Positions 1 to 64,000 of a stretch of 64,000 nucleotides of DNA are shown here, piece by piece. The translations under genes were made by a program, and so were the position numbers. Source of the DNA: Blastomonas sp. (GTDB taxonomy: Bacteria > Pseudomonadota > Alphaproteobacteria > Sphingomonadales > Sphingomonadaceae). The notes under the pieces are model-generated. The model saw only the letters and a list, made by a program, of their open reading frames with translations. It was not told where the DNA came from and did not search any database. The DNA lies in the NCBI RefSeq assembly GCF_046294995.1, contig NZ_JBKBOG010000001.1:740582-804581 (forward strand), written 5' to 3'. Each line of letters starts with the position of its first letter. Position 1 is the first letter of the stretch.

Positions 1-2
1 CG

Positions 3-1838
3 GTGACGATCTCGGGCGTCGAGGATTACGCCAGCGCGCTGCGTGCGGCGCACGTCATCGTCGACCATGACGAGCGCGCGAGCATCATCCGTGACGGCGC
101 GGCCAAGGCGGCGACCGACGCGGGCTACGTGCTGGTCGAGGACGAGGGGCTGGTCGTCGAAAACGCCGGGCTCACCGAATGGCCGGTGCCTTTGCTGGGC
201 CGCTATGACCCCGCGTTTCTCGAGGTCCCGCCCGAGGTCATCCAGCTCACCACCCGGATCAACCAGAAATATTTCGTCTGTGTAAATCCTCCCCGAGCTC
301 GTCTCGGGGAGGGGGACCAGCCGCAGGCTGGTGGAGGGGCTCTTGCCTCTACACTCGCCCCCGCGTTCGTCTGCACTGCGAACATTGCGGCGCACGATGG
401 CGGCAAGGCGATCGTCGCGGGCAACGAGAAGGTGCTCGCGGCGCGGTTGAGCGATGCGCGGTTCTTCTGGGAACTCGACCAGAAGAAGACGCTCGCGCAG
501 CATGCCGAGAAGCTGCAGGCAATTGTGTTCCACGAGAAGCTGGGCACGGTGGCCGACAAGGTCGAGCGGGTTGCGAAGCTCGCGCGGTGGTTGTGCGAAG
601 AGGGTATCGTCAAATCCTCCCCGAGCTTGCTCGGGGAGGGGGACCATGCGCAGCATGGTGGAGGGGCTCTTGGCGAGGTCGAAGGGACGAAGAACCCCTC
701 CACCCCCGGCTTCGCCGGCGGTCCCCCTCCCCGAGACAAGCTCGGGGAGGATTTTGGAAATCTCGCCACCCTCGCCGAACAGGCCGCGCGCCTGTGCAAG
801 GCCGATCTGGTCACCGAAATGGTCGGCGAATTCCCTGAACTTCAGGGGCTTATGGGCGGTTATTACGCAGCTAGGCAAGGTCTCGACCCCCAGGTCGCCG
901 CCGCCATCCGCGATCATTACAAGCCGGTCGGCCAGGGCGATGACGTGCCGACTGCGCCCGTGACGGTGGCGGTGAGTTTGGCGGATAAGCTGGATAGTCT
1001 GATGTGCTTTTTCGCTATTGGCGAGAAACCTACCGGTTCCAAAGATCCTTTTGCCCTGCGCCGAGCTGTTCTCAGCGTAATTCGGTTGGTGCTCGAAAAT
1101 GACTTGCGCTTCAGTCTGGATAGCACCTTGGAGACTATGACGGACGTTATTGCATCTGGCAGGAGTCCCACTGACCTCGAAGGGCAAGAACGTCGCTCCG
1201 CACTCGATGCATTGTTGCTGGATGAGATTGCGTCCGGCGATGCGGGGCTAACATGGTTCTTCGCCGACCGCCTCAAGGTCCAGCAGCGCGAAGCCGGTGT
1301 GCGTCACGACCTGATCGACGCGGTATTTGCGCTGGGCGGCGAGGACGACCTCGTCCGGCTGCTCGCGCGCGTTCATGCGCTTCAAGCCTTTGTCGAGACG
1401 GGCGAGGGGGGGAACCTGCTCGCCGGGTACAAGCGCGCAGCGAATATCTTGAAGAAGGAAGTGCCCTCTCCCCTTGAGGGGAGAGGAGGGAGCCGCGAAG
1501 CGGCGGAAGGAGAGGGGCAGTCGCCCACCTCCGCGCATTCCCCTCTCCCAACCCTCTCCCCTGAAGGGGAGAGGGCTTATGAGTTGGAGCCGGCTGAAGC
1601 CGCGCTTATATCCGCGCTCGATGACGCCGAACCGCGCGCGATCGCCGCGATCGAGGCCGAGGATTTCGAGGGCGCAATGGCTGCGCTCGCGGTTCTCCGC
1701 GCGCCGATCGATGCGTTCTTCGACGACGTGACCGTCAACGATGCCGACCCGGCCAAGCGCGCGGCGCGGCTGGGGCTGCTTGCCCGGTTCCGCGCCGCGG
1801 TTCACCGGGTTGCCGATTTTTCGAAGATCGAGGGATAA
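3..1838 (+). CDS. glyS: Glycine--tRNA ligase beta subunit (5' end outside window) with three in-frame palindromic-repeat insertion sites
   Basis: Open 611-codon frame running in from the window edge. GlyS-like segments include TEWPVPLLGRYDPAFLEVPPEVIQLTTRINQKYF, FWELDQKKTL, FHEKLGT, ADLVTEMVGEFPELQG.MGGYYA, DHYKP.G and KDPFALRR. It sits directly upstream of ppdK. Confidence 0.9.
   Translation: MTISGVEDYASALRAAHVIVDHDERASIIRDGAAKAATDAGYVLVEDEGLVVENAGLTEWPVPLLGRYDPAFLEVPPEVIQLTTRINQKYFVCVNPPRARLGEGDQPQAGGGALASTLAPAFVCTANIAAHDGGKAIVAGNEKVLAARLSDARFFWELDQKKTLAQHAEKLQAIVFHEKLGTVADKVERVAKLARWLCEEGIVKSSPSLLGEGDHAQHGGGALGEVEGTKNPSTPGFAGGPPPRDKLGEDFGNLATLAEQAARLCKADLVTEMVGEFPELQGLMGGYYAARQGLDPQVAAAIRDHYKPVGQGDDVPTAPVTVAVSLADKLDSLMCFFAIGEKPTGSKDPFALRRAVLSVIRLVLENDLRFSLDSTLETMTDVIASGRSPTDLEGQERRSALDALLLDEIASGDAGLTWFFADRLKVQQREAGVRHDLIDAVFALGGEDDLVRLLARVHALQAFVETGEGGNLLAGYKRAANILKKEVPSPLEGRGGSREAAEGEGQSPTSAHSPLPTLSPEGERAYELEPAEAALISALDDAEPRAIAAIEAEDFEGAMAALAVLRAPIDAFFDDVTVNDADPAKRAARLGLLARFRAAVHRVADFSKIEG
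284..340 (+). repeat. Palindromic repeat family A (AAATCCTCCCCGAGC..GCTCGGGGAGG..GGAGGGGC), copy inside glyS
   Basis: aaatcctccccgagctcgtctcggggagggggaccagccgcaggctggtggaggggc. Near-identical architecture to the copies at 612-667 and 63931-63988. Contains two stem-loops. Confidence 0.8.
612..667 (+). repeat. Palindromic repeat family A, copy inside glyS
   Basis: aaatcctccccgagcttgctcggggagggggaccatgcgcagcatggtggaggggc, a direct match to the family A pattern. Confidence 0.8.
694..754 (-). repeat. Palindromic repeat family A, inverted copy inside glyS
   Basis: The reverse complement reads aaatcctccccgagcttgtctcggggagggggacc...ggtggaggggtt. It forms an inverted pair with the copy at 612-667. 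Confidence 0.75.
1463..1576. repeat. Palindromic repeat family B (CCCTCTCCCC-N4-GGGGAGAGGG type), composite copy inside glyS
   Basis: Two hairpins, ccctctcccc-ttga-ggggagagg and ccctctcccc-tgaa-ggggagaggg, bracket about 60 nt. Related CCCTCCCC..GGGGAGGG hairpins occur at 4562-4599, 4682-4704 and 10057-10185. Confidence 0.7.
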
Positions 1839-1879
1839 TCTCGACCGATCATTTCATTCCTCAAGACAGGCTGAGACTG

Positions 1880-4543
1880 ATGACCAAATATGTGTACCGG
1901 TTCGGTGGCGATGCCAATGATGGTGGTGCGGGCGACAAGAATCTGCTTGGCGGCAAGGGCGCCAATCTTGATGGCATGGCCTCGATCGGCCTGCCGGTCC
2001 CCCCGGGCTTCACCATCAGCACCGAGATGTGCACGCGCTATTATGTCGATGGCGAGGTCTTCCCCGACAGCCTGAAGGCCGAGGTCGCAGACGGCCTCAA
2101 GCATATCGAAAAGGTCACCGGCAAGAACTTCGGCGATGCGGCCGATCCGCTGCTCGTCTCGGTGCGCTCGGGCGCGCGCGTTTCGATGCCCGGGATGATG
2201 GACACCGTGCTCAACCTCGGCCTCAACGACGAGACGGTTCAGGGCCTCGCCGCAGTGTCGGGCGACGAGCGCTTCGCATGGGACAGCTATCGCCGCTTCG
2301 TCCAGATGTATTCGGACGTGGTGCTGGGCCTCGATCATGGCGCGTTCGAGGAAGCGCTCGAAATCATCAAGGAAGACAACGGCTTCTACAGCGATACCGA
2401 GATGGAAGCCAAGCACTGGAAGGCGCTCGTCGGCGAATACAAGGATCTGGTGCTCGACCAGTGGGGCAAGCCGTTCCCGCAGGATGTGCATGACCAGTTG
2501 TGGGGCGCGGTCGCCGCGGTGTTCGGATCGTGGCAGTCGGACCGCGCCAAGGTCTATCGCCGGCTCAACGACATTCCGGGCGAATGGGGCACCGCGGTCA
2601 ACGTGCAGGCGATGGTGTTCGGCAACATGGGCGACACCTCGGCGACGGGCGTCGCGTTCACCCGCAACCCCTCGACCGGCGAGAACCTGTATTACGGCGA
2701 GTTCCTGATCAACGCGCAGGGCGAGGACGTCGTCGCAGGCATCCGCACGCCGCAGTACCTCACCAAACAGGCGCGCGAAGAGGCCGGAGCCAAGCCGCTG
2801 AGCATGGAAGAGGCGATGCCCGACACCTATGCCGAGCTGGCGCGGGTGTTCGACATCCTCGAAAAGCATTACCGCGACATGCAGGACATCGAGTTCACGG
2901 TGGAACGCGGCAAATTGTGGATGCTGCAGACCCGCTCGGGCAAGCGCACCGCCAAGGCGGCGCTGCGGATCGCGGTCGACATGGCCAATGAGGGCCTGAT
3001 CACCGAGGAAGAGGCGATCGCGCGCGTCGATCCGATGGCGCTCGACCAGTTGCTCCACCCCTCGCTCGATCCCGATGCGGTGCGCGATGTGTTGACCAAG
3101 GGCCTGCCGGCCTCACCGGGCGCAGCGAGTGGCGTGATCGTGTTCGACGCCGACACCGCCGAGCGTCGCAACGAGATGGGCGATGCGGTGATCCTGGTGC
3201 GGATCGAGACCAGCCCCGAGGACATCCACGGCATGCACGCGGCGCGCGGCATTCTCACCGCGCGCGGTGGCATGACCAGCCACGCCGCCGTGGTCGCTCG
3301 CGGCATGGGCCGCCCCTGCGTCTCGGGCGCGGGCAGCCTGTCGATCGACACCAAGGAGCGCGTGCTGCGCATCGGCGCACGCGAATTGCGCGAGGGCGAC
3401 ACGATCACGCTCGACGGCACCACCGGTGAGGTGATGCTGGGCCTGGTCCCCACCGTGCAGCCCGAGCTGGTCGGTGATTTCGGCGTGCTGATGGGCTGGG
3501 CCGACAAGGTCCGCCGCCTCAAGGTGCGCACCAATGCCGAAACCCCCGAGGATTGCCGCGTCGCGCGCGACTTTGGCGCCGAGGGTATCGGGCTGTGCCG
3601 CACCGAGCACATGTTCTTCGAGGCAAGCCGCATTACAAATGTGCGCCAGATGATCCTCGCCGAGGACGAAGCGGGCAGGCGGGCTGCGCTCGAAAAGCTG
3701 CTGCCCGAGCAGCGCGCCGACTTCCACAGCATTTTCGAGGTGATGGCGGGGCTTCCCGTCACCATCCGCCTGCTCGATCCGCCGCTGCACGAGTTCCTGC
3801 CGCATAGCGAGAGCGAGTTTGCCGAAGTCGCAGCTGCCGCTGGCGTCGGGGTCGAGGTGCTCAAGCGTCGCGCCAACGAGCTGCACGAGTTCAACCCCAT
3901 GCTGGGCCACCGCGGCTGTCGTCTTGGCGTGACGTACCCTGAGATCTACGAGATCCAGGCGCGTGCGATCTTCGAGGCGGCGTGCGATGTCGCAACGGCG
4001 AGCGGTGCCGCGCCGATCCCCGAGGTGATGATCCCGTTGGTCGCCACGCGGCGCGAGCTCGAGCTGATGAAGAAGGTGGTCGATACCGCCGCCGAAGCGG
4101 TGTTCGCCGAAAAGGGCATGCGGATCGAGTATCTGGTCGGCACGATGATCGAATTGCCGCGCGCCGCGCTGATGGCCGACGAAATCGCCGAGGTCGGCGA
4201 GTTCTTCAGCTTCGGCACCAATGATCTGACGCAGACAACGCTTGGCGTTAGCCGCGACGATGCGGGCCGCTTCCTCACGCAATATGTCGACAAGGGCATC
4301 TTCGCGCGCGATCCGTTCGTCAGCCTCGATATCGAGGGCGTCGGCCAGCTGATAGAGATCGCGGTGACCAAAGGCCGCAAGACCCGCCCCGACATCAAGC
4401 TGGGCATCTGCGGCGAACATGGCGGCGATCCTGCGAGCATCGCGTTTTGCGAGAAGGTCGGCCTCGATTACGTCAGCGCGTCTCCGTACCGCGTGCCGAT
4501 CGCGCGGCTGGCAGCAGCGCAGGCGGCGCTGAAGAAGGGTTGA
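1880..4543 (+). CDS. ppdK: Pyruvate, phosphate dikinase
   Basis: 887 aa. MTKYVYRFGG..GGKGANL N-terminus, catalytic-His region GGMTSHAAVVARGMG, C-terminal PEP-utilising region GICGEHGGDP. Confidence 0.97.
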   Translation: MTKYVYRFGGDANDGGAGDKNLLGGKGANLDGMASIGLPVPPGFTISTEMCTRYYVDGEVFPDSLKAEVADGLKHIEKVTGKNFGDAADPLLVSVRSGARVSMPGMMDTVLNLGLNDETVQGLAAVSGDERFAWDSYRRFVQMYSDVVLGLDHGAFEEALEIIKEDNGFYSDTEMEAKHWKALVGEYKDLVLDQWGKPFPQDVHDQLWGAVAAVFGSWQSDRAKVYRRLNDIPGEWGTAVNVQAMVFGNMGDTSATGVAFTRNPSTGENLYYGEFLINAQGEDVVAGIRTPQYLTKQAREEAGAKPLSMEEAMPDTYAELARVFDILEKHYRDMQDIEFTVERGKLWMLQTRSGKRTAKAALRIAVDMANEGLITEEEAIARVDPMALDQLLHPSLDPDAVRDVLTKGLPASPGAASGVIVFDADTAERRNEMGDAVILVRIETSPEDIHGMHAARGILTARGGMTSHAAVVARGMGRPCVSGAGSLSIDTKERVLRIGARELREGDTITLDGTTGEVMLGLVPTVQPELVGDFGVLMGWADKVRRLKVRTNAETPEDCRVARDFGAEGIGLCRTEHMFFEASRITNVRQMILAEDEAGRRAALEKLLPEQRADFHSIFEVMAGLPVTIRLLDPPLHEFLPHSESEFAEVAAAAGVGVEVLKRRANELHEFNPMLGHRGCRLGVTYPEIYEIQARAIFEAACDVATASGAAPIPEVMIPLVATRRELELMKKVVDTAAEAVFAEKGMRIEYLVGTMIELPRAALMADEIAEVGEFFSFGTNDLTQTTLGVSRDDAGRFLTQYVDKGIFARDPFVSLDIEGVGQLIEIAVTKGRKTRPDIKLGICGEHGGDPASIAFCEKVGLDYVSASPYRVPIARLAAAQAALKKG

Positions 4544-4561
4544 GGAATACGATTTTCTAAA

Positions 4562-4599
4562 GCCCTCCCCCTTGATGGGGGAGGGTTGGGTGGGGGTGA
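4562..4599. repeat. Palindromic repeat family B-like hairpin downstream of ppdK
   Basis: gccctccccc-ttga-tgggggagggttgggtgggggtga. Perfect stem with no U-tract, so it may act as a REP or terminator-like element. Confidence 0.6.
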
Positions 4600-4681
4600 T
4601 CTCTCCGGATTGTGTGGCATCACCCGGACGCGCCATCACCCTCACCGCTGCGACTAAGGCAGCAAGCTGCCAAGTCTCGCT

Positions 4682-4704
4682 GCCTCCCCCATCGAGGGGG
4701 AGGC
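4682..4704. repeat. Palindromic repeat family B-like hairpin
   Basis: gcctccccc-atcga-gggggaggc. Confidence 0.55.
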
Positions 4705-4795
4705 GTTTGTTTGCGCACTCCACTGCCCCCCACGCATCCCCGCTTGCCTGCACCCTCAAACTTCCGCCATAGGCACTGTCGAAAAGGGATAGGGT

Positions 4796-5374
4796 ATGCA
4801 CCAGGGCTTTCGTTACGGGTTGATGCTGGTCGCCGGGCTGGCGCTTGGCGCGGGTGCGGCGGTGGCGCAGCTGCGCCAGAGCTTTGCCGCAGACGGCATC
4901 CGCAACGGTCCGTGGACGACAGGCAGCGAGGTCGGCACCGACGATGCCAGCGTCGGTACCCGCGCCTCTATTGCGCTGCGCGGGTTGCTGGCGCTGCCCG
5001 AAACCGAGGCGATCTATTTCAACGCTTCCACTGACAGCCAGGACCGCAAGCTCACCGGAGAATGCCGCTATCGGGTCACGGGCGGCAAGCTCGATGCGCG
5101 GTGGTGGAGCCTGACATTGTACGATGAAGCGGGCTATCTGGTCCCCAATTCGACGAGAAGCTATTCGCTGGGCAGCGCGGCGCTTAACCCTGCCGAGGCA
5201 GATCGCTGGCAGGTGGACATCGCACGAGATCCCGAGGGGCCGCACTGGATCGCGATGCCCGACGACCGGCCGTTCGAGCTGACGCTGCGCGCCTATCACC
5301 CCTCACCAGAACTGCTGGCCGCGCGCGGCACGGTGGCGCTGCCGCGCATCGAGCGGATGGAGTGCAGGCCATGA
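4796..5374 (+). CDS. DUF1214-like secreted/membrane-anchored protein
   Basis: Signal-like N-terminus MHQGFRYGLMLVAGLALGAGAAVA. The core EAIYFNASTD..KLTGECRYRV..ARWWSLTLYDEAGYLVPN matches my recollection of the DUF1214 signature (..FWSlTvYd..). Confidence 0.65.
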   Translation: MHQGFRYGLMLVAGLALGAGAAVAQLRQSFAADGIRNGPWTTGSEVGTDDASVGTRASIALRGLLALPETEAIYFNASTDSQDRKLTGECRYRVTGGKLDARWWSLTLYDEAGYLVPNSTRSYSLGSAALNPAEADRWQVDIARDPEGPHWIAMPDDRPFELTLRAYHPSPELLAARGTVALPRIERMECRP

Positions 5375-5898
5375 ACCGGTGGATCGGTCCCTCGATCGCA
5401 GGCGTGCTCGCTGCGTTTGCCGCTTGGTATGGCACCCTGGCGGCGACCCCGATGGTGATCATGGATCAGGCATGGGAGAGGCTGGCGGCGCAATCGGGCT
5501 TCAACCAGATGTCGCACGCGCCGCTGATGACCGCAGAGAGCCAGACGATCGTGCGGCCCAGCCCTGATCTCGCGTATTCGGTCTGCGCGTTCGATCTGAC
5601 GCACGGCCCGGTCAAGGTTCATGCCCATCCGGTGCCCGGCCATTACTGGTCGCTGACCGTGTTCGACAGCGAGACCGATGTCGCCTTTGTCGAGAGCGAC
5701 CGCGACAGCAAGGGCGCGCCGGTGGAGATCGTGCTGGGCACTGCGGATCAGACGGTGCGGGGCGGCGTTCGCAAGGTCACGATGCCCAGCGAAAAGGGCG
5801 TTGCCCTGCTGCGCGTGCTGCTCAACGATCGTGCGGAGTTCGGCGCGGTGACGCGGTACCGCAAGCAGTCCTACTGTCGGCCAATCGCACAGGGCTAA
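5362..5898 (+). CDS. DUF1254-like protein
   Basis: PSPDLAYSVCAFDLTHGPVKVHAHPVPGHYWSLTVFD resembles the DUF1254 signature. Its start overlaps the stop region of the upstream gene by 13 nt. Confidence 0.65.
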   Translation: MQAMNRWIGPSIAGVLAAFAAWYGTLAATPMVIMDQAWERLAAQSGFNQMSHAPLMTAESQTIVRPSPDLAYSVCAFDLTHGPVKVHAHPVPGHYWSLTVFDSETDVAFVESDRDSKGAPVEIVLGTADQTVRGGVRKVTMPSEKGVALLRVLLNDRAEFGAVTRYRKQSYCRPIAQG

Positions 5899-5902
5899 AC
5901 CC

Positions 5903-5985
5903 CGTCATTCCCGCGCACGCGGGAATCCCGCTTTGGCGAAACGGTTGCGCAAAAGCGGGACCCCCGCGTGCGGGGGGGTGACGAT
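5903..5985. repeat. Palindromic repeat family C (GTCATTCCCGCG-N3-CGCGGGAAT type)
   Basis: cgtcattcccgcg-cac-gcgggaatcc followed by cccccgc-gtg-cggggg. A related element lies at 59154-59232. Confidence 0.6.
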
Positions 5986-6105
5986 GAAAGGAAAATCATC
6001 GGCCCGCCTAGACAACCGCGCCTCTCCCCTGCATAGCTGTTTAACCGGACGATTAAACGAGCGCGAATCCAGCCGCGCCGCATCGCCCGGCAATGCAGGA
6101 GAGAG

Positions 6106-7323
6106 ATGATGCCGTCCCGCCCCACACCCGCCGAGCTGGCCGAATACGAAGCCCAGGCCGACGCCTGGTTCCGTGAGAACACGCCCAAGGATCCCGGCTT
6201 CATGCTGCCGCTGACCTTCATGGAGGTGAGCACCGACCAGCAGTTCGAGTTCCTGTGCGCCTGGCAGCGCAAGGTCTATGAGGCGGGCTATCTCGGCGCG
6301 AGCTGGCCTGTCGAATATGGCGGCGGCGGCCTGCACCCCGATTTCCAGCGGATCGCCACCAAGGTGATGAAGAAGTACGATGGCCCGATCATGCTCAACG
6401 CGATCGGCATCGGCTGGGCCGGACCGCTGATCATGGATATCGGCAGCGAGGAAGAGAAAAAGAAGTACATCAAGGGGATGCTCAACGCAGAGGATATCTG
6501 GTGTCAGGGTTTCTCCGAGCCCGAAAACGGCTCAGACCTCGGCAATGCGCAACTGAAGGCCGTCCGTGATGGCGACGAATATGTGCTCAATGGCTCCAAG
6601 ATCTGGACCTCGCTGGGTGACCGCGCCAAGTACATGATCCTGCTCGCGCGCACCTCGAACGAGGGGCCGAACAAATACGCCGGCCTCAGCTTCTTCCTCT
6701 CGCCGATGCACGCGCCGGGGATCGAGACGCGGCGGATCAAGAAGCTCACCGGAGAGTACGGCTTCGTCCAGTGCTTCTTCACCGATGCCCGCATCCCCGC
6801 CGAATGCCTGATGGGCAACGAAGGCGATGGCTGGCAGATCGCGATGAAGACGCTGGAATATGAGCGCGGTGCCAAGGTGAACCTTGCGGGTGGGTACTTC
6901 CTCAAGGAGCTCGACGCGATGGGCGTGGTCGAGCTCGCGCGGCAGTCGCAGCGCGGCGGCAAGCCCTTGCTTGACGATCCGGTGATGAAGGACCGGATGG
7001 TCGATTTCATGATGGATATCCAGGCGCTCAACCTCAACAACCAGCGCCGCCGCATGGGGCCTTTGGTGCAGGACCGCCCGATGGGCCTGGCGCTGATGAA
7101 CAAGCTTGCGCGCACCGAGATGATCCGCGAGCTCACCGAGTTCTCGCTGAGCTTCCAGGGTACGCGCGGCGGATATTATGTCGATGATCCGTGCGCGGTG
7201 GACAATGGCTATTGGCACCGCAGCTATCTCAACAGCTTCTCCGCCACGATCGGCGGCGGCACCTCCGAGATCCAGCGCAACATTATCGCCGAGCATGTGC
7301 TCGGCCTGCCGAAAGGGCGCTAA
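6106..7323 (+). CDS. Acyl-CoA dehydrogenase family protein
   Basis: 405 aa. GASWPVEYGGGG, CQGFSEPENGSDL, GSKIWTS and C-terminal IGGGTSEIQRNIIAE motifs. SD-like ggagaga lies upstream of the ATG. Confidence 0.9.
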   Translation: MMPSRPTPAELAEYEAQADAWFRENTPKDPGFMLPLTFMEVSTDQQFEFLCAWQRKVYEAGYLGASWPVEYGGGGLHPDFQRIATKVMKKYDGPIMLNAIGIGWAGPLIMDIGSEEEKKKYIKGMLNAEDIWCQGFSEPENGSDLGNAQLKAVRDGDEYVLNGSKIWTSLGDRAKYMILLARTSNEGPNKYAGLSFFLSPMHAPGIETRRIKKLTGEYGFVQCFFTDARIPAECLMGNEGDGWQIAMKTLEYERGAKVNLAGGYFLKELDAMGVVELARQSQRGGKPLLDDPVMKDRMVDFMMDIQALNLNNQRRRMGPLVQDRPMGLALMNKLARTEMIRELTEFSLSFQGTRGGYYVDDPCAVDNGYWHRSYLNSFSATIGGGTSEIQRNIIAEHVLGLPKGR

Positions 7324-7326
7324 CTT

Positions 7327-8472
7327 ATGGCCTTCAGCGAAGGAAATCTCGCCGACCATCTCGGCGGGCTGAGCTACAGCGAAGAGCAGATCGAGCTGAT
7401 GGATGTCGCGACCAATTTCTGTCGCGACAAGTCGCCGATCGACAAGGTGCGCAAGCTGATCGACGACGAACATGGCTATGATCCTGCGATCTGGCAGGAG
7501 ATCGTCGATCTCGGCTGGCTGGGCATCGCCGTCCCCGAAGCGCAGGGTGGCGTCGGCTTGTCGATGGCCGAGGTCGCGCCGATCGCCGAGCAGATGGGTC
7601 GGCGGCTGCTCGCCACGCCGTTTGCAACCTGCACCATCGCCGCGCAGGCGCTGCTCGCGGCGGGTGACGAGGCGCAGTGCGGTGAATGGCTGCCGCGGAT
7701 TGTCGCGGGCGAAGTGGCGACGTTGGCGCTGAGCGAGCCGCATGGCGACTGGAACCTTGCCCATGTCGAGGCAACCGCCAAGGCCAGCGGCAGCGGATAT
7801 GTGCTTTCAGGCACCAAGCAGTTTGTCGCTTATGCGCGTGATGCCGCGTTGATCATCGCCACGGTGCAGATTGGCGGCGCAGCCAGGCTCGCTCTGATCG
7901 AGCGCGCGCAGATTGCCGACACGGCGATGCGGCGCGAGATCATCATCGATGAAACCAAGCGCAGCTATGAACTGACTCTCGACGGCATCGAAATCGGCCC
8001 CGATGCGGTGCTCGACGCCGGACGCACCGCCAATGCGCTGACGCAGATCGAGCTTGCGAGTGCTTTGTTGCAGGCCGCCGAAATGTGCGGCGGGACGCAG
8101 AGCGCGATCGACTACACGATCGAGTATATGAAAACCCGCAAGCAGTTCGGCAAATTGATCGGCGAATATCAGGCGCTCAAGCACCCGATCACCAACGCCT
8201 ATGTGGCGTATGAAAAGGCACGCTCGCACATGCTCAGCGCCGCGCACAATTTCGGCCAGCAGGGCGTCGGCGAGATCGCGGTGCGCATGGCCAAGGCGTC
8301 CGCCGACAAGGCCTACAGCTTCGCCGCCGACCGCGCGGTGCAGTTCCACGGCGGCTTCGGTTTCACGCACGATTGCGACGCCGGGCTCTACCGCCGCAGC
8401 GCGATCTGGCACGCCAGCCAGTACGGCGATGCCGCCTGGCATCGCGCGAAGCTCGCGGATCTGCTGTTCTAG
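7327..8472 (+). CDS. Acyl-CoA dehydrogenase family protein (second subunit/paralogue)
   Basis: 381 aa. LSEPHGDWN, SGTKQFV, R.QFGK.IG.YQALKH and VQFHGGFGFT motifs. Starts 4 nt after the upstream stop. Confidence 0.85.
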   Translation: MAFSEGNLADHLGGLSYSEEQIELMDVATNFCRDKSPIDKVRKLIDDEHGYDPAIWQEIVDLGWLGIAVPEAQGGVGLSMAEVAPIAEQMGRRLLATPFATCTIAAQALLAAGDEAQCGEWLPRIVAGEVATLALSEPHGDWNLAHVEATAKASGSGYVLSGTKQFVAYARDAALIIATVQIGGAARLALIERAQIADTAMRREIIIDETKRSYELTLDGIEIGPDAVLDAGRTANALTQIELASALLQAAEMCGGTQSAIDYTIEYMKTRKQFGKLIGEYQALKHPITNAYVAYEKARSHMLSAAHNFGQQGVGEIAVRMAKASADKAYSFAADRAVQFHGGFGFTHDCDAGLYRRSAIWHASQYGDAAWHRAKLADLLF

Positions 8473-8493
8473 CGCGCGCCGGAAGACCCATAA

Positions 8494-8560
8494 CTTCGCG
8501 TCTTCGCGTCTTCGCGTGAAACAAAAGACTGGGTTCACGCGAAGGCGCGAAGCCGCGAAG
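8494..8560. repeat. Palindromic repeat family D (CTTCGCGTCTTCGCGTGAA / TTCACGCGAAGGCGCGAAG)
   Basis: Inverted repeat cttcgcgtcttcgcgtcttcgcgtgaa ... ttcacgcgaaggcgcgaagccgcgaag, between the acyl-CoA dehydrogenase and hydratase genes. Confidence 0.6.
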
Positions 8561-8608
8561 AAGAGATGACATGTTCCGGCTGCGCCGGTTTTGATCTGGA
8601 GAATTCTT

Positions 8609-9367
8609 ATGTCTGAAGTGCAAACCCTGGCCGACGATGGCGTCCTCATCATCACGATCAACCGGCCCGAAGCCAAGAACGCGGTCAACCGCGCGGTGGC
8701 CGAGGGCATGGCGGCGGCGCTCGAGGAACTGGACGCCAACGATGCCCTGCGCGTCGGCATCATCAAGGGGGCGGGCGGCACGTTTTGCTCGGGCATGGAT
8801 CTGAAGGCGTTCCTCACCGGCGAGCTTCCGGTGGTCAAGGGCAAGGGCTTTTGCGGTTTCGTCGAAGCACCGCCCAGGAAGCCGCTGATCGCCGCGGTGG
8901 ATGGCTATGCGCTGGCGGGCGGGATGGAGGTCGCGCTGACCTGCGACCTGATCGTCGCCAACGCCAAGGCGCAGTTCGGCATCCCCGAAACCAAGCGCGG
9001 CCTCGCGGCGGCTGCCGGCGGCCTGATGCGCCTGCCGCGCCAGGTGCCGCCGCGCATCGCGATGGAACTGGCGCTGACCGGCGACTTCATCTCGGCAAAG
9101 CGCGCCTACGAGATCGGCTTCGTCAACCGCGTGGTCGAAGGCCCGGCGATCGAAGGCGCGCTCGAACTCGCACACAAGATCAGCGCCAACGGCCCGCTCG
9201 CGGTCCGCGTCTCCAAGCAGGTGATCGTCGAATCGCGCGGCTGGAGCAATGAGGAAATGTGGGCCAAGCAGCAGGAACTCGTGGGCCAGGTGATGGTGTC
9301 GCAGGATGCCCGCGAGGGCGCGTCCGCGTTTGCGCAGAAGAGGGCGCCGAACTGGACGGGGAAGTAA
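8609..9367 (+). CDS. Enoyl-CoA hydratase/isomerase (crotonase) family
   Basis: ITINRPEAKNAV, FCSGMDLK and ALAGGMEVAL crotonase motifs. The ATG at 8609 is chosen over the TTG at 8591. Confidence 0.9.
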   Translation: MSEVQTLADDGVLIITINRPEAKNAVNRAVAEGMAAALEELDANDALRVGIIKGAGGTFCSGMDLKAFLTGELPVVKGKGFCGFVEAPPRKPLIAAVDGYALAGGMEVALTCDLIVANAKAQFGIPETKRGLAAAAGGLMRLPRQVPPRIAMELALTGDFISAKRAYEIGFVNRVVEGPAIEGALELAHKISANGPLAVRVSKQVIVESRGWSNEEMWAKQQELVGQVMVSQDAREGASAFAQKRAPNWTGK

Positions 9368-9509
9368 GCGCGGGGCTTTGCGGCCGTTTGGAGGGACCGT
9401 CGTTCAGCGAGTGCTACGGGAAGTGTGTCGGGGTGTCTGCTATCGGGCGGGCGACCGAGCTCATTGGATGACCGACGATGGGTGGGAAGCGGTCATTCGG
9501 TCAGAGCAG

Positions 9510-9827
9510 CTAATCTCTGCTTCCGGCTGTGTTCTCGCCCATCAGTGGCAGACCCAACTCTTTCCCGTCCAGCCATCGAACGTCGAGCCCGCTCCGTTCA
9601 CGCCGGAGCAGGAGATCGGCATGCACGCTCTGCATTGCCAGCAGCAGAGATTGGATGCTGTCCACTCCCCAGACGTTCCGCGAACTTAGGCCGTCGGGAT
9701 ACGCTATTTCATATCGGCAACTGAAATCCTGCCCATCAGAAACGGGGCGATAGAACCGGCACGTTAGCTCGGTTCCGTTGAGCAGATACGTCCGCTCTAC
9801 GAAGGGTTCGTCCTGTTTCATTGGCAT
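9510..9827 (-). CDS. Hypothetical small protein, in a locally lower-GC patch
   Basis: Open frame 9510-9902. An internal Met (MPMKQDEPF...) is taken as the start. I recognise no motif. Confidence 0.35.
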   Translation of the reverse strand: MPMKQDEPFVERTYLLNGTELTCRFYRPVSDGQDFSCRYEIAYPDGLSSRNVWGVDSIQSLLLAMQSVHADLLLRRERSGLDVRWLDGKELGLPLMGENTAGSRD

Positions 9828-9948
9828 TAGCCTGACACTGGCCGCCAATGTCCGCAATGGGGTCGTTTGCTGAACGGCAGTTTTTCGCGGATTTCGTTGC
9901 AAAGCTGCCGCCCTCCGTCAAGCCAATAGGGATGCTGAAACCCGTCAC

Positions 9949-10027
9949 CCTGAACTCGTTTCAGGGCCCATTTCTCCCCACGCGGCTTCGGTCAATCTGG
10001 CACGCTGGGACCTGAAACGAGTTCAGG
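9949..10027. repeat. Palindromic repeat family E (CCTGAACTCGTTTCAGG inverted pair)
   Basis: cctgaactcgtttcagg (9949-9965) and cctgaaacgagttcagg (10011-10027) are exact reverse complements. Confidence 0.7.
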
Positions 10028-10056
10028 ATGACGAAGGAGGGTGGCAGCGTGCTCTT

Positions 10057-10185
10057 CTCTCCCCTCCCGCATGCGGGAGGGGCAGGTCCGGCTTGCCGGG
10101 CCGGGGTGGGCCTGTAGAGACAGCCAACCGTTCAGGCCCACCCCGGCCTTCGGCCCCCCCTCCCGCTTGCGGGAGGGGAGAGAGG
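10057..10185. repeat. Inverted pair of family B-like elements (CCCCTCCCGC-N3-GCGGGAGGGG .. GGGGTGGGCC)
   Basis: ctctcccctcccgcatgcgggaggggcaggtccggcttgccgggccggggtgggcc faces ggcccaccccggccttcggccccccctcccgcttgcgggaggggagagagg. Confidence 0.7.
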
Positions 10186-10319
10186 TTGCGCTGCCTCTCG
10201 CCGCCAACCCCCAACGCGCAAGTTGTTGCGCCGCAGCAAGGCTTGGGCTATGGGCGCGGCGAGAGTGGCGTGCCGGGTACCGGCATGCCCCGGCAATCCC
10301 CTGACACAGGCTCCAATTC

Positions 10320-12164
10320 ATGTCCCTTCGCAATATCGCCATCATCGCGCACGTCGATCATGGCAAGACCACCCTTGTTGACCAGCTTTTCCGCCAGTCC
10401 GGCACCTTCCGCGACAACCAGCGCGTCGAAGAGCGCGCGATGGATTCGAACGATCTCGAGAAAGAACGCGGCATCACTATTCTGGCCAAGTGCACCTCGA
10501 TCGAATGGGACGACCAGCAGGGCAACCTGACCCGCGTCAACATCGTCGATACCCCGGGCCACGCCGACTTCGGCGGCGAAGTGGAACGCATCCTCTCGAT
10601 GGTCGATGGCGTGATCCTGCTCGTCGATGCTGCCGAAGGCGCGATGCCGCAGACCAAGTTCGTCACCGGCAAGGCGCTGGCTTTGGGCCTCAAGCCGATC
10701 GTCGTGGTCAACAAGATCGACCGTCCCGATGGCCGCCCGCAGGAAGTGCTCGACGAGGTGTTCGATCTGTTCGTGTCGTTGGAAGCCAATGACGAGCAGC
10801 TCGATTTCCCCGTTCTCTTCGCTTCGGGCCGTAACGGCTATTGCGGCAACACCCCTGAAGTGCGCGAAGGCACGCTCGAGCCGCTGTTCAAGAAGATCGT
10901 CGAGCATGTGCCGGCGCCGTCGGCCGACCCCGATGGTCCGTTCAAGTTCCTGGTCACCTTGCTCGACCGCGACAACTTCCTTGGCCGCATTCTCACCGGT
11001 CTGGTGTTTTCGGGCTCGGTCAAGACCAACCAGGCGATCCACGCGCTCGATCCCGATGGCAATATCGTTGAAACCGGCCGTGCTTCGAAGATCATGGCGT
11101 TCCGTGGCCTCGAGCGCGTTCCGGTTGACGTTGCCAATGCCGGTGACATCATTTCGATCGCAGGGATGACCACCGCGACCGTCGCCAACACCATTTGCGA
11201 GCCGACCGTGACCGAGCCGCTGCACGCGCAGCCGATCGATCCGCCGACGCTGTCGATGCGCTTTGCGGTGAACGACAGCCCGTTTGCGGGCCGCGAGGGC
11301 ACCAAGGTGACCAGCCGCATGATCCGCGACCGCCTGATGCGCGAAGCCGAATCGAACGTCGCCATCAAGATCACCGAATCGGCCGACAAGGACAGCTTCG
11401 AAGTTGCAGGGCGCGGCGAATTGCAGCTCGGCGTGCTGATCGAGACGATGCGCCGCGAAGGCTTCGAGCTGGGCATCTCACGTCCGCGCGTGCTGTTCCG
11501 CGAAGCCAGTGAAACCGAATCCGGCCAGCGCGAAGAGCCCTACGAAACCGTCGTCATCGACGTGGACGAAGAGCATTCGGGCACGGTCGTCGAGAAGATG
11601 GCGCAGCGCAAGGCCGAGATGACCGACATGCGTCCCTCGGGCGGCGGCAAGACCCGCATCACCTTCAGCGCGCCTTCGCGCGGGCTGATCGGCTATCATG
11701 GCGAGTTCCTGTCCGACACGCGCGGCACCGGCATCATGAACCGGTTGTTCGAAAAGTACGGCCCCTACAAGGGCCAGATCACCGGGCGCCAGCTCGGCGT
11801 GCTGATCTCGAACGGCACCGGCGATACCGTCGGCTATGCGCTCAACGCTCTCGAAGAGCGCGGCGTGCTGTTCCTCGGCTCGGGCGTTCCGGTCTATGAA
11901 GGCATGATCATCGGCGAAAACGCCAAGCCCGATGACCTTGAGGTCAACCCGATGAAGTCGAAGCAGCTGACGAACTTCCGTTCGACCGGCAAGGACGACG
12001 CCATCCGTCTGACCCCGCCGCGCCTGATGAGCCTGGAGCAGGCGATCGCGTACATCGACGACGACGAAATGGTCGAAGTGACCCCCAAGAACATCCGGCT
12101 GCGCAAGCGCTACCTCGATCCGAACGAGCGCAAGAAGCAGGGCCGGAAGAAGGAAGCGGCATAA
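10320..12164 (+). CDS. typA: Translational GTPase TypA/BipA
   Basis: 614 aa. [29 protein letters not shown] and NKIDR GTPase motifs with EF-G-like domains. Confidence 0.97.
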
Positions 12165-12261
12165 GCGCTGCAACCTCCTCCAATCTGGGGTCGTTGTCTT
12201 GCCAGCCCCCAGTAATGACGTCTAACGTCTCCCCGATTATGGTTGCTGGGGAGCAAATGGG

Positions 12262-14229
12262 GTGGACGTTGCAAGAACATTGATCGGGATGGCGGCAGTC
12301 GCGGCGCTGGCAGCTTCGGCTGCCGGTGCGCAGGCTCCGCCAGCGGCCTCGGCACCGTCGGCTTCGGCTGCGGTGTTGACCGATACGTCCGCTTATGACG
12401 CAGCGGTTTTCGCCAAGCTGCCGTTGATCAACGGCCCCAGAATATCGCCCAATGGCGAGCGCATCTTGTTTTCCACCCAGAGCGGCGGCAAGACCGTTGT
12501 CGCATTTCGGGGCGTCGCAGATAGCAAGTTGCACCCGATCGTGCTGCCGGACCGGCTCGATCTCAACTGGTACCGCTGGGCCAGCGACAACCGCATCCTG
12601 ATCAGCGTTTCGCAAACCGTCAAATGGTTCGATTCCGAGGCACGCCGATCGTATTTGCTGTCGGTCGACACCGCCACTCTCAAGACGATCTTCGTTGGTC
12701 GCAACGATCAGGGGCTTGAAGGGGACGACCTGCTGTACGTCGATCCGTCGGGTGACTGGGCCTTGCTGTCCATCCAGCGCACGCCCTACGACTATCCGTC
12801 CGTGTTCAAGGCCTGGCTGGATACCGGCAAGGTGTCGCAGATTCAGGCACCGGCCAACAATATCTGGGAATGGTTTGCCGACAACAAGGGGGTGGTGCGG
12901 ATGGGCATCACCTTTGGAGCGAACAGCAGGACCCTGTACTATCGCCCCACGGCCGACGGCGATCTGAAGAAGCTCGCCACCATCCGGAATGATGACGAAA
13001 ACCGCAGCGGGCTTCTCGAAGCCATTCGGGTCATCAGCGGTTCGGATGAAGGCTTCGTGCTTTCGATCGCCGACAATGGCCGCTATGCTCTGCACCGCTA
13101 CAACTATGTCACCCAGACGGTGGGGGAGCTGGTATATGGCGATCCCGAGCATGACGTCACCGACTTCGATCTCGCCGATGATGGCAGTCTTTCGGCTGTC
13201 TATTATGCCGACGAAAGACCGAAGGTGCACTGGTTCGATCCCGCGCAGCAAAATGTGCAGGATGCAATCGACAAGGCGCTCGGCGCCAAGCATGGCGCGC
13301 TGGTCTCGCGCAGCCGCGACGGCAAGGTGAAGATCCTGCATGTCGGCGGGTCGAACGACCCGGGGGGCTATTATGTGTTCGACGAGTCTGTCGGGACCAT
13401 GTTCCTTTTGGCGCGCACCAACGAAAGTCTTCACCCCGCCCGGCTCAGCCCAGGCAAGTACGTCAGCTACAAGGCGCGGGATGGGCTGACCATCCATGGC
13501 AATCTGACCCTGCCAAAGGGTCGCGAAGCCAAGGGCCTTCCGCTGATCATCCTGCCGCATGGTGGGCCATACGGGGTCCGCGACATGCTCAATTATGATG
13601 TCGAGGTCCAGTTTCTGGCAAACCGCGGCTATGCAGTGTTGCAGCCCAATTTTCGCGGGTCAGCCGGCTATGGCGAAGCCCATTCCAGGGCCGGGGAAGG
13701 TGCGATCGGCCGCCAGATGCAAGACGATCTGGATGATGGCATGGACTGGCTGGTCAAGGAAGGCATCGTTGATCCGGCGCGGGTGTGCGTGGTTGGAGCC
13801 TCCTATGGCGGGTACGCCGCATTATGGGCCGTGACCCGCAATCCGGATCGCTACCGGTGCGCGGCGAGCTTTGCCGGCGTTACCGATTGGCGGCGAATCC
13901 TGAAATACGATGCAAAGTTCTTCAGCCGGGCCGGCATTCGCAAGTGGCGCAGCACCATCCAGGGGGGAGAGGACTTCAACCTGGATTCGGTATCGCCGCT
14001 CGTTCAGGCGAAGCAACTGACGAGACCGGTGCTGGTGGCACAGGGGATGGAAGATGCGATCGTCCCGCCGCAGCAGGCCAAACTTTACGTCGAGGCGCTC
14101 AAGACCGCCGGCAAGGATTTCGAATACATCACCTATGAAAAGGAAGGTCATGGCTTCGACGATCCGGCCAACCTGACCGATTGGCTCAAGCGGCTCGAGA
14201 CATTCCTCGCAAAACACAATCCCGCATGA
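12262..14229 (+). CDS. S9 family serine peptidase (prolyl oligopeptidase/dipeptidyl peptidase type), secreted
   Basis: Signal peptide ..AALAASAAGAQA, beta-propeller-like N-terminal half, C-terminal hydrolase with PHGGPYG, NFRGSAGYG and the nucleophile elbow GASYGGY. GTG start. Confidence 0.85.
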   Translation: MDVARTLIGMAAVAALAASAAGAQAPPAASAPSASAAVLTDTSAYDAAVFAKLPLINGPRISPNGERILFSTQSGGKTVVAFRGVADSKLHPIVLPDRLDLNWYRWASDNRILISVSQTVKWFDSEARRSYLLSVDTATLKTIFVGRNDQGLEGDDLLYVDPSGDWALLSIQRTPYDYPSVFKAWLDTGKVSQIQAPANNIWEWFADNKGVVRMGITFGANSRTLYYRPTADGDLKKLATIRNDDENRSGLLEAIRVISGSDEGFVLSIADNGRYALHRYNYVTQTVGELVYGDPEHDVTDFDLADDGSLSAVYYADERPKVHWFDPAQQNVQDAIDKALGAKHGALVSRSRDGKVKILHVGGSNDPGGYYVFDESVGTMFLLARTNESLHPARLSPGKYVSYKARDGLTIHGNLTLPKGREAKGLPLIILPHGGPYGVRDMLNYDVEVQFLANRGYAVLQPNFRGSAGYGEAHSRAGEGAIGRQMQDDLDDGMDWLVKEGIVDPARVCVVGASYGGYAALWAVTRNPDRYRCAASFAGVTDWRRILKYDAKFFSRAGIRKWRSTIQGGEDFNLDSVSPLVQAKQLTRPVLVAQGMEDAIVPPQQAKLYVEALKTAGKDFEYITYEKEGHGFDDPANLTDWLKRLETFLAKHNPA

Positions 14230-14235
14230 ATCCCC

Positions 14236-14269
14236 GCCGAGGTCTGTGCCGCTCTGGACAGACCTCGGC
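14236..14269. terminator. Candidate bidirectional hairpin between convergent genes
   Basis: 12-bp perfect stem gccgaggtctgt / acagacctcggc with a 10-nt loop, between the peptidase stop (14229) and the gdh stop (14295). No clear U-tract. Confidence 0.4.
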
Positions 14270-14294
14270 CGGCACAAACCTCGTTCGGCGGCTG

Positions 14295-17200
14295 TTACCG
14301 CGCTAGCAATATCCGCGCCTGGCTGGCAATCTGCGCCAGCATGGCGACGCTGGGTGCGGCGTCCATCTGGGCGCGGGTCACCAGCGCGCGGAATTGCTTG
14401 ATCCTGGGCAGGTTGGCTTCGGTCCAGCTCTGCACGAAATCCTGCGGATCGCCGCCCTTGGCGCGATTGAGAAAATCGAGGCGCATCTGCTGGAAGTCGC
14501 GGGCGAGGCCTGAGACCAGCAGCCGCTCCCATGGATCGCTGGGCGACATCCGTGCTGCGGTCATCTGGGTCCAGTCGAGGCCCAATGTCGCGCCGAGATC
14601 GGCAAAGGCGTGGGTCAGCGGCAGGGGACCGGTACCGCTGGTGCTGGCCAGATTGGCAAGCCCCGCCGCGCCGTCCAGACCGGTCAGCCGGACGATGTGC
14701 GCGGCATGGACCTGCGATGCACCCTGTGCGGTCAGATCCTGCGCCTGGCGTGCTGCCTGCAGCCGCGCCTCGGCATTGAGCAGGCCGTCCATGCCTGCGA
14801 CCAGCGCATCGACACCGGGCTTCAAGGCGGCGACGATTTCACCGGGCATCAGGCCATCGGCGCTGGCGCGCAGCACGTCGGCAATGTGCACCCGCACGAT
14901 GTTGGCGGTGGCTTCGAACAGCATCAGACGGACCTGTTCGTCCATGTCGGCCGTATCGAAATCGGCCCAGATCGCAGGCAAAGCGAACAGCCGTTCGGAT
15001 GCGATGAACGCTGCGGCGACATCGCCCAGCGTGCAGCCTTCCTCCTCGGCCAGCTCGAAGGGATGGATCAGCCCCAGCCGGTTGATCATCCGGTTGGCGA
15101 GCTTGGTCGCGATGATCTCGCCGCGCAGCTGGTGCTGCATCAGGATATCGCCATAGGCCTCGCGCATCTGCGGCGGGAAGGCGGCGAGCAGCTCGGGCCG
15201 CATCGTCGGATCATCGGCGAGCGGAATGCGCTCGATCGCGTCCTGCAGCGTCAGCTTGGCGGTGGAAAGAACCACCGCGAGCTCGGGCCGGGTGAGGCCG
15301 TGGCCCTCCTGCGCGCGCCGTCTGAGCGTGACATTGTCGGCCAGGCCCTCGACCTTGCGGTCGAGCCTGCCCTGTTCCTCGAAATGCTCGATCAGCCGGA
15401 TATAGGAGGGCAGGGCGGCAACCCCGCCGCGCTCGGCGATCGAGAGCCCAAGTGCCTGCAGGCGGTTGTCCTCGAGCACCAGCGCCGAGACGTCATCGGT
15501 CATCGATGCGAGCAGCGCGTTGCGCGAGGGCTCGTCGAGCAGGCCGGCGCGCGTCACGGCCGCAAGCCCGATCTTGATGTTGACCTCGTTGTCCGAACAA
15601 TCGACGCCGGCCGAGTTGTCGATGAAATCGGTGTTGATCCGCCCGCCGAGCATCGAGAAGGCGATGCGCGCGGCCTGGGTCACGCCGAGATTGGCACCTT
15701 CGCCGACAACCTTGCAGCGCAACTGTTCGGCGTTGATGCGCAAGGGGTCGTTCGAGGGATCGCCGACGTCGATGTTGTTCTCTGACGCCGCCTTGATGTA
15801 GGTGCCGATGCCGCCGAACCAGAGCAGGTCGACGTCTGCCCGCAGGATTGCCGAGATCAGCGCGGCCGGTTCGATCTCGTCGCCCTCGACGCCGAGCATC
15901 TCCCTGACCTCGGGGGTCAGCGGGATCGATTTCATCGAGCGGGGGAAGACGCCGCCGCCCTTCGAGATCAGTGCCTTGTCGTAATCGTCCCAGCTCGAAC
16001 GCGGCAGGTCGAACATCCGCTGGCGTTCGGCCCAGCTCTTGGCCGGGTCGGGATCGGGATCGAGGAAGATATGGCGATGATCGAACGCGGCGACCAGCTT
16101 GATCGCGCGCGACAGCAGCATGCCGTTGCCGAAGACATCGCCCGACATGTCGCCGCAGCCGGCGACGCGGACCGGATCGGTCTGCACATCGACGCCCATC
16201 TCGGCAAAGTGGCGCTGGACCGAGACCCAGCCGCCCTTGGCGGTGATGCCCATCGCCTTGTGGTCATAGCCCTGCGACCCGCCCGAGGCGAACGCATCGC
16301 CCAGCCAGAAGTCGAACTCGGCAGCGATGCCGTTTGCGGTGTCGGAGAAAGTCGCGGTGCCCTTGTCGGCGGCGACCACGAAATACGGGTCCTCGCCATC
16401 ATGGATCACGACGTTTTGCGGGTGCACAACCTTGCCGTCAACGATGTTGTCGGTGACCGACAGCAGCGTGCGGATAAAGGTCTTGTAGGCGTCCTTGCCG
16501 CCGGTCAGCCAGCCTTCGCGGTCGGTGGCAGGATCGGGCAGCTGCTTGGGGAAGAACCCGCCCTTGGCGCCGGTCGGCACGATCACCGCGTTCTTGACGC
16601 GCTGCGCCTTCATCAGGCCGAGCACCTCGGTGCGGAAATCGTCGCGCCGATCGGACCAGCGCAGCCCGCCGCGCGCGACCGGACCTGCGCGCAGGTGAAT
16701 GCCTTCGACCTGCGGCGAATAGACGAACATCTCGCGCCAGGGCAGGGGCGCGGGCAGGCCGGGGACTTTGCTGCTGTCGATCTTCATGACCATCGCCAGC
16801 TCTGCAGCAGGCGCAAAGGCGTTGGTGCGCAGCACCGCCATCACCAGCGCGCGGACCATGCGCAGCAGCCGGTCGTCGTCGATCGCGGATACCTGGGTCA
16901 GCCCGTTGGTGATCGCCGTCAGGTTGGCCTGCGTCGCCGCCTCGCGGTCGCCGGTGAACGCCGGGTCGTGTCGCGCGACGAACAAGGCCACCAGTGCATG
17001 GGCAATCTCCGGCGCATCATGCAGCGCATCGACCACGGTGCCGATGCCATATGGCAGACCTGCCTGTCGCAGATACCGGTACCAGGCGCGCAACCAGATC
17101 ACCGCGCGCTGCTCAAGCCCGGTGGCAGCGATCAGCCGGTTGAACGGGTCGTTCTCCGCCTTGCCCTCGAGCGTGCCGGAAATGGCTGCCTCGATCGCCG

Positions 17201-19088
17201 GAGCCCGCAGCAACAGCGATTCAACATCGCCCTGACCGCGCAGCTGAAGCAGGAAATCATGGATGTGGCCGGGATCAGTGCTGCCCAACTGGGTGGGCAT
17301 TTCCTCGAGCACGTCGAACCCGAAATTCTCGAGCGCCGGCACGGTTTCGGAAAGCGGAATGGCGCCGGCCTGGCTGTAGAGCTTCAGCCTCAGATTCTGC
17401 GAGGCATCGAGGCTCTTGCGATAGAGACGCGCGCCCGTCTGCTCCGCGCTTTCCAGATTGCGCAGGCGCAAAATGTCCAGCGCTGCCTCCTGCGCGCCGT
17501 AGTCGCTGCGATAGGCCATCGGGAACTGCGGTGCATAGCGACCGGCAAGCGCCGCGGCGCGGCTGTCCTCGCCCAAAGCGATCAGCGCTTCTTCGACCGA
17601 GGGTTCCCAGCCGCGGATCATGGCGCGCAATGCCGCGTCCAGGGCTGCGTCATCGACCGGGATGCCGCCGTCGCGCAGATCGAGCACAAAGCGGATCAGC
17701 GCGATCTCGCCATCTTCCAGCGAGATCGACCAGCTCAAGGTCTTGCCGCCCGAAGCCTCGATCAGCATCCGCTCGATCGATACGCGCCTGCCCGTCGACA
17801 CCTCGTCGCGCGGCAGCCAGGCAAAGACGAACAGGTGGCGCTTGAGCGACGACTGCACGGTCACCAGCTTGGAGCGGGGACGATCGGCGAGCGACATCGC
17901 GGTCAGCGCGACGCGCTCGAGATTTTCCAGGCTGAACGCGATCAACAGATCGTGCGGCAGCGCTGTCAGCGCGTGCGACAGTGCCTTGCCGGCATGGCCG
18001 CTGGGCGAGAAGCCGAACTTGTCCATCAGGATCTTGAGGTGCGCGCGCAGCACCGGCACGCGCTCGGGCGCGGCGGCAAGCGCGGCGCTGGTCCAGATGC
18101 CGCCATGGACCGAAAGTGCCGACACCCGGCCCTCGTTCCAGATCGGCAGGATGATCAGATCCAGCGGCGCGCGGCGGTGGACGGTCGAAATGAAGTTCGA
18201 CTTGATGATTAAAGGCGATGCCTTGCCGCTTTCGAACCAGGCAAATGCATGTTCGAACGAATGCGCGGCGAGCAGCGGCTGTTCGTTGATCCGGGCCAGT
18301 CCCAGTGGCGCCTCGCTGGTGCCGTCACGGTGGACACGCAGATGCGCAAGCTGGGTCATGTTGCGGTCGAGGAACCAGCGCAGCAGTGCCGCCCCTTCGC
18401 CATCGGCCATCGCAGCGGCATCGGCTGCCATTGCTGCCTGCAGCATCGCCCAATCGGCGACCGCCGCGCGCACGTCAGCCATCGCACCCAGCAATGCTGC
18501 CTCGAGCGCCTTGCGCTGGCGTGCATCGGCGCGCTCGACCTCGAGATACACCACCGACTCGCGCCGCTCGCCCGGCGCTTCATCGGTATAGATTTCGCTG
18601 AGCAGACCGTCCGAATCACGGCGCAGCGCAACGACAGGGTGGATCACCCGATCGATCGCCAGCCCGAAGCGCGAAATCGCCGCCGCAATCGAATCGACCA
18701 GGAACGGCATGTCGTCGTTGATGATCGCCAGCCGCATGTGGCGGTGACCGGCCTGCCCGGGGATCGACTCGATCGCCAGCACCGTGTCGGGTGACGGCCG
18801 CCGGGCCATCGCCCTCAGCGCAAAATCCGCAGCCTCGCTGCACGCAGCATCGTCAAAGCCCTCATTCTCGCCCGGCAATGCGCCTTTCAGAAAGGCATCG
18901 GCCAGCACGTCGCGCAACCGAGCGTGGAGTTGCGGGTCTGAGAAGGGGGTTGCACCGGAAGATACGCTGGAGCCCGCGTCCGCACCGGACGCTGCATTCG
19001 GGGTTTCGGCCATGTGTTCCTCGTGCCCGCGTGCGTGCTGTATTGCCGCATCTGTTCCGGGGTTTGCTGGCTGCGGCTTATGCTCCAT
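14295..19088 (-). CDS. gdhB: NAD-specific glutamate dehydrogenase, large (~180 kDa) class
   Basis: 1597 aa. The length and conserved blocks (HLRAGPVARGGLRWSDR, VIVPTGAKGGF, VVAADKGTATFSD, GGSQGYDHKAMGITA..GAW, GDMSGDVFGNGML) are typical of this family. The start could instead be the Met at 19013. Confidence 0.93.
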   Translation of the reverse strand: MEHKPQPANPGTDAAIQHARGHEEHMAETPNAASGADAGSSVSSGATPFSDPQLHARLRDVLADAFLKGALPGENEGFDDAACSEAADFALRAMARRPSPDTVLAIESIPGQAGHRHMRLAIINDDMPFLVDSIAAAISRFGLAIDRVIHPVVALRRDSDGLLSEIYTDEAPGERRESVVYLEVERADARQRKALEAALLGAMADVRAAVADWAMLQAAMAADAAAMADGEGAALLRWFLDRNMTQLAHLRVHRDGTSEAPLGLARINEQPLLAAHSFEHAFAWFESGKASPLIIKSNFISTVHRRAPLDLIILPIWNEGRVSALSVHGGIWTSAALAAAPERVPVLRAHLKILMDKFGFSPSGHAGKALSHALTALPHDLLIAFSLENLERVALTAMSLADRPRSKLVTVQSSLKRHLFVFAWLPRDEVSTGRRVSIERMLIEASGGKTLSWSISLEDGEIALIRFVLDLRDGGIPVDDAALDAALRAMIRGWEPSVEEALIALGEDSRAAALAGRYAPQFPMAYRSDYGAQEAALDILRLRNLESAEQTGARLYRKSLDASQNLRLKLYSQAGAIPLSETVPALENFGFDVLEEMPTQLGSTDPGHIHDFLLQLRGQGDVESLLLRAPAIEAAISGTLEGKAENDPFNRLIAATGLEQRAVIWLRAWYRYLRQAGLPYGIGTVVDALHDAPEIAHALVALFVARHDPAFTGDREAATQANLTAITNGLTQVSAIDDDRLLRMVRALVMAVLRTNAFAPAAELAMVMKIDSSKVPGLPAPLPWREMFVYSPQVEGIHLRAGPVARGGLRWSDRRDDFRTEVLGLMKAQRVKNAVIVPTGAKGGFFPKQLPDPATDREGWLTGGKDAYKTFIRTLLSVTDNIVDGKVVHPQNVVIHDGEDPYFVVAADKGTATFSDTANGIAAEFDFWLGDAFASGGSQGYDHKAMGITAKGGWVSVQRHFAEMGVDVQTDPVRVAGCGDMSGDVFGNGMLLSRAIKLVAAFDHRHIFLDPDPDPAKSWAERQRMFDLPRSSWDDYDKALISKGGGVFPRSMKSIPLTPEVREMLGVEGDEIEPAALISAILRADVDLLWFGGIGTYIKAASENNIDVGDPSNDPLRINAEQLRCKVVGEGANLGVTQAARIAFSMLGGRINTDFIDNSAGVDCSDNEVNIKIGLAAVTRAGLLDEPSRNALLASMTDDVSALVLEDNRLQALGLSIAERGGVAALPSYIRLIEHFEEQGRLDRKVEGLADNVTLRRRAQEGHGLTRPELAVVLSTAKLTLQDAIERIPLADDPTMRPELLAAFPPQMREAYGDILMQHQLRGEIIATKLANRMINRLGLIHPFELAEEEGCTLGDVAAAFIASERLFALPAIWADFDTADMDEQVRLMLFEATANIVRVHIADVLRASADGLMPGEIVAALKPGVDALVAGMDGLLNAEARLQAARQAQDLTAQGASQVHAAHIVRLTGLDGAAGLANLASTSGTGPLPLTHAFADLGATLGLDWTQMTAARMSPSDPWERLLVSGLARDFQQMRLDFLNRAKGGDPQDFVQSWTEANLPRIKQFRALVTRAQMDAAPSVAMLAQIASQARILLAR

Positions 19089-19194
19089 TCACCGCAGCTT
19101 CTCAAGCGCACACCAGAGGGGGGAGGGCATTCGCGCGTAATTTTCTTTCGGCTTGTCGATAATTTGTTGCTTACGCGTAACAGCGGCGCCCGGG

Positions 19195-20625
19195 TTATCC
19201 CGCAACGCGGCGCATGATGCGGTCTGCCAGCGGGTCATCTTCGCTGACCATGCCGATGATGCCAAGTCCGCCTGCATCGTCGCGCCGCGCCACCAGCACC
19301 ACGAACTCGGCATCGCCGATATCGATGCTCGCAATCGGCTGCGGGTCGCTTTTGCGCAGTTTCTGGCGGGTTTCCAGCTTGCGTCCGCTCTTGTCCGAGC
19401 CGTCTTCCTTGGCGCGGCGAGCGCGGCGTTCCTGCTGCACGATCGCCTTGAGACCGCCGGGCTGCTGCTCGAGCATTTCGGCAAGGCCGCCGCGCGGCAC
19501 ATCGCGCCGCATCGCGTGGGCGAGCACGCAGGCATATTCGGCCAGCCGCGTCTTGTCGTACCCGACCCCGAAGACCAATTTGACCAAGGGCGTCATCGGC
19601 GCCCGCGCCTGTGCAGCGATGCCGCTCTGCGCCAGCAAGGCGGTATAATCATCGGGACGGCCGCGCGCTGCGATCGCGAAATCATAGGCGCGTCCGATTG
19701 CAGCATAAAGCGAAGAGCGCGAGCGTTCTTCGTTGGCCAGCGCCGCATCGACATGCGCGCGGGCGAAATCGAGCAGATCGGCCAGCGCGGCATCGTTCGT
19801 CGGCATCTCGACAGCGGGAAACGCGGCGGGCGCGGGCGCGTCTTGCGCACCGCCGCCAAAGCCGACCTCGGCCAGTCCGTCAGCGACATCGGAGAACGCC
19901 ATATAGCCGTCCAGCGGTGCGGGCTCTTCGTACGCTGCCAGATCAAGCTCGCCTGGCGCCAGGTTCTGCGCGGGGTCGTCCTCCCAGATCGGCAACGCGG
20001 GCTTGCGCGGCGCCTGCTTGACCGCTTCATCGATCTGCAGGATCAGCGTCTCGGTCAGCGATTTGTCGGCGAGCTCCTTCCAGTTGATGACGCCATAGAC
20101 AAAGTCGATGCTGTCATCGTCGGTGGAAAACGGCAGCAGGATGCCGCGGTACATGATCGTCGATCCGCGATCGTTGACGTATTCGGCTTCGAATCCGATC
20201 GGCGCCTGGTTGGCCAGGATCTGCATGTAATGATCGGTGATTCGCGACAGCAGCGACTTGCCGGGGACCTCGTCGAGATAGGACACGGCATCGTCGAGAT
20301 TGCACTCGTCGCGCAGTGCCTTGCCGATGAACGGGATCGCGGGGTTTTCAATTCCCGAGGTGAAATCGAGCAACACGCTGTTGGGGCCGAAGTCCTCGAT
20401 ATTTTCCGGATCAAGGTCCTCGATCGACGGAAAAACGCGGTTTCCAAGCAGTTTCGCCCAGTAATTATAGGCCCGCACATGCATCCGCCGCTCGTCGCTG
20501 CCAAACGACTGTGGCGGATCCATCAGCGCTTCGTCATCGGCTTCCGGTGCTGGCGACGCCAGCGGTGCGTCGTCTGCGTCGTCATGGCCGTACACGCCAT
20601 CGCGATATCCGCGCAGAGTATCCAT
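19195..20625 (-). CDS. Hypothetical protein with N-terminal PAS_5-like region
   Basis: The Met at 20625 (MDTLRGY..) is chosen. AYNYWAKLLGNRVFPSIEDLDPENIEDFGPNSVLLDF resembles the alphaproteobacterial PAS_5 fold signature as I recall it. The rest is unassigned. Confidence 0.55.
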   Translation of the reverse strand: MDTLRGYRDGVYGHDDADDAPLASPAPEADDEALMDPPQSFGSDERRMHVRAYNYWAKLLGNRVFPSIEDLDPENIEDFGPNSVLLDFTSGIENPAIPFIGKALRDECNLDDAVSYLDEVPGKSLLSRITDHYMQILANQAPIGFEAEYVNDRGSTIMYRGILLPFSTDDDSIDFVYGVINWKELADKSLTETLILQIDEAVKQAPRKPALPIWEDDPAQNLAPGELDLAAYEEPAPLDGYMAFSDVADGLAEVGFGGGAQDAPAPAAFPAVEMPTNDAALADLLDFARAHVDAALANEERSRSSLYAAIGRAYDFAIAARGRPDDYTALLAQSGIAAQARAPMTPLVKLVFGVGYDKTRLAEYACVLAHAMRRDVPRGGLAEMLEQQPGGLKAIVQQERRARRAKEDGSDKSGRKLETRQKLRKSDPQPIASIDIGDAEFVVLVARRDDAGGLGIIGMVSEDDPLADRIMRRVAG

Positions 20626-20825
20626 TGATCGGTCCCAACCTGTGTTTTTCAGACCGGCATTGTCTCGCAAGTGGGTAAAGGCAGGGTTAACCGCCCCTCC
20701 GCGAAACAACGCGAGGCACCTGCCGCGCGCAAACGCCGCCAAGCCTCCGAACGCGGCTTGCATCCTGCCCCGCCTGCTGTTAACGGCTCCGCACGCAAAC
20801 CCGGCCCCCCAAAAGCCGACCCTGC

Positions 20826-20901
20826 GCCGCTTTAGCTCAGTTGGTAGAGCACATCATTCGTAATGATGGGGTCACGTGTTCGAGTCACGTAAGCGGCACC
20901 A
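20826..20901 (+). tRNA. tRNA-Thr (anticodon CGT)
   Basis: Hand-folded cloverleaf. Acceptor GCCGCTT/AAGCGGC, D arm GCTC..GAGC, anticodon stem CATCA/TGATG with loop TTCGTAA, T arm ACGTG-TTCGAGT-CACGT, encoded CCA. Confidence 0.95.
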
Positions 20902-21100
20902 CCACCCGTTCGATCGACATGGTCGAATGCGGGAGGGTTCGACGGGGCCATTACCCTTGCGACAAGCCTCCACCACCGCCGGCGCATCGGACCAACGGAA
21001 ACGATCAAGCCTCGACACGGACGCGTGGTTATGCTGTTCTGTTGTTCCTGACTGAAACGTCGGGCCAGAAAGAATCCCTAACGGGGACGGGGGGAGCGCG

Positions 21101-21997
21101 ATGGGACGGGCGACCAGATTAGCATTGCCGCGGGTCGACCGCGCCAGCCTTGATCGGCTGGAAGCGCACTTCGTGTCGCCGGAAATCTATCGGCGCGATG
21201 ATCTGTCTGCGCGCCAGGTCAAGCTGGCGCGCCTGATATCGGAAAACGTGATCCCCCAGTTGCTGCGCATCCATTCGGAGGTCCTCCCCGATGCGCCGCC
21301 TGCCGAGGCACTGGTCGAGGCTTTGGCGCCCAGCAATGCAGACATCGCCAGCCTTGCCGACATCATCCTGGGCAACGATCTTGAAGCTGCGGTGGCCTAT
21401 GTGATGGTTCTTCGCGAGCGCGGCCTTTCCACCGAGACGCTGTTTATCAGCGTGCTGGAGCCGACCGCGCGGCTGCTGGGCGAGATGTGGGACGCCGACA
21501 GATGCGATTTCGTCGATGTGACGATCGGCGTCTCGCGGCTGCAGAAGCTTCTGGCCATCTTCAACAACTCGCACACCGTGCCCGCGCTCGATGTCCGCCG
21601 GCACGTGCTGATGGCGATGACTCCGGGCGATCAGCATTATTTCGGCGTCACCATGGTCGAGCGCTTCCTGCTGGCTGCAGGATGGAAGGTCCAGGCCGAG
21701 CTCTCTGGCACCGCCGACGACCTCGCCGAAGTCGCGAGGTGCAACTGGTTCGCCGTCGCGGGCTTCACGATGGGGTCCGAACAGATGATCGACAGCCTCA
21801 AGGCGACGATCGATCTGGTACGACAGGAATCGCGCAATCCGACCATCGGTATCATGGTCGGCGGTCCGTTGTTCACGGCCAACCCCGCGCTTGCCCTGGA
21901 GGTCGGCGCAGATGCCACCGCGCCCAACGCGCCTGGCGCTGTTCTGGTGGCGCAAAAGCTGTTCGACCTTGCGGTTCCGGGCTTCGCGCAGGCCTGA
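21101..21997 (+). CDS. Cobalamin (B12)-binding domain protein, likely sensory/regulatory
   Basis: C-terminal Rossmann-like domain with the DxHxxG signature (GDQHYFG) and a downstream MVGGP glycine motif. N-terminal helical region of about 150 aa. Confidence 0.75.
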   Translation: MGRATRLALPRVDRASLDRLEAHFVSPEIYRRDDLSARQVKLARLISENVIPQLLRIHSEVLPDAPPAEALVEALAPSNADIASLADIILGNDLEAAVAYVMVLRERGLSTETLFISVLEPTARLLGEMWDADRCDFVDVTIGVSRLQKLLAIFNNSHTVPALDVRRHVLMAMTPGDQHYFGVTMVERFLLAAGWKVQAELSGTADDLAEVARCNWFAVAGFTMGSEQMIDSLKATIDLVRQESRNPTIGIMVGGPLFTANPALALEVGADATAPNAPGAVLVAQKLFDLAVPGFAQA

Positions 21998-22086
21998 TCC
22001 GGCTGTCAGCCGGATATCGTCCGGGTTCGGCGCGGTTTAGCGTAAACGTCGGGCCACCGGGCCTAGCAAGCGCTCCGCCTCGCGGA

Positions 22087-24942
22087 TCAGCTTTCGATCA
22101 GCTCGCGGATGCGGGCTGCAAGCACCTCCACCGAAAACGGCTTGGTCAGCACATGCATTTCCTGGTCGACCTGCCCGCAGCCGAAAACCGAGGCCTCGGC
22201 ATATCCGGTGATGAAAAGGACCTTGAGATCGTGGCGTACGGCGCGTGCCGCCTCGGCGACCTGCCTTCCATTGAGCCCGCCGGGCAGGCCGACGTCGGTC
22301 ACCAGCAGATCGATCCGCAAATCGGATTCGAGAACCTTGAGGCCCGCCACGCCATCGACCGCCTCGATCGCTGTATAGCCCAGATCGGTCAGCACTTCTG
22401 CGACCAGCATCCGCACGGTCGGCTCATCATCGATAACCAGAACCGTTTCTCCCGCCGCAGCATGCGGCGACGCGTCGAACCCAATGGCGGCGGCGGCAGG
22501 TTCTACATCGCCAAAATGGCGTGGCAGATAGATGCAGACTTTTGTGCCTGCGCCCACCTCGGAGGACATCGACACAGATCCGCCCGACTGTTTGGCAAAG
22601 CCGTAGATCATCGACAGCCCGAGCCCCGTGCCTTCGCCCATCGGCTTGGTGGTGAAGAACGGGTCGAACGCCTTGGCGATGATGTCCGGCGACATCCCGG
22701 TTCCGGTGTCGGCGACGCACAGCGAGATGTAATCTCCCTGGGCCAGACCATGCTGCCCGGCGCTTTGCTCATCCATCGTGCAGTTGCGTGTCTCGATCGC
22801 AATCACGCCGCCGCCGGGCATGGCGTCGCGGGCATTGATGCACAGGTTCAGCACTGCATTTTCAAGCTGGCTGGAATCGATCAGGCTTGGCCACAATTCC
22901 TCGCCGGTGCCGATTTCGAGCCGGATGGCAGGGCCCACCGTACGGCAGATCAGATCTTCCATCCCCGCGACCAGCAGCGTTATGTTGGTCGGCTTCGGCG
23001 CGAGCGTCTGCCGCCGGGCAAATGCCAGCAACCGGTGGGTGAGGGCGGCCGCGCGATCGGCGGCACCGCGCGCCGCGGCGATATAGCGTTCGACATCGTC
23101 CACCCGCCCTCTGGCGATCCGCGCCTGCATCATTTCAAGGCTGCCTGATATGCCCGTGAGCAGATTGTTGAAATCGTGCGCAAGCCCCCCGGTGAGTTGC
23201 CCGACAGCCTCCATTTTCTGTGATTGGCGCAGCGCATCTTGCGCCGTCATCAGTTCCTCGGTCCGCTCCCGGACACGTGCCTCGAGCGTCTCGTTGAGTT
23301 CCCGCAACTCGCTCTCGGCACGTTTGCGTACAGTCAGGTCGAGCATGGCGCCGATCATGCGGACCGCCTGGCCCGTGTCGTCCCTGAACACATGGCCGCG
23401 ATCGAAGATGTCCGAATAGGTGCCATCGGCGCGGCGGAAGCGATATTCGCTGGCCCATTGCTCGCCTTGGCCCGCGATCACGGCATGAATGTCTTTTTGT
23501 ACACGCAACCGGTCATCGGGGTGGATGTTGTCGATCCACCAGTCGGCGGTCGGCTCAATATCTTCGCAGGTGTAGCCGAACAGCACGGTCACCGCCTCGT
23601 TCCAGTCGATGCGGTTGGACAGCAGGTTCCAGTCCCAGATGGCATCGTTGGTCGCCTTGGCTGCCAGCCTGTAACGCTGCTCGGTTTCGCGCAGCGCCGC
23701 CTCGGCCGCGCGCCGCTCGGTTTCGTCCCGCGCGATCTTGATGAAGCCGGTGATCTCGCCTTGCGCATCATGCAGCGGACGAACCGACCCGTTGGCGAAG
23801 ATGCGCAGTCCGTCCCGCCGCAGGTGCCAGCGCTCGCCGCCAGCATAGCCCTGCGCACGCGCCGTGGCCAGTTCGGCATAAGGAACGCCGCGCTCGCGGT
23901 CTTCCTCGGTATACAGGATGTCGGCGCGTTTCCCGGTGATCTCGCTGGCCTTCCAGCCGAAGACGGCCTCCGCGCCGGGTGTCCAGTCGATGACATGATT
24001 GTCGACATCGACCGTGAAGATGGCGTGGTCCTTGACGCTCTCGACGATCCGGCGATTGCGCTCCTCACTCTCGCGCAGTTCGGCCTGGGCTCGCCGCGCC
24101 TCGGTTGCGTCATGACCTTCGACGAAAATGCCCGTCACTTGACCCGAGTCATCGGTGACCGGGGCATAAATGAAATTGAGAAAATGTTCGGTTGGGGCGC
24201 CGTCTGCTTGATCCAGCACCACTTTCACCTGATCGGCGACGAACCGCTCGCCGCTCTGGTAGACGCGGTCGAGCAACTCGTAAAAGCCCTGTCCTGCCAG
24301 ATCGGGGAAGGCTTCGCGCACGGTCTTGCCGATCAGCTCACGATTTCCGAACAACCGGCGATAGGTCGCATTGGCAAATTCGTAGATGTGTTCGGGCCCG
24401 TGGAGAATGGTGATGAACCCTGGCGCCTGTTCGAACATCCGGCGCTGGCGCTCGGTCTCGGCAGCGCGGCGCCGCTCGGCCAGCACCTGTTCGGTGATCT
24501 CGGTGCAGGCGCAGAACAGCCCCTGGACAATACCACCCTTGCCGGTGACGGGTGTGTACGAGAACTGAAAATGCGTTTCCTCAAGATACCCGCGCCGCAT
24601 CATCATCAAGGTAATGTCGTCCATATGGACGGGCATTCCGCGATAGGCCTGCTCGACGATCGGGGCGAGATCCGCCTCTATCTCGGACCACACCTCAAGG
24701 AAGGGGCGTCCGAGTGCCGCGGGATGCTTGTTGGCCAAAATCGTCGCATAAGCATCGTTGTAGGTGAGGATATGTTCGTCTCCCCAGACGACGAACATCG
24801 GCTGGTTTGAGCCCAGCAGCACCGCGACCAATGTCTTGAGCGGCGTGGGCCAGGCTGCGGGCGCCCCCAGAGACGTGCCGGTCCAATCGAACGCCCGCAT
24901 TGCCGCGCCCATCTGACCGCCGTCTGCAAGGAAACTCAGCAT
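22087..24942 (-). CDS. Multi-PAS hybrid sensor histidine kinase with C-terminal receiver
   Basis: Several PAS-like repeats, H-box GGLAHDFNNLLT, N/G boxes (NLCINARDAMP, DTGTGM, GTGLGLS) and a receiver (VLVIDDEP..DLLVTDVGLPGG..K). The ATG at 24942 has GAGGA 5 nt upstream. Confidence 0.9.
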   Translation of the reverse strand: MLSFLADGGQMGAAMRAFDWTGTSLGAPAAWPTPLKTLVAVLLGSNQPMFVVWGDEHILTYNDAYATILANKHPAALGRPFLEVWSEIEADLAPIVEQAYRGMPVHMDDITLMMMRRGYLEETHFQFSYTPVTGKGGIVQGLFCACTEITEQVLAERRRAAETERQRRMFEQAPGFITILHGPEHIYEFANATYRRLFGNRELIGKTVREAFPDLAGQGFYELLDRVYQSGERFVADQVKVVLDQADGAPTEHFLNFIYAPVTDDSGQVTGIFVEGHDATEARRAQAELRESEERNRRIVESVKDHAIFTVDVDNHVIDWTPGAEAVFGWKASEITGKRADILYTEEDRERGVPYAELATARAQGYAGGERWHLRRDGLRIFANGSVRPLHDAQGEITGFIKIARDETERRAAEAALRETEQRYRLAAKATNDAIWDWNLLSNRIDWNEAVTVLFGYTCEDIEPTADWWIDNIHPDDRLRVQKDIHAVIAGQGEQWASEYRFRRADGTYSDIFDRGHVFRDDTGQAVRMIGAMLDLTVRKRAESELRELNETLEARVRERTEELMTAQDALRQSQKMEAVGQLTGGLAHDFNNLLTGISGSLEMMQARIARGRVDDVERYIAAARGAADRAAALTHRLLAFARRQTLAPKPTNITLLVAGMEDLICRTVGPAIRLEIGTGEELWPSLIDSSQLENAVLNLCINARDAMPGGGVIAIETRNCTMDEQSAGQHGLAQGDYISLCVADTGTGMSPDIIAKAFDPFFTTKPMGEGTGLGLSMIYGFAKQSGGSVSMSSEVGAGTKVCIYLPRHFGDVEPAAAAIGFDASPHAAAGETVLVIDDEPTVRMLVAEVLTDLGYTAIEAVDGVAGLKVLESDLRIDLLVTDVGLPGGLNGRQVAEAARAVRHDLKVLFITGYAEASVFGCGQVDQEMHVLTKPFSVEVLAARIRELIES

Positions 24943-25217
24943 GTAAATCCTCGTGCTCCGCCTGCTGCTCGATATTGGCGCCAGGTTTGCCACAGGGCGT
25001 TGGAACCAGCCAGAGCGACGGGTTCCGCGCCGACGTTCAGCACCAGTATGTCAACAAAGCGAGCATTAGCACTGCGAACGCAACGGATCGGTTGACGTTC
25101 CTGCCGTCGGGACAGAATTCATGCTGGATGCCAGTCGGCAAGCCCCTCCAAGAGCGGCGTGATCCAGCCAGGCCTCAAGCCGAAGCCATGAGCCGGTCCT
25201 TGGACGCGCGGCGCCTG

Positions 25218-27575
25218 TCAGAAGCGATAGCGCAGTTGTGCGCCAAAGGTTCTGGGTTCACCGAAGGCTGCCGAGATGAACCCTGATGCCCCGGTATACA
25301 GCTGAATCCCTCCGACCTTGTAGACAGTGTCGGTGAGGTTTCTGACATACAGGTTCAGGTCGAAATTGGAGCCGCCGATCTGTTTCCAGCCGACACTGGC
25401 GTCGACCAGCCAATAACCCTCCTGCCGCAGCAGCGGCAAAATGGCGGCCGGATGCTGCGCGATCACGACATTGGTTTGCAGCGCGTTGATCCAGATATCG
25501 TCGGTATAGGCTGCGTTCGCCGAGATATTGAGCGAGCCCAGGTTCGATGGCAGCGGCACCTCATAGGAAACCAAGGCGTTTCCTGCGAATTCCGGCGTGA
25601 AGAAGAACGGCGTCGACGACAAATCGGTGTTGGTGGCCGGATCGATCCAGTCATTGTATTTCGGATCATTGTAAACCAGGTTGAACTGGAAGGTCAGATT
25701 GTTGGTCGGCTTGATCGTTTGCTGCAGCTCGATGCCGAAAACCTGCGCCGATGCGGCGTTGGTCACGCTCGATGCAGCGATGCCGGTGATCGGATTGGTG
25801 ACCGCTACCGTGCGCTGGATATCGTTGTATTTCTGGAAGAACACCGCAAGGTTGGTTCGCATCTGGACATTACCCAGCGACCAGTCGGCTTTCGTCCCGA
25901 CCTCGAAATCGTTGACAGTTTCCAGCTCGAAAGGTTCGTATTGGATCGGCAGTGATGCGCGCAGATTGAAGCCGCCTGAGCGGTATCCATAGCGGCTGGT
26001 GGCGTAGACCAGAATGTCGGGCGTGATCTTGTAGTCGAGCGCGACGGTGCCGGTCGGCTGGCTGAAGCTGTCCTTCAGCGTGATCTCGCAGCCACCCAGC
26101 GGCAGCCGCGTCAGGCCTGTCCCTGCAGCGTTCGCCACCTGAAGCAGGCACAATGCCCCATTGACCGTTTGGTTCAGGATGAGCGTCCTGTCGTCTCGGT
26201 TCAAACGCCCGCCAGCGGTCAACGTCAGTTCGGGGGTCAGCTTGAAGGATCCTTGCGCAAACACGGAATAGCTCTTGTTGTCCACCGTGCCGTTTTGCGA
26301 GATCCGCGAGCCGAAAAAGGCTGCGGGGGTCATTTCGGAGCCCTCTTCGCGATAATAATAGCCGCCTACCACCCAGTCTAGCCGGTCGCCGAACGCGGTG
26401 CCCAGCAGCTGGCCTTCAAGGCTCATGTGATCCAGCGATGCGCGTTGTTCAGACGTCAGGATGCCAGGCACGATGGTGCCATCCAGATCCATCACGATGT
26501 CTGTGTCGACCTGACGATACGCCGCGATCACTTTCATGTTCAGCGTATCGCTCAAGCGCGCCGTCGTGGTGTTGCTGATGCTCCACGCCTCGACATCGTC
26601 CCGTTGATCCAGATCGCTTTCGATATCGGTCACCGGCCGGTTCTGCGCTCGGGCCAGCGCGGCGGCGAAGGCGGGGGCGAAGGCAGGGTTCAGCCCCGCG
26701 TTCGGATGTGTCGGGTTGATCGCCTGCAAGACCGTGCCGCGACCCTCGGTTTGCTTCGAGTCATAGGTGACCATGATGGTGTTGGTGATATCGGGGGTGA
26801 GCTGGCCCACCGCCGTCACCCGGATCGACCGCGTCTTCTGCCCGCCCAACCTGTTTCCGAATCTCGGACCCGGCGTGACATCGGTCTGATAATCGCCGCC
26901 ATCGATGGTGCGTCCGGCGATGCGCACCTGGAAGGTGTCGGCGAGCGGCAGGTCGAGGCCGATCTGGGTTTCGACCAGACCAAAATTGCCGGCGCCGACC
27001 ATGAAATCTCCGGCAAGGCTGGTGCCGGGCGCGCGCGGCGTCAGCAAGACGGCCCCGCCGATGGTATTGCGCCCGAACAGCGTGCCCTGCGGTCCCTTGA
27101 GGACCTGGATATTCTCGAGGTCGTAAAAGCCCAGATTGCTGCCCTGCGCGGGAGACTGGACGACATCGGCCAGATAGATCGCGACCGTCGGATCCTGCCC
27201 GTATATCGCTTCGGTCGGACGGATACCGCGGATCGAATAGACCGGCGCATTGGGGCGACCCGAGGACGAACTCGATGAGAAGGATGGCTCCAGCGCCTGA
27301 AGATTGTCGAGATCCTCGAAGCGGAAGCTCTCGAGAACTTCGTTGCTGAGCACCGACACCGAAATGGGGACCGACTGCACGTTCTCGTCGCGACGACGGG
27401 CGGTGACGACGATTTCGTCGATCGCGTTGTCTATCCTTGGTGCATTATCGGGCTGTTCGGCGGCGTGGGCAGCGACCGGATGCATGGTGAGCATCAGCAC
27501 CGCCCCTGTCGCCATCAGCGCCGTGCGTGTATGGCGTCGGCAGTTCTGCCCCGCAGGCACGGATGTCCCGTTCAT
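25218..27575 (-). CDS. TonB-dependent receptor
   Basis: Plug-domain motifs (IVVTARRR, GIRPTEAIYGQDP, VLKGPQGTLFGRNTIGG) and a C-terminal ..RTFGAQLRYRF terminal-Phe beta-barrel signature. The Met at 27575 is chosen. Confidence 0.9.
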   Translation of the reverse strand: MNGTSVPAGQNCRRHTRTALMATGAVLMLTMHPVAAHAAEQPDNAPRIDNAIDEIVVTARRRDENVQSVPISVSVLSNEVLESFRFEDLDNLQALEPSFSSSSSSGRPNAPVYSIRGIRPTEAIYGQDPTVAIYLADVVQSPAQGSNLGFYDLENIQVLKGPQGTLFGRNTIGGAVLLTPRAPGTSLAGDFMVGAGNFGLVETQIGLDLPLADTFQVRIAGRTIDGGDYQTDVTPGPRFGNRLGGQKTRSIRVTAVGQLTPDITNTIMVTYDSKQTEGRGTVLQAINPTHPNAGLNPAFAPAFAAALARAQNRPVTDIESDLDQRDDVEAWSISNTTTARLSDTLNMKVIAAYRQVDTDIVMDLDGTIVPGILTSEQRASLDHMSLEGQLLGTAFGDRLDWVVGGYYYREEGSEMTPAAFFGSRISQNGTVDNKSYSVFAQGSFKLTPELTLTAGGRLNRDDRTLILNQTVNGALCLLQVANAAGTGLTRLPLGGCEITLKDSFSQPTGTVALDYKITPDILVYATSRYGYRSGGFNLRASLPIQYEPFELETVNDFEVGTKADWSLGNVQMRTNLAVFFQKYNDIQRTVAVTNPITGIAASSVTNAASAQVFGIELQQTIKPTNNLTFQFNLVYNDPKYNDWIDPATNTDLSSTPFFFTPEFAGNALVSYEVPLPSNLGSLNISANAAYTDDIWINALQTNVVIAQHPAAILPLLRQEGYWLVDASVGWKQIGGSNFDLNLYVRNLTDTVYKVGGIQLYTGASGFISAAFGEPRTFGAQLRYRF

Positions 27576-27782
27576 CGATCCTCTCCCTAGGCTGCGGCGC
27601 GCTATGACTGCACGTCCGCGTTGTTCCCGCTTGATGTTCTCCAAGCGTGTTCGACGAGATGATGGGTTTATTGGTGCAACGCCAAACGGTTCGGGAAATC
27701 ATCGCACAGGCGGGGCGCGCATCGGGAAAGCCACTCAGTCGTGAGCGGGAGCGAGGTTGTCGCCGACGATTTACGAAGTGAC

Positions 27783-27797
27783 TGGCGGAGCGGGTGG
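27783..27797. repeat. Distal att site (displaced copy of the tRNA-Ser 3' end)
   Basis: 15/15 identity to 45713-45727. An exact 15-mer shared by chance within 64 kb is improbable, roughly 1e-4. Confidence 0.8.
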
Positions 27798-27951
27798 TTT
27801 TCCCAAGTTAACTATATGTATTTGATATAATATTCAAAATTAACCTGTGCCAATTTCAATTCCCACATGGGTTCCCTTGTGTCTTTCGCGTCTATTTCCG
27901 ACAATCGAAACTATGCCATTGTACGATATTACTGTCTATAGATTTCTGGCA
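27798..27951. repeat. Island-end module, copy X (homologous to 35631-35786)
   Basis: ttttcccaagttaactatatgtatttga.. aligns with tttttctcaagttaagtgtatgtatttga... Further shared blocks are cccaca and actatg.c..gcgatat.a.tgtctat..tt.c..gca. AT-rich. Confidence 0.65.
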
Positions 27952-28436
27952 TTATATATTCATGTCTCCCTCTCGACATAGCACTCCAATCCAGTAGGGT
28001 CTTTCGGTCCTATACAATATGAATGTGTGGCTCACGCCAAGGCGCGGCATGCGTTTGAACCGAAGACGAGTGGCCATTACGGCGCACTGCGGTATTCCTC
28101 CAGAGCCTTGCAGCCGCCACGTGGCCGGGTATTTCTGCCCCGCGTCAGCCCATGGCGCTTGATAGGTATGCGAGATTGAAAAAGCGGTGCTTGGGCCAGC
28201 TCTGAATTGAGCAGGGTCCTCAGAATTCACGCATCTCGCGACCGGCAGAATGGCTGAATTTAAGCTGTGAGTGCTCGTCATCAGCACTCCAAGCAAGCCG
28301 TTGGCGATAGTGAATTTGGCCGATCTATCGCGCGCTGGTATCTCGCTAAGCCCCTAATATGTCACCAAGAATGCTTCTCGCCAGGCTGCGAAGAAGGTTT
28401 GCATTTTTTTTTCAAAGCGTGTTGCGCCACCTCAAG

Positions 28437-28476
28437 AATCGTATACGATGACCATAACGTATACAAAATACGATTC
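28437..28476. promoter_or_regulatory. Candidate operator: repeated GTATAC palindromes upstream of a TonB receptor gene
   Basis: aatcGTATACgatg - accataac - GTATAC - aaaatacgatt, about 75-110 bp upstream of the ATG at 28550, in AT-rich DNA. Confidence 0.25.
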
Positions 28477-28549
28477 AGCAAGCAGGGAATGGAATGATGC
28501 TCACCGTGACGGATATCCGTCGCGATAAACTGATATAAGGGGTCACATC

Positions 28550-31453
28550 ATGTATAATGTTAGGAACGTACTTCTTGGCTCTGTGGCACTGCTCTCCCCG
28601 ATCTGCCTGCAATCTGCGCAAGCACAAAGCGTGCTGCCAAGTTCATCTGGACCTGAGGCTGCTGAAGAAATAATCGTTACTGGGTCGCGGATTGTTCGCA
28701 CGGGCGCAGATACCTCGACCCCAACTGTCATGCTTGATTCAGCTTCGGTCGAAGCGGCAGGGATAGTGAGCGCCGGCGATTTGCTTCGCCAGCTTCCAGC
28801 CTTGTCACCAGGTCTCTCGTCAGAAAGCTCTGGCGTGACGTTCAATGGCGCTGGTCTGGACCTGTTGGACCTACGCTCGCTGGGCACCAACCGGACTCTC
28901 GTACTGGTCAATGGGCGGCGCCAGGTGGGTTCCAATCCTAATACCACCGCGGTTGATATCAACACCATCCCAACCCCCATGATTGAGCGCGTAGAGGTCA
29001 TCACAGGTGGCGCATCAGCTGTCTACGGCGCCGACGCGGTCTCCGGCGTGGTAAATTTCATCCTCAAGCGAGATTTTGACGGTATTGAGTTGGGCGGCCA
29101 GCTTGGCACGTCTTCGCGCGGGGACGCGGACAGGTATTCGATCAATGCCACGGCGGGGGCCAACTTTGCTGATGGTCGCGGCAATATCACCGGGCACGTG
29201 GCTTATACTTCGGAAGGTGGGATTGGCTTTGATCAGCGCAAGCGGGCTATATCCGGCCTTAACTGGGTGCCCAATCCCGCAAACACCGGGCCCGCAGACG
29301 GGATCGATGATTTCGTCACCCTAGCAAATGTTCGGCAGCTGGGTGGTCAGCAGGAATCGATGTTCCTACTCAATCGCGGCGCTGGCACCGAAGCATTTGC
29401 GTTCAACGCCGATGGCTCGGTTCGCAGCTTCGGACTTGGACCGTCGGGTCTGATTGGCGGAGGCCAGATTACCGACGGTGGCGAGGCAGAACTGGGCTAC
29501 GACGCACAGTGCCCGCAAGCCAAATGCGCCCTCAAGATCCCTGTGGAACGCGTGCTGATCTCGCTGGCGGGTCATTACGAGGTCAATGAATCAGCAGAGC
29601 TGTATTTTGAAGGCCGCTTTGCAAACACCAAATCGTCATCGCGCTTTGGCTCGGTGTTCGAAATTCCGCCGACGACCAACCGGATCAGCATCGACAATCC
29701 TTTCGTCACGCCTTCTCTTCGTGCCCTGATGGTTCAGGCAAACGTCACCAGCATCGGCGTGCTGCGTTCGGATCAGGAACTGGGTCTTCGCGGCCAGGAT
29801 ACCAACCGTGACCTATATCAGCTCGTTGCCGGAACACGCGGCATGATCGGTTTTGGTGACCTGCGTTACGACGCGTCGGTGCAATACGGTTCAGTCAATT
29901 TCACCAACACACGCGTGAACGATGTCGACCAGGCCAAGTTCCTGAATGCGCTGGATGCGGTCCGCGATGCGAGTGGCGCGATCGTCTGCCGGTCGGATGT
30001 TGCTCGCTCGCAAGGCTGCGTACCGATCAACTTCCTGCAGACCGGGGCGGCGATCAGCCCTGCCGGGGTAAATTACATTCGTATCCCGTTCGCCACCGAA
30101 ACCGCGAGGTTGAACCAGTTGGTCGCGACAGCGAACATCACCGGATCGATCGGTGACTTCTGGGGCGCGGGCAATATTTCCTTCGCGGGCGGCATCGAAT
30201 ATCGCAAGGAAGAGAGCACCTATCTGACCTCACCCGTTGACCAGGCGGGGCAAGGATTCTTCTTTACCCGCCGACAGTCGACCGCAGGGCAGTTTGACGT
30301 GCTCGAGTTTTATGGCGAAGTCGTCGTCCCGCTGCTGACCGATCGTCCGTTCTTCGAACGACTGGAACTGGAAGGCGCTGTTCGCACGTCCGATTATTCG
30401 ACCTCGGGCCGCGTCACCAGCTGGAAAGTGGGCGGAACTTGGGCGCCGGTATCCGATATCAGGTTTCGCTCGGTCCTCGCCCGCGCCGTTCGTGCACCCA
30501 ATGTCGGCGAACTGTTTTCGCCGGGCAGTGAAGGCTTCATCACGGTCGATGATCCATGCGACGTTGATTTCATCAGTGGCGGCTCATCGTCGCGCCGAGC
30601 GAATTGCGCCGCTCTGGGCGTTCCTGCGAACTTCCTCTCCAACGCCCGCACGATCAACATCCGGACAGCGACAAGCGGCAATGCGCAGCTGGATGTCGAA
30701 ACCGCCGACACCCTGACGGTCGGTGCGGTCATTGCGCCGTCCTTCCTTCCGGGCTTCAGCGCCACTGTCGACTATTTCAAGATCAAGATCAGCAATGCGA
30801 TCAACGTGTTCGGTGCGCAGGACATCCTCAACAACTGCGTCGACCTGACATCGATCGGCAACGCCTTCTGCTCCTCGGTAACCCGTGCGGCAGATGGATC
30901 GATCAACCAGATCCGCCGGCAGAACATCAACGTATCGCGGCTCGACCGCGAGGGGATCGATCTTGAATTGCGCTACCGCCAATCGCTGGGTGATATGGGT
31001 TCGGTTAGCTTCAACTTCGTCGGGACCCATATGATGAAGGTGACCACGGTAATTGCACCGGGCACAATTACCGGCAGCAACGTCATTGACTTCAACGGCG
31101 AATATGGCTTCCCTGAGTGGAAGGGGCGTGCAAGCGCGACCTGGAACTTTCAGCCGTTCGACCTGACAGGTACGCTCACCTATTTCTCGTCGATGCAGCG
31201 CGATGTTCAGCCCGTCCAGCCGGAAGACAACCGGGCGACAACCAAAGCACCCGATTTCTTCCTCTTCAACATGCAGGCCGGATACGAACTCAGGGAGGGA
31301 ATGCGGTTCTTTGTCGGCATCGACAACCTGTTTGACCGCCAACCGCCGTATCTGCCCGAAACCCGCGCAGGCGGTGCTGGCAGCTTCACCGGGGTGGAAA
31401 TCTACCCCGTGACGGGTCAGTTCTTCTACACCGGGGTCAAGCTTCGCTTCTGA
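28550..31453 (+). CDS. TonB-dependent receptor
   Basis: Signal peptide ..ICLQSAQAQS, plug motifs (IIVTGSRI, LRSLGTNRTLVLVNGRR, IERVEVITGGASAVYGADAVSGVVNFI) and a C-terminal ..FYTGVKLRF. Confidence 0.92.
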   Translation: MYNVRNVLLGSVALLSPICLQSAQAQSVLPSSSGPEAAEEIIVTGSRIVRTGADTSTPTVMLDSASVEAAGIVSAGDLLRQLPALSPGLSSESSGVTFNGAGLDLLDLRSLGTNRTLVLVNGRRQVGSNPNTTAVDINTIPTPMIERVEVITGGASAVYGADAVSGVVNFILKRDFDGIELGGQLGTSSRGDADRYSINATAGANFADGRGNITGHVAYTSEGGIGFDQRKRAISGLNWVPNPANTGPADGIDDFVTLANVRQLGGQQESMFLLNRGAGTEAFAFNADGSVRSFGLGPSGLIGGGQITDGGEAELGYDAQCPQAKCALKIPVERVLISLAGHYEVNESAELYFEGRFANTKSSSRFGSVFEIPPTTNRISIDNPFVTPSLRALMVQANVTSIGVLRSDQELGLRGQDTNRDLYQLVAGTRGMIGFGDLRYDASVQYGSVNFTNTRVNDVDQAKFLNALDAVRDASGAIVCRSDVARSQGCVPINFLQTGAAISPAGVNYIRIPFATETARLNQLVATANITGSIGDFWGAGNISFAGGIEYRKEESTYLTSPVDQAGQGFFFTRRQSTAGQFDVLEFYGEVVVPLLTDRPFFERLELEGAVRTSDYSTSGRVTSWKVGGTWAPVSDIRFRSVLARAVRAPNVGELFSPGSEGFITVDDPCDVDFISGGSSSRRANCAALGVPANFLSNARTINIRTATSGNAQLDVETADTLTVGAVIAPSFLPGFSATVDYFKIKISNAINVFGAQDILNNCVDLTSIGNAFCSSVTRAADGSINQIRRQNINVSRLDREGIDLELRYRQSLGDMGSVSFNFVGTHMMKVTTVIAPGTITGSNVIDFNGEYGFPEWKGRASATWNFQPFDLTGTLTYFSSMQRDVQPVQPEDNRATTKAPDFFLFNMQAGYELREGMRFFVGIDNLFDRQPPYLPETRAGGAGSFTGVEIYPVTGQFFYTGVKLRF

Positions 31454-31528
31454 AGACGCCGCGCAATGCCGGTCTGCGGTGCAGGCCGGCATCTGTCTGC
31501 CTGTATCGATGCATTGAGGCTGATTGCC

Positions 31529-33676
31529 ATGAACATGAACTTGCTGATGCACACGGTCGCGATCGCTGGCCTTGCCGCATATGGTGCCCTGATCATACCT
31601 GCTGCCGCACAGTCGGCCGCTGTTGGCGAGGTCCACGGACCCGCGTATCTCGACGACAGTTACGGCAAAAAGGCTCTCGATTGGGTAAAACGAGAGCATG
31701 GCGCCACGCTGAAAACCCTTCAGGCCGATCCGGCATTCGACGGCTTTCGACAGGAAGCTGCTGAAGTGCTGACCGCTCCTGACCGTCAGGAAGGCTTGCG
31801 GATGACACCCGGCTTCATGACACAATACTGGCAGGGCCGGGAATCCCCAATGGGCGTTTGGCGGCGCAGTCCGCAGGCAGCCTGGCTTGCAGGTACGCCC
31901 GAATGGCAAACGCTAATCGATTTCGACGCACTGGGACAAAAGGAAGGCCGCCGGTGGATTTTTGGCGGCGCAAGCTGCCGCACCAACGGTCGCTGCCTCG
32001 TCCAGCTCTCTGACAATGGCAAAGATGCCGCCGAAATCCGCGAGTTCGATCTTACCACCACCAGATTTGTGGAGAATGGCTTCAAGCTCCCCGTAGGCAA
32101 GCATCGCTTGTGGTGGTATGACGACGACACTGTGTTGGTTGCGCCTGTCCTCGATCGGTCGAGCCTCAATGCTTCGCTGTTTCCCAAAACCTTGCGGGTC
32201 TGGAAGCGCGGCCAGCCGATCGCGCAGACCACGCCGATATTCAGTATCAGCGATCATGACGCATCTCTTTCCGCGACCCTGATTGGCGCCGCCGGATCGG
32301 CTAAGTTCGTCGCGGTGCGCGGCATCGATTTCGAACGCCAGGAATTCAGGCTGATGGACCTTGCCGGCGCATCCACCAGATTGCCGCTTCCTGAGCTTGC
32401 CGACAGCTATGGCGTCCATGATGGCAGGCTGTTGCTGCGCCCCGAGGCGGACTGGACGCCACTGCGGGGTGGTCAGACGTTTGCTGCCGGAAGCCTAGTC
32501 GGTATCGACCTTGCCGCGTTGATGGAGCGTGCTGAAATCGCGGTGCCGACGCTACTTTATACGCCATCGGGCGATGACGCCGTGCGCGGCGTGGTTACCG
32601 TTGGAGACAGGCTGTTCGTCGAACTGCTGCACGATGGATATAGCCGCATCGAGGAACTGGCGAGTACAGGCGATACCGGTTTGCGCCCGCGTTTGCTGCC
32701 CCTCCCGGATGACAGGTTCATCACGGTCCTTGGTACTGCAAACGGCAAGATACTCGTCCAGGAACAGTCGCCGCTGACGCCCGGCACGATCAGTCTGGTC
32801 GATCCCGATACGGGTGCGCAGCAGCAGATCTATCAGCGCGCAGATGCATTCGATTCGCGCAATCTCGTCACCACCCGTCATCATGCTGTCAGCGCTGACG
32901 GCACGCGCATTAGCTACACCGTGATGCACAAAAGCGATCTGACGTTCGACGGCAGCCATCCGACGCTTGTCTATGGCTATGGCGGCTATGATGTTGCGGT
33001 AACCCCGCGCTACGAGCCGATTTTCGGAAAGCTGTGGCTCGAAAAAGGCGGCGTCTACATCCACGCCAACCTGCGCGGAGGGGGCGAACATGGACCAGCA
33101 TGGCACCGCGCCACGATGCGCGAGGGCCACCCGCTGGCCTTTGATGACATGGAAGCGGTGCTGCGCGACGTTCAGCGCCGCAAGATCAGCTCGCCCGAGC
33201 ACACCGGTATCATTGGCCGCTCGAACGGCGGACTGCTGGTCGCAGCCGTCATGCAACGCCAGCCCGATTTGATGAACGCGGTTGTCGTCGGCGGGCCGCT
33301 GATCGACATGCTCAATTTCCACCAACTGCCGCCTGGCGGCTCGTGGCTTGCCGAATATGGCGACCCCGACATAGCCGAAGATCGCGCATTCCTGGGCGCA
33401 TATTCACCGATGCAGACGATCGCTGGATCGCAGACGCGCTATCCCGTTCCGCTGATCATCACCGCTACCGACGACGATCGTGTCCTTCCCGGCCACGCTC
33501 GGCGCTATGCGGACATGCTTCGTCAGAAGGGTCATGCCTCGTTATATTTCGAGGACGACCAAGGTGGACACTATTGGGAGCTTGCCGGCGGCCCGGCACC
33601 CGGGGACTGGAGGCGCAGGTCGGTCGCGCGGGCCGCCGAGTTTACATACCTGTGGCAACAGCTGCGAAAGAAGTGA
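31529..33676 (+). CDS. Prolyl oligopeptidase family (S9A-like) serine peptidase, secreted
   Basis: Signal peptide MNMNLLMHTVAIAGLAAYGALIIPAAAQS, propeller-like N-terminal region, C-terminal YGYGGYDV, ANLRGGGEHGPAWH and nucleophile GRSNGGLL motifs. Confidence 0.85.
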   Translation: MNMNLLMHTVAIAGLAAYGALIIPAAAQSAAVGEVHGPAYLDDSYGKKALDWVKREHGATLKTLQADPAFDGFRQEAAEVLTAPDRQEGLRMTPGFMTQYWQGRESPMGVWRRSPQAAWLAGTPEWQTLIDFDALGQKEGRRWIFGGASCRTNGRCLVQLSDNGKDAAEIREFDLTTTRFVENGFKLPVGKHRLWWYDDDTVLVAPVLDRSSLNASLFPKTLRVWKRGQPIAQTTPIFSISDHDASLSATLIGAAGSAKFVAVRGIDFERQEFRLMDLAGASTRLPLPELADSYGVHDGRLLLRPEADWTPLRGGQTFAAGSLVGIDLAALMERAEIAVPTLLYTPSGDDAVRGVVTVGDRLFVELLHDGYSRIEELASTGDTGLRPRLLPLPDDRFITVLGTANGKILVQEQSPLTPGTISLVDPDTGAQQQIYQRADAFDSRNLVTTRHHAVSADGTRISYTVMHKSDLTFDGSHPTLVYGYGGYDVAVTPRYEPIFGKLWLEKGGVYIHANLRGGGEHGPAWHRATMREGHPLAFDDMEAVLRDVQRRKISSPEHTGIIGRSNGGLLVAAVMQRQPDLMNAVVVGGPLIDMLNFHQLPPGGSWLAEYGDPDIAEDRAFLGAYSPMQTIAGSQTRYPVPLIITATDDDRVLPGHARRYADMLRQKGHASLYFEDDQGGHYWELAGGPAPGDWRRRSVARAAEFTYLWQQLRKK

Positions 33677-33769
33677 ATGTCACTTGGGCCGCGTTTGCGG
33701 CCCAAGTGTGGCTGGTGCATGCTGTCCTAGACGACAAGTGGCTTGCCGATCACCTGCTGTCCGGCAAAT

Positions 33770-35404
33770 TCATTCGACAATTGCCAGTGGCTGCGCGGGA
33801 TCGGCTAATGCATTAGCATGCGGCCGGTAGGCAGGCGCGACCCGAGCGCCAGCCGCCTGTTCAAATGCATAGCCCGCCTTGATCACGTCATGATCCGCCC
33901 ATTGTTTGCCGATGAATGACAGCCCCACCGGAAGCCCTGACACGGCGCCCATCGGCACGGTAATATGCGGATATCCCGCTACGGCAGCCATTTGGCTCTG
34001 ACTGGGCGGGCCAAAATTGTCGCCGTTGACAAGATCGGACAACCAGGCCGGGCCGTTGCTGGGACCGATCAGAAACCTCACATCGTGCTGCTTCATCAAG
34101 CGATCGATGCCCTTTTCCCCGGCCAGTTTTCGCGACTTGGCAAGCGCCTCGATATACTCAGGATCATCAAGACCCTTTTGGCTTTCGGCGATCTCGAACT
34201 GATCCTGGTCGAACCATGCCAGCTCGGTGGCGGCCTGGGACTTGTTGAAGGCAATCAGGTCGGCCAGTGTTCGGCTGGACACCCCTGCAGGGGTTGTCGC
34301 CAGATAACCGTTCATGTCCGCCTTGAGCTCGGTCATCAGCACCTTGCGCTCGGCCTCGCGCAATTCCTCCAAGCCGGTTCGGCTGTCTGCGATCTCGACC
34401 AGCACTGCTCCGAGAGCCGACAAATGGCCTAACGCGTTTGCAAACGCGGCCTTGACGCCTGCGTTGCCACCCGTGCGATCGGCCAGCACCCCGATCCTTA
34501 CGCCACGCAGATAATCGCGCGACAGATTCTTGGCATAATCGGTGCGCCGGGAATCGGCCTGCTGAGTTGCCGGATCCGCAGGGTCGCTGCCGGCCAGCAC
34601 TGTTAGCGTGATCGCCGCATCCATAACGCTGCGCGCCATCGGTCCTGCGGTATCCTGACTGTGGCTGATGGGGATGATATGCGTGCGCGAAACCAAGCCG
34701 ACGGTGGGCTTGAATCCTACTAGGCCGTTCATCGATGCGGGGCAGGTGATCGATCCATCGGTCTCGGTACCGATGGTGATCGCAGCCAAGCTTGCAGCAG
34801 CCGCCGCACCACTTCCCGATGAGGATCCGCACGCGTTGCGATCCAAGGCGTAAGGGTTCTTCACCAGGCCCCCGACGCTCGACCATCCGCTGGTCGAGCT
34901 GGTTGACCTAATGTTGGCCCATTGGGAGAGGTTGGTCTTGCCCAGAATGATGGCACCTGCAGCCTTGAGCCGCGCGACCAAAGGTGCGTCGCGGTCGGTG
35001 ATGTTGGCCGATAGCGCATTAGAACCAGCGGTGGTTGGCACAGGCCCTGCTGCCTCGATGTTATCCTTGATCAGCACGGGAATACCGTGGAGAGGACCGC
35101 GAAGTTTGCCCGCCTTGCGCTCTGCGTCCCTCAGACGCGCTTCGCTCATCGCATCGGGCATGACGGCGATGACGCTATTAAGACTTGGCCCTTGGCGATC
35201 GATCTTGCGAATCCGATCCATATATTCGCGCACGAGATCAACACTGCCGACGCTGCCCGAATCCATCATTCGGCCTAGGTCAGAGATCGATTGTTCCTCG
35301 ACCGAAACCGCACGCGCGGCCGGTTCTGGCGTCTGGCTAACTGCCGGAGCAGCGCAAGCCGTTAAAAGCGTCAAAACAGCTAAGCGCGAGGAGGATTTTT
35401 GCAT
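33770..35404 (-). CDS. Amidase (amidase-signature family), secreted
   Basis: Signal peptide, then GPLHGIPVLIKDNI and the Gly/Ser-rich AS block ACGSSSGSGAAAAASLAAITIGTETDGSITCPAS. Confidence 0.9.
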   Translation of the reverse strand: MQKSSSRLAVLTLLTACAAPAVSQTPEPAARAVSVEEQSISDLGRMMDSGSVGSVDLVREYMDRIRKIDRQGPSLNSVIAVMPDAMSEARLRDAERKAGKLRGPLHGIPVLIKDNIEAAGPVPTTAGSNALSANITDRDAPLVARLKAAGAIILGKTNLSQWANIRSTSSTSGWSSVGGLVKNPYALDRNACGSSSGSGAAAAASLAAITIGTETDGSITCPASMNGLVGFKPTVGLVSRTHIIPISHSQDTAGPMARSVMDAAITLTVLAGSDPADPATQQADSRRTDYAKNLSRDYLRGVRIGVLADRTGGNAGVKAAFANALGHLSALGAVLVEIADSRTGLEELREAERKVLMTELKADMNGYLATTPAGVSSRTLADLIAFNKSQAATELAWFDQDQFEIAESQKGLDDPEYIEALAKSRKLAGEKGIDRLMKQHDVRFLIGPSNGPAWLSDLVNGDNFGPPSQSQMAAVAGYPHITVPMGAVSGLPVGLSFIGKQWADHDVIKAGYAFEQAAGARVAPAYRPHANALADPAQPLAIVE

Positions 35405-35623
35405 AAAGTATACGTAACTGACCGGGGAGGGCGTGGCAACCTGCCCAACGCAGATAGTGATTCAATCAAGATGCGGGGTCTATCTGTAGCCAATCCAGCG
35501 CTGAGGTTTTAAGTAGCGGTATGTGGCGATGCGAGGAGGCCGCCGAAAAATTTCGTCCGCGCATGAATTCATGTGTAAATCTTGCCGCTGCGAGATAAAT
35601 TAATTCCCAGTAAGTTTTCTATT

Positions 35624-35786
35624 GCGGGTGTTTTTCTCAAGTTAAGTGTATGTATTTGAAAACATTTTTTTAATACAGGCCCGCAAAAATTAGTCCCACA
35701 GTACGTACCCCAAGTGGAATACACGCCATCTAAACCGTTCCTAGACTATGACAAACTGCGATATGATTGTCTATTATTTTCCAGCA
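35624..35786. repeat. Degenerate internal att remnant (gcgggtg) plus island-end module, copy Y
   Basis: gcgggtg matches 7 nt of the att core. The following ~155 bp is homologous to 27798-27951, about two-thirds identity by eye and about 25/29 over the first block. Confidence 0.6.
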
Positions 35787-35989
35787 CGGCCTGAATGGTC
35801 TGCGTGAGATTGACGCCCAGATCTATCGGGTCAGGGCAGCTCGCACGAAAGGACGTCCCGCCCAATTACGGTCGGGTATTTTGGTAGGGCCGTTGGCAAT
35901 CGCAGTGTTATATCGGGAATAGGTTACGAGCGCCTCGCTGGTGACCCGGCATCCAAGAAACGAATTCGTCTGGGGCGTTTAAGGCATCC

Positions 35990-37001
35990 CTAAATCTTGT
36001 ATAGATTCCGACCATCAATTTTAACACAGTAAGCTTTAATATCGGGCTCGCCCGCAACCAACTTAATTCCACTTGTATAATTTAATGCATAGCGACGTGG
36101 CTGGGTATAAAAAGCGTGAACGGGCTCCTTAGCAGCTTGTTCTGCTGCCAGAGCGAAAAGACACATTGCAAGAGATAAAGTTTTCGGACCGAATGGAGCA
36201 AGCGCGCAGGTCCGCTCAGCGTTCTTTGTGATGTTACAGAGAGCGTCAAAAGCATTTGAAACATCATACATGTCGACTTGCCAGCGATTTTCGGTGCTCG
36301 GATTACGGCTTTCCATCTCAGCTTCAAGGCTGCGAAGGAAATCCCAATTTCGAAAAAAGTTTGGGGGCCCGGGGGGGGAACGGAAACAGGTACCGGACTT
36401 TCCCGATATCGGCTTCAAAGATGTCCCTTAATCCCAAGGGAGCAAACCCGACCCCGACAACCAGCTCATCGTAGCTATCAGCGCCTCGCGGGCTATCGAA
36501 TGTCGGCAAAGGACCAAGCGCGGCTGGATCTGATGAAAGCTGCTCTTCATAGGCCTCGGCTGACGTGTAGGTAAATATAATTGTAGAAACGTCTTCATAC
36601 TGCAACATAAAACGGGTGATAGGGAAAAACCACCGCTTAGGCATCGATGTGATATCAATTATGACCCGGTGCCCAGCCTGCTGCAGGAAGCTATCAAGCT
36701 CCTCTTTTATCGTATCAATATCCTGGAGAAGATCGACCGTACAAATATCTGAAGATAGGAGCCCTTCCTTTTCAAGCCGCCCCTGAATCTCAACGAATCG
36801 TTCATCGAATGCAGAAGCAGGAGACATATGCGGATCAAGAATCTTAAAAAACTTCTTGGCGTTTAAGCCCGTATTGAGGGCGTTTAGTGCTGCAACACAG
36901 CGATCCTCAGTGCCCAAAACACCCAGTAGACTCCAAGGATCACCTGGAAGTTGGGAAATAACCCACTGAAGCGGCCCCCAAGGTCGATATGTATTAGGCA
37001 T
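35990..37001 (-). pseudogene. Unknown alpha/beta (Rossmann-like) protein, fourth gene of the MTase operon, split by a frameshift at a C8 tract (ORFs 36324-37001 and 35990-36418)
   Basis: The two minus-strand ORFs overlap around cccccccc (minus strand). Removing one C fuses ..GKVRYLFPFPP to GPPNFFRNWDFLRSLE.., giving about 336 aa. The ATG at 37001 overlaps the upstream stop by 8 nt (ATGCCTAA). Confidence 0.6.
36363..36378. repeat. Homopolymer cluster G5-C3-G8 (plus strand) at the frameshift site
   Basis: gggggcccgggggggg read directly. It is a GC-only 16-mer inside ~45% GC DNA. Confidence 0.9.
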
Positions 37002-38982
37002 CAGGATTTGCCATCATGTCTAGCAATGGCATATCAGATAAAACCTTTCCGCTTCGACGAGCTTTAGGTGGTTCAAGGCGTTCAATTATTCCGGCTTCTG
37101 CGAGCCAATCTTTTAACTTATCAACGGAAAGATACATTGGTTCTTTTGTCCGCTGATACGGAATCCGGTACATCGGGCAATATAAAGGATGTAAATAGAA
37201 CTTATAACGCCGTTTCCGGTCTTTGTTCCGTGTTGCATGCTCCACCATGACAAGGTTGCCATAGTCCACCGCTTCAATCAAAAAATTAAAAATCTCAGGG
37301 TTTGATCTGAGTTCTTCAATGCTCAGCGATATACCATTATGGCCAGGATTACTCATTTTTAGGTCGCCGTACAAAGCCGTGCTAAACTTCTCGCCTAGCG
37401 TTTGGATAAGCTTGTACCTGTCATCACTCCTCCCGTAATCCGAGGGTATACGCTCGAGCCAAGTACGAGCAGCCTGAAACACCCCAATGGTCTGAATGCC
37501 CGCATTGATTGGCAATTCAGGCTGGCGATCGCTTCGCGACGACGCCTGGGTTGCATATTCCCAAATATACTGACAGAGACTAAGAAAAAGTAAGATGTTG
37601 CCGCCGCTCAATCCTAGTAAATTTTCTTCACCGCTGTAAATTGCTCGTTGCTTTTTTGTACCACCAATTTGAAGCAGGCAAAGTTCTACGCGCTCTTTGC
37701 GCCAATATTGCTTTGATTTTTTTTGCCATGGCAGGTCAGTAGATTCTGCTTCCCAGCCCTTCTGGCGGTACCAAACTTCACCCAGCTTCGCCGAGAGGGG
37801 GTCGGTCGCCGCCAGTTCGCGCAATTGCTGCGTGATCTCTGCGGGCCAATCTGGATCAATGCGAATTGCTTCTGAAGGTGTGTCTCCTGCGAGCTGAATG
37901 GCTTCGTCCTTCGGGGCAGGAGATCGTCCCAGAGCATCTGCAATCCTAACTGCTTTGGCACGTGCGCTGCCTGGGCTTGCGGAATGGCGCAGACGCCTGA
38001 GAAACACGTCGTTGGCAAATTCAGGGAACACGCTGGTTCCTCGCATCTCCTGCGTTCGTAAGCGCGAGTCTAGCTCCACTAATTTATAATCGCGGTCTTG
38101 TTCGAGGTGGCCATTTGAACCAAACACTTTGAGATGATTTCGCCAGGCATATCCCCGTGTTCCGATTCTATAAGAGAGCGTCGGATCACGACTGATAATC
38201 TTGTTTATAACACTTCTATAATCAGCTTCGGCCCCATTACTTCTGATGTTGGCTAGCTCTTCGTACTGATCGATCAAAACATAAAATTCAATGTCTTTTG
38301 GAACGACGCCGCTTCTTTTTAATTCGGTAACTATCACCTTCATCGGTTCGCCAGCAGATGTTTTGCTCACGGATACGGCAGGGTCTAGCGTAGTGTCATT
38401 TCCATTCATGAAGCGTCGATACAATGCAAGTCGCTTGCGTAATCGGCTTTCAAGGTCATCGATATCTTCTGCGCCCTGCAGGTACCCTTCCCAAACATCG
38501 CTATTGGCGGTGCTATTTACAAAACGGCGCAGTGGGTCTCGGTCAAATTTAAGACCTAGTTGGGCAGTCAGTGAAGAGTTATCGCTCAATATTTTGACTG
38601 ACTTCAAAATGTCTAAGGCTACGACGTAGTTAAAGAAGTCACCGAACATCAATTCTTGTGCACTGTCTCCCTGTTCGGCTCTGCGATTTCCAAACTCATT
38701 ACAGCGAGCTGTATTAATATTTATCCCAGCCCCAATAAACCTAGAGCTTTCTTCTGGGATAGGGAAAGGTTCGCCAATATCGCTGTATGCAACTCGAACT
38801 TCGGGCTGGAGTAATTTGAACAACATACTCTTACCGCTACCCTGCACTCCCGAAAGAATCACATGGCCAGGTTGAAACAATGGCATCGCGTGGGGAACCA
38901 GTTTGTGGCTAAAAATTTCTACAAACTCATCAGGATCTACTTTCTCCCCGACGTAAAGCTGCTGGAATGGATTGCGCGTCAT
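36994..38982 (-). CDS. Large P-loop NTPase (AAA/ORC-Cdc6- or STAND-like) with a basic C-terminal region, third gene of the MTase operon
   Basis: Walker A ILSGVQGSGKSMLFKLL. Candidate Walker B FYVLIDQYEEL. The start MTRNPFQQLYVGEK lies 2 nt after the upstream stop. The C-terminal KDRKRRYKFYLHPLYCPMYRIPYQRTKEP looks like a winged-helix strand-turn, which is inference. Confidence 0.75.
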   Translation of the reverse strand: MTRNPFQQLYVGEKVDPDEFVEIFSHKLVPHAMPLFQPGHVILSGVQGSGKSMLFKLLQPEVRVAYSDIGEPFPIPEESSRFIGAGININTARCNEFGNRRAEQGDSAQELMFGDFFNYVVALDILKSVKILSDNSSLTAQLGLKFDRDPLRRFVNSTANSDVWEGYLQGAEDIDDLESRLRKRLALYRRFMNGNDTTLDPAVSVSKTSAGEPMKVIVTELKRSGVVPKDIEFYVLIDQYEELANIRSNGAEADYRSVINKIISRDPTLSYRIGTRGYAWRNHLKVFGSNGHLEQDRDYKLVELDSRLRTQEMRGTSVFPEFANDVFLRRLRHSASPGSARAKAVRIADALGRSPAPKDEAIQLAGDTPSEAIRIDPDWPAEITQQLRELAATDPLSAKLGEVWYRQKGWEAESTDLPWQKKSKQYWRKERVELCLLQIGGTKKQRAIYSGEENLLGLSGGNILLFLSLCQYIWEYATQASSRSDRQPELPINAGIQTIGVFQAARTWLERIPSDYGRSDDRYKLIQTLGEKFSTALYGDLKMSNPGHNGISLSIEELRSNPEIFNFLIEAVDYGNLVMVEHATRNKDRKRRYKFYLHPLYCPMYRIPYQRTKEPMYLSVDKLKDWLAEAGIIERLEPPKARRSGKVLSDMPLLDMMANPDA

Positions 38983-38984
38983 GC

Positions 38985-39935
38985 TCAGCTTCTCCGAATG
39001 CGCGAAAACAGTGGAGACCATTGGGGGCCATGGTGGTGAATGATCGGTAAGGTGTTGTCCGGACAATTCGAATATAGGGCAACTAGTGCACCCGTCGCCT
39101 CATATCCGTAGGGATGCTGTGCCCAGATTCCCATTCGTGTCCCCAATCTTGAAATTAGCTCTCTCACTTTAGGAAAAATATTTGGTTCGTTTGCCTGTGG
39201 GGTTGCCCCTAAGAATAGTTCTCCGTGCAATATCAAGGCAGGTGAAAATGTAACATTTGGGCAATCTGAGGCCAGGGCTTTGCCGGTATTTAGTCCTTCC
39301 GGACAGCATACTAAAGGGAGTACCAAGATCGGGGTATTTGGAAGGCATGTTGCTGCCCAGTGCACTGCTTTAGCCATTTGATTGCCAGTTCCAACAAAAT
39401 CCTCCAGCAAGACAAGTCGTTCTATTTTCTGATTTATGAGATATGACCTGATGGCGAGTGGATCACCAAAGAGAGATAGAGATCGCCAATCTGGTCTATT
39501 GTCATGCCCAGAAAGTTGGTTAAGTTTAAGAAATGAATTGATACGCATGCTGTCTGTAATTGGACAAAACCACGTACGGTACATAGCTTGATTTACTAGA
39601 CTTGAGAGATTCGGCGCTTGGATGTCGATTTTTGCGTGATCAATAACCCATCGAGTTGCTTGACCGCCGAAGGCAGCTCGACATAACGAATCGAATTGCT
39701 GCTTTCCGATGAAAAATAGGTGTCGTAAAAGTCGAAAGAGTGTCTTTTGATCTTCAGTGCTATCTATATTGTTTAGCCATTCAACTAAACGGTCATCGAA
39801 TGCTTCGTAGCGATTGGGCTCATACTCATTAAAGAGTTCACTTTGAAGCCAAAGCAAATGGTCGCGCAGGGCGATTAAATCGTCGCTATCTGCGTCAAAC
39901 AACCATGGATTCACAATATTGAACAAGGCGCTCAT
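38985..39935 (-). CDS. Phosphoribosyltransferase-like protein, second gene of the MTase operon
   Basis: ERLVLLEDFVGTGNQ fits the PRPP-binding loop pattern of type I PRTases (four hydrophobic residues, two acidic residues, xxTG). It is preceded by an unassigned, helix-rich N-terminal region of about 190 aa. The ATG is 1 nt after the MTase stop. Confidence 0.6.
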   Translation of the reverse strand: MSALFNIVNPWLFDADSDDLIALRDHLLWLQSELFNEYEPNRYEAFDDRLVEWLNNIDSTEDQKTLFRLLRHLFFIGKQQFDSLCRAAFGGQATRWVIDHAKIDIQAPNLSSLVNQAMYRTWFCPITDSMRINSFLKLNQLSGHDNRPDWRSLSLFGDPLAIRSYLINQKIERLVLLEDFVGTGNQMAKAVHWAATCLPNTPILVLPLVCCPEGLNTGKALASDCPNVTFSPALILHGELFLGATPQANEPNIFPKVRELISRLGTRMGIWAQHPYGYEATGALVALYSNCPDNTLPIIHHHGPQWSPLFSRIRRS

Positions 39936-39936
39936 A

Positions 39937-41331
39937 TTAGGCTTTCAAAATCGCTTCTCGCACAAAGTTTGCAAGAATGGCAGCCATTGGAGGAGGGACG
40001 GCATTCCCAATTTGCGTGAATGTATCGGATTTCGATCCGGCAAAGCGAAATGAATCCGGGAATCCCTGTATCCGCGCAGCTTCCCTTGGTGTCATGCCCC
40101 GATTGTCAGATGGGTGGAGAAAAAGGTCTGGTCGGCCAAATCGTGTATCCACTGTAGGTGAGGGCGCATCCCACTCTAGTCGGCGATAACGACCGTTATA
40201 TGTTTGTCGTAGCTCCAGAAAGTCACCTGAGATCCGGATGTACCCCGCACTTTCGAGGAGGGGCAACTCTTGAATTATGGCGTTGCCAAATTCGGAAACT
40301 AGCCGATTGATGTGGACAGGATCCCCATCTCCATGTCGCCGCACGCGCTCCCTGCGACGGAGCCTTGTTATTGAAACTAGGATGAGCTTTTGAAGTTCGG
40401 TTGTTGCGCCGTAAACCTCGGGAATGTCCCATGTTGCGATCGTGCGCTCGCTGATCCTTACATTGCTGACGCGCTGGCCAGCGCCAATTTGCTGGGCAAT
40501 AAGCCAGTCGCGCGTCCCTTCCCGAGGCCATTCTATATCTTCGTCTTGGGTAAGGTCAGTGAGCGCTTCGCGGACTGACAACGATTGCTGCCGGGGGATT
40601 TCGATGCGAATAGAATCGCTACCGAGCCAGCTAAGGAGAAAAAGCCTTTTTCGACGCTGTCCTAACCCACAGGCCTGCCCGTCGAGCAGCAGCCGGCGCA
40701 CATTGTAGCCAGCTGAACGGAGGCGGTCCTCCAGGCCTTCCCATAGGCGCAGGTGAGCGCCCGAGAGCGCAGCTGGGACGTTCTCAACAATGACCACACG
40801 AGGTCTCGACGCCACCGCTATATCTGCCACTCGCATCAGTAATGCGTTTCGTGGATCGGCAACGTTACGTTTTCCCGAGGTGGAAAAGCCTTGGCATGGC
40901 GCACCAGCGAGAAGGATTGTCGGCATACTGTTATGGGGCTTTAAGCGACTAAGATCGGTCCGAAATGCCCGGCCCGGCAGGTTTTGCACGTACGTGGCGA
41001 GCGACTTTCGATCAATGTCGTACGCTGAGACAGGAAATATCCCTTGCTGCAGAAATCCTAGGTCGAGACCGCCGCATCCTGAAAAAAGACTCGTGGCATG
41101 CCAGCCACAAGCCTGTCCTGTAGGCAACTCAAGCTTGGCGTAAGCGGGAGCTTGCCCTATTGCGTCGTTGTCCGGTCGCTCCGCGAGCGGCAGGCGTGCT
41201 GCATCAGATCGAGCCAGGCTGGCGTCAATCGCTTGTCTTGTTTCGAATCTAGTGGGCTCGATTTTTTCCTGAACCAAGGTAGAATGTCTTGTGATGTTTT
41301 CTCGCCCCAATTGCCCGGCTCTGGATGCCAT
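39937..41331 (-). CDS. dcm: DNA (cytosine-5)-methyltransferase
   Basis: Motif I LFSGCGGLDLGF, motif IV GAPCQGFS, motif VI ENVP, motif VIII QRRKRLFLL, motif X GNAVPPPMA. About 90 aa of N-terminal extension. The ATG at 41331 overlaps the divergent thyX 5' end. Confidence 0.92.
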   Translation of the reverse strand: MASRAGQLGRENITRHSTLVQEKIEPTRFETRQAIDASLARSDAARLPLAERPDNDAIGQAPAYAKLELPTGQACGWHATSLFSGCGGLDLGFLQQGIFPVSAYDIDRKSLATYVQNLPGRAFRTDLSRLKPHNSMPTILLAGAPCQGFSTSGKRNVADPRNALLMRVADIAVASRPRVVIVENVPAALSGAHLRLWEGLEDRLRSAGYNVRRLLLDGQACGLGQRRKRLFLLSWLGSDSIRIEIPRQQSLSVREALTDLTQDEDIEWPREGTRDWLIAQQIGAGQRVSNVRISERTIATWDIPEVYGATTELQKLILVSITRLRRRERVRRHGDGDPVHINRLVSEFGNAIIQELPLLESAGYIRISGDFLELRQTYNGRYRRLEWDAPSPTVDTRFGRPDLFLHPSDNRGMTPREAARIQGFPDSFRFAGSKSDTFTQIGNAVPPPMAAILANFVREAILKA

Positions 41332-42172
41332 CCTAGGGCAAGAATTCCCTATTTTGAACCACGGATTTATCCGGGTTGTGGACTACATGGGTGGAGATGA
41401 CGCTGTCGTCCAGGCAGCTCGTGTTTCGTACGGTGCAGGCACGAAAACGGTCAGAGACGATAGGGCGTTGATCAGGTACCTTTTGAGCCACAGTCATACG
41501 ACTCCATTTGAGATGGCTGAGATTAAACTACACGTTAAAATGCCAATTTTTGTGGCTAGGCAGTGGATTCGGCATCGAACCGCGTCAGTGAATGAGTATT
41601 CAGCTCGCTATTCAATCCTAGACAAAGAGTTCTACTCACCTAGCGCCGAAGCAATTGCGGCTCAAAGCGATTCTAATCGGCAAGGTCGCGGTAAACCTTT
41701 AGAACTACGCGAACAGAATGATGTAAACGAGACAATTACAGCTATTTCCAATGCATCATATGACGCATATGTTGCCTTACTGAACGAGAATGACCAAGGC
41801 GAGCAATTAAATCCTGATCGTCTCGGTTTGGCTCGGGAACTTGCGCGCTCAGTTTTGCCGGTGGGGTTCTATACTCAATGGTACTGGAAAACTGACCTGC
41901 ATAACCTTCTAAGATTTCTCGAGTTGCGCACTGATCCGCATGCTCAGTGGGAAATTCGGCAGTATGCCCTTAAAATTCTCGACATTGTTAAGGTTTGGGC
42001 TCCACTAACTTACGAAGCGTTCATCGATTTTCGATCTGGGCGGACAGAGTTGTCAGCTGCTGCAACCAATGTGGTTCAGCGATGGCTGGCAGGCGAAGCT
42101 GTTTCGCAGGAAGACTCAGGGCTAAGTAAGCGAGAATGGAACGACCTTCAAAATTCATTGAAGCCGAAATAG
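41291..42172 (+). CDS. thyX: FAD-dependent thymidylate synthase
   Basis: ThyX signature RHRTASVNEYSARYS (RHRxxSxxxxSxR) plus HGFIRVVDYMGGD..VQAARVSYG and HTTPFEM. Low GC, like the neighbouring operon. GTG at 41291 or ATG at 41294. Confidence 0.92.
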   Translation: MMFSRPNCPALDAILGQEFPILNHGFIRVVDYMGGDDAVVQAARVSYGAGTKTVRDDRALIRYLLSHSHTTPFEMAEIKLHVKMPIFVARQWIRHRTASVNEYSARYSILDKEFYSPSAEAIAAQSDSNRQGRGKPLELREQNDVNETITAISNASYDAYVALLNENDQGEQLNPDRLGLARELARSVLPVGFYTQWYWKTDLHNLLRFLELRTDPHAQWEIRQYALKILDIVKVWAPLTYEAFIDFRSGRTELSAAATNVVQRWLAGEAVSQEDSGLSKREWNDLQNSLKPK

Positions 42173-42294
42173 GCTAGGTTCGGTTAGTATAGGTTTCCTG
42201 AATACGAGACATTCAGCAATCCTAGGCGCTTGGTTTTAGTCACCAGTTTCAAGTCGTCCACGGTCTAGGCTGCGTCTTATCGCACACGATTTGG

Positions 42295-42468
42295 TCAGTG
42301 GTATTGCTGATTGTGGACTCGCTTCCTTTCGATCAAGTTTCGAAGACTGTCGGTTAACACCAGCGTCGCAGCCCCGATTTTGACGACCTCGACCTCGCCC
42401 CGCGCGATCAGCAAGTACAGGGTGCTACGACTGATGCCGGTATACCGGCACGCATCGGGAACCCGCAT
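42295..42468 (-). CDS. AlpA/excisionase-type helix-turn-helix protein
   Basis: MRVPDACRYTGISRSTLYLLIARGEVEVVKIG fits the small phage/island Xis-AlpA HTH pattern. The upstream Met at 42522 is also possible. Confidence 0.6.
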   Translation of the reverse strand: MRVPDACRYTGISRSTLYLLIARGEVEVVKIGAATLVLTDSLRNLIERKRVHNQQYH

Positions 42469-42869
42469 ACTGATCGGCTCAATAGACAACGGCGACGAAG
42501 GTGGGAGGGGCATTCCAGGCATATCGGCACCAATCGTTCAAGAACCGGGATACAGCATGGACTGTAAGCAGCGGCCATCTGACTGCGGAAATTATCCACT
42601 TTCGGTGCACGACATACCACATGACATTTCTACCCCATCTTACTCGTGTGTGCGATCACGGCCCGGCATCCAGTCAAGCCTTCGCAGGCCTCGCGAACTC
42701 AATTTTGGGCAGCGCTGACCCTACTTCACGACTTTGCTTTGGCCAATCGGTCGGAGGCATTTTGCTCGCCGAAAGGGGTAACATGGGCACTGAGAAGCCT
42801 CAAATTCAACGCTTCCGGTCCCCGTTTCCGTCCGCCATTTTCATGTCCGACGCGAGTGCTATGCGCAGC

Positions 42870-42956
42870 CTCGAAAAGTGGCAGAAAACCGCCACTTTGG
42901 AAATGCGAGGCAGCGCGCGCTGCCGGATAGCACTCTCGAAAAGTGGCAGAAAACCG
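42870..42956 (+). repeat. Two perfect 22-bp direct repeats (ctcgaaaagtggcagaaaaccg), iteron-like
   Basis: Copies at 42870-42891 and 42935-42956. Degenerate TGGCAG(A/C)AAA cores lie at about 43050 and 43127. The GC palindrome ggcagcgcgcgctgcc sits between the copies. Confidence 0.7.
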
Positions 42957-43185
42957 TTATTCACGCGTGCGTGAGGTGTGTATCCAAATTACGGGTCCGA
43001 TGCGAAGCATCGCGGCCCCTGTTACCCCGCCGGATTTGATGCCGGTGAGATGGCAGAAAATGGGTGCCGGTGGGGCTGGCGAAAGGACAGTTCGAACGGC
43101 CATCAAGGGGTCAGGTTTGGGGATTGATGGCAGCAAAGATGCAGCCAGTGGCCGTCGCCCGCGTTCGGCTCCCGAATCTGCGCAC

Positions 43186-44154
43186 TCAACCCGCCGCGAG
43201 AGCCTTCACTTCAAGGTCGGCGATCCGCTCCGAACAGATAGCGTGAACAGCCCGTCCAAGCTCCTCTACGCACCCGCCAAGCCACAGCAGCTCCTCTTCG
43301 GTAATCCGATAGTGCTTCGAGTACCGAGCCTTCACATAGGCCTCTTTCAGCTTTTCAAAGCGGGCCCGATCAATCCGACTGTCACGAGGCCAGGCATCGA
43401 CCAAGCGCATGTCGATCCGCTCGGCCTGGGTGCGCAGGAAGCCGAGATTGTGCACGTGGGGCGAATAGAAGGTGCAGACCAGAAGCACGCAATGGTACAT
43501 GCGTTCTGCAGACTGATGGAGGTCGAAGACAGCCTTCTTCAGCTTGCCTCGGTTCTTTGCGTCATTGAAGCCGTCGAAAAAATCTGAAGCGCTCGGCATC
43601 CACTCGTCAAAATACTCACGCGCCATTGCCAGCGCCTGCTCCGGCGTTTTGGGCTTAGGCGTATGAAGTACCCTCTCATCCGCTTCGTGCAGTGCGATGC
43701 CGTCCTTGGCCACGTCCATAAAAAAGTATCGCCCATGGGCGAGGCCGTCATTCACCTCCTGTAACGTGTGAACGATGAAGTTTACCGGCGTGTGCAGCGT
43801 CCGGTCGATAGCCAGCTCACGGATAAGCCGGTCTTCGAGCTTAAGCCAGTAATCGACGCGCTCGGTGAGGCGCTTGTCGTTGACGATGATCAGTAGATCG
43901 AAATCGGAGCGATAGCCTTTTGCCGTGTGCGGCTCATCGACCCAGCCGCCACGGGCATAGCTGCCATAGAGGATCAACTTCTCGATCCGGCCCTTCTTCT
44001 TCCACTGGTGGGTGGCGAGCGCCAGGGCATCCTCGAACTCCTCGAAGATGATCTGCTTCACGCGATCAAGCTCGCGCTGCTTGTTGGCAGGAAGATGGTC
44101 AAGATCGGTTCGCATGGGCAGGGGCACCCTGTAGGCATGGGTTACGATTGGCAA
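43186..44154 (-). CDS. Nucleotidyltransferase-HEPN fusion protein
   Basis: N-terminal minimal NTase motif LILYGSYARGG..(18)..SDFDLLIIV. C-terminal helical domain with AYVKARYSKHY, resembling the Y(I/V)xxRY signature of classical HEPN domains. Confidence 0.75.
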   Translation of the reverse strand: MPIVTHAYRVPLPMRTDLDHLPANKQRELDRVKQIIFEEFEDALALATHQWKKKGRIEKLILYGSYARGGWVDEPHTAKGYRSDFDLLIIVNDKRLTERVDYWLKLEDRLIRELAIDRTLHTPVNFIVHTLQEVNDGLAHGRYFFMDVAKDGIALHEADERVLHTPKPKTPEQALAMAREYFDEWMPSASDFFDGFNDAKNRGKLKKAVFDLHQSAERMYHCVLLVCTFYSPHVHNLGFLRTQAERIDMRLVDAWPRDSRIDRARFEKLKEAYVKARYSKHYRITEEELLWLGGCVEELGRAVHAICSERIADLEVKALAAG

Positions 44155-44167
44155 GGTCCAAGCCGCA

Positions 44168-44416
44168 TCACCAGCGCCAGAACTGCCACCAGTCTGGCGG
44201 CTTCTCTGTCGGCATCTGCATCAGCACGAACAGGGCATTGGCAAAATGCTGCTCGACCTGTTGGGGGGTTATGCCGTGTTTGTTTGCAAGCTGGCGGTAG
44301 CTCATCTCATCGACGCGGATGGCAAGGAAGATTTCCCGGTCGAGCGGCTCCATCCGCTCGACCGCTCTCTCGAACTTGCACAAGCGCCTGCGCTCTGTGC
44401 GCGACAGGCAAGGCAC
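44168..44416 (-). CDS. Small sigma-70 region-4-like HTH protein
   Basis: LDREIFLAIRVDEMSYRQLANKHGITPQQVEQHFANAL resembles ECF sigma region 4.2. GTG start 1 nt after the integrase stop. Confidence 0.5.
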   Translation of the reverse strand: MPCLSRTERRRLCKFERAVERMEPLDREIFLAIRVDEMSYRQLANKHGITPQQVEQHFANALFVLMQMPTEKPPDWWQFWRW

Positions 44417-44417
44417 C

Positions 44418-45587
44418 TCAACTCTCCTTGTCGCAATATGCGGCCCATTCGGCCATCATGACCCGGCGCTTTTCCAACAGATTGCCACGCCGGTAGGCCG
44501 CTTCGGTTTTGTTGGCGACCGTATGGGCCAGGGCTGCCTCTGCAACATCGCTGGGATGATTGGTCTCCTCGCTGACCCAATCCCGGAACGACGATCGGAA
44601 ACCGTGAGGTGTGAATGGCTGACCCATTTCCTTCATCAGCATCGACAATGTCATGTCTGATAGCGGCTTGTTGCTGCGAATTCCGGGAAACACATACTGG
44701 CAGTCGCGCAATCGCAATTGAGCGCAGCGGCGCAGGATACGCAGCGGACGTGGGGTCAGGGGTACAACATGCTCGCGGAATGCCTTCATACGCTCCTTAG
44801 GAAGCGTCCAGAGGGCTTCCTCCATATCAACCTCATCCCAGGTCATGCCGCGCACCTCGCCCGATCTTGCGGCGGTGTAGATCGCAAATTCCAGTGCAAG
44901 GCGGCTGAAGGATTCCCGCGCGCGCAACTTCAATATGAACTTCGACACTTTCTCGTATGGCATGGCCGGAAAATGCCCGTCCTTGCGTGGCTGGCGCGGC
45001 AGGCCTTTCGAAATTGCTCGCATGGGAGCCTCGGTCTCGCGGTAGCCAGACGCATAGGCCCAGTCGAGGACCGCTCCGATGCGCTGGCGGACCCGCCGCG
45101 CCGTTTCGGGCTTTGCCAGCCAGATTTCAGCGAGAACGTCGCGGATCATTGGGCCGGTGATCTTGTCGACCTTGTGCTTCCCGATGGATGGAAAGACATA
45201 CATTTCGAGCGTGCGCATCCACTGCGCGTGGTGCTTGCCATTGCGCCAGGTCTTCGAGTGAATGTCGAAGACCTTCTGGGCCGCGTCCTTGAAGGTCGGC
45301 ACCGCTTCGAGCTTGCGCCGCTCGAACTGAGGGTCGAGGCCCATTTCCATCTGGCTGCGGACCTCACGTGCCCGCTCGCGAGCCTCAGCAAGGCTTACCT
45401 TGCTACAGCTGCCCAAGCCGAAATCGCGGCGGTGGCCCTGTTTCTGAACCCGGCAAACCCAGCTGCTACTCCCTCCCGGCCTTTCGTAGCGAAAGAGGCC
45501 GTCGCCAAAACTCACCCGGCGGGTGCTCTGGGCCTTGGTCTCCGGATCGGAATTGGTAGTCGTTTTCATAGAGGTGATCATGATCAT
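44418..45587 (-). CDS. int: Tyrosine recombinase, P4-like integrase
   Basis: DUF4102-like N-terminus (GLFRYERPGGSSSWVCRV), catalytic region ..YTAARSGEV.., HGFRSSFRDW, ..LAH.. and AYRRG (R..HxxR..Y). Possible starts at 45587, 45581 or 45569. The rest of the 615-aa ORF reads through the tRNA and is discarded. Confidence 0.9.
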   Translation of the reverse strand: MIMITSMKTTTNSDPETKAQSTRRVSFGDGLFRYERPGGSSSWVCRVQKQGHRRDFGLGSCSKVSLAEARERAREVRSQMEMGLDPQFERRKLEAVPTFKDAAQKVFDIHSKTWRNGKHHAQWMRTLEMYVFPSIGKHKVDKITGPMIRDVLAEIWLAKPETARRVRQRIGAVLDWAYASGYRETEAPMRAISKGLPRQPRKDGHFPAMPYEKVSKFILKLRARESFSRLALEFAIYTAARSGEVRGMTWDEVDMEEALWTLPKERMKAFREHVVPLTPRPLRILRRCAQLRLRDCQYVFPGIRSNKPLSDMTLSMLMKEMGQPFTPHGFRSSFRDWVSEETNHPSDVAEAALAHTVANKTEAAYRRGNLLEKRRVMMAEWAAYCDKES

Positions 45588-45712
45588 CTGTCCCACATTT
45601 GCAAAAATGTCGGCTTGGACGACGTGGGACACACAGGGATCCGAATCACCAGCGCACCCCGCAGGGGAGCTGGACTTTCGGAGTTGATCAGGGATCGTGT
45701 GGGATTCGAATG

Positions 45713-45803
45713 TGGCGGAGCGGGTGGGATTCGAACCCACGATAGGCTTTTGACCTATACACACTTTCCAGGCGTGCGCCTTCGACCACTCGGCCACCGC
45801 TCC
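45713..45803 (-). tRNA. tRNA-Ser (anticodon GGA)
   Basis: The reverse complement is ggagcggtggccgagtggtcgaaggcgcacgcctGGAaagtgtgtataggtcaaaagcctatcgtgggttcgaatcccacccgctccgcca. It has a long variable arm, a 7-bp acceptor stem and an encoded CCA. Confidence 0.95.
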
Positions 45804-45929
45804 GCTTGTCCTGGGAGCCGTCCCCCTAATGACATGTGCACGCTTGCGCAAGGGAAGGATTCGGGTGCCGCTGCAGCACGCTTGCGAGCGCGGTTTCCCA
45901 AGTGTGAGCGGCATGTTAGCGTGGGCTCC

Positions 45930-46970
45930 ATGAAACAAACCCGATTCCGCTCGGCCGCGCTGCGCGCCGCCGCCGCTCTTGCCCCGCTGGCGCTGCTTGC
46001 CGCCGCCGCACCGCCGCCTGCCAGCCCCAGCCCGGGCCAGATCGTCGAGGAGGCGCCCGCAGCGCACTGGACGGCGATTGCGGCATCCGACCTGCTGGTG
46101 ATGGACCTGGCCCCCGATGCGGCAGGCAATCCGCGCCGCGTGGTGATCCAGCTTATGCCCGCGCCGTTCAGCACCGGCTGGACCGAGAATATCCGCAAGC
46201 TGGTAGCAGCGCGCTGGTGGGACAATACCGCCATCGTGCGGGTGCAGGACAATTACGTCGTGCAATGGGGCGATCCCGATGCCGAAGACGATGCCAAGGC
46301 CAGGCCGCTGCCAGGCGGCATCGCGCAGGTGCCGGAGCGCGATTACGTGGTAACGCTTGAGGCCTTTGACGAGGCCATGATCGCGCAGTCGCCTTCAGAT
46401 GACGATGCCGACCGGGCGATGGCCGCGGCTCTGGACGCCGCGGAGGCGGCCGCACGGGGCGACATTCCGGCCCCATGGGCTGCGCCCGATGCCTATGCCC
46501 CACGGCACGACTTTTTTGCGGGCTGGCCCCTGGCAAGCAATGACGAGAGCGTCTGGCCCGTGCATTGCTATGGCATGGTCGGGGTCGGCCGCAACCTGTC
46601 GCCCGATACCGGCAGTGGGGCAGAGCTTTACACCGTCATCGGCCATGCCCCGCGCCATCTGGATCGCAATATCGCCGTGGTCGGACGGGTGGTCGAAGGG
46701 ATCGAGCATCTCTCCAGCCTGCCGCGTGGCACGGGCGAACTCGGCTTTTACGAAAAGCCCGAAGAGCGCACCGTGATCCGGTCGGTCGAGCTGGCATCGC
46801 GGCTGCCCGAAACCGAGCGTCCACGTCTGGAGTATCTCGAAAGCGACAGCGAATCGTTTGTCCGCTACGCCCTGGCGCGGGCCAACCGGAAGGACGCGTT
46901 CTTCAACATCCCGGCGGGTGGCGCGGATATTTGCAACATTCCAGTGCCTGTCAGGAAAATTTCGCAATAA
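45930..46970 (+). CDS. Cyclophilin-type peptidyl-prolyl isomerase-like protein, secreted
   Basis: Signal peptide [26 protein letters not shown]. Blocks [18 protein letters not shown] and [43 protein letters not shown] resemble the cyclophilin core. Confidence 0.65.
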
Positions 46971-47054
46971 TGTAATAAAGTAACAAAATGATGTCGCACA
47001 GGGCAGGAGCGCGCACTAGGGCTTGATCAAAATATCCAGCAGGAGAAGTCTGTC

Positions 47055-48170
47055 ATGCGCGTCGGAACCGTCACGGAAATCAAGAACCACGAATACCGCG
47101 TCGGCCTGACGCCCGAGAGCGCGCGCGAACTGGTGCAGCACGGCCACGAGGTCTGGGTGCAGAAGGGCGCGGGCCTCGGCATCGGCGAAAGCGACAACGA
47201 CTATCTGCGCGCCGGCGCAAAGCTGATCGACACCGCCGAACAGATCTTCGCCGACTGCGAGATGGTGGTGAAGGTCAAGGAGCCGCAGGCGGTCGAACGC
47301 GCGATGCTGCGCGAAGGCCAGATCCTGTTCACCTATCTGCACCTCGCGCCCGACCCCGAGCAGACCAGGGATCTCGTCGCCTCGAAGGCGGTGTGCATCG
47401 CGTATGAGACCGTGACCGACGCAAGCGGTGGCCTGCCACTGCTCAAGCCGATGAGCCAGGTCGCAGGCCGCATGTCGATCCAGGCTGGAGCCACCGCGCT
47501 CGAAAAGGCGCATGGCGGGCGCGGCATCTTGCTGGGCGGCGTCCCGGGCGTGGCACCGGGCAAGGTCTGCGTCATCGGCGGCGGCGTCGTCGGGTTCAAC
47601 GCGGCGCAGATGGCGGCGGGGCTGGGGGCAGATGTCACCATTCTCGATCGCAGCCCCGAGGTGCTCGAGCGGCTGGGCTATTACTTTGAATCGCGCGCTA
47701 AGACCCGCTTTGCCAACGCCGCCAATGTCGCAGAGTGCGTCGCCACGGCTGACCTCGTCATCGGCGCGGTGCTGATCCCCGGCGCTGCTGCGCCCAAATT
47801 GGTGACCCGCGAGATGCTGGCCACGATGCGCCCGGGCGCGGTGCTGGTTGATGTCGCGATCGATCAGGGCGGCTGCTTCGAGACCAGCCACGCGACCACC
47901 CATGCCGATCCGACCTATATCGTCGATGGCATCGTCCATTATTGCGTCGCCAACATGCCCGGCGCGGTCGCGCGCACCAGCACCTATGCGCTCAACAACG
48001 TCACGCTGCCGCATATGCTGCGCATGGCCGACAAGGGCTGGAAGGATGCGCTGCGCGCCGACGCGCATCTGGCCGCTGGCCTCAACGTGTGGAACGGCAA
48101 GGTCACCTACAAGGCGGTGGCGGACGACCTTGGCTATGACTATTGTCCGATGGAAGAGGCGCTCGCCTGA
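47055..48170 (+). CDS. ald: Alanine dehydrogenase
   Basis: MRVGTVTEIKNHEYRVGLTP.., NAD-binding fingerprint VIGGGVVG, 371 aa. Confidence 0.95.
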   Translation: MRVGTVTEIKNHEYRVGLTPESARELVQHGHEVWVQKGAGLGIGESDNDYLRAGAKLIDTAEQIFADCEMVVKVKEPQAVERAMLREGQILFTYLHLAPDPEQTRDLVASKAVCIAYETVTDASGGLPLLKPMSQVAGRMSIQAGATALEKAHGGRGILLGGVPGVAPGKVCVIGGGVVGFNAAQMAAGLGADVTILDRSPEVLERLGYYFESRAKTRFANAANVAECVATADLVIGAVLIPGAAAPKLVTREMLATMRPGAVLVDVAIDQGGCFETSHATTHADPTYIVDGIVHYCVANMPGAVARTSTYALNNVTLPHMLRMADKGWKDALRADAHLAAGLNVWNGKVTYKAVADDLGYDYCPMEEALA

Positions 48171-48198
48171 GGCGCCACACGCGCAACAGGAGAGCCGT

Positions 48199-49170
48199 AT
48201 GATCGCCGAACACCAAAAGCCGGTCCAGTCCCCATTCGGGCGCCGCAGCGAGCCGCACGAGGTGTTGGCGGGGATCGATCTGACCGGCAGGAACGCGGTC
48301 GTCACCGGCGGCTATTCGGGCATCGGGCTGGAAACGGTGCGCGCGCTGGCGGCAGCAGGCGCATCGGTCACCGTGCCTGCGCGCGACACTGCCAAGGCAC
48401 ACGAGGCGCTGGCGGGGATGCAGGGCGATATTCGCATCGTACCGATGGACCTGGCCGATATCGCCTCGGTTCGCCGCTTTGCGCAGGACTATGCCTCGGA
48501 CGTTGCGCAGCTAGGCTTGCTGATCAACAACGCCGGTGTCATGGCCTGCCCGGAAACGCGCGTGGGCCCGGGCTGGGAGATGCAGTTCGGCACCAACCAT
48601 ATGGGCCATTTCGCGCTGGTTGACGCCTTGTTGCCGTTGCTTCAGCGCAGCGGCAACTGCCGCGTGGTGGCGCTGTCATCGACAGGGCACAAGCTGTCGA
48701 GCATCCGCTGGGACGATCCCAACTGGACCGACGGCAGTTACGACAAATGGAAGGCCTATGGCCAGTCCAAGACTGCGAACGCGCTGTTTGCGGTTGCGCT
48801 GAACGCGCGGCTGGCAGACACCGGCGGCATGGCGTTCGCCGTCCACCCTGGCGGCATCTTTACCCCGCTGCAGCGGCATCTGCCGACCGAGGAGATGACC
48901 GCGCTGGGTTGGCTCGATGCGCAAGGACAGATCTCGGAAAGCGCGCGCGCCATGTTCAAATCGCCGACCCAGGGCTGCACTACGACCCTGTGGGCTGCGA
49001 CCAGCCCGCTGCTGGAGGGCAAGGGCGGCGTGTATTGCGAGGACTGCAACATCGCAGCTGTCTCCGGCGCTGACCCGGTGCGGTATCGCGACGTCGAGCC
49101 GCATGCGGTGGATAGCGATAGCGCGGAGCGGCTGTGGGCGATGAGCGAGGCCTTGCTGGCAAACGCGTGA
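48199..49170 (+). CDS. Short-chain dehydrogenase/reductase family oxidoreductase
   Basis: VVTGGYSGIG (TGxxxGxG), NNAG and YGQSK (YxxxK) motifs. The ATG at 48199 follows aggagag. Confidence 0.85.
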   Translation: MIAEHQKPVQSPFGRRSEPHEVLAGIDLTGRNAVVTGGYSGIGLETVRALAAAGASVTVPARDTAKAHEALAGMQGDIRIVPMDLADIASVRRFAQDYASDVAQLGLLINNAGVMACPETRVGPGWEMQFGTNHMGHFALVDALLPLLQRSGNCRVVALSSTGHKLSSIRWDDPNWTDGSYDKWKAYGQSKTANALFAVALNARLADTGGMAFAVHPGGIFTPLQRHLPTEEMTALGWLDAQGQISESARAMFKSPTQGCTTTLWAATSPLLEGKGGVYCEDCNIAAVSGADPVRYRDVEPHAVDSDSAERLWAMSEALLANA

Positions 49171-49177
49171 CCGCGAG

Positions 49178-49576
49178 TCATCCGAATTCCGCATAGGCAA
49201 TGAGCTTGCGAAAACCTGCCCTGCAGGTGCGTTTGCCATCGACGATGCGGCTCTCGGTCCAGATATCGCCCGAGTGATAACCCCATGCGCTGAGCTTTCT
49301 GCCGGGGTGCGCGACCGTCTGCGCGCCCAGCCAGCGGGTAAACGCAGGCTTGAGCGCCGATCGGGCACGGGCATGCGATTCGCAGGCATGCGTTCCGCTC
49401 CAGCTTTCGATCTCACGCGCCAGATCGGCCCGGATGCGCTTTGTTTTGATGGTGCTGCCCGCTGTCCCATCGGCTGAGCGGAACGCCAGCATGTGCGCAT
49501 CGGCCCGCCCCGGCGGGGGCAGCGCTATCAGCAGCATGGCAGCGCCCAGCGCCAGCCCTGTCGAAAATCGCATCAT
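49178..49576 (-). CDS. Hypothetical secreted protein
   Basis: N-terminal signal-like MMRFSTGLALGAAMLLIALPPPGRADA. No motif recognised. Confidence 0.45.
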   Translation of the reverse strand: MMRFSTGLALGAAMLLIALPPPGRADAHMLAFRSADGTAGSTIKTKRIRADLAREIESWSGTHACESHARARSALKPAFTRWLGAQTVAHPGRKLSAWGYHSGDIWTESRIVDGKRTCRAGFRKLIAYAEFG

Positions 49577-49795
49577 GGCATCGTGCTCCAGTCATGAAGC
49601 AGAGGTGCCTGATCGCCCGAGCCGGGCAACGAAGCATGGCCAGCAGCCGGTTGGGTCAACGAAAACACCCAGGCGCGTGCGATCAGACGAGCACAAGACT
49701 ATGCGCAGCGCACCCGGAAATCCCTGTAGCAAATTGTCGTAAACCGAGGAAAATGGCGGGTAAGCGGACGTTTGACGGTCGGCTGCGCTGCGCGA

Positions 49796-51250
49796 TCAGG
49801 ACAGGTCGACCCGGGGCGTGGCGATCACCACCCTGTTGAGCAACTGCTGGACTTCAGCATCGCCCTGCCATTTGCGCGCAATGCGCCTGTTCAGCGTTGC
49901 CGAATACCAGCGCTCGCCCAGGTTCGCGGCCTGTTGCAGCAGGGCCACCAGCGTCTCGCGGTCGCCCATGGCCGATGCGTGAAAAGCAGGGGTCATCCGC
50001 GTCTTGCGTTCGCCCTGCGCAAACTCACGCTGTGCGTCGGCCACCAGCACAAGGTGCGCGGTATCCGGGTCGCGCGCGACGGCCTCGTCGAGTGCGGCCG
50101 AAAGCGCGAGCATCTCGGGCACCTTGCGCAAGGCCGCGAGCCCGCGATATTCGAGGGCATAGGCCTGGATATCGCCGCGCGATATGTGGGCCCAGGCCAG
50201 GCAGTTGCGGATTGTCGCATCGTCCGGATATTGCGATTTCAGCTGCGTCAGTTCCAGGACGGCCCTCTGGTCGCGCCCCGCCTGCCAGTGCGCACAGGCG
50301 CGCTCCACCGCGATCGCCGGGGTGCCTGGAAGCAGCAATTGTGCGGTATCATATTCGCGCTGGGCGGCCTTGTCCTGCCCCAGGTCGGACAGCACGTTGG
50401 CGTACCAGAAATGGGTCAGGCCATCGCGCGGATCGAGCGCCAGGGCGCGCTGAAACGAATTCACCGAACGCTGCGCATCATAGCTCCACCAATATTGCAG
50501 AAAGCCATTGGCCCGGTGCGCTGAGGGCAGCGACTGGTCGAGCGTCAGCGCCTGTTCGATGGCTGACTTTGCGGCGCTGTAGGCGCGACTTTCCGAAGCG
50601 GCTCCATATTCGCGGATGATCAGCCAGGCTTCGGCAAGCCCCGCATAGGCCGGAGCAAAACCGGGCTCGGCAGCAATGACCTTCTCGTACAGCGCGATGG
50701 CGCGGGTCAGATCGTCCGGTGTCCGCCGTGCCCACAGATCGCGCGCCGTGACATAGTCGCGCGCCACGGCGGGATCCTGCGGCAGTTGCGCAATCTGCTC
50801 CGCAAGGGGTTTTTCCCGGATCAGCATCTGCCTGATTCCGGGCGCCGCCAGCATGGCGACCGCTGCTATCCCAACTGCGCCCAGAGCGATCCACCACCAG
50901 CGTTTGCGCGCGGGTTTCGGCGTTGCGCGGGGCGGGGAGTAAGGCGTTTCCTCGGCCCGCGGGCGCGACGGATCGTCCGGATAGGGCATAGCGGCAGGCG
51001 CGATTGATGGACTGTCGTCCCCTCCCGTCGAGGCGTCTGCCGGGATATCGCTCTGCTCGATCCGCACGGCCCATGCAGCCAGCTCGCGCTCATAGGCGAA
51101 GACCGAACCCTGTTTGCCGCCAGGAAGGCGATGCACCGGCAGATCGCGTTCGCGCGCCCAGCGCATCACGGTCGTGCGGTCGCGGCGGAAATATCCCGCG
51201 ATCGCCTTCCAGCCATCCAGTCTGCGCTCAGGGGGTTGCGGCTGACTCAA
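49796..51250 (-). CDS. TPR-repeat membrane protein with N-terminal HTH-like segment
   Basis: GWKAIAGYFRRDRTTVMRWARERDLPVHR (HTH-like), one TM helix (WWWIALGAVGIAAVAMLAA), then repeated A..Y...A....P....A TPR-like units. Confidence 0.7.
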   Translation of the reverse strand: MSQPQPPERRLDGWKAIAGYFRRDRTTVMRWARERDLPVHRLPGGKQGSVFAYERELAAWAVRIEQSDIPADASTGGDDSPSIAPAAMPYPDDPSRPRAEETPYSPPRATPKPARKRWWWIALGAVGIAAVAMLAAPGIRQMLIREKPLAEQIAQLPQDPAVARDYVTARDLWARRTPDDLTRAIALYEKVIAAEPGFAPAYAGLAEAWLIIREYGAASESRAYSAAKSAIEQALTLDQSLPSAHRANGFLQYWWSYDAQRSVNSFQRALALDPRDGLTHFWYANVLSDLGQDKAAQREYDTAQLLLPGTPAIAVERACAHWQAGRDQRAVLELTQLKSQYPDDATIRNCLAWAHISRGDIQAYALEYRGLAALRKVPEMLALSAALDEAVARDPDTAHLVLVADAQREFAQGERKTRMTPAFHASAMGDRETLVALLQQAANLGERWYSATLNRRIARKWQGDAEVQQLLNRVVIATPRVDLS

Positions 51251-51455
51251 TGGCGGTTTCCACAGGTTCGATCACAGCTGTGCGACACAGTTCGTCGGAA
51301 GTGGAACGACTGGGTCGCCTGGCAACCCTATCGGCAACGCGGGACGCGAGTCCATAGATCATATTGAAAAATCAACGGGTTCGGCGCCGCATAAATCTGT
51401 GGCCGAACGAAGAAAAACTTCCCGGCGGCAAATTCCGGTTTTCCGCCCTGAGGGA

Positions 51456-51532
51456 TGGTAGCGGAGGAGGGACTTGAACCCCCGACCTACGGATTATGAT
51501 TCCGCCGCTCTAACCAGCTGAGCTACTCCGCC
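51456..51532 (-). tRNA. tRNA with CAT anticodon (Met; an Ile-lysidine type cannot be excluded)
   Basis: The reverse complement is ggcggagtagctcagctggttagagcggcggaatCATaatccgtaggtcgggggttcaagtccctcctccgctacca. Full cloverleaf with encoded CCA. Confidence 0.9.
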
Positions 51533-51763
51533 ATCCCGGCGTGCAGGGCACAATAGTGCCGGTGCAGGCCGCGCGCTATAGTTTGCACATCGGCGCTGGT
51601 CAAACCAAAATGCACCAAAATAAACCGGTCGGCCCATGCGGAGGGCTTCGTGTCATGGCAGGCACCGCGATCTGCCACGTCCGGGGTTGTTTTCAGCAGC
51701 GTCAACCGGCACATGGCGCGCATATACCCGCGCAGCAATCACCAATATGGGGAGACGGACACA

Positions 51764-52999
51764 GTGCAGGACAATTACGACGTCGTCATCGTCGGTGCAG
51801 GTCATGCCGGGGCTCAAGCGGCAATCTGCCTACGCCAGATGGGGTTTGCAGGCTCGATCGCGCTGATCGGCGACGAGCGCTTCCCGCCCTACGAGCGTCC
51901 GCCTCTGTCCAAGGAATATCTCGCTGGCGAAAAGCCGTTTGAACGCATCCTGCTGCGCCCCGAGGCATTCTGGGGCGAACGGCAGGTCGATCTGCTGCTC
52001 GGCAAGCGGGTGACGGCGGTCGATCCTGCCACCAAGTCGCTTACCATCAGCGGCGGCGAACATACGCAATACGGTCAGTTGATCTGGGCGACCGGCGGCA
52101 CTCCGCGGATGATGGACTGCAAGGGCAGTAACGCGGCCAACGTGTTCGCCGTGCGCACCCGCGCCGATGTCGACAAGATCATGGCGCGGCTGGACACGGC
52201 GCAAAGCGTCGCGATCATCGGCGGCGGCTATATCGGCCTTGAAGCTGCAGCGGTGATGCGCAAGCTGGGCAAGCAGGTGACGCTCATCGAGGCGCTCGAC
52301 CGGGTGCTGTCGCGCGTTGCGGGACCATCGCTGTCGGCATTCTTCGAAGAGGAACATCGCGCCCACGGCGTCGATCTGCGCACCGGCTATACCGTCGATC
52401 ACATCGAAACCGACGAGGCCGGCCATGCCGTCGCGGTGCAGTGCGGCAACGGGGACCGGATCGTGGCCGATATGGTCATCGTCGGCATCGGCATCATCGC
52501 CCAGACCGGCCCGTTGATCGCTGCCGGAGCTGCCGGCGGCAACGGCGTCGATGTGGACGAGTTCTGCCGCACCAGCCTGCCCGATATTTATGCCATCGGC
52601 GATTGCGCCGCGCACGCCAATCCTTTCGCCAACGACCGCGTCGTTCGGCTCGAATCGGTGCAGAATGCGAACGACCAGGCCAAGGTCGCGGCCGCCCACA
52701 TCATGGGGAACGCCGAGGCCTATCACGCCGTGCCGTGGTTCTGGTCGAACCAGTATGACCTCAGGCTGCAGACTGTCGGCCTGTCGCTCGATTACGATCA
52801 GGAGCTGGTGCGCGGTGACCCTGCCAGCCGCAGCTTTTCGGTGATCTATCTGCGCGGCGGCAAGGTGATCGCGCTCGATTGCGTCAACGCCACCAAGGAC
52901 TATGTTCAGGGCCGCAAGGCCGTGACCGAGGGCATTCCGCTCGATCTGGAAGAACTCGCGAACCCGTTGATTCCGATCAAGGAAGTCAACCACGCCTGA
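51764..52999 (+). CDS. FAD/NAD(P)-dependent ferredoxin-reductase-type oxidoreductase
   Basis: YDVVIVGAGHAG and IIGGGYIGLE dinucleotide folds, GDCA motif, reductase C-terminal domain. The GTG at 51764 follows ggggaga. Confidence 0.85.
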   Translation: MQDNYDVVIVGAGHAGAQAAICLRQMGFAGSIALIGDERFPPYERPPLSKEYLAGEKPFERILLRPEAFWGERQVDLLLGKRVTAVDPATKSLTISGGEHTQYGQLIWATGGTPRMMDCKGSNAANVFAVRTRADVDKIMARLDTAQSVAIIGGGYIGLEAAAVMRKLGKQVTLIEALDRVLSRVAGPSLSAFFEEEHRAHGVDLRTGYTVDHIETDEAGHAVAVQCGNGDRIVADMVIVGIGIIAQTGPLIAAGAAGGNGVDVDEFCRTSLPDIYAIGDCAAHANPFANDRVVRLESVQNANDQAKVAAAHIMGNAEAYHAVPWFWSNQYDLRLQTVGLSLDYDQELVRGDPASRSFSVIYLRGGKVIALDCVNATKDYVQGRKAVTEGIPLDLEELANPLIPIKEVNHA

Positions 53000-53177
53000 T
53001 CGCTTTTGGTGCAGGTCGGCCGTTGCGGTATCCATTCGTCGCGTAAACCAGCTGCGATGCGCATAACCGGCTTGCCCTGTGCGGGGGTAAGTGCATAGGG
53101 TAGTCCGCTACCGTATACGGTACCCCCATAGCTGCGAGTCTGCCATTCCTTCTCCCGTTCGACAGTCACGAACGATC

Positions 53178-54332
53178 GTGCCACGCTATGCCCTGACAGG
53201 GATTGCGGCGATCCTGCTCGTCAGCTGCTCTGGCGGGGACGATGGCGAGGGCCGCCAGCGGCCGATGCCCGAGGTCGGGTTCGTCGTGGCCAGGACAAGC
53301 TCGGTTCCGGTTTCTGTCGAGCTTGCCGGACGGGTCGCGGCCTTCGAGATGTCCGAAGTTCGTCCGCAGGTCACCGGTATCGTGCGTCGGCGGCTGTTTG
53401 AAGAAGGCGCGCTGGTCCGTGCCGGGCAGACGTTGTACGAGATCGATCCGCGACTGTATCGCGCCGCGACCGCCGAGGCGAGCGCCAACCTGAACAGCGC
53501 GATCGCCAATGCCGAGGCCACCCGGATCCGCGCCGAACGGCTCAAGCCGCTGGCCGAAGCGCAGGCTGTGTCACTGCAGGAATATACCGATGCGCTCGCC
53601 GCAGCGCGTCAGGCTGCAGCCGCCGTGCAGCAGAGCCGCGCGCAGGTGCAGACCGCGGACGTCAACCTGCAATTCACCCGCGTGCCTGCGCCGATCACCG
53701 GCCGCATCGGTCGGTCGCTGTTCACCGTCGGTGCGCTGGTCACCGGCAATCAAGCAGATCCTCTGGCGGTGATCCAGGGCGTCGATCCGGTTTTCGTCGA
53801 TATCCAGCAATCCAGTGCCGAACTGCTTTCGCTGCGCCGTTCGCTGGCGCAGGGGGGAGCCGCCCCGGCCAGCGCCGAGGTCGCGCTGGTGCTCGAAGAC
53901 GGCAGCGAATATGACCTGCGCGGGGTCGTCCAGTTTTCCGAAGTGATGGTCAACGCGGCCACCGGTACGGTGACGCTTCGCGCACGGTTCGCCAACCCCC
54001 AGGGATTGCTGCTGCCCGGAATGTTCGTCCGCGCACGGTTCGATCAGGCGATCAACACCAACGCCATCCTCGTTCCCCAGGCCGCGCTCAGCCGCAATGC
54101 CCGCGGCGAGGCGAGCGTCTTCGTGGTGGGCGCGGACGATAAAGCGATCGAGCACAAGGTGACCGCCGACCGTGCGCTGGGCACCGACTGGGTGGTCACC
54201 AAGGGATTGAGTGCGGGTGACAGGGTGATTGTGCAGGGGCTGGCAAAGATCGCGCCGAACGCCCCCGTTCGCGCCGTGCCTGCCAGCAAGCCCCAGGTCA
54301 TCGGACCACCGCCCGCGCAAAAGCGCGGCTGA
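53178..54332 (+). CDS. RND efflux periplasmic adaptor (membrane fusion protein)
   Basis: Lipobox-like LLVSCSG, GQTLYEIDP, coiled-coil segment, F.RVPAPITGRIG. The start is uncertain, GTG at 53178 or ATG at 53091. Confidence 0.85.
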   Translation: MPRYALTGIAAILLVSCSGGDDGEGRQRPMPEVGFVVARTSSVPVSVELAGRVAAFEMSEVRPQVTGIVRRRLFEEGALVRAGQTLYEIDPRLYRAATAEASANLNSAIANAEATRIRAERLKPLAEAQAVSLQEYTDALAAARQAAAAVQQSRAQVQTADVNLQFTRVPAPITGRIGRSLFTVGALVTGNQADPLAVIQGVDPVFVDIQQSSAELLSLRRSLAQGGAAPASAEVALVLEDGSEYDLRGVVQFSEVMVNAATGTVTLRARFANPQGLLLPGMFVRARFDQAINTNAILVPQAALSRNARGEASVFVVGADDKAIEHKVTADRALGTDWVVTKGLSAGDRVIVQGLAKIAPNAPVRAVPASKPQVIGPPPAQKRG

Positions 54333-54340
54333 GGCCGGCG

Positions 54341-57300
54341 ATGTCGCGCATATTCATTGAACGCCCGATCTTCGCATGGGTGCTGGCGATCATCACGATG
54401 CTCGGCGGGATCGGCGCGATCTATCTGCTGCCGATCGAGCAGTATCCCGATGTCGCTCCGCCACAGGTCAACATCCGGGCGACCTTCCCGGGGGCATCGG
54501 CGGAAACGCTGGAGAACAGCGTCACCCAGATCATCGAGCAGCAACTGACCGGGATCGACGGGTTGCTGTATTTCAATTCCAGCTCGAGCTCGCGCGGACA
54601 GGTTACGATCAGCGCGACGTTCGAGAAAGGCACTGACCCCGATATCGCGCAGGTGCAGGTGCAGAACCAGGTGCAGCAGGCGCTGGTGCGGTTGCCGCAA
54701 CAGGTACAGCAGCAGGGGCTTCGCGTCACCAAATCGAACCCCGACTTCCTGATGATCGTCGGGGTCTATGACGAGACCGACCGCAGCACCAATATCGACG
54801 TGTCCGATTTCTTGGTGACCAACCTGCAGGATACGCTGGCACGCATCGAGGGCGTCGGCGAAACCAACGTGTTCGGGTCGCAATATGCCATGCGGATATG
54901 GCTCGATCCTGATCGTCTGGCTTCGGTCGGATTGATGCCGGGCGACGTCGTCACCGCGATCCGCAACCAGAACACCGAGGTCGCAGCCGGCGAGGTCGGT
55001 GGCCTCCCGCAGCCCGAATCCAACCAGCTCAACGCAACGGTGACCTCGCAATCGCGGATGCGCACCGTCGAGGAATTCGAAGCGATCATCCTGAAGTCGG
55101 AACAGAGCGGTGCACTGGTGCGCCTCGCGGATGTGGCGCGGGTGGAGCTGGGCGCGGAAAACTATTCGGCATCCAGCCGCATCAACGGGCACCCTGGCGC
55201 AGGCCTGGCGGTGTCATCGGCACCGGGAGCCGACGCGCTGACCACCGCCGACCTGGTGAAAGAGGCCGTAAGACTTGCCGAACCCAGCTTTCCGCCCGGA
55301 TACAAGGTCGCCTATGCCAACGACACGACGGCGTTCATCCGTCTCTCCATCGACGAGGTCATCGGCACGCTGATCGAGGCGATCATCCTGGTGGTGATCG
55401 TCATGTTCGTGTTCCTGCACAGCTGGCGCGCCACGCTGATCCCGACCATCGCGGTCCCGGTGACCTTGCTTGGCACCTTCATCATCTTCTACATTTTCGA
55501 TTTCTCGATCAACACGCTGACCCTGTTCGGCTTGGTGCTGGCGATCGGCATCCTGGTCGACGACGCCATCGTGGTGGTCGAGAATGTCGAGCGGCTGATG
55601 GAAGAAAATCCGGAGATGACGCCCAAGGAAGCGACCGTCCAGTCGATGGGTGAAATCCAGGTCGCCTTGGTCGCGATTGCCATCGTGCTGTCGGCGGTGT
55701 TTTTGCCGATGGCCTTTTTCGGTGGCTCGACCGGGGTGATCTACCGGCAGTTTTCGGTGACGATGATCTCGGCCATGATCTTGTCGACCTTGGTGGCGCT
55801 GATCCTCAGCCCTGCCTTGACGGCGTCGCTGCTGCGCCAGAAGCATCACGCCGACGACCGGCCCAAAGGCTGGCTTGATCGAACCTTCCCCGCGGTGACC
55901 AACCGTCTCGACCGGGCCCAGCGGTGGTTCAACAACGGCTTTGCGCGCGGCACCGACCGTTATATCGGCGCGATCGAAAAGGTCGTCGACCGCAAGTGGC
56001 TGTTCCTGGCGATCTACGCAATCGTGCTGGTGCTGCTGGTGGCGATGTTCGTGCGTTTGCCGACCAGCTTTCTGCCGACCGAAGACCAGGGAGCGGCGCG
56101 GGTTCAGTTCCGGCTGCCGGCCGGGGCGACCCAGGGCCGCACCCGCGAGGTTCAGCTTGCGATCGAAAAATACATGCTCGAGAACGAGCGGGACAATATC
56201 GCGGTGATGTTCTCGGTCGCAGGCGGCGGGCAGGGCGCGGCAGGCCAGAACACCGGCCAGGGCTTCGTCAACTTCGTCGACTGGTCCGAGCGCAAGGGGT
56301 CGGAAAATTCTGCGGACGGCATCGTCGAGCGCGCCGGCAAGGCGTTCTCGCAGTTCCGCGATGCGCAGGTGAACGCTCTGGTGCCGGCTGCCATCCGCGG
56401 CCTGGGCCAGACCAACGGGTTCAGCCTGCAATTGCAGAACACGAGCGGCATGTCGCGCGAGGAGTTTATTGAAGCGCGCGACAAGCTGCTGCAACTCGCC
56501 GAGCAGGACTCGCTGTTGACGGCCGTCCGGCTGGGCGAACTGCCCGATGTCGCCACGCTGCAGTTGGACATCGATCAGCCCAAGCTGGCGGCGCTGGGGC
56601 TCAACCAGCTTGACGTCAACACCACGCTGTCGGCGGCGTGGGGCGGGCAGTATGTCAACGATTTCATCGATCGTGGCCGGGTCAAGCGGGTGTTCGTGCA
56701 GGGCGATGCGCCCTATCGCGCGACGCCGGATGATCTGAACAACTGGTTCGTGCGCGGCTCGGACGGCCAGATGGCGCCATTTTCGGCCTTTTCCCAGACA
56801 CGCTGGTCGACCACGCCGACCACGCTGTCGCGCTTTCAGGGTTATCCCAGCTTTCAGTTCGAAGGGCAGGCGGTTCCCGGCCAGAGCTCGGGCGCGGCGA
56901 TGGACCGGATCGAGGAGCTCGCGCAGCAGATCCCCGGGGTCAGCGTCGCCTGGTCGGGGCTCTCGTTCCAGGAGCGATTGTCATCGGGCCAGGCGCCGTT
57001 GCTGTATGGATTGTCGTTGTTGGTCGTGTTCCTCTGCCTTGCTGCGCTGTATGAAAGCTGGAGCGTTCCCGTGGCGGTGATGCTGATCATTCCGCTGGGG
57101 CTGGTCGGCGCGATCTTCGCGGTGACGCTGCGCGGGCTCGAGAACGATGTCTATCTGCAGATCGGACTGCTCACCACGATGGGCCTGGCGGCCAAGAACG
57201 CGATTTTGGTGATCGAATTTGCCGAGCGCGCCGAACGGCAGGGCGCGCGGGTCATCGATGCTGCTCTGGAGGCGGCGCGGCTGCGGTTGCGGCCGATCCT

Positions 57301-57532
57301 GATGACCAGCCTGGCGTTCATCTTCGGCGTGCTGCCGCTGGCGCTGTCGAGCGGGGCAGGGGCCAACAGCCGCATCGCGATCGGCACGTCGGTGATCGGC
57401 GGCATGCTGACCGCGACAGTGCTGGCGATCTTCTTCATTCCCTTGTTCTTCGTGCTGGTCCGCCGCACGACCCGCGATACGCTCAAGAAACTGCACTTCG
57501 GCGAAACTCCGGATGCGGAGGGCACGGCATGA
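54341..57532 (+). CDS. RND efflux permease (AcrB/MexB-like)
   Basis: 1063 aa. MSRIFIERPIFAWVLAI.. N-terminus, 12-TM architecture, conserved GLVLAIGILVDDAIVVVEN. Confidence 0.95.
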   Translation: MSRIFIERPIFAWVLAIITMLGGIGAIYLLPIEQYPDVAPPQVNIRATFPGASAETLENSVTQIIEQQLTGIDGLLYFNSSSSSRGQVTISATFEKGTDPDIAQVQVQNQVQQALVRLPQQVQQQGLRVTKSNPDFLMIVGVYDETDRSTNIDVSDFLVTNLQDTLARIEGVGETNVFGSQYAMRIWLDPDRLASVGLMPGDVVTAIRNQNTEVAAGEVGGLPQPESNQLNATVTSQSRMRTVEEFEAIILKSEQSGALVRLADVARVELGAENYSASSRINGHPGAGLAVSSAPGADALTTADLVKEAVRLAEPSFPPGYKVAYANDTTAFIRLSIDEVIGTLIEAIILVVIVMFVFLHSWRATLIPTIAVPVTLLGTFIIFYIFDFSINTLTLFGLVLAIGILVDDAIVVVENVERLMEENPEMTPKEATVQSMGEIQVALVAIAIVLSAVFLPMAFFGGSTGVIYRQFSVTMISAMILSTLVALILSPALTASLLRQKHHADDRPKGWLDRTFPAVTNRLDRAQRWFNNGFARGTDRYIGAIEKVVDRKWLFLAIYAIVLVLLVAMFVRLPTSFLPTEDQGAARVQFRLPAGATQGRTREVQLAIEKYMLENERDNIAVMFSVAGGGQGAAGQNTGQGFVNFVDWSERKGSENSADGIVERAGKAFSQFRDAQVNALVPAAIRGLGQTNGFSLQLQNTSGMSREEFIEARDKLLQLAEQDSLLTAVRLGELPDVATLQLDIDQPKLAALGLNQLDVNTTLSAAWGGQYVNDFIDRGRVKRVFVQGDAPYRATPDDLNNWFVRGSDGQMAPFSAFSQTRWSTTPTTLSRFQGYPSFQFEGQAVPGQSSGAAMDRIEELAQQIPGVSVAWSGLSFQERLSSGQAPLLYGLSLLVVFLCLAALYESWSVPVAVMLIIPLGLVGAIFAVTLRGLENDVYLQIGLLTTMGLAAKNAILVIEFAERAERQGARVIDAALEAARLRLRPILMTSLAFIFGVLPLALSSGAGANSRIAIGTSVIGGMLTATVLAIFFIPLFFVLVRRTTRDTLKKLHFGETPDAEGTA

Positions 57533-58965
57533 GATATTCCGCGCTGATCGCGATCGCGCTGCTGTCGGGCTGTTCGATGGCCCCCAAATATGTCCAGCCC
57601 GAGCTGCCGGTGCCGCAATCCTGGCCCGTCGGCGATGCGTATCTGGCGCAGAGCGAGGCTGCGCTGCCGGTCCTCTCGTACCGTGATGTGTTCATCGACC
57701 CACGGTTGGGACAGGTGATCGACCAGGGGCTCGCCAACAACCGCGACCTTCGCATCGCTGCGGCCAACATCGCAGCCGTCCGCGCGCAGTATCGCATCCA
57801 GCGCGCGAACCAGCTGCCCCAGATCGGCCTTGGCGCTGGCGCCACCCGATTCGACAACGGCACCGCCAACCAGAACCGCAACCAGGATGTCGATATCGGC
57901 AACACCCCGACGGCCAGCCGCTCTGCGGCAGGAACCCGCTACACGGCCGATGTCGGAGTCACCGCCTTCGAGATCGACCTTTTCGGGCGGTTGCAATCCC
58001 TGTCCGATGCGGCGCTCAACCGTTATTTCGGCACCGAAGCTGCGGCGCGCGCGACCCGGCTGACGCTGATCGGCGACATCGCCGATGCGTGGCTGACCTA
58101 TGCCGCCGACCGGTCTTTGCTGACGTTGGCGCAGGACACCGCGGCGAATGCGCGCGAGCGGGTGAAGCTCACCCGTTTGCGGCTCGATGGCGGGATTGCA
58201 CCGCGTACCGACCTGCTGCAGGCCGAGCAGATTCTGGCGACGGCAGAGGCCGATATCGCGCTGCAGACGACCGCAGTGGCACAGGATGTCAATGCGTTGC
58301 AGCTGCTGGTGGGCGCGCCGGTCGACGAGGCTTTGCTGCCCCGATCGATCGCCGATGCTGGTGATGCTGTGAGGGTTCTGCCCGCCGGGCTGGATTCGAC
58401 GATCCTGCTGCGGCGGCCCGATGTGATGCAGGCCGAGTTCGATCTGCGCGCTGCCAATGCCGAGATCGGCGCAGCGCGCGCGGCATTGTTCCCGCGCATC
58501 TCGCTCACCGGGCTGGCTGGGCTGGCGAGCAATGCGCTGGCGACCCTGTTCACCGGCGCGGCGTTCAATTATTCGGCGGGAGCGAACGTCAATTACGCGC
58601 TGTTCGCCGGCGGCGCGGCCCAGGCGGGGGTGGCTCAGACCCAGGCGCAGCGCGATGCCGCTGTCGCCGCCTATGAACGCGCGATCCAGGCGGCCTTTCG
58701 CGATGTCGCGGACGGGCTGGCGCGCCGCGGCACCATCTCCGAACAGCTGCGCGCCAATCGTGCTTTTGTCGACGCGGCCGAAGACAACTACCAGCTGACC
58801 GATCTGCGCTATCGCGGCGGGCTGGACTCGTTCCTCACCAGCCTTGATGCGCAACGCTCGCTCTATACTGCCCAGCGGACGCTGCTGAGCACGCAGCTGG
58901 TCGAGGCGAGCAACCGGGTGACGCTATACCGCGCTTTGGGCGGCGAGGCTGTTACCCCGCAATAG
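57529..58965 (+). CDS. Efflux outer-membrane factor lipoprotein (NodT/OprM family)
   Basis: Lipobox LLSGCS. Duplicated OEP repeats with RPD(V)..AE..L.AA...IG.A.A..FP. Overlaps the permease stop by 4 nt. Confidence 0.9.
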   Translation: MRYSALIAIALLSGCSMAPKYVQPELPVPQSWPVGDAYLAQSEAALPVLSYRDVFIDPRLGQVIDQGLANNRDLRIAAANIAAVRAQYRIQRANQLPQIGLGAGATRFDNGTANQNRNQDVDIGNTPTASRSAAGTRYTADVGVTAFEIDLFGRLQSLSDAALNRYFGTEAAARATRLTLIGDIADAWLTYAADRSLLTLAQDTAANARERVKLTRLRLDGGIAPRTDLLQAEQILATAEADIALQTTAVAQDVNALQLLVGAPVDEALLPRSIADAGDAVRVLPAGLDSTILLRRPDVMQAEFDLRAANAEIGAARAALFPRISLTGLAGLASNALATLFTGAAFNYSAGANVNYALFAGGAAQAGVAQTQAQRDAAVAAYERAIQAAFRDVADGLARRGTISEQLRANRAFVDAAEDNYQLTDLRYRGGLDSFLTSLDAQRSLYTAQRTLLSTQLVEASNRVTLYRALGGEAVTPQ

Positions 58966-58999
58966 GCTGTTTTCTGGCCGTAATCGGCCATGGCGCACA

Positions 59000-59134
59000 A
59001 CGTCCCTCGACTTCGCTCGGGAACACGGGAAGTGGGTGCGGCCTCGCGTTATGGTCAATGCAACAACCGGCATGACAGGCAAAATGCTGTTTCGCTTCCC
59101 CTGACCGCCTGTCCCGAGCGAAGTCGAGGGACGT
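59000..59134. mobile_element. 135-bp MITE-like element with perfect 23-bp terminal inverted repeats
   Basis: acgtccctcgacttcgctcggga (59000-59022) is the exact reverse complement of tcccgagcgaagtcgagggacgt (59112-59134). Non-coding and intergenic. Confidence 0.6.
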
Positions 59135-59153
59135 ATGCACCAAGGTCAAGCCA

Positions 59154-59232
59154 GCATCCCGCGAAAGCTGGAATCCAGGGCGTTAGCAGCGCTACCCCGC
59201 CCCTGGACTCCGGCTTTCGCCGGAGAACGGGG
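59154..59232. repeat. Family C-like palindromic repeats
   Basis: gcatcccgcgaaagctggaatccaggg and ccccgcccctggactccggctttcgccggagaacgggg (hairpin ctccggc-tttc-gccggag), related in style to 5903-5985. Confidence 0.4.
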
Positions 59233-59252
59233 TAATGAAAATGGCTTAAGTA

Positions 59253-61289
59253 TTAGCCCTTGGGGCGTTTTGCGCCGGGCTTGCCGCCGGGGCGACTGTC
59301 ACCGCGCGGGCCATAGGGCTTGCCGCCGCCAGGGCCACCCGAACGCGGACCGTCGCTGCGCGGGCCGCGGGGCTTGTCGGCAAACGATGCACGGTCGGCA
59401 GTGGTCTTCTTGTCACCATAAGGCTTTTTGTCGCCGAACGGTTTGCGATCGCCAAACGGCTTCTTGTCACCGAAGGCGCGTGGCTCGCCATAAGGCTTGC
59501 GGTCACCCGAAGGCTTCTTGTCGCCAAACGGCTTCTTGTCACCGAACGGCTTTTTGTCGCCGAACGCCTTGGCTTCATAACGCGGCTTGAGCGGGCCGGA
59601 GTTGCCCTTGCCCTTGTAGCCCGATCCCGATCCGCTGCGGCCTTCAGGACGGCGCGACGGACCCGAGCGATTGTGGCCCGGGGGCGGGCCTTCGGCGCGG
59701 GCGATCACGAGGCTGCCCTCGTCGCCATCATCGCCGCCTGCGGTGCGTTCGACCGCTTCGGAAAAGCGCTCGGCCACGGCGCGGGGTACTTCAAAATGGC
59801 TGATCTCATCGCCCAGCCGGATCGCACCGATCTCGCTGCGGGTGATGTGGCCGCGACGACACAGCAAAGGCAGCAGCCAGCGCGGATCAGCATTCTGGCG
59901 GCGGCCGATGTTCATCGTGAACCACACCGTGTCTTCGAACCCGGCGCGCGGGCCGGTCTCGCGCGGCGGCGGCGATGCGTCGGCATCGAGCAGCTCTTCG
60001 GGCAAGGGCATCTGCGCGCGGTGCGCCTGCACCAGCATGATCGCGATGTCTTCTGCGGTGCGTTCGCCGAGCAGCTTTTCGGCCAGGGTGCGATCGGCCT
60101 CGTCAGCCTCGACCGGTGCGCGCAATTTGTCGAGCAGGCGGTCGTGATCGGCGCGGCGAATGTCATCTGCCGATGGGGCGTTGATCCACTGCGCGTTGAT
60201 GTTCGCTCCGCGCAGCATCGATTCGAGGCGACGGCGACGCGGATAGGGCACGATCATCAGCGCGGTGCCCTTCTTGCCGGCACGACCGGTACGGCCCGAA
60301 CGGTGCTTGAGCGTGTCCATGTCGCGCGGCAGCTCGACGTGGATCACCAGCGACAGGCTGGGCAGATCGATGCCGCGCGCGGCGACATCGGTGGCGACGC
60401 AGACGCGGGCACGGCGGTCGCGCAAGGCCTGCAAGGCCGAGTTTCGCTCGGACTGGCTGTGCTCACCCGACAGCGCGACGGCGGAGAAGCCGCGCTCGAT
60501 CAGGCTGGCATGCAGATGGCGGACGTTGTCGCGCGTCGCGCAGAACAGCATTGCGGTCTCGGCTTCATGCAGACGCAGCAGGTTGACCACCGAGTTCTCG
60601 ATATCGGCAGGCGCTACGGTCACAGCGAGATATTCGATATCGCCATGGCCGCGATCAGCGCCCACGGTCGAGATGCGGTGCGCATCGCGCTGATAGCGCT
60701 TGGCCAAGGCCACGATCGGCTGGGGCATGGTGGCCGAAAACAGCATCGTGCGGCGGCCATCGGGGGTTGCGTCGAGGATTTCCTCGAGATCTTCGCGGAA
60801 GCCCATATCGAGCATCTCGTCGGCTTCATCGAGCACCGCGACCTTGAGGCCCGAAAGGTCGAGCGCGCCGCGTTCGAGGTGGTCGCGCAAACGTCCCGGC
60901 GTGCCGACGACGATCTGCGCGCCCTGCGACAGCGTGCGGCGTTCCTTCGATGCGTCCATGCCGCCGACGCAGGTGGCGATGCGCGCGCCTGCGGGGCCAT
61001 AGAGCCAGATGAATTCGCGGCTGACCTGCAGCGCGAGTTCGCGGGTCGGCGCGATGATCAGCGTTTGCGGGGTGTGGCTCGGCGCGATCCGGCCGTCTTC
61101 GCCGATCAGGTCGCTCGCCATCGCGAGGCCGAAGGCAACGGTCTTGCCCGATCCGGTCTGGGCGGAGACGATCAGATCCCGGCCGAGCGCGTCAGGGGCG
61201 ATCACGGCCTGCTGCACGGGAGTCAGCGTGTCATAGCCGTGCGCGTCGAGCGCGTCCGACAGGATTGCGGGGACAGTATCAAATGGCAT
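59253..61289 (-). CDS. DEAD-box ATP-dependent RNA helicase with DbpA-like RNA-binding domain and repetitive basic tail
   Basis: Q motif, AQTGSGKT (I), PTRELA (Ia), DEAD (LDEADEMLDMGF), SAT, HRSGRTGRAG (VI). The C-terminus is Gly/Lys/Pro-rich. Confidence 0.93.
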   Translation of the reverse strand: MPFDTVPAILSDALDAHGYDTLTPVQQAVIAPDALGRDLIVSAQTGSGKTVAFGLAMASDLIGEDGRIAPSHTPQTLIIAPTRELALQVSREFIWLYGPAGARIATCVGGMDASKERRTLSQGAQIVVGTPGRLRDHLERGALDLSGLKVAVLDEADEMLDMGFREDLEEILDATPDGRRTMLFSATMPQPIVALAKRYQRDAHRISTVGADRGHGDIEYLAVTVAPADIENSVVNLLRLHEAETAMLFCATRDNVRHLHASLIERGFSAVALSGEHSQSERNSALQALRDRRARVCVATDVAARGIDLPSLSLVIHVELPRDMDTLKHRSGRTGRAGKKGTALMIVPYPRRRRLESMLRGANINAQWINAPSADDIRRADHDRLLDKLRAPVEADEADRTLAEKLLGERTAEDIAIMLVQAHRAQMPLPEELLDADASPPPRETGPRAGFEDTVWFTMNIGRRQNADPRWLLPLLCRRGHITRSEIGAIRLGDEISHFEVPRAVAERFSEAVERTAGGDDGDEGSLVIARAEGPPPGHNRSGPSRRPEGRSGSGSGYKGKGNSGPLKPRYEAKAFGDKKPFGDKKPFGDKKPSGDRKPYGEPRAFGDKKPFGDRKPFGDKKPYGDKKTTADRASFADKPRGPRSDGPRSGGPGGGKPYGPRGDSRPGGKPGAKRPKG
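59406..59564 (-). repeat. Coding 18-bp tandem repeat (9 units of the hexapeptide [FY]GD[KR]KP)
   Basis: FGDKKP FGDKKP FGDKKP SGDRKP YGEPRA FGDKKP FGDRKP FGDKKP YGDKK, read from the helicase ORF. Confidence 0.85.
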
Positions 61290-61487
61290 GGTGTATCAAT
61301 TCGTCTTGAAGATGCGAAGGCTCCGCATCTTCAGGCGAAACCGCGCGCGACACAAAAACGGGCGTCGCTGCAAGCGGTTGCGCGTAGCTGAATTTGTGCA
61401 GTTGCACAATGATAATCGGACTGGGATAATCGGACTGGGATAATCGGAACGCGCACCCACGGACATGCCCGCGGATGCCGTCAGGCG

Positions 61488-62033
61488 CTATCGCCGCGCA
61501 GGCAGCATCCGCAAGAGGAGATGATCCTTGAGCCAGTAGTGGTGAAAGATCGCTGCAGCCGCATGTGCCAGGATCAGCCAGAACACGATATCGCCGCCCA
61601 AAACGTGTGCCCATTCGATCTGTTGGGCCAGCACCGGGTTTTTGGCGATCAGCGCGGGGAGGCTGAGGCCATAGAACGGGATCGCATCGCCTTCGGCGCT
61701 GAGCAGTGCCCATCCCGCCAGCGGCATGCAGATCATCAGCGCGTACAGCGCAAGATGGACCAGTTTTGCAGGCCCCGTCCGCCAGGCTGGGCCAACCTGC
61801 GGCGCCGGCGATGATGTAAACACCCTGGCGCCAATCCGGACCCAGACCAGGGCAAACACCGTCAGACCCAAAGTGAAATGCCATGATTTGAACCAGTTGC
61901 GGGTGTCACTGCCCTTTGGGTAGTATTCCCTGAGCTCCATCGCCGCAAACACCCCGACGATCACCAGCAGCATCAGCCAGTGCAGGGCAATGGATATCCC
62001 GGCGTAGCGGGCGGTGTCCGATCTAGGTGTCAT
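61488..62033 (-). CDS. Cytochrome b561 family protein
   Basis: YAGISIALHWLMLLVIV.., four TM helices with conserved His residues (HW.., ..H.., ..H..ALY.., ..LH). The ATG at 62033 follows gaggag. Confidence 0.8.
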   Translation of the reverse strand: MTPRSDTARYAGISIALHWLMLLVIVGVFAAMELREYYPKGSDTRNWFKSWHFTLGLTVFALVWVRIGARVFTSSPAPQVGPAWRTGPAKLVHLALYALMICMPLAGWALLSAEGDAIPFYGLSLPALIAKNPVLAQQIEWAHVLGGDIVFWLILAHAAAAIFHHYWLKDHLLLRMLPARR

Positions 62034-62280
62034 GGCTTGCTCCTCTATGTCCCGGCGTAGGCTGCCGCCGCGTGCAGCGCCATGATCGAGATCAAACATA
62101 GAAATTTGCGCCAACGACGCCGCGTTTGGCGGCGCGTCCCAATTTTGCGACTCTGCGGCGTTCGCCCGCAGATTCGTTTGACCGGTGCCGGGCACGCTGC
62201 CACGCTTCCATCCAGTGGGTCGCACGTTGCAAAGACTGCGGGCGAAGGCTTGCCAGTCCTATTTGATCAAGGACATATCG

Positions 62281-62667
62281 ATGACTTTCTCTTCAAGCAT
62301 TTCCAAGGGGCTGCTCGCCATCGGGCTGTGTCTGACGCCTGTCGCGGCAAGCGCGCAGAATGTCGGCGACTGGGTGCTCTCGCCCTATCAGGGCAGCAGC
62401 ATGCTGTTTCCCGGCGTGGTGGAATCGCGCAGCGGACCCAACATCACCATCCGCTTCGATGACGGCGATGTCGAAACCCGTCCGGCCAGCACCGTGCGCC
62501 TGTACAACTGGAAGGCGGGCAGCAAGGTCAGTTGCTTGTGGACCGACGGCAACTGGTACCATGCGACGATCCTGTCTGCCGGTGCCGACGGCTATTCGCT
62601 GCGCGTTCGCTATGATGACGATGGCGTGGTGCAGAACACCAAGACCGGGCGCTGCCGCACGCGGTGA
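62281..62667 (+). CDS. Small secreted protein with two Tudor/Agenet-like (SH3-fold) repeats
   Basis: Signal peptide MTFSSSISKGLLAIGLCLTPVAASA, then two W....G.(W)Y.(G/A).I......(Y/I).(I/V)R(F/Y)DDG units. Confidence 0.45.
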   Translation: MTFSSSISKGLLAIGLCLTPVAASAQNVGDWVLSPYQGSSMLFPGVVESRSGPNITIRFDDGDVETRPASTVRLYNWKAGSKVSCLWTDGNWYHATILSAGADGYSLRVRYDDDGVVQNTKTGRCRTR

Positions 62668-62692
62668 CAAAAGTGCAGCCGGGCAGCGCGCG

Positions 62693-63874
62693 CTATAGCG
62701 CCAGTCCGGCAGCATGGCCGCTCGCCCACGCCCATTGGAAATTGTAGCCGCCCAGCCAGCCGGTGACATCGACGGCCTCGCCGATTGCATAGAGGCCGGG
62801 TACCTTGCGCGCCTCCATCGTCTGCGATGACAGGCCATCGGTGCTGATCCCGCCTGCGGTCACCTCGGCCTTGGCATAGCCTTCGGTGCCATTGGGGTGG
62901 AAATCCCAAGCGCCGAGGCGGCGTTCGGCTTCGGCCAAAATCTTGTCGCCCTGGTCGGCGAGGCGCTTGTCACCTTCCAAGCGTTCCGCCAGCGTTGCTG
63001 CCAGCCGGTCGGGCAACAATCCCGCCAGCGTGCTGCGCAGGGTGGCGCGTGGCTGGCTGCGCTTGGCAGCGGTGAGCCAGCCTGCAGCCGTATCGGGCAG
63101 AAAGTTGACCGCGACCGGATCGCCGTGCCGCCAATAGCTCGAGATCTGCAGGATTGCAGGCCCCGAAAGGCCCTTGTGGGTGAACAGAGCCGCCTCGCGA
63201 AACGCGGTCTTGCCTGCACGGACGATGACATCGGTAGCGACCCCCGACAGCGAGCGGAACAATGTCTCCTCGCCGCCCAGCGTCAGCGGGACCAGCGCGG
63301 GGCGGGGCTCGACAACCTTGAGACCGAATTGGCGGGCGAGATCATAGGCAAATCCGGTGGCACCCATCTTGGGGATCGAAGGTCCGCCGGTGGCGATCAC
63401 CAACGCCGGGGCGGATGCAGTCTTCGAGCCGTAAGTGACGGTGTAGGTGCCATCGGCGTGCGCAACATCAGCAATCGGCTGGCCCAAGGCGATCTGGACA
63501 CCGCCCTTGGCGCATTCCTCTTCCAGCATCGCGACGATCTGCCTGGCCGAGCCATCGCAGAACAGCTGCCCCAGCGTCTTCTCGTGCCAGGCGATGCCGT
63601 ACGCATCGACCAACGCGATGAAATCCTGTGGGCTGTAGCGGCCCAGCGCGGACTTGGCGAAGTGGGGGTTGGCCGAGATATAGCGGTCGGGCTGGGTATC
63701 CACGTTGGTGAAATTGCACCGCCCGCCGCCCGAGATCAGGATCTTCTTGCCGACCGCATCGGCGTGATCGATCAGCAGCACGGTCTTGCCGCGCTGCCCG
63801 GCGATCGCGGCGCAGTACAGGCCCGCAGCACCAGCGCCGAGGATGATCGCGTCGTATGAGGTTGGGGAGACCAT
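62693..63874 (-). CDS. HI0933/YhiN-family NAD(P)/FAD-dependent flavoprotein
   Basis: YDAIILGAGAAGL dinucleotide fold, ISGGGRCNFTN, and C-terminal DVTGWLGGYNFQWAWASG typical of this family. Confidence 0.85.
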   Translation of the reverse strand: MVSPTSYDAIILGAGAAGLYCAAIAGQRGKTVLLIDHADAVGKKILISGGGRCNFTNVDTQPDRYISANPHFAKSALGRYSPQDFIALVDAYGIAWHEKTLGQLFCDGSARQIVAMLEEECAKGGVQIALGQPIADVAHADGTYTVTYGSKTASAPALVIATGGPSIPKMGATGFAYDLARQFGLKVVEPRPALVPLTLGGEETLFRSLSGVATDVIVRAGKTAFREAALFTHKGLSGPAILQISSYWRHGDPVAVNFLPDTAAGWLTAAKRSQPRATLRSTLAGLLPDRLAATLAERLEGDKRLADQGDKILAEAERRLGAWDFHPNGTEGYAKAEVTAGGISTDGLSSQTMEARKVPGLYAIGEAVDVTGWLGGYNFQWAWASGHAAGLAL

Positions 63875-63930
63875 GGCGCGGGTCTATGGCGGATGTGCAG
63901 GGAAACGCCAAGCCGGATTGGGTGTCACTC

Positions 63931-63988
63931 AAATCCTCCCCGAGCTTGTCTCGGGGAGGTGGCAGCGCGCCAGCGCTGACGGAGGGGC
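63931..63988 (+). repeat. Palindromic repeat family A, intergenic copy
   Basis: aaatcctccccgagcttgtctcggggaggtggcagcgcgccagcgctgacggaggggc, the same architecture as the glyS-internal copies. Confidence 0.8.
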
Positions 63989-64000
63989 AGGTGCGCTAAC

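Follow-up and report, generated by a model that had tools for sequence, protein, structure and literature searches.

A composite island at tRNA-Ser(GGA) of a Blastomonas chromosome with an internal second attachment arm

Ends of the island and its empty site

The window analysed here, a 64,000-nt stretch of a Blastomonas chromosome, carries a 17.9-kb segment of uneven composition at the 3' end of a serine tRNA gene, which raises the question of what kind of element this segment is and whether it was assembled in a single step. We conclude, with a probability of roughly 0.88, that positions 27783-45727 constitute an island integrated at tRNA-Ser(GGA) by means of its own integrase, and that this island is a composite of a backbone, a variable slot and a second module joined to them by tandem fusion. 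As a tRNA-integrated tyrosine-integrase island, the element is a further, well-documented case of a known type; what is new here is its composite structure, the variable low-GC slot and the presence of a relaxase gene in the closest relatives but not in this copy.

The tRNA-Ser(GGA) gene (45713-45803, minus strand) was called by both ARAGORN and Rfam (59 bits) and is intact; within 26.5-46.5 kb, Rfam gave no other hit at E<=0.1. The reverse complement of its last 15 nt including CCA, TGGCGGAGCGGGTGG, occurs in two exact copies in the window. One, at 45713-45727 (minus strand), is the 3' end of the tRNA gene itself and represents the proximal att core (attL), while the other, at 27783-27797 (plus strand), is a displaced copy matching in 15 of 15 positions and represents the distal core (attR). 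The first-pass annotation had delimited the island by this repeat, and the repeat withstands scrutiny: none of 100 dinucleotide-preserving shuffles contained any exact 15-mer match (0 expected by chance) and the window holds no third copy with up to two mismatches. Across 81 related sphingomonad loci the 15-mer hardly ever appears other than as the terminus of a tRNA-Ser gene and is thus not a frequent genomic word. The position of the tRNA gene beside a PPIase gene is kept in 55 of 56 sphingomonad loci, and synteny with Blastomonas ends exactly at tRNA-Ser(GGA). The GTDB species representatives are too distant to provide an empty site, their synteny simply ending at the tRNA, and an exact protein match to the flanking PPIase was found in one 1.2-kb contig only.

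To look at the site in other strains we used sequencing runs in the form of Logan assembled contigs, not raw reads. In run X9, a metagenome contig from a strain about 97% identical to the window (flank SNPs about 1-3%) joins position 27782 directly to 45713, with 15 nt fitting both sides, and the depth is zero across 28.1-42.7 kb. As this junction skips exactly the island, 17,930 bp, and shares the 15 nt, it represents the empty attB. This empty junction recurs in run X7, there as a loose end in which 27797 is followed by GATTCGAACCCACGATA. Presence and absence of the island are hence polymorphic between strains that are at least 97% identical, and integration at tRNA-Ser(GGA), as proposed from the sequence in the first-pass annotation, is supported by the tRNA call together with the empty site. 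Excision need not have produced the empty site in X9, which could represent the ancestral state. The samples behind runs X1-X4 carry the island. A circular (back-joined) junction or attP was not found in the high-depth runs X1, X4, X6 and X7, whose assembled contigs drop rare variants.

The genes and the composition expected of such an element, already pointed out in the first-pass annotation, are found between the two cores. Next to the tRNA lies a full-length P4/CP4-57-like tyrosine integrase (44418-45587, minus strand) with Arm-DNA-bind_3, Phage_int_M and Phage_integrase domains, in the translation of which the expected catalytic motifs ARSGE, HGFRSSFR, LAH and AAY are readable. The Xis/AlpA-like gene encodes an excisionase-family HTH protein (42295-42522, minus strand; HTH_17 and TIGR01764). 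The GC content falls from 0.61-0.69 in the flanks to 0.48 at 27.8-28.6 kb and to 0.42-0.58 at 35.4-42.2 kb, the stretch in between (28.6-35.4 kb) having 0.58-0.64. Integration most probably proceeded by site-specific recombination, catalysed by the island integrase, in which the attP of the element recombined with the 15 nt that end tRNA-Ser(GGA); the 3' end of the tRNA was thereby rebuilt from the island copy and the original 15 nt displaced to the far end. Excision would presumably require the integrase and the excisionase-family HTH protein.

Two distal arms and a probable tandem origin

The island consists of three parts: a conserved backbone on the tRNA side, a variable cargo slot, and a second module beyond an internal distal arm. 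The outer distal arm, arm A (P arm; 27798-28000, plus strand), is AT-rich, carries the family motifs TATGTATTTGA and TCCCACA, and aligns with the distal arms of two related islands, L095 and L103, as well as with the internal arm, arm B. The latter follows a truncated core, GCGGGTG (35624-35630), with which it forms a putative fossil att site at 35624-35800 (plus strand). Over 45 nt (35624-35668) the two arms are 82% identical, with a local alignment score of 52 compared to 17.4 +/- 2.6 in shuffles, and the internal arm is conserved in at least three island lineages. When the two distal arms were searched by BLAST against the first 109 loci, neither was matched; most of the related islands extend past the 10-kb flanks covered there.

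Were this similarity due to chance or to a functionally irrelevant repeat, the island would be a single simple element, as would fit the observations that only the two outer 15-mers are intact and that all 17,930 bp are missing together at the empty site. We consider this improbable, since, apart from itself, arm A has no better match in the entire 64-kb window than arm B, which scores about 13 standard deviations above the shuffles, and TATGTATTTGA is found exactly only in arms A and B. Arm B also has GTGGGA and CATAG blocks in common with the distal arms of L095 and L103, and it abuts, in the correct register, 7 nt of the core, which is 15 nt long at the outer ends. Arm B is therefore best read from its sequence as the probable scar of a tandem integration of two related elements. 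Of these, the older would subsequently have lost its integrase end by a deletion stopping within the core, an order of events that we infer, and the fused island would since have spread as one unit through its two outer att sites. No remnant of an integrase or a proximal arm of the supposed first element is present to the left of 35624, so that the arm and the half core are what a tandem-then-deletion history is read from.

The module between the two distal arms (27.8-35.6 kb) encodes a TonB-dependent receptor (28550-31453, plus strand; Pfam Plug and TonB_dep_Rec_b-barrel), an S9 prolyl-oligopeptidase-family peptidase (31466-33676, plus strand; Peptidase_S9_N and Peptidase_S9) and an amidase (33770-35404, minus strand; Pfam Amidase, NCBIfam PRK08137 above cut-off). 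Together with the internal arm it is found at 88-92% nucleotide identity in other organisms, where the left flank is different. One could suppose that this module is ancestral chromosome and that the mobile element comprises the integrase-proximal 10 kb (35.6-45.7 kb) alone, given that the GC content at 28.6-35.4 kb, about 0.59-0.63, is near the core value, that homologues of the amidase (74-77% identity) reside in ordinary, unrelated chromosomal context in Blastomonas, and that the internal arm is located at 35.6 kb. This is very unlikely, however, because the empty-site contig also lacks 27798-35600, the TonB-dependent receptor gene included, because the internal core is cut to 7 nt, and because the module abuts a different flank in L110/X39 and in X46 together with arm A and the 15-mer.

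The composite reading likens the locus to tandem island arrays at a single tRNA att site, with which it shares two homologous distal arms in direct orientation; within the island family itself, an attP-like junction inside a 229-kb contig (L092) indicates that tandem arrays occur. It differs from such arrays in that the inner junction keeps 7 of the 15 core nucleotides and the integrase end of the older element is lost, which suggests an array frozen as one unit that has since spread whole. With empty and occupied alleles in public data, the locus offers a clean natural example of such tandem accretion. Of the earlier view of the island as one mobile context, the ends and the type of mobility stand, fixing the mobile context for every unusual gene at 27.8-45.7 kb, while the single simple unit gives way to the internal second arm at 35624-35800 and to a separate cargo in the low-GC slot.

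The variable low-GC slot

Between the internal arm and the excisionase-family gene (35.7-42.3 kb) lies a cluster of genes of low GC content. A CARF-like gene (35990-37001, minus strand) carries a frameshift near 36350-36385, within a C8/C5/T6 tract, and is thereby broken into two ORFs. A single PADLOC model, PDLC01923, is matched by both, by one at its positions 2-209 and by the other at 200-297, and contigs from independent runs are identical. The CARF-like gene is accompanied on the same strand by an ORC/Cdc6-like P-loop ATPase (36994-39066; Pfam PF24389, E=1e-53), a PRTase-CE phosphoribosyltransferase-like protein (38985-39935; PF24390, E=3e-31; PADLOC PRTase_III-A) and a DNA cytosine-5 methyltransferase, Dcm (39937-41331; Pfam DNA_methylase, TIGR00675, PADLOC MTase_II). 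Divergent from dcm, the plus strand encodes a ThyX flavin-dependent thymidylate synthase (41291-42172; Pfam Thy1), which scores 199 bits with the equivalog model TIGR02170 against a cut-off of 88 bits. A literature search on the Pfam name PRTase-CE returned nothing relevant.

In runs X46, X33 and X32 one contig links 35710 to 42358 with unlike sequence in between, and depth is zero across 36.1-42.0 kb. For X46, X33 and X39 the alternative cargo is put at roughly 4 kb. The low-GC block is lineage-specific cargo filling a variable slot, and other lineages hold different sequence there: in the relatives the slot contains Cas9, type I restriction, D12 methylase, RHS or DUF4238/DUF7380 genes. A slot between an excisionase-like gene and a distal arm that holds varied cargo is reminiscent of defence islands and variable hotspots. 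The cluster in the window differs from these in that its PADLOC matches (MTase_II, PRTase_III-A and CARF6 models) form no complete known system, in that a frameshift interrupts the CARF-like gene, and in its pairing with thyX. The slot genes are candidates for phage defence or DNA modification. Three histories are thereby separated within the island, that of a backbone shared across genera, that of a module which other hosts carry at 88-92% identity, and that of a low-GC cargo observed in this lineage alone; the Dcm/PRTase/ORC-Cdc6/CARF/ThyX cluster belongs to neither host nor island core but is a recent, swappable insertion.

Backbone, relatives and mobility class

The backbone (42.3-45.7 kb) has the excisionase-family gene at its inner edge and, next to the integrase, a gene for a fused nucleotidyltransferase-HEPN protein (43186-44154, minus strand; Pfam Polbeta/NTP_transf_2 and HEPN). 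Across related islands the excisionase-family protein is 84-90% and the NTase-HEPN protein 81-98% identical at the amino acid level. Between these two genes a conserved non-coding block (42829-43100, minus strand) comprises a 26-nt hairpin (42993-43018), which is invariant, and two copies of TTTCTGCCACTTTTCGAG that constitute a 65-bp duplication (42865-42956). This invariance extends across islands whose integrases are just 76-86% identical, and the block is a candidate oriT or operator.

The proximal arm (P' arm; 45588-45712, minus strand) contains three GTGGGAY motifs, among them the T-loop-like AATCCCAC located 6 nt beyond CCA; four of the ten GTGGGAY sites in the window fall within 45590-45730. 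The arm is conserved in all family members, whichever tRNA-Ser gene they target. We had considered whether the T-loop-like 12-mer at 45700-45711 could be a third, decayed tRNA end, and rejected this since it lies at the same distance from CCA in every member, irrespective of the tRNA.

The backbone recurs beside tRNA-Ser genes of all four anticodons found (GGA, GCT, CGA and TGA). That of one relative, L082, is 94% identical at the nucleotide level, while the flanking PPIase of its host is only 62% identical, and in L095 the boundaries are formed by an exact repeat of 15 nt that lies in the same register. A literature search found nothing relevant on such an island family in sphingomonads. It is conceivable, though we regard it as rather speculative, that these islands represent a family of integrative elements in sphingomonads, specific to tRNA-Ser genes and undescribed to date. 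Such a family would retarget among all serine isoacceptor genes by changing the 15-nt core while keeping the arm motifs, including the T-loop-like sequence after CCA, would exist in versions with a relaxase and in relaxase-less versions with the hairpin block, and would shuffle defence cargo (Cas9, type I R-M, Dcm-PRTase-ORC/Cdc6-CARF-ThyX) between genera; the cluster in the window would then be a functional new DNA-modification or defence system.

A MobA/MobL + AAA_30 relaxase is encoded by L082, L083 and L092, the nearest relatives of the backbone, and the family thus counts integrative mobilizable elements (IMEs) among its members. In the window island, Pfam and NCBIfam scans detected no relaxase domain in any ORF, and type IV secretion or mating-pair genes and a coupling protein were absent among ORFs of at least 100 aa, on which grounds we rejected an integrative and conjugative element. 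As neither a relaxase nor an oriT nor type IV secretion genes could be recognised in the window copy, its present-day mobility is hypothetical, which is a point against the explanation favoured here; any transfer between cells would have to depend on helper functions. IMEs and relaxase-less 'iOriT' islands are small and integrase-bearing, with no mating-pair genes and with defence genes near a transfer-related region (Ares-Arroyo et al., bioRxiv 10.64898/2026.01.13.699239). The window island resembles them in being small and in carrying an integrase without mating-pair genes and differs from IMEs in lacking the relaxase, its hairpin block being the only candidate oriT.

A prophage or a P4-like or PICI-like phage satellite, as the P4-type integrase architecture and the AlpA/excisionase-like gene might suggest, is most improbable, since Pfam, PADLOC and NCBIfam revealed no capsid, terminase, portal, primase/replicase or packaging-redirection genes in ORFs of at least 100 aa and the relatives carry a conjugative relaxase instead. 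With P4/CP4-57-type tRNA islands, for example those of enterobacteria, the element shares insertion at a tRNA 3' end, a tRNA-derived flanking direct repeat, a tRNA-proximal integrase whose N-terminal domain binds the arms, an excisionase-family gene, atypical GC content and strain-level presence and absence. It is distinguished from them by its sphingomonad host, by the fused NTase-HEPN gene in its backbone, by the use of four tRNA-Ser anticodons within its family, with a 15-nt core matched to each target, and by being, in the window copy, a fused two-arm composite.

The 15-bp repeat and the empty tRNA-Ser(GGA) site

The first-pass annotation had proposed an island of about 18 kb at tRNA-Ser(GGA), delimited by an exact 15-bp att repeat and in parts lower in GC than its surroundings. 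The tRNA gene lies on the minus strand at 45713-45803 (ARAGORN, with Rfam in agreement at 59 bits), and its last 15 nt, CCA included, appear on the plus strand as the reverse complement TGGCGGAGCGGGTGG. The 64-kb window has two exact copies of this 15-mer, at 45713-45727 and 27783-27797; no third site was found there with up to 2 mismatches permitted, and none of 100 dinucleotide-preserving shuffles of the window contained an exact copy. Nor is the 15-mer a frequent word, as in 81 related sphingomonad loci it occurs almost solely as a tRNA-Ser gene end. The drop in GC is likewise borne out, with 0.48 at 27.8-28.6 kb and 0.42-0.58 at 35.4-42.2 kb against 0.61-0.69 in the flanks; the segment at 28.6-35.4 kb has 0.58-0.64. 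Compared with the tRNA-Ser of loci L002 and L003, the tRNA T-stem (45724-45742) reads GGGTGGG...CCCACGA in the window versus GGGAGGG...CCCTCGA in Blastomonas, a compensatory pair of which one half falls within the island-supplied 15-nt core. In the islands L083 and L086, whose hosts have the other T-stem type, the core variant matches the host.

The host is a sphingomonad with Blastomonas natatoria as its closest species representative (PPIase about 72% identical). Of 56 sphingomonad loci, 55 have the same PPIase gene immediately downstream of tRNA-Ser(GGA), and synteny between the window and Blastomonas spans 45.7-51.3 kb, ending exactly at the tRNA. Since about ten of the 56 genome loci have some tyrosine integrase right beside this tRNA gene, the locus is an integration hotspot. 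One contig collinear with both the window and Blastomonas, L003 (NZ_LSHP01000136.1), is labelled Acidovorax delafieldii CCH4-A2; with a PPIase at 71-73% and neighbouring genes at 82-90%, it appears to be sphingomonad sequence, either mislabelled or a contaminant.

As species representatives are too distant to reveal an empty site, we sought one in assembled public sequencing runs. The left flank and the island are both present in runs X1-X7, while X8-X12 contain the flank without 35.7-45.6 kb. In X9, a contig of 1,583 nt at flank depth (9.5) breaks at the 15-mer and connects 27782 directly to 45713, omitting 17,930 bp; the 15 letters fit either side, depth is zero across 28.1-42.7 kb, and the contig's flanks show about 1-3% divergence from the window. 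Here a close relative has its attB unoccupied. X7 contains the same empty junction as a loose end (27797, then GATTCGAACCCACGATA), with the flank 2-4x deeper than the island, and X6 has the left island junction in a strain that carries many flank SNPs of the empty-site strains. Strains that are nearly identical thus differ in whether they carry the island, and the entire 17.93 kb constitutes a single insertion with the 15-mer at either end. The assembled contigs, in which rare variants are lost, showed no circular form. Together with the integrase and the excisionase-family gene, the empty site and the bounding repeat support the first-pass annotation in both observation and interpretation; what is added here is that the island is composite, has a lineage-specific cargo slot and belongs to a wider family.

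Integrase, backbone and island family

The integrase noted at the tRNA-proximal junction is a full-length tyrosine integrase (44418-45587) with Arm-DNA-bind_3, Phage_int_M and Phage_integrase domains, in whose translation the expected catalytic motifs ARSGE, HGFRSSFR, LAH and AAY are readable. The gene described as Xis/AlpA-like corresponds to an ORF at 42295-42522 that matches the excisionase family (HTH_17/TIGR01764). A metagenome scan yielded integrase relatives at 97, 89, 84-86 and 76% identity, which have in common a backbone made up of the integrase, a fused NTase-HEPN and an excisionase-like gene (42.3-45.7 kb, found across the whole family) as well as a conserved proximal arm that separates the tRNA from the start of the integrase (45588-45712). 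The targets are tRNA-Ser genes of four anticodons, GGA (window, L082, L083, L086), GCT (L085, L088), CGA (L087) and TGA (L089-L091, L095, L103), and the 15-nt tRNA end varies by member, matching each target. The L095 island, 9.7 kb at tRNA-Ser(TGA), has an exact 15-nt repeat at its edges in the same register. The family context comprises all four tRNA-Ser anticodons and relaxase-bearing relatives. The island belongs to an already known kind of element, well documented here, and it is useful chiefly as a frame for judging its cargo genes.

In L082 the backbone is 94% identical to the window at the nucleotide level over 2.6 kb, whereas the host PPIase is only 62% identical, which points to recent transfer between genera. 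In every member AATCCCAC, which resembles the tRNA T-loop/stem, lies 6 nt past the CCA. It is one of several GTGGGAY motifs, of which the window has ten, four within 45590-45730 and one in an internal arm (35624-35800); the outer arm, beginning at 27798, has GTGGGAA. We infer that these motifs are putative integrase arm or core binding sites.

In two Sphingopyxis genomes (L023:8340-9293 and L029:7185-8138) an NTase-HEPN gene (80-85% at the amino acid level) adjoins tRNA-Ser(GGA) with no integrase detectable beside it, and may be a decayed island remnant. In runs X1, X4, X46 and X33 the backbone (42736-45391) is 1.3-11x deeper than the remaining island, and the NTase-HEPN gene lies on 5-8 distinct contigs in the organism-labelled run X46; these samples or genomes thus contain more than one backbone copy, perhaps with several tRNA-Ser genes occupied.

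Two distal arms and the cargo

A repeat search matched 27790-27834 to 35624-35668 at 82%, with weaker similarity going on for about 170 nt. The local alignment score of the two arms is 52 versus 17.4 +/- 2.6 for shuffles, the internal arm is the outer arm's best non-self match in the whole window, and TATGTATTTGA occurs exactly at just two places, one in each arm. Both stretches can be aligned to the L095 and L103 distal arms, with TCAAATACATA, GTGTGGGA and ATGGCATAG as common blocks, and are therefore true distal arms of the family. The inner arm borders GCGGGTG alone (7 of 15 core nt), with unrelated sequence beyond, and no remnant of a proximal arm or integrase was found to its left. In the related contig L092, positions 9780-10005 contain an AT-rich arm, a 22-nt tRNA-Ser(GCT) 3' fragment, a proximal arm and an integrase; as this attP-like junction has no tRNA and is internal to a 229-kb contig, it shows that tandem arrays occur in the family. 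The composite island is best explained by tandem integration of two related elements, followed by truncation of the older, which would have lost its integrase end by a deletion, integrase-mediated or illegitimate, that ended in the core. The fusion is old and has moved as a unit, because module 1 and the inner arm are shared with other runs. L110 (a 51.6-kb contig from X39) matches 35653-27781 at 88-92% nucleotide identity and includes the identical 15-mer, beyond which its flank differs. In X46, X33 and X32 one contig spans 27789-35710 and then jumps to 42358, the two parts being separated by about 4 kb of dissimilar sequence; these runs have the backbone, and 36.1-42.0 kb is at zero depth.

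Module 1 (28.5-35.4 kb) encodes a TonB-dependent receptor, an S9 peptidase and an amidase. Its GC is close to the host's and the amidase has homologues at 74-77% in ordinary Blastomonas chromosomal context, which suggests acquisition from a sphingomonad chromosome. In the variable slot (35.7-42.3 kb), Dcm, PRTase-CE (PF24390), an ORC/Cdc6-like ATPase (PF24389) and a CARF-like protein are encoded on the minus strand, with thyX divergent. Among the runs examined, this block occurs solely in X1-X7, which represent the lineage of the window itself. Related islands have other genes at the corresponding position: Cas9 in L095, type I restriction in L089 and L090, a D12 methylase in L103, RHS in L092 and DUF4238/DUF7380 in L084. 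A frameshift in a C8/C5/T6 tract at 36350-36385 divides the CARF-like gene (35990-37001, minus strand) into two ORFs. The frameshift is real, since contigs of independent metagenome runs are identical there, and it reflects a true pseudogene, phase variation of the tract or programmed frameshifting. The longest ORFs of thyX (41291-42172, about 48% GC) and dcm (39937-41331) overlap at their starts; it is unusual for an island to carry a thymidylate synthase next to a cytosine methylase. The Cas9 of the sister island (L095:15265-18420) has 1,051 aa with RuvC_III, HNH_4 and Cas9_a.

The conserved non-coding block

Pfam, PADLOC and NCBIfam scans of ORFs of 100 aa or more found no relaxase, type IV secretion, replication or phage structural gene in the island. 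In L082, L083 and L092 a 991-aa MobA/MobL + AAA_30 relaxase lies between the NTase-HEPN and excisionase-like genes, a position taken in the window, L084, L085, L089, L090, L095 and L103 by a non-coding block (42829-43100) with an invariant 26-nt hairpin, GGGCCGCGATGCTTCGCATCGGACCC, at 42993-43018 and TTTCTGCCACTTTTCGAG repeats. Confined to relaxase-less backbone variants, the block is more conserved than the surrounding coding sequence and is kept across islands whose integrases are just 76-86% identical. It is a candidate oriT or operator, which would agree with the 'iOriT' islands without a relaxase that a recent preprint describes (Ares-Arroyo et al., bioRxiv 10.64898/2026.01.13.699239). 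Within the block, 42865-42956 contains a 65-bp tandem duplication with 27-nt cores 93% alike, of which other organisms in X8 and X10 have a single-copy version (42887/8 joined to 42962).

Follow-up and report, generated by a model that had tools for sequence, protein, structure and literature searches.

A four-gene cassette of DNA methyltransferase, PRTase-CE, ORC/Cdc6-like ATPase and CARF6 in a Blastomonas tRNA-Ser island: a possible nucleotide-directed defence system

The Blastomonas locus and its island

The window analysed here is a 64,000-nt stretch of a Blastomonas sp. contig (NZ_JBKBOG010000001.1, positions 740,582 to 804,581), in which four close-packed minus-strand genes lie inside a low-GC tRNA-Ser/integrase island (Table 1). 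The methyltransferase (MTase) gene and gene 2 are separated by a 1-nt gap at 39936 and genes 2 and 3 by a 2-nt gap at 38983-38984, and genes 3 and 4 share an 8-nt overlap (ATGCCTAA, 36994-37001); the three junctions of +1, +2 and -8 nt listed in an earlier note on this DNA are thus recovered in the ORF coordinates. The low-GC stretch spans approximately 35.4 to 42.2 kb of the window. That note had given all four genes a GC content of about 45-48%, which is right for genes 2-4 (45-48% against a host background of 63-65%) and wrong for the MTase gene (55%). The neighbouring thyX has a cassette-like GC content of 48%. Its ORF and the 5' end of the MTase ORF overlap head-to-head, and the true MTase start may therefore be downstream of 41331. 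At the island boundary, the integrase comprises Arm-DNA-bind_3, Phage_int_M and Phage_integrase domains, and the tRNA-Ser(gga) gene is called by both ARAGORN and Rfam.

Table 1. Features of the Blastomonas locus, in window coordinates.
Feature	Position	Strand	Description
MTase (gene 1)	39937..41331	-	DNA cytosine-5 methyltransferase; opens the cassette
Gene 2	38985..39935	-	PRTase-CE: N-terminal helical domain and divergent type-I PRTase core
Gene 3	36994..38982	-	ORC/Cdc6-like AAA+ ATPase; ATG start; 662 aa
Gene 4 (CARF6)	35990..37001	-	Two ORFs (36324-37001 and 35990-36418) through a +1 frameshift
C8 homopolymer with extra C	36371..36378	-	Codons of the conserved FPFPPGPP motif of gene 4
thyX	41291..42172	+	Flavin-dependent thymidylate synthase; divergent from MTase; TIGR02170, PF02511
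Island boundary	44418..45803	-	Tyrosine integrase 44418-45650 and tRNA-Ser(gga) 45713-45803

Protein families of the cassette

The first gene encodes, as previously proposed, a C5-MTase with a full set of motifs (FSGCGG, PCQGFS, ENV, QRRKRLF and GNAVPP), matching PF00145 (E 6.7e-52) and TIGR00675 (E 3.2e-43); among proteins of solved structure, M.HaeIII, M.HhaI and the catalytic domain of DNMT1 are nearest to it. The other three genes had been regarded as unassigned, a view that does not survive profile searches, which place them in PF24390, PF24389 and the CARF6 clade.

Gene 2 matches PF24390 (PRTase-CE, E 3.2e-31), and its PADLOC matches are retron PRTases only (PRTase_III-A model, E 1.7e-21; E 3.6e-41 for a variant homologue). 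The suspected PRPP loop (LVLLEDFVGTGNQ) is present, with E178, D179, G182, G184 and Q186 invariant, as are G277, N290, P292 and N294. This loop and the G277-x14-P292-(D/N)-N segment have similar counterparts in the Retron-Eco11 effector, namely VVILTDTIGSGNQ and Gx14PNNxP; the latter signature, typical of type III-A retron PRTases, is for the most part retained. For the AF2 model of gene 2 (pLDDT 90), the best Foldseek matches are uracil PRTases in the PDB (probability ~1, low TM) and a ‘PRTase-CE domain-containing protein’ in BFVD (TMq 0.62). The locus had been set apart from PRTase retrons, correctly insofar as the window holds no reverse transcriptase or ncRNA, and incorrectly as regards gene 2 itself, which is homologous to type III-A retron effectors. 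Judging from this homology, we propose that gene 2 is the PRPP- or nucleotide-directed effector of the cassette.

Gene 3 is matched by PF24389 (ORC-CDC6-like, E 9.1e-54) over residues 16-616, and an identical protein is named ‘ORC-CDC6 family AAA ATPase’ in the sources. Its description as a P-loop NTPase stands, since both Walker A (GVQGSGKS; G45, G48, G50 and K51) and Walker B (LIDQYEE; D238, Q239, E241 and E242) occur in it and do not vary within the family. A sequence search finds no PDB relative of gene 3, for which we propose the role of a DNA-state sensor or switch.

Both halves of gene 4 match the PADLOC model PDLC01923 (CARF6) collinearly (E 2.5e-48 and 2.5e-32). Intact homologues are ~336 aa long, and removal of one C from the C8 run yields a 336-aa protein collinear with them; in relatives the C run at this site is 2-6 nt long. 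The same C8 is found in two Logan assemblies from separate sequencing runs (L018, L019), which makes an assembly error unlikely as the source of the frameshift. With CARF6 split by the extra C, the Blastomonas copy of the cassette is probably defective or silent. That cells tolerate the break with PRTase and ATPase intact suggests that CARF6 is an activator or sensor and not an antitoxin. The AF2 model of the homologue P0243 (pLDDT 90) displays two tandem Rossmann-like domains, with Foldseek matches to tandem USP-like regulatory domains and to the CARF domains of Csm6 and Cam1. Gene 4 also conserves D116-x-T-x-x-x-K122, which we take to be the CARF signature, and no enzymatic effector domain was found in it. 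The Rossmann-like character suggested in the earlier note is therefore borne out, while the protein is no longer an unknown: it is a tandem CARF/USP-like sensor of the CARF6 clade.

A scan of the window reveals no nuclease, helicase, reverse transcriptase, ncRNA, BREX, DISARM or Dnd component, in agreement with the absences listed before, and PADLOC (v2) has no matching model for the ATPase and only component models for genes 2 and 4. As the earlier note had claimed, no named system matches the gene set. To judge by their profile matches, the components of genes 2-4 are members of conflict-system families catalogued already, and because every part of the four-gene cassette belongs to a catalogued family, it is not categorically new. 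Our literature search found no experimental work on any of its members.

Conservation, mobility and methylase exchange

Of the 31 related loci, 21 contain all four genes in the order MTase, PRTase-CE, ATPase, CARF6; nine others are cut by contig ends yet agree with it, and one is without the MTase. The four proteins co-evolve (Mantel r 0.73-0.92, and 0.73-0.79 for the MTase with genes 2-4), with none of 2000 permutations reaching the observed values. Conserved synteny, which had been put forward as a check, is thereby strongly confirmed. The family is rare and taxonomically scattered, its hosts being CPR bacteria, Desulfobacterota and Proteobacteria, and its flanks are unrelated from locus to locus. 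Integrases, relaxases and transposases abound there, as do type I and IIG restriction-modification (R-M) genes, and a PIN/Phd toxin-antitoxin pair also occurs. REase-fold DUF4365 genes adjoin the cassette in four loci (~4/22), as optional partners. The cassette is thus a horizontally mobile four-gene system, and synteny and island context together uphold the idea of one modification-linked, operon-like unit on a mobile island.

Could the cassette merely stabilise its mobile element, with defence a side effect at most? As in post-segregational killing by type II R-M, loss of the element would let methylation decay, and the ATPase and PRTase would then poison the cell. The invariably variable, mobile contexts (integrases, relaxases, ICE cargo), the strict co-inheritance of the MTase with the trio and the rare yet scattered distribution are all in keeping with such addiction, but they suit defence islands too. 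Partial decay, moreover, is evidently tolerated: L006 is without the MTase, and Blastomonas keeps the other genes alongside a broken CARF6. We therefore consider addiction distinctly improbable.

The MTase itself is exchangeable. Instead of the C5 enzyme, variants L034 and L035 carry N6_N4_Mtase and variants L015 and L037 carry N6_Mtase, all of them keeping PRTase-CE, ATPase and CARF6; L014 combines N6_Mtase with ATPase and CARF6, and in L036 N6_N4_Mtase and ATPase alone are visible before the contig end. Since the trio is kept in distant variants with N4/N6 or N6 methylases, the conserved function appears to be DNA methylation itself, whatever the methylase class.

This exchange bears on two further alternatives. 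Ordinary type II R-M, with one of genes 2-4 as an unrecognised restriction enzyme, is suggested by the C5-MTase heading a tight operon and by the notorious diversity of restriction enzymes. Yet the three genes are confidently non-nuclease (PRTase fold, AAA+ ATPase, tandem Rossmann-like domains), no PADLOC or Pfam REase model matches them, and the trio is conserved alongside three different MTase classes, leaving this reading barely credible. The other alternative is a non-immune pathway in which the C5-MTase-family enzyme, the PRTase and thymidylate synthase serve to make a modified pyrimidine or to salvage one, under regulation by the ATPase and CARF6. Substrates of all three enzymes are pyrimidines or ribose phosphate, the PRTase core finds its best structural counterparts among uracil PRTases, and 5 of 21 loci have a thymidylate synthase, either ThyX or the unrelated ThyA, next to the MTase. 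The Thy genes, however, are canonical and missing from most loci, the surroundings consist of mobile elements and R-M genes instead of metabolic operons, and the exchange of the MTase for DNA methylases of the N4/N6 and N6 adenine type is intelligible only with DNA methylation, and not pyrimidine chemistry, as the common function. We regard this pathway as highly doubtful.

The thyX product in Blastomonas matches TIGR02170 (E 6.9e-59) and PF02511 (E 1.7e-56); L016 and L017 have ThyX at the corresponding place, as L040 and L020 have ThyA. We count thyX as an accessory gene that recurs beside the cassette without being part of its core. The thymidylate synthase linkage is not predicted by the methylation-gated model set out below and counts against it.

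Possible mode of action and relation to known systems

What could such a cassette do? It looks like an anti-phage or anti-plasmid system that acts on nucleotide pools and not by DNA cutting. On balance we favour the view, with some reserve, that Blastomonas carries a degenerate copy of a methylation-gated system in which the PRTase is a PRPP- or nucleotide-directed effector. The MTase, assigned to its family by profile and motifs, would mark resident DNA, as the class swaps in the variants suggest. By analogy with BrxC-type ATPases, the ORC/Cdc6-like ATPase may bind DNA, spend ATP and signal the presence of foreign DNA that is unmodified or replicating. Such a signal would switch on PRTase-CE, the homologue of the type III-A retron effector, which would consume PRPP and upset nucleotide supply, resulting in stalled invader replication or abortive infection. 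CARF6 may sense a nucleotide-like ligand through its two Rossmann-like domains and gate or license the response. An NAD-directed effector, as the earlier note had also entertained, is indicated by nothing in the analysis.

Several observations count against the methylation-gated reading. The cassette core holds neither nuclease nor cyclase, no MTase adjoins the cassette in L006, PRTase-CE is not detectable in L014, and Foldseek aligns the models to solved PRTases and CARFs with low TM-scores (0.25-0.4). In Retron-Eco11, PRPP depletion reaches only ~50%, and its link to defence is tentative (PMC12746101).

An unlikely alternative assigns PRTase-CE the role of a signal synthase and not of a killer. 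The ATPase would detect foreign DNA, PRTase-CE would make a nucleotide-like messenger from PRPP and a base, and CARF6 would bind it and pass the signal to a separate effector, such as the DUF4365 nuclease of some loci or a host factor. CARF domains are known to bind nucleotide messengers, CARF6 carries no enzymatic effector domain of its own, and in a cassette devoid of cyclases the PRTase is the sole nucleotide-forming enzyme. The REase-fold genes adjoining four loci also agree with this scheme, as does the PADLOC CARF6 model PDLC01925, named for CARF-kinase-AAA, which a variant ATPase matches weakly (E 1.2e-5). DUF4365 is nevertheless confined to ~4/22 loci, most loci, that of Blastomonas included, offer no candidate downstream effector, and among characterised proteins those nearest to PRTase-CE are effectors and not signal synthases.

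The effector role proposed under the methylation-gated reading has its nearest precedent in type III-A retrons such as Retron-Eco11, whose effector falls in the same divergent PRTase group as gene 2, has a similar PRPP loop and mostly shares Gx14PNNxP. The Retron-Eco11 effector is restrained by partner components, its activation lowers PRPP, and a PRPP-motif mutant loses defence (PMC12746101). Unlike retrons, the cassette has no reverse transcriptase, ncRNA or msDNA, its partners are a DNA methylase, an ORC/Cdc6-like ATPase and a CARF protein, and gene 2 does not carry the wHTH that some retron effectors have as a fusion. BREX likewise pairs a self-marking DNA methylase (PglX) with a large AAA+ ATPase, BrxC, placed in the ORC/Cdc6 clade (PMC12839542), and, together with related methylation-dependent nuclease-free systems, it shares the nuclease-free core and the carriage on mobile islands. 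However, the cassette lacks PglZ, BrxA, BrxB and BrxL, BrxC is twice the size of its ATPase, the MTase of the Blastomonas clade is C5 and not PglX-type N6, and its PRTase and CARF protein are missing from BREX. BREX models match neither genes 2-4 nor any other window protein that was scanned; Type II, DruM and DrmMII are among the MTase model matches listed by PADLOC.

Gene 4, itself a member of a CARF clade, recalls the CARF-based signalling of type III CRISPR and related systems (Csm6, Can1, Cam1, Cad1), and its modelled homologue resembles Csm6 and Cam1 in their CARF domains (Foldseek probability 1.0). In contrast to those systems, the cassette is devoid of cyclases (Cas10, CD-NTase, mCpol or any other), its CARF is fused to no effector domain, an association with CRISPR is absent, and gene 4 places two Rossmann-like domains, also USP-like, in tandem in one chain. 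ShosTA, where the partner is a DprA-like antitoxin, and Ophion both employ a PRTase-fold enzyme as the toxic or antiviral part, comparable to the proposed role of gene 2, but have no methylase, ATPase or CARF. The components in question, ShosT (PMC11961720) and OpnC, act on nucleotide metabolism, the Ophion partners being radical SAM and PHP proteins (bioRxiv 10.1101/2025.09.30.679545). Finally, the standard C5 enzyme with full catalytic motifs on an integrative island recalls the orphan and type II Dcm-like MTases of mobile elements. It differs from the type II enzymes in having no cognate REase, and it is not an orphan, because it is translationally packed and co-inherited with three non-R-M genes across phyla.

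A four-gene cassette in a tRNA-Ser island

A C5 DNA methyltransferase (MTase), a PRTase-CE protein, an ORC-CDC6-like ATPase and a CARF6 protein follow one another as genes 1 to 4 in a ~10-kb island of the window (see the table). The packed junctions read from the sequence in the earlier note are all present, with a gap of 1 nt between the end of the MTase and gene 2, a gap of 2 nt and an overlap of 8 nt (ATGCCTAA). The tRNA-Ser setting likewise stands, with an integrase abutting tRNA-Ser(gga) at one end of the island. The claimed low GC content holds for genes 2-4 (45-48%) and fails for gene 1 (55%), the host background being 63-65%. A repeat of the tRNA 3' end was sought at the far end of the island, but the search yielded only a 19-nt copy next to the tRNA and leaves the left boundary unfixed at base level. 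This copy is imperfect (89%), reproduces the 3' part of the tRNA and sits at a distance of 25 nt, between the integrase gene and the tRNA; it may be an att remnant. Scans of promoters and terminators gave counts not above those in shuffled sequence.

Coordinates of the features discussed; handles beginning with L denote related genomic or metagenomic loci
Feature	Locus	Position	Strand	Remark
Gene 1, C5 MTase ORF	window	39937-41331	minus	464 aa
Gene 2, PRTase-CE ORF	window	38985-39935	minus	316 aa
Gene 3, ORC-CDC6-like ATPase ORF	window	36994-38982	minus	662 aa, counted from the ATG that homologues use
Gene 4, CARF6, split in two ORFs	window	36324-37001 and 35990-36418	minus	225 aa (first ORF)
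C8 run with frame break	window	36371-36378		in gene 4
Tyrosine integrase	window	44418-45650		island end, abuts tRNA-Ser(gga)
tRNA-Ser(gga)	window	45713-45803		island end
Host amidase gene	window	end at 35404		opposite island end
19-nt copy of tRNA-Ser	window	45692-45710		copy of 45717-45735
HTH_17/AlpA-like gene	window	42295-42522		
27-nt direct repeat	window	42865-42891 and 42930-42956		
NTase-HEPN gene	window	43186-44154	minus	322 aa
Sigma-70 region-4 HTH gene	window	44168-44416	minus	82 aa
ThyX	window	41291-42172	plus	divergent from MTase
ThyX	L016	6812-7759		divergent from MTase
ThyX	L017	6790-7680		divergent from MTase
Canonical ThyA	L040	7020-7814		co-directional, overlaps MTase start
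Canonical ThyA	L020	559-1353		co-directional, overlaps MTase start
DUF4365	L002/L038	13034-13993		L038 gene: no match to PADLOC Argonaute-associated REase models
DUF4365	L041	13034-13993		
DUF4365	L022	13139-14065		matches PADLOC Argonaute-associated REase models
DUF4365	L040	5475-6878		matches PADLOC Argonaute-associated REase models
Protein with partial PRTase-CE match	L040	13475-14881	minus	468 aa
ParA/MinD-ATPase fusion	L014	8972-11782		
HhH-GPD glycosylase	L005	8354-9052		

Gene 1 is the cytosine-5 methyltransferase it had been taken for: every catalytic motif is found, it matches PF00145 (E 6.7e-52) and TIGR00675 (3.2e-43), and its nearest solved relatives are M.HaeIII, M.HhaI and the catalytic domain of DNMT1. 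Its true start is uncertain because this ORF and that of thyX overlap head-to-head. Gene 2 falls into Pfam PF24390 "PRTase-CE" (E 3.2e-31; 109.5 bits, the cut-off being 27) and matches the PADLOC models of the type III-A retron PRTase (PRTase_III-A, E 1.7e-21). In its AlphaFold2 model (pLDDT 90) a helical domain at the N-terminus precedes a divergent PRTase core; uracil PRTases are the top PDB matches (probability ~1, but with a low TM of 0.25-0.4), and the top viral structure carries the annotation "PRTase-CE domain-containing protein" (TMq 0.62). The PRPP loop suspected from the sequence (LVLLEDFVGTGNQ) is borne out by residues E178, D179, G182, G184 and Q186, which are invariant across the family. 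Invariant too are G277, N290, P292 and N294 of a second motif, G277-x14-P292-D-N-T-L-P, which has one residue more before the last P than the retron Gx14PNNxP.

The reading of gene 3 as a P-loop NTPase is upheld by Walker A and Walker B residues that are invariant in the family and by a match to Pfam PF24389 "ORC-CDC6-like" over residues 16-616 (183.6 bits, cut-off 27, E 9.1e-54). No PADLOC model matches this ATPase, by sequence it has no solved relative, and the family is rare: of 1.84 billion representative proteins, 248 match it at E<=1e-30 and 930 at E<=1e-3. Searches of the sequences of solved structures with profiles of genes 2, 3 and 4 yielded chance-level matches only.

Gene 4 had been left as an unknown protein; its two halves match PADLOC PDLC01923 collinearly (E 2.5e-48 and 2.5e-32), which places it in the CARF6 clade. 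The model of P0243, a close intact homologue (pLDDT 90), displays two Rossmann-like domains in tandem. Its Foldseek matches include the tandem USP-like regulatory domains of cation-chloride transporters and a tandem universal stress protein, and also the CARF domains of Csm6, Cam1 and Cad1, those of Csm6 and Cam1 at probability 1.0 but with TM ~0.27-0.5. Weak Pfam matches occur among 37 homologues of gene 4 (HFX_2341_N in 7, Csa3_N in 1), and the motif D116-x-T-x-x-x-K122 (DITSMPK), which we take to be the CARF signature, is conserved in the family. Gene 4 thus belongs to the CARF superfamily by its Rossmann-like fold and its conserved putative ligand-site motif, and it carries no effector domain.

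The CARF6 gene lies directly after the ATPase gene but is split by a +1 frameshift, so that no intact product is encoded. The break falls in a run of eight C within the codons of a conserved FPFPPGPP motif, and removal of one C yields a full-length protein of 336 aa, intact homologues having ~336 aa. The same C8 is found in two Logan assemblies made from different sequencing runs, which match the window over ~7.9 kb at 100% and 99.975% identity; this establishes the frameshift as real in this lineage. A family-wide phase-variation tract was considered and rejected, since the C runs of relatives at this site number only 2-6; the C8 looks like a lineage-specific slip. The MTase, PRTase and ATPase of the window retain every family-invariant residue. 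NCBI lists, under Blastomonas sp., proteins identical to those of genes 2 and 3 and of the truncated gene 4. The Blastomonas copy of the cassette is probably defective, and the tolerance of a broken CARF6 beside an intact PRTase and ATPase argues that CARF6 activates rather than neutralises.

Conservation of the cassette and displacement of its methylase

The ATPase profile was run on one genome per species and on metagenome contigs, and exact-protein look-ups supplied further loci, giving a neighbourhood sample of about 38 loci that is not a census. The close set holds 31 non-redundant loci (ATPase identity 32-77%). Complete MTase, PRTase-CE, ATPase and CARF6 genes stand in order on one strand in 21 of them; nine are cut by contig ends and all agree with the same gene order, and in the remaining one (L006) the MTase is not nearby. 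The synteny of genes 2-4, which the earlier note had put forward for checking, is therefore conserved and includes the MTase. The hosts include Saccharibacteria, Paceibacterota, Desulfobacterota, many Alphaproteobacteria, and Beta- and Gammaproteobacteria. Across loci, the pairwise identities of each of the four proteins track those of the others (Mantel r 0.73-0.92, with 0 of 2000 permutations reaching the observed value), which indicates that the MTase was co-inherited with the other three genes and not repeatedly recruited. That these genes form a conserved methylase-linked cassette is, in our judgement, almost certain.

In distant relatives (ATPase identity 22-28%) the ATPase is retained, as a rule along with PRTase-CE and CARF6, but the DNA methylase is of another class: 29 close loci have a C5 enzyme, and 6 distant variants have an N4/N6 or N6 one. 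The order is N6_N4_Mtase, PRTase-CE, ATPase, CARF6 in L034 and L035, and PRTase-CE, ATPase, CARF6, N6_Mtase/Eco57I-type in L015 and L037; L036 has N6_N4_Mtase and then the ATPase before its contig ends. The occupation of the same slot by three unrelated methylase classes speaks strongly for DNA methylation as the conserved function, and this displacement argues against a C5 enzyme acting on free nucleotides. The threefold displacement is in itself a concrete and checkable comparative result. L014 carries an ORC-CDC6-like ATPase with a fused N-terminal ParA/MinD-like P-loop domain, followed by CARF6 and an N6_Mtase; PRTase-CE is not detectable there, and an upstream ORF considered as a hidden copy was rejected (hhalign probability 0.3%). 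One PADLOC CARF6 model takes its name from a CARF-kinase-AAA fusion; its weak match to a variant ATPase (E 1.2e-5) hints at a physical cooperation between CARF6 and the AAA+ ATPase.

Of the 21 loci with at least 1 kb of upstream sequence, 5 have a thymidylate synthase next to the MTase. The chance of a single-copy gene adjoining a given gene is, as a rough estimate, ~1e-3 per locus, and the link therefore looks functional. ThyX and ThyA carry out one and the same reaction without being related in sequence, and the repeated linkage of either one to the cassette is another concrete result open to checking. The thyX gene of the window has an island-like GC content (48%), and a weak ThyX match lies near the distant variant L033. 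A place for the cassette in a pyrimidine or DNA-modification pathway, with which a linked thymidylate synthase might be compatible, is weakened by the methylase displacement and appears highly improbable.

An all-against-all comparison found the flanks to be unrelated between loci and revealed no conserved fifth gene, ThyX/ThyA and DUF4365 recurring in subsets of loci only. In the flanks, integrases, relaxases, transposases and other restriction-modification (R-M) genes predominate, the latter including MvaI/BcnI with Vsr and Dcm, plus ArdC, type I HsdM with HsdR fragments, and Eco57I/MmeI-like enzymes; a PIN/Phd toxin-antitoxin pair is also found. It is this context of mobile islands with adjoining R-M and toxin-antitoxin genes that points to a putative anti-phage or anti-plasmid class, and the cassette probably acts against mobile elements. 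In the same mobile setting it could conceivably serve as an addiction module for its own element, which we consider very unlikely. A phage-borne origin was rejected: the ATPase has no tblastn match in INPHARED phages or PLSDB plasmids and none in IMG/VR, and genes 2-4 have no PHROG family.

Possible mechanism and relation to named systems

What could be the mode of action of such a cassette? The analysis establishes directly the family assignments, synteny, co-evolution, methylase displacement and the mobile, R-M-rich context. In the mechanism we propose, the methylase would mark resident DNA and the ATPase would read DNA state, by analogy with BrxC, the ORC/Cdc6-clade ATPase of BREX for which this role has been proposed (PMC12839542). 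PRTase-CE would be the effector, as its homology with type III-A retron effectors suggests. CARF6, with no effector domain and no cyclase partner, is best read as sensing a nucleotide-like ligand and gating the response. The effector of Retron-Eco11, which has the PRPP motif VVILTDTIGSGNQ and Gx14PNNxP, is required for defence, and its activation by a phage helicase lowers PRPP by about half (PMC12746101). A PRTase-fold toxin disrupts purine metabolism in ShosTA (PMC11961720), and one is active in Ophion too (bioRxiv 10.1101/2025.09.30.679545). Judging from its sequence, the PRTase of the cassette may similarly be an effector working through PRPP or nucleotide pools, a reading that we hold tentatively.

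Another possibility is that the PRTase product is itself a messenger sensed by CARF6, the effector being encoded elsewhere; gene 4 has the fold of a sensor, gene 2 the homology of an effector, and we regard this model as unlikely. Quite unlikely, too, is a cyclase-free CARF pathway in which unmethylated DNA would be read by the ATPase, PRTase-CE would join PRPP and a base into a messenger sensed by the tandem CARF protein, and the thymidylate synthase would supply or buffer pyrimidine. If true, it would represent a new second-messenger class and the first methylation-gated nucleotide-signalling immune system.

Comparison with named systems leaves our preferred reading, of a methylation-guided cassette with a PRTase effector, outside each of those considered. 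The likeness to type III-A retrons lies in a PRTase-like effector with a PRPP loop and the slightly longer Gx14PNNxP-like motif. The cassette differs from them in having no RT domain, as judged from island proteins scanned against Pfam and from the called genes of related loci, and Rfam finds only tRNA within 33-47 kb of the window. The earlier statement that this is not a PRTase retron is thus right as to RT and ncRNA but misses the homology of gene 2 to the effectors of type III-A retrons. Unlike BREX, the cassette has neither PglZ nor PglX; the reported lack of BREX genes agrees with PADLOC, no BREX model of which is listed for the seven window proteins scanned (for the MTase, among the best 25 of 61 matches). 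Unlike a type II R-M system, it shows no nuclease family, either among genes 2-4 or in the rest of the island, as had been claimed, the restriction-endonuclease fold of DUF4365 occurring in some other loci only. A cryptic type II R-M system, to which a C5 methylase might point, is rejected on the confident non-nuclease folds of genes 2-4 and is scarcely tenable. Cyclic-oligonucleotide signalling of the type III CRISPR or CBASS-like kind differs in that no Cas10, CD-NTase or mCpol is present in any cassette examined.

Comparison with PADLOC v2 gave component-level matches only. The assertion that the gene set matches nothing known is accurate insofar as the cassette qualifies as none of the named systems considered. 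It is nevertheless too strong, because the component families are already in Pfam and PADLOC: PRTase-CE and ORC-CDC6-like have dedicated Pfam models with consecutive accessions, and CARF6 is modelled in PADLOC, 12 distinct CARF6 models of which matched proteins in these searches. The three names presumably stem from comparative genomics by the Aravind and Koonin/Makarova groups. The literature searched, outside which the key comparative-genomics papers fall, contained no prior account of CARF6 with PRTase-CE and ORC-CDC6-like and no experimental work on the cassette; an earlier in-silico description of the MTase/PRTase-CE/ORC/CARF6 neighbourhood is likely. We rate the cassette, a combination of methylation-based discrimination, PRTase effector and CARF sensing, as uncharacterised and worth testing, not as categorically new. 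If functional, it would unite, with neither nuclease nor cyclase, three ideas so far studied apart, namely epigenetic self-marking (R-M, BREX), PRTase effectors against nucleotide supply (retrons, ShosTA) and CARF sensing (CRISPR type III). Its four genes would offer a tractable test of what a CARF domain senses beyond cyclic-oligoadenylate signalling, and of how a non-nucleolytic system tells self from invader via methylation.

Optional partners and other genes nearby

DUF4365 genes, encoding a restriction-endonuclease fold, adjoin the cassette in four loci and may represent an optional nuclease partner. One of these loci, L040, also encodes, just downstream of its complete cassette and adjoining an integrase, a protein whose C-terminus matches the PRTase-CE model in its N-terminal (helical) part only. 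In L005, the gene of an HhH-GPD glycosylase begins 12 nt after CARF6. It also matches a PADLOC "type II nicking endonuclease" model (E 1.5e-9), and could either repair T:G mismatches arising from m5C deamination or act as a base-excision effector.

The island of the window additionally holds a gene in which a Pol-beta-type nucleotidyltransferase is fused to a HEPN domain (PF18765 E 1.4e-6, PF05168 E 3.6e-6; SMODS sub-threshold at 17.3 bits against a cut-off of 26.5), preceded by a small sigma-70 region-4 HTH gene. No counterpart appears in the annotations of neighbours of related loci, the flanks of which are unrelated, and the fusion may form a toxin-antitoxin or defence gene of the MNT/HEPN type in its own right. 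Between it and the HTH_17/AlpA-like gene, in an ORF-poor stretch, a 27-nt direct repeat occurs twice, the two copies being 93% identical and 65 nt apart.
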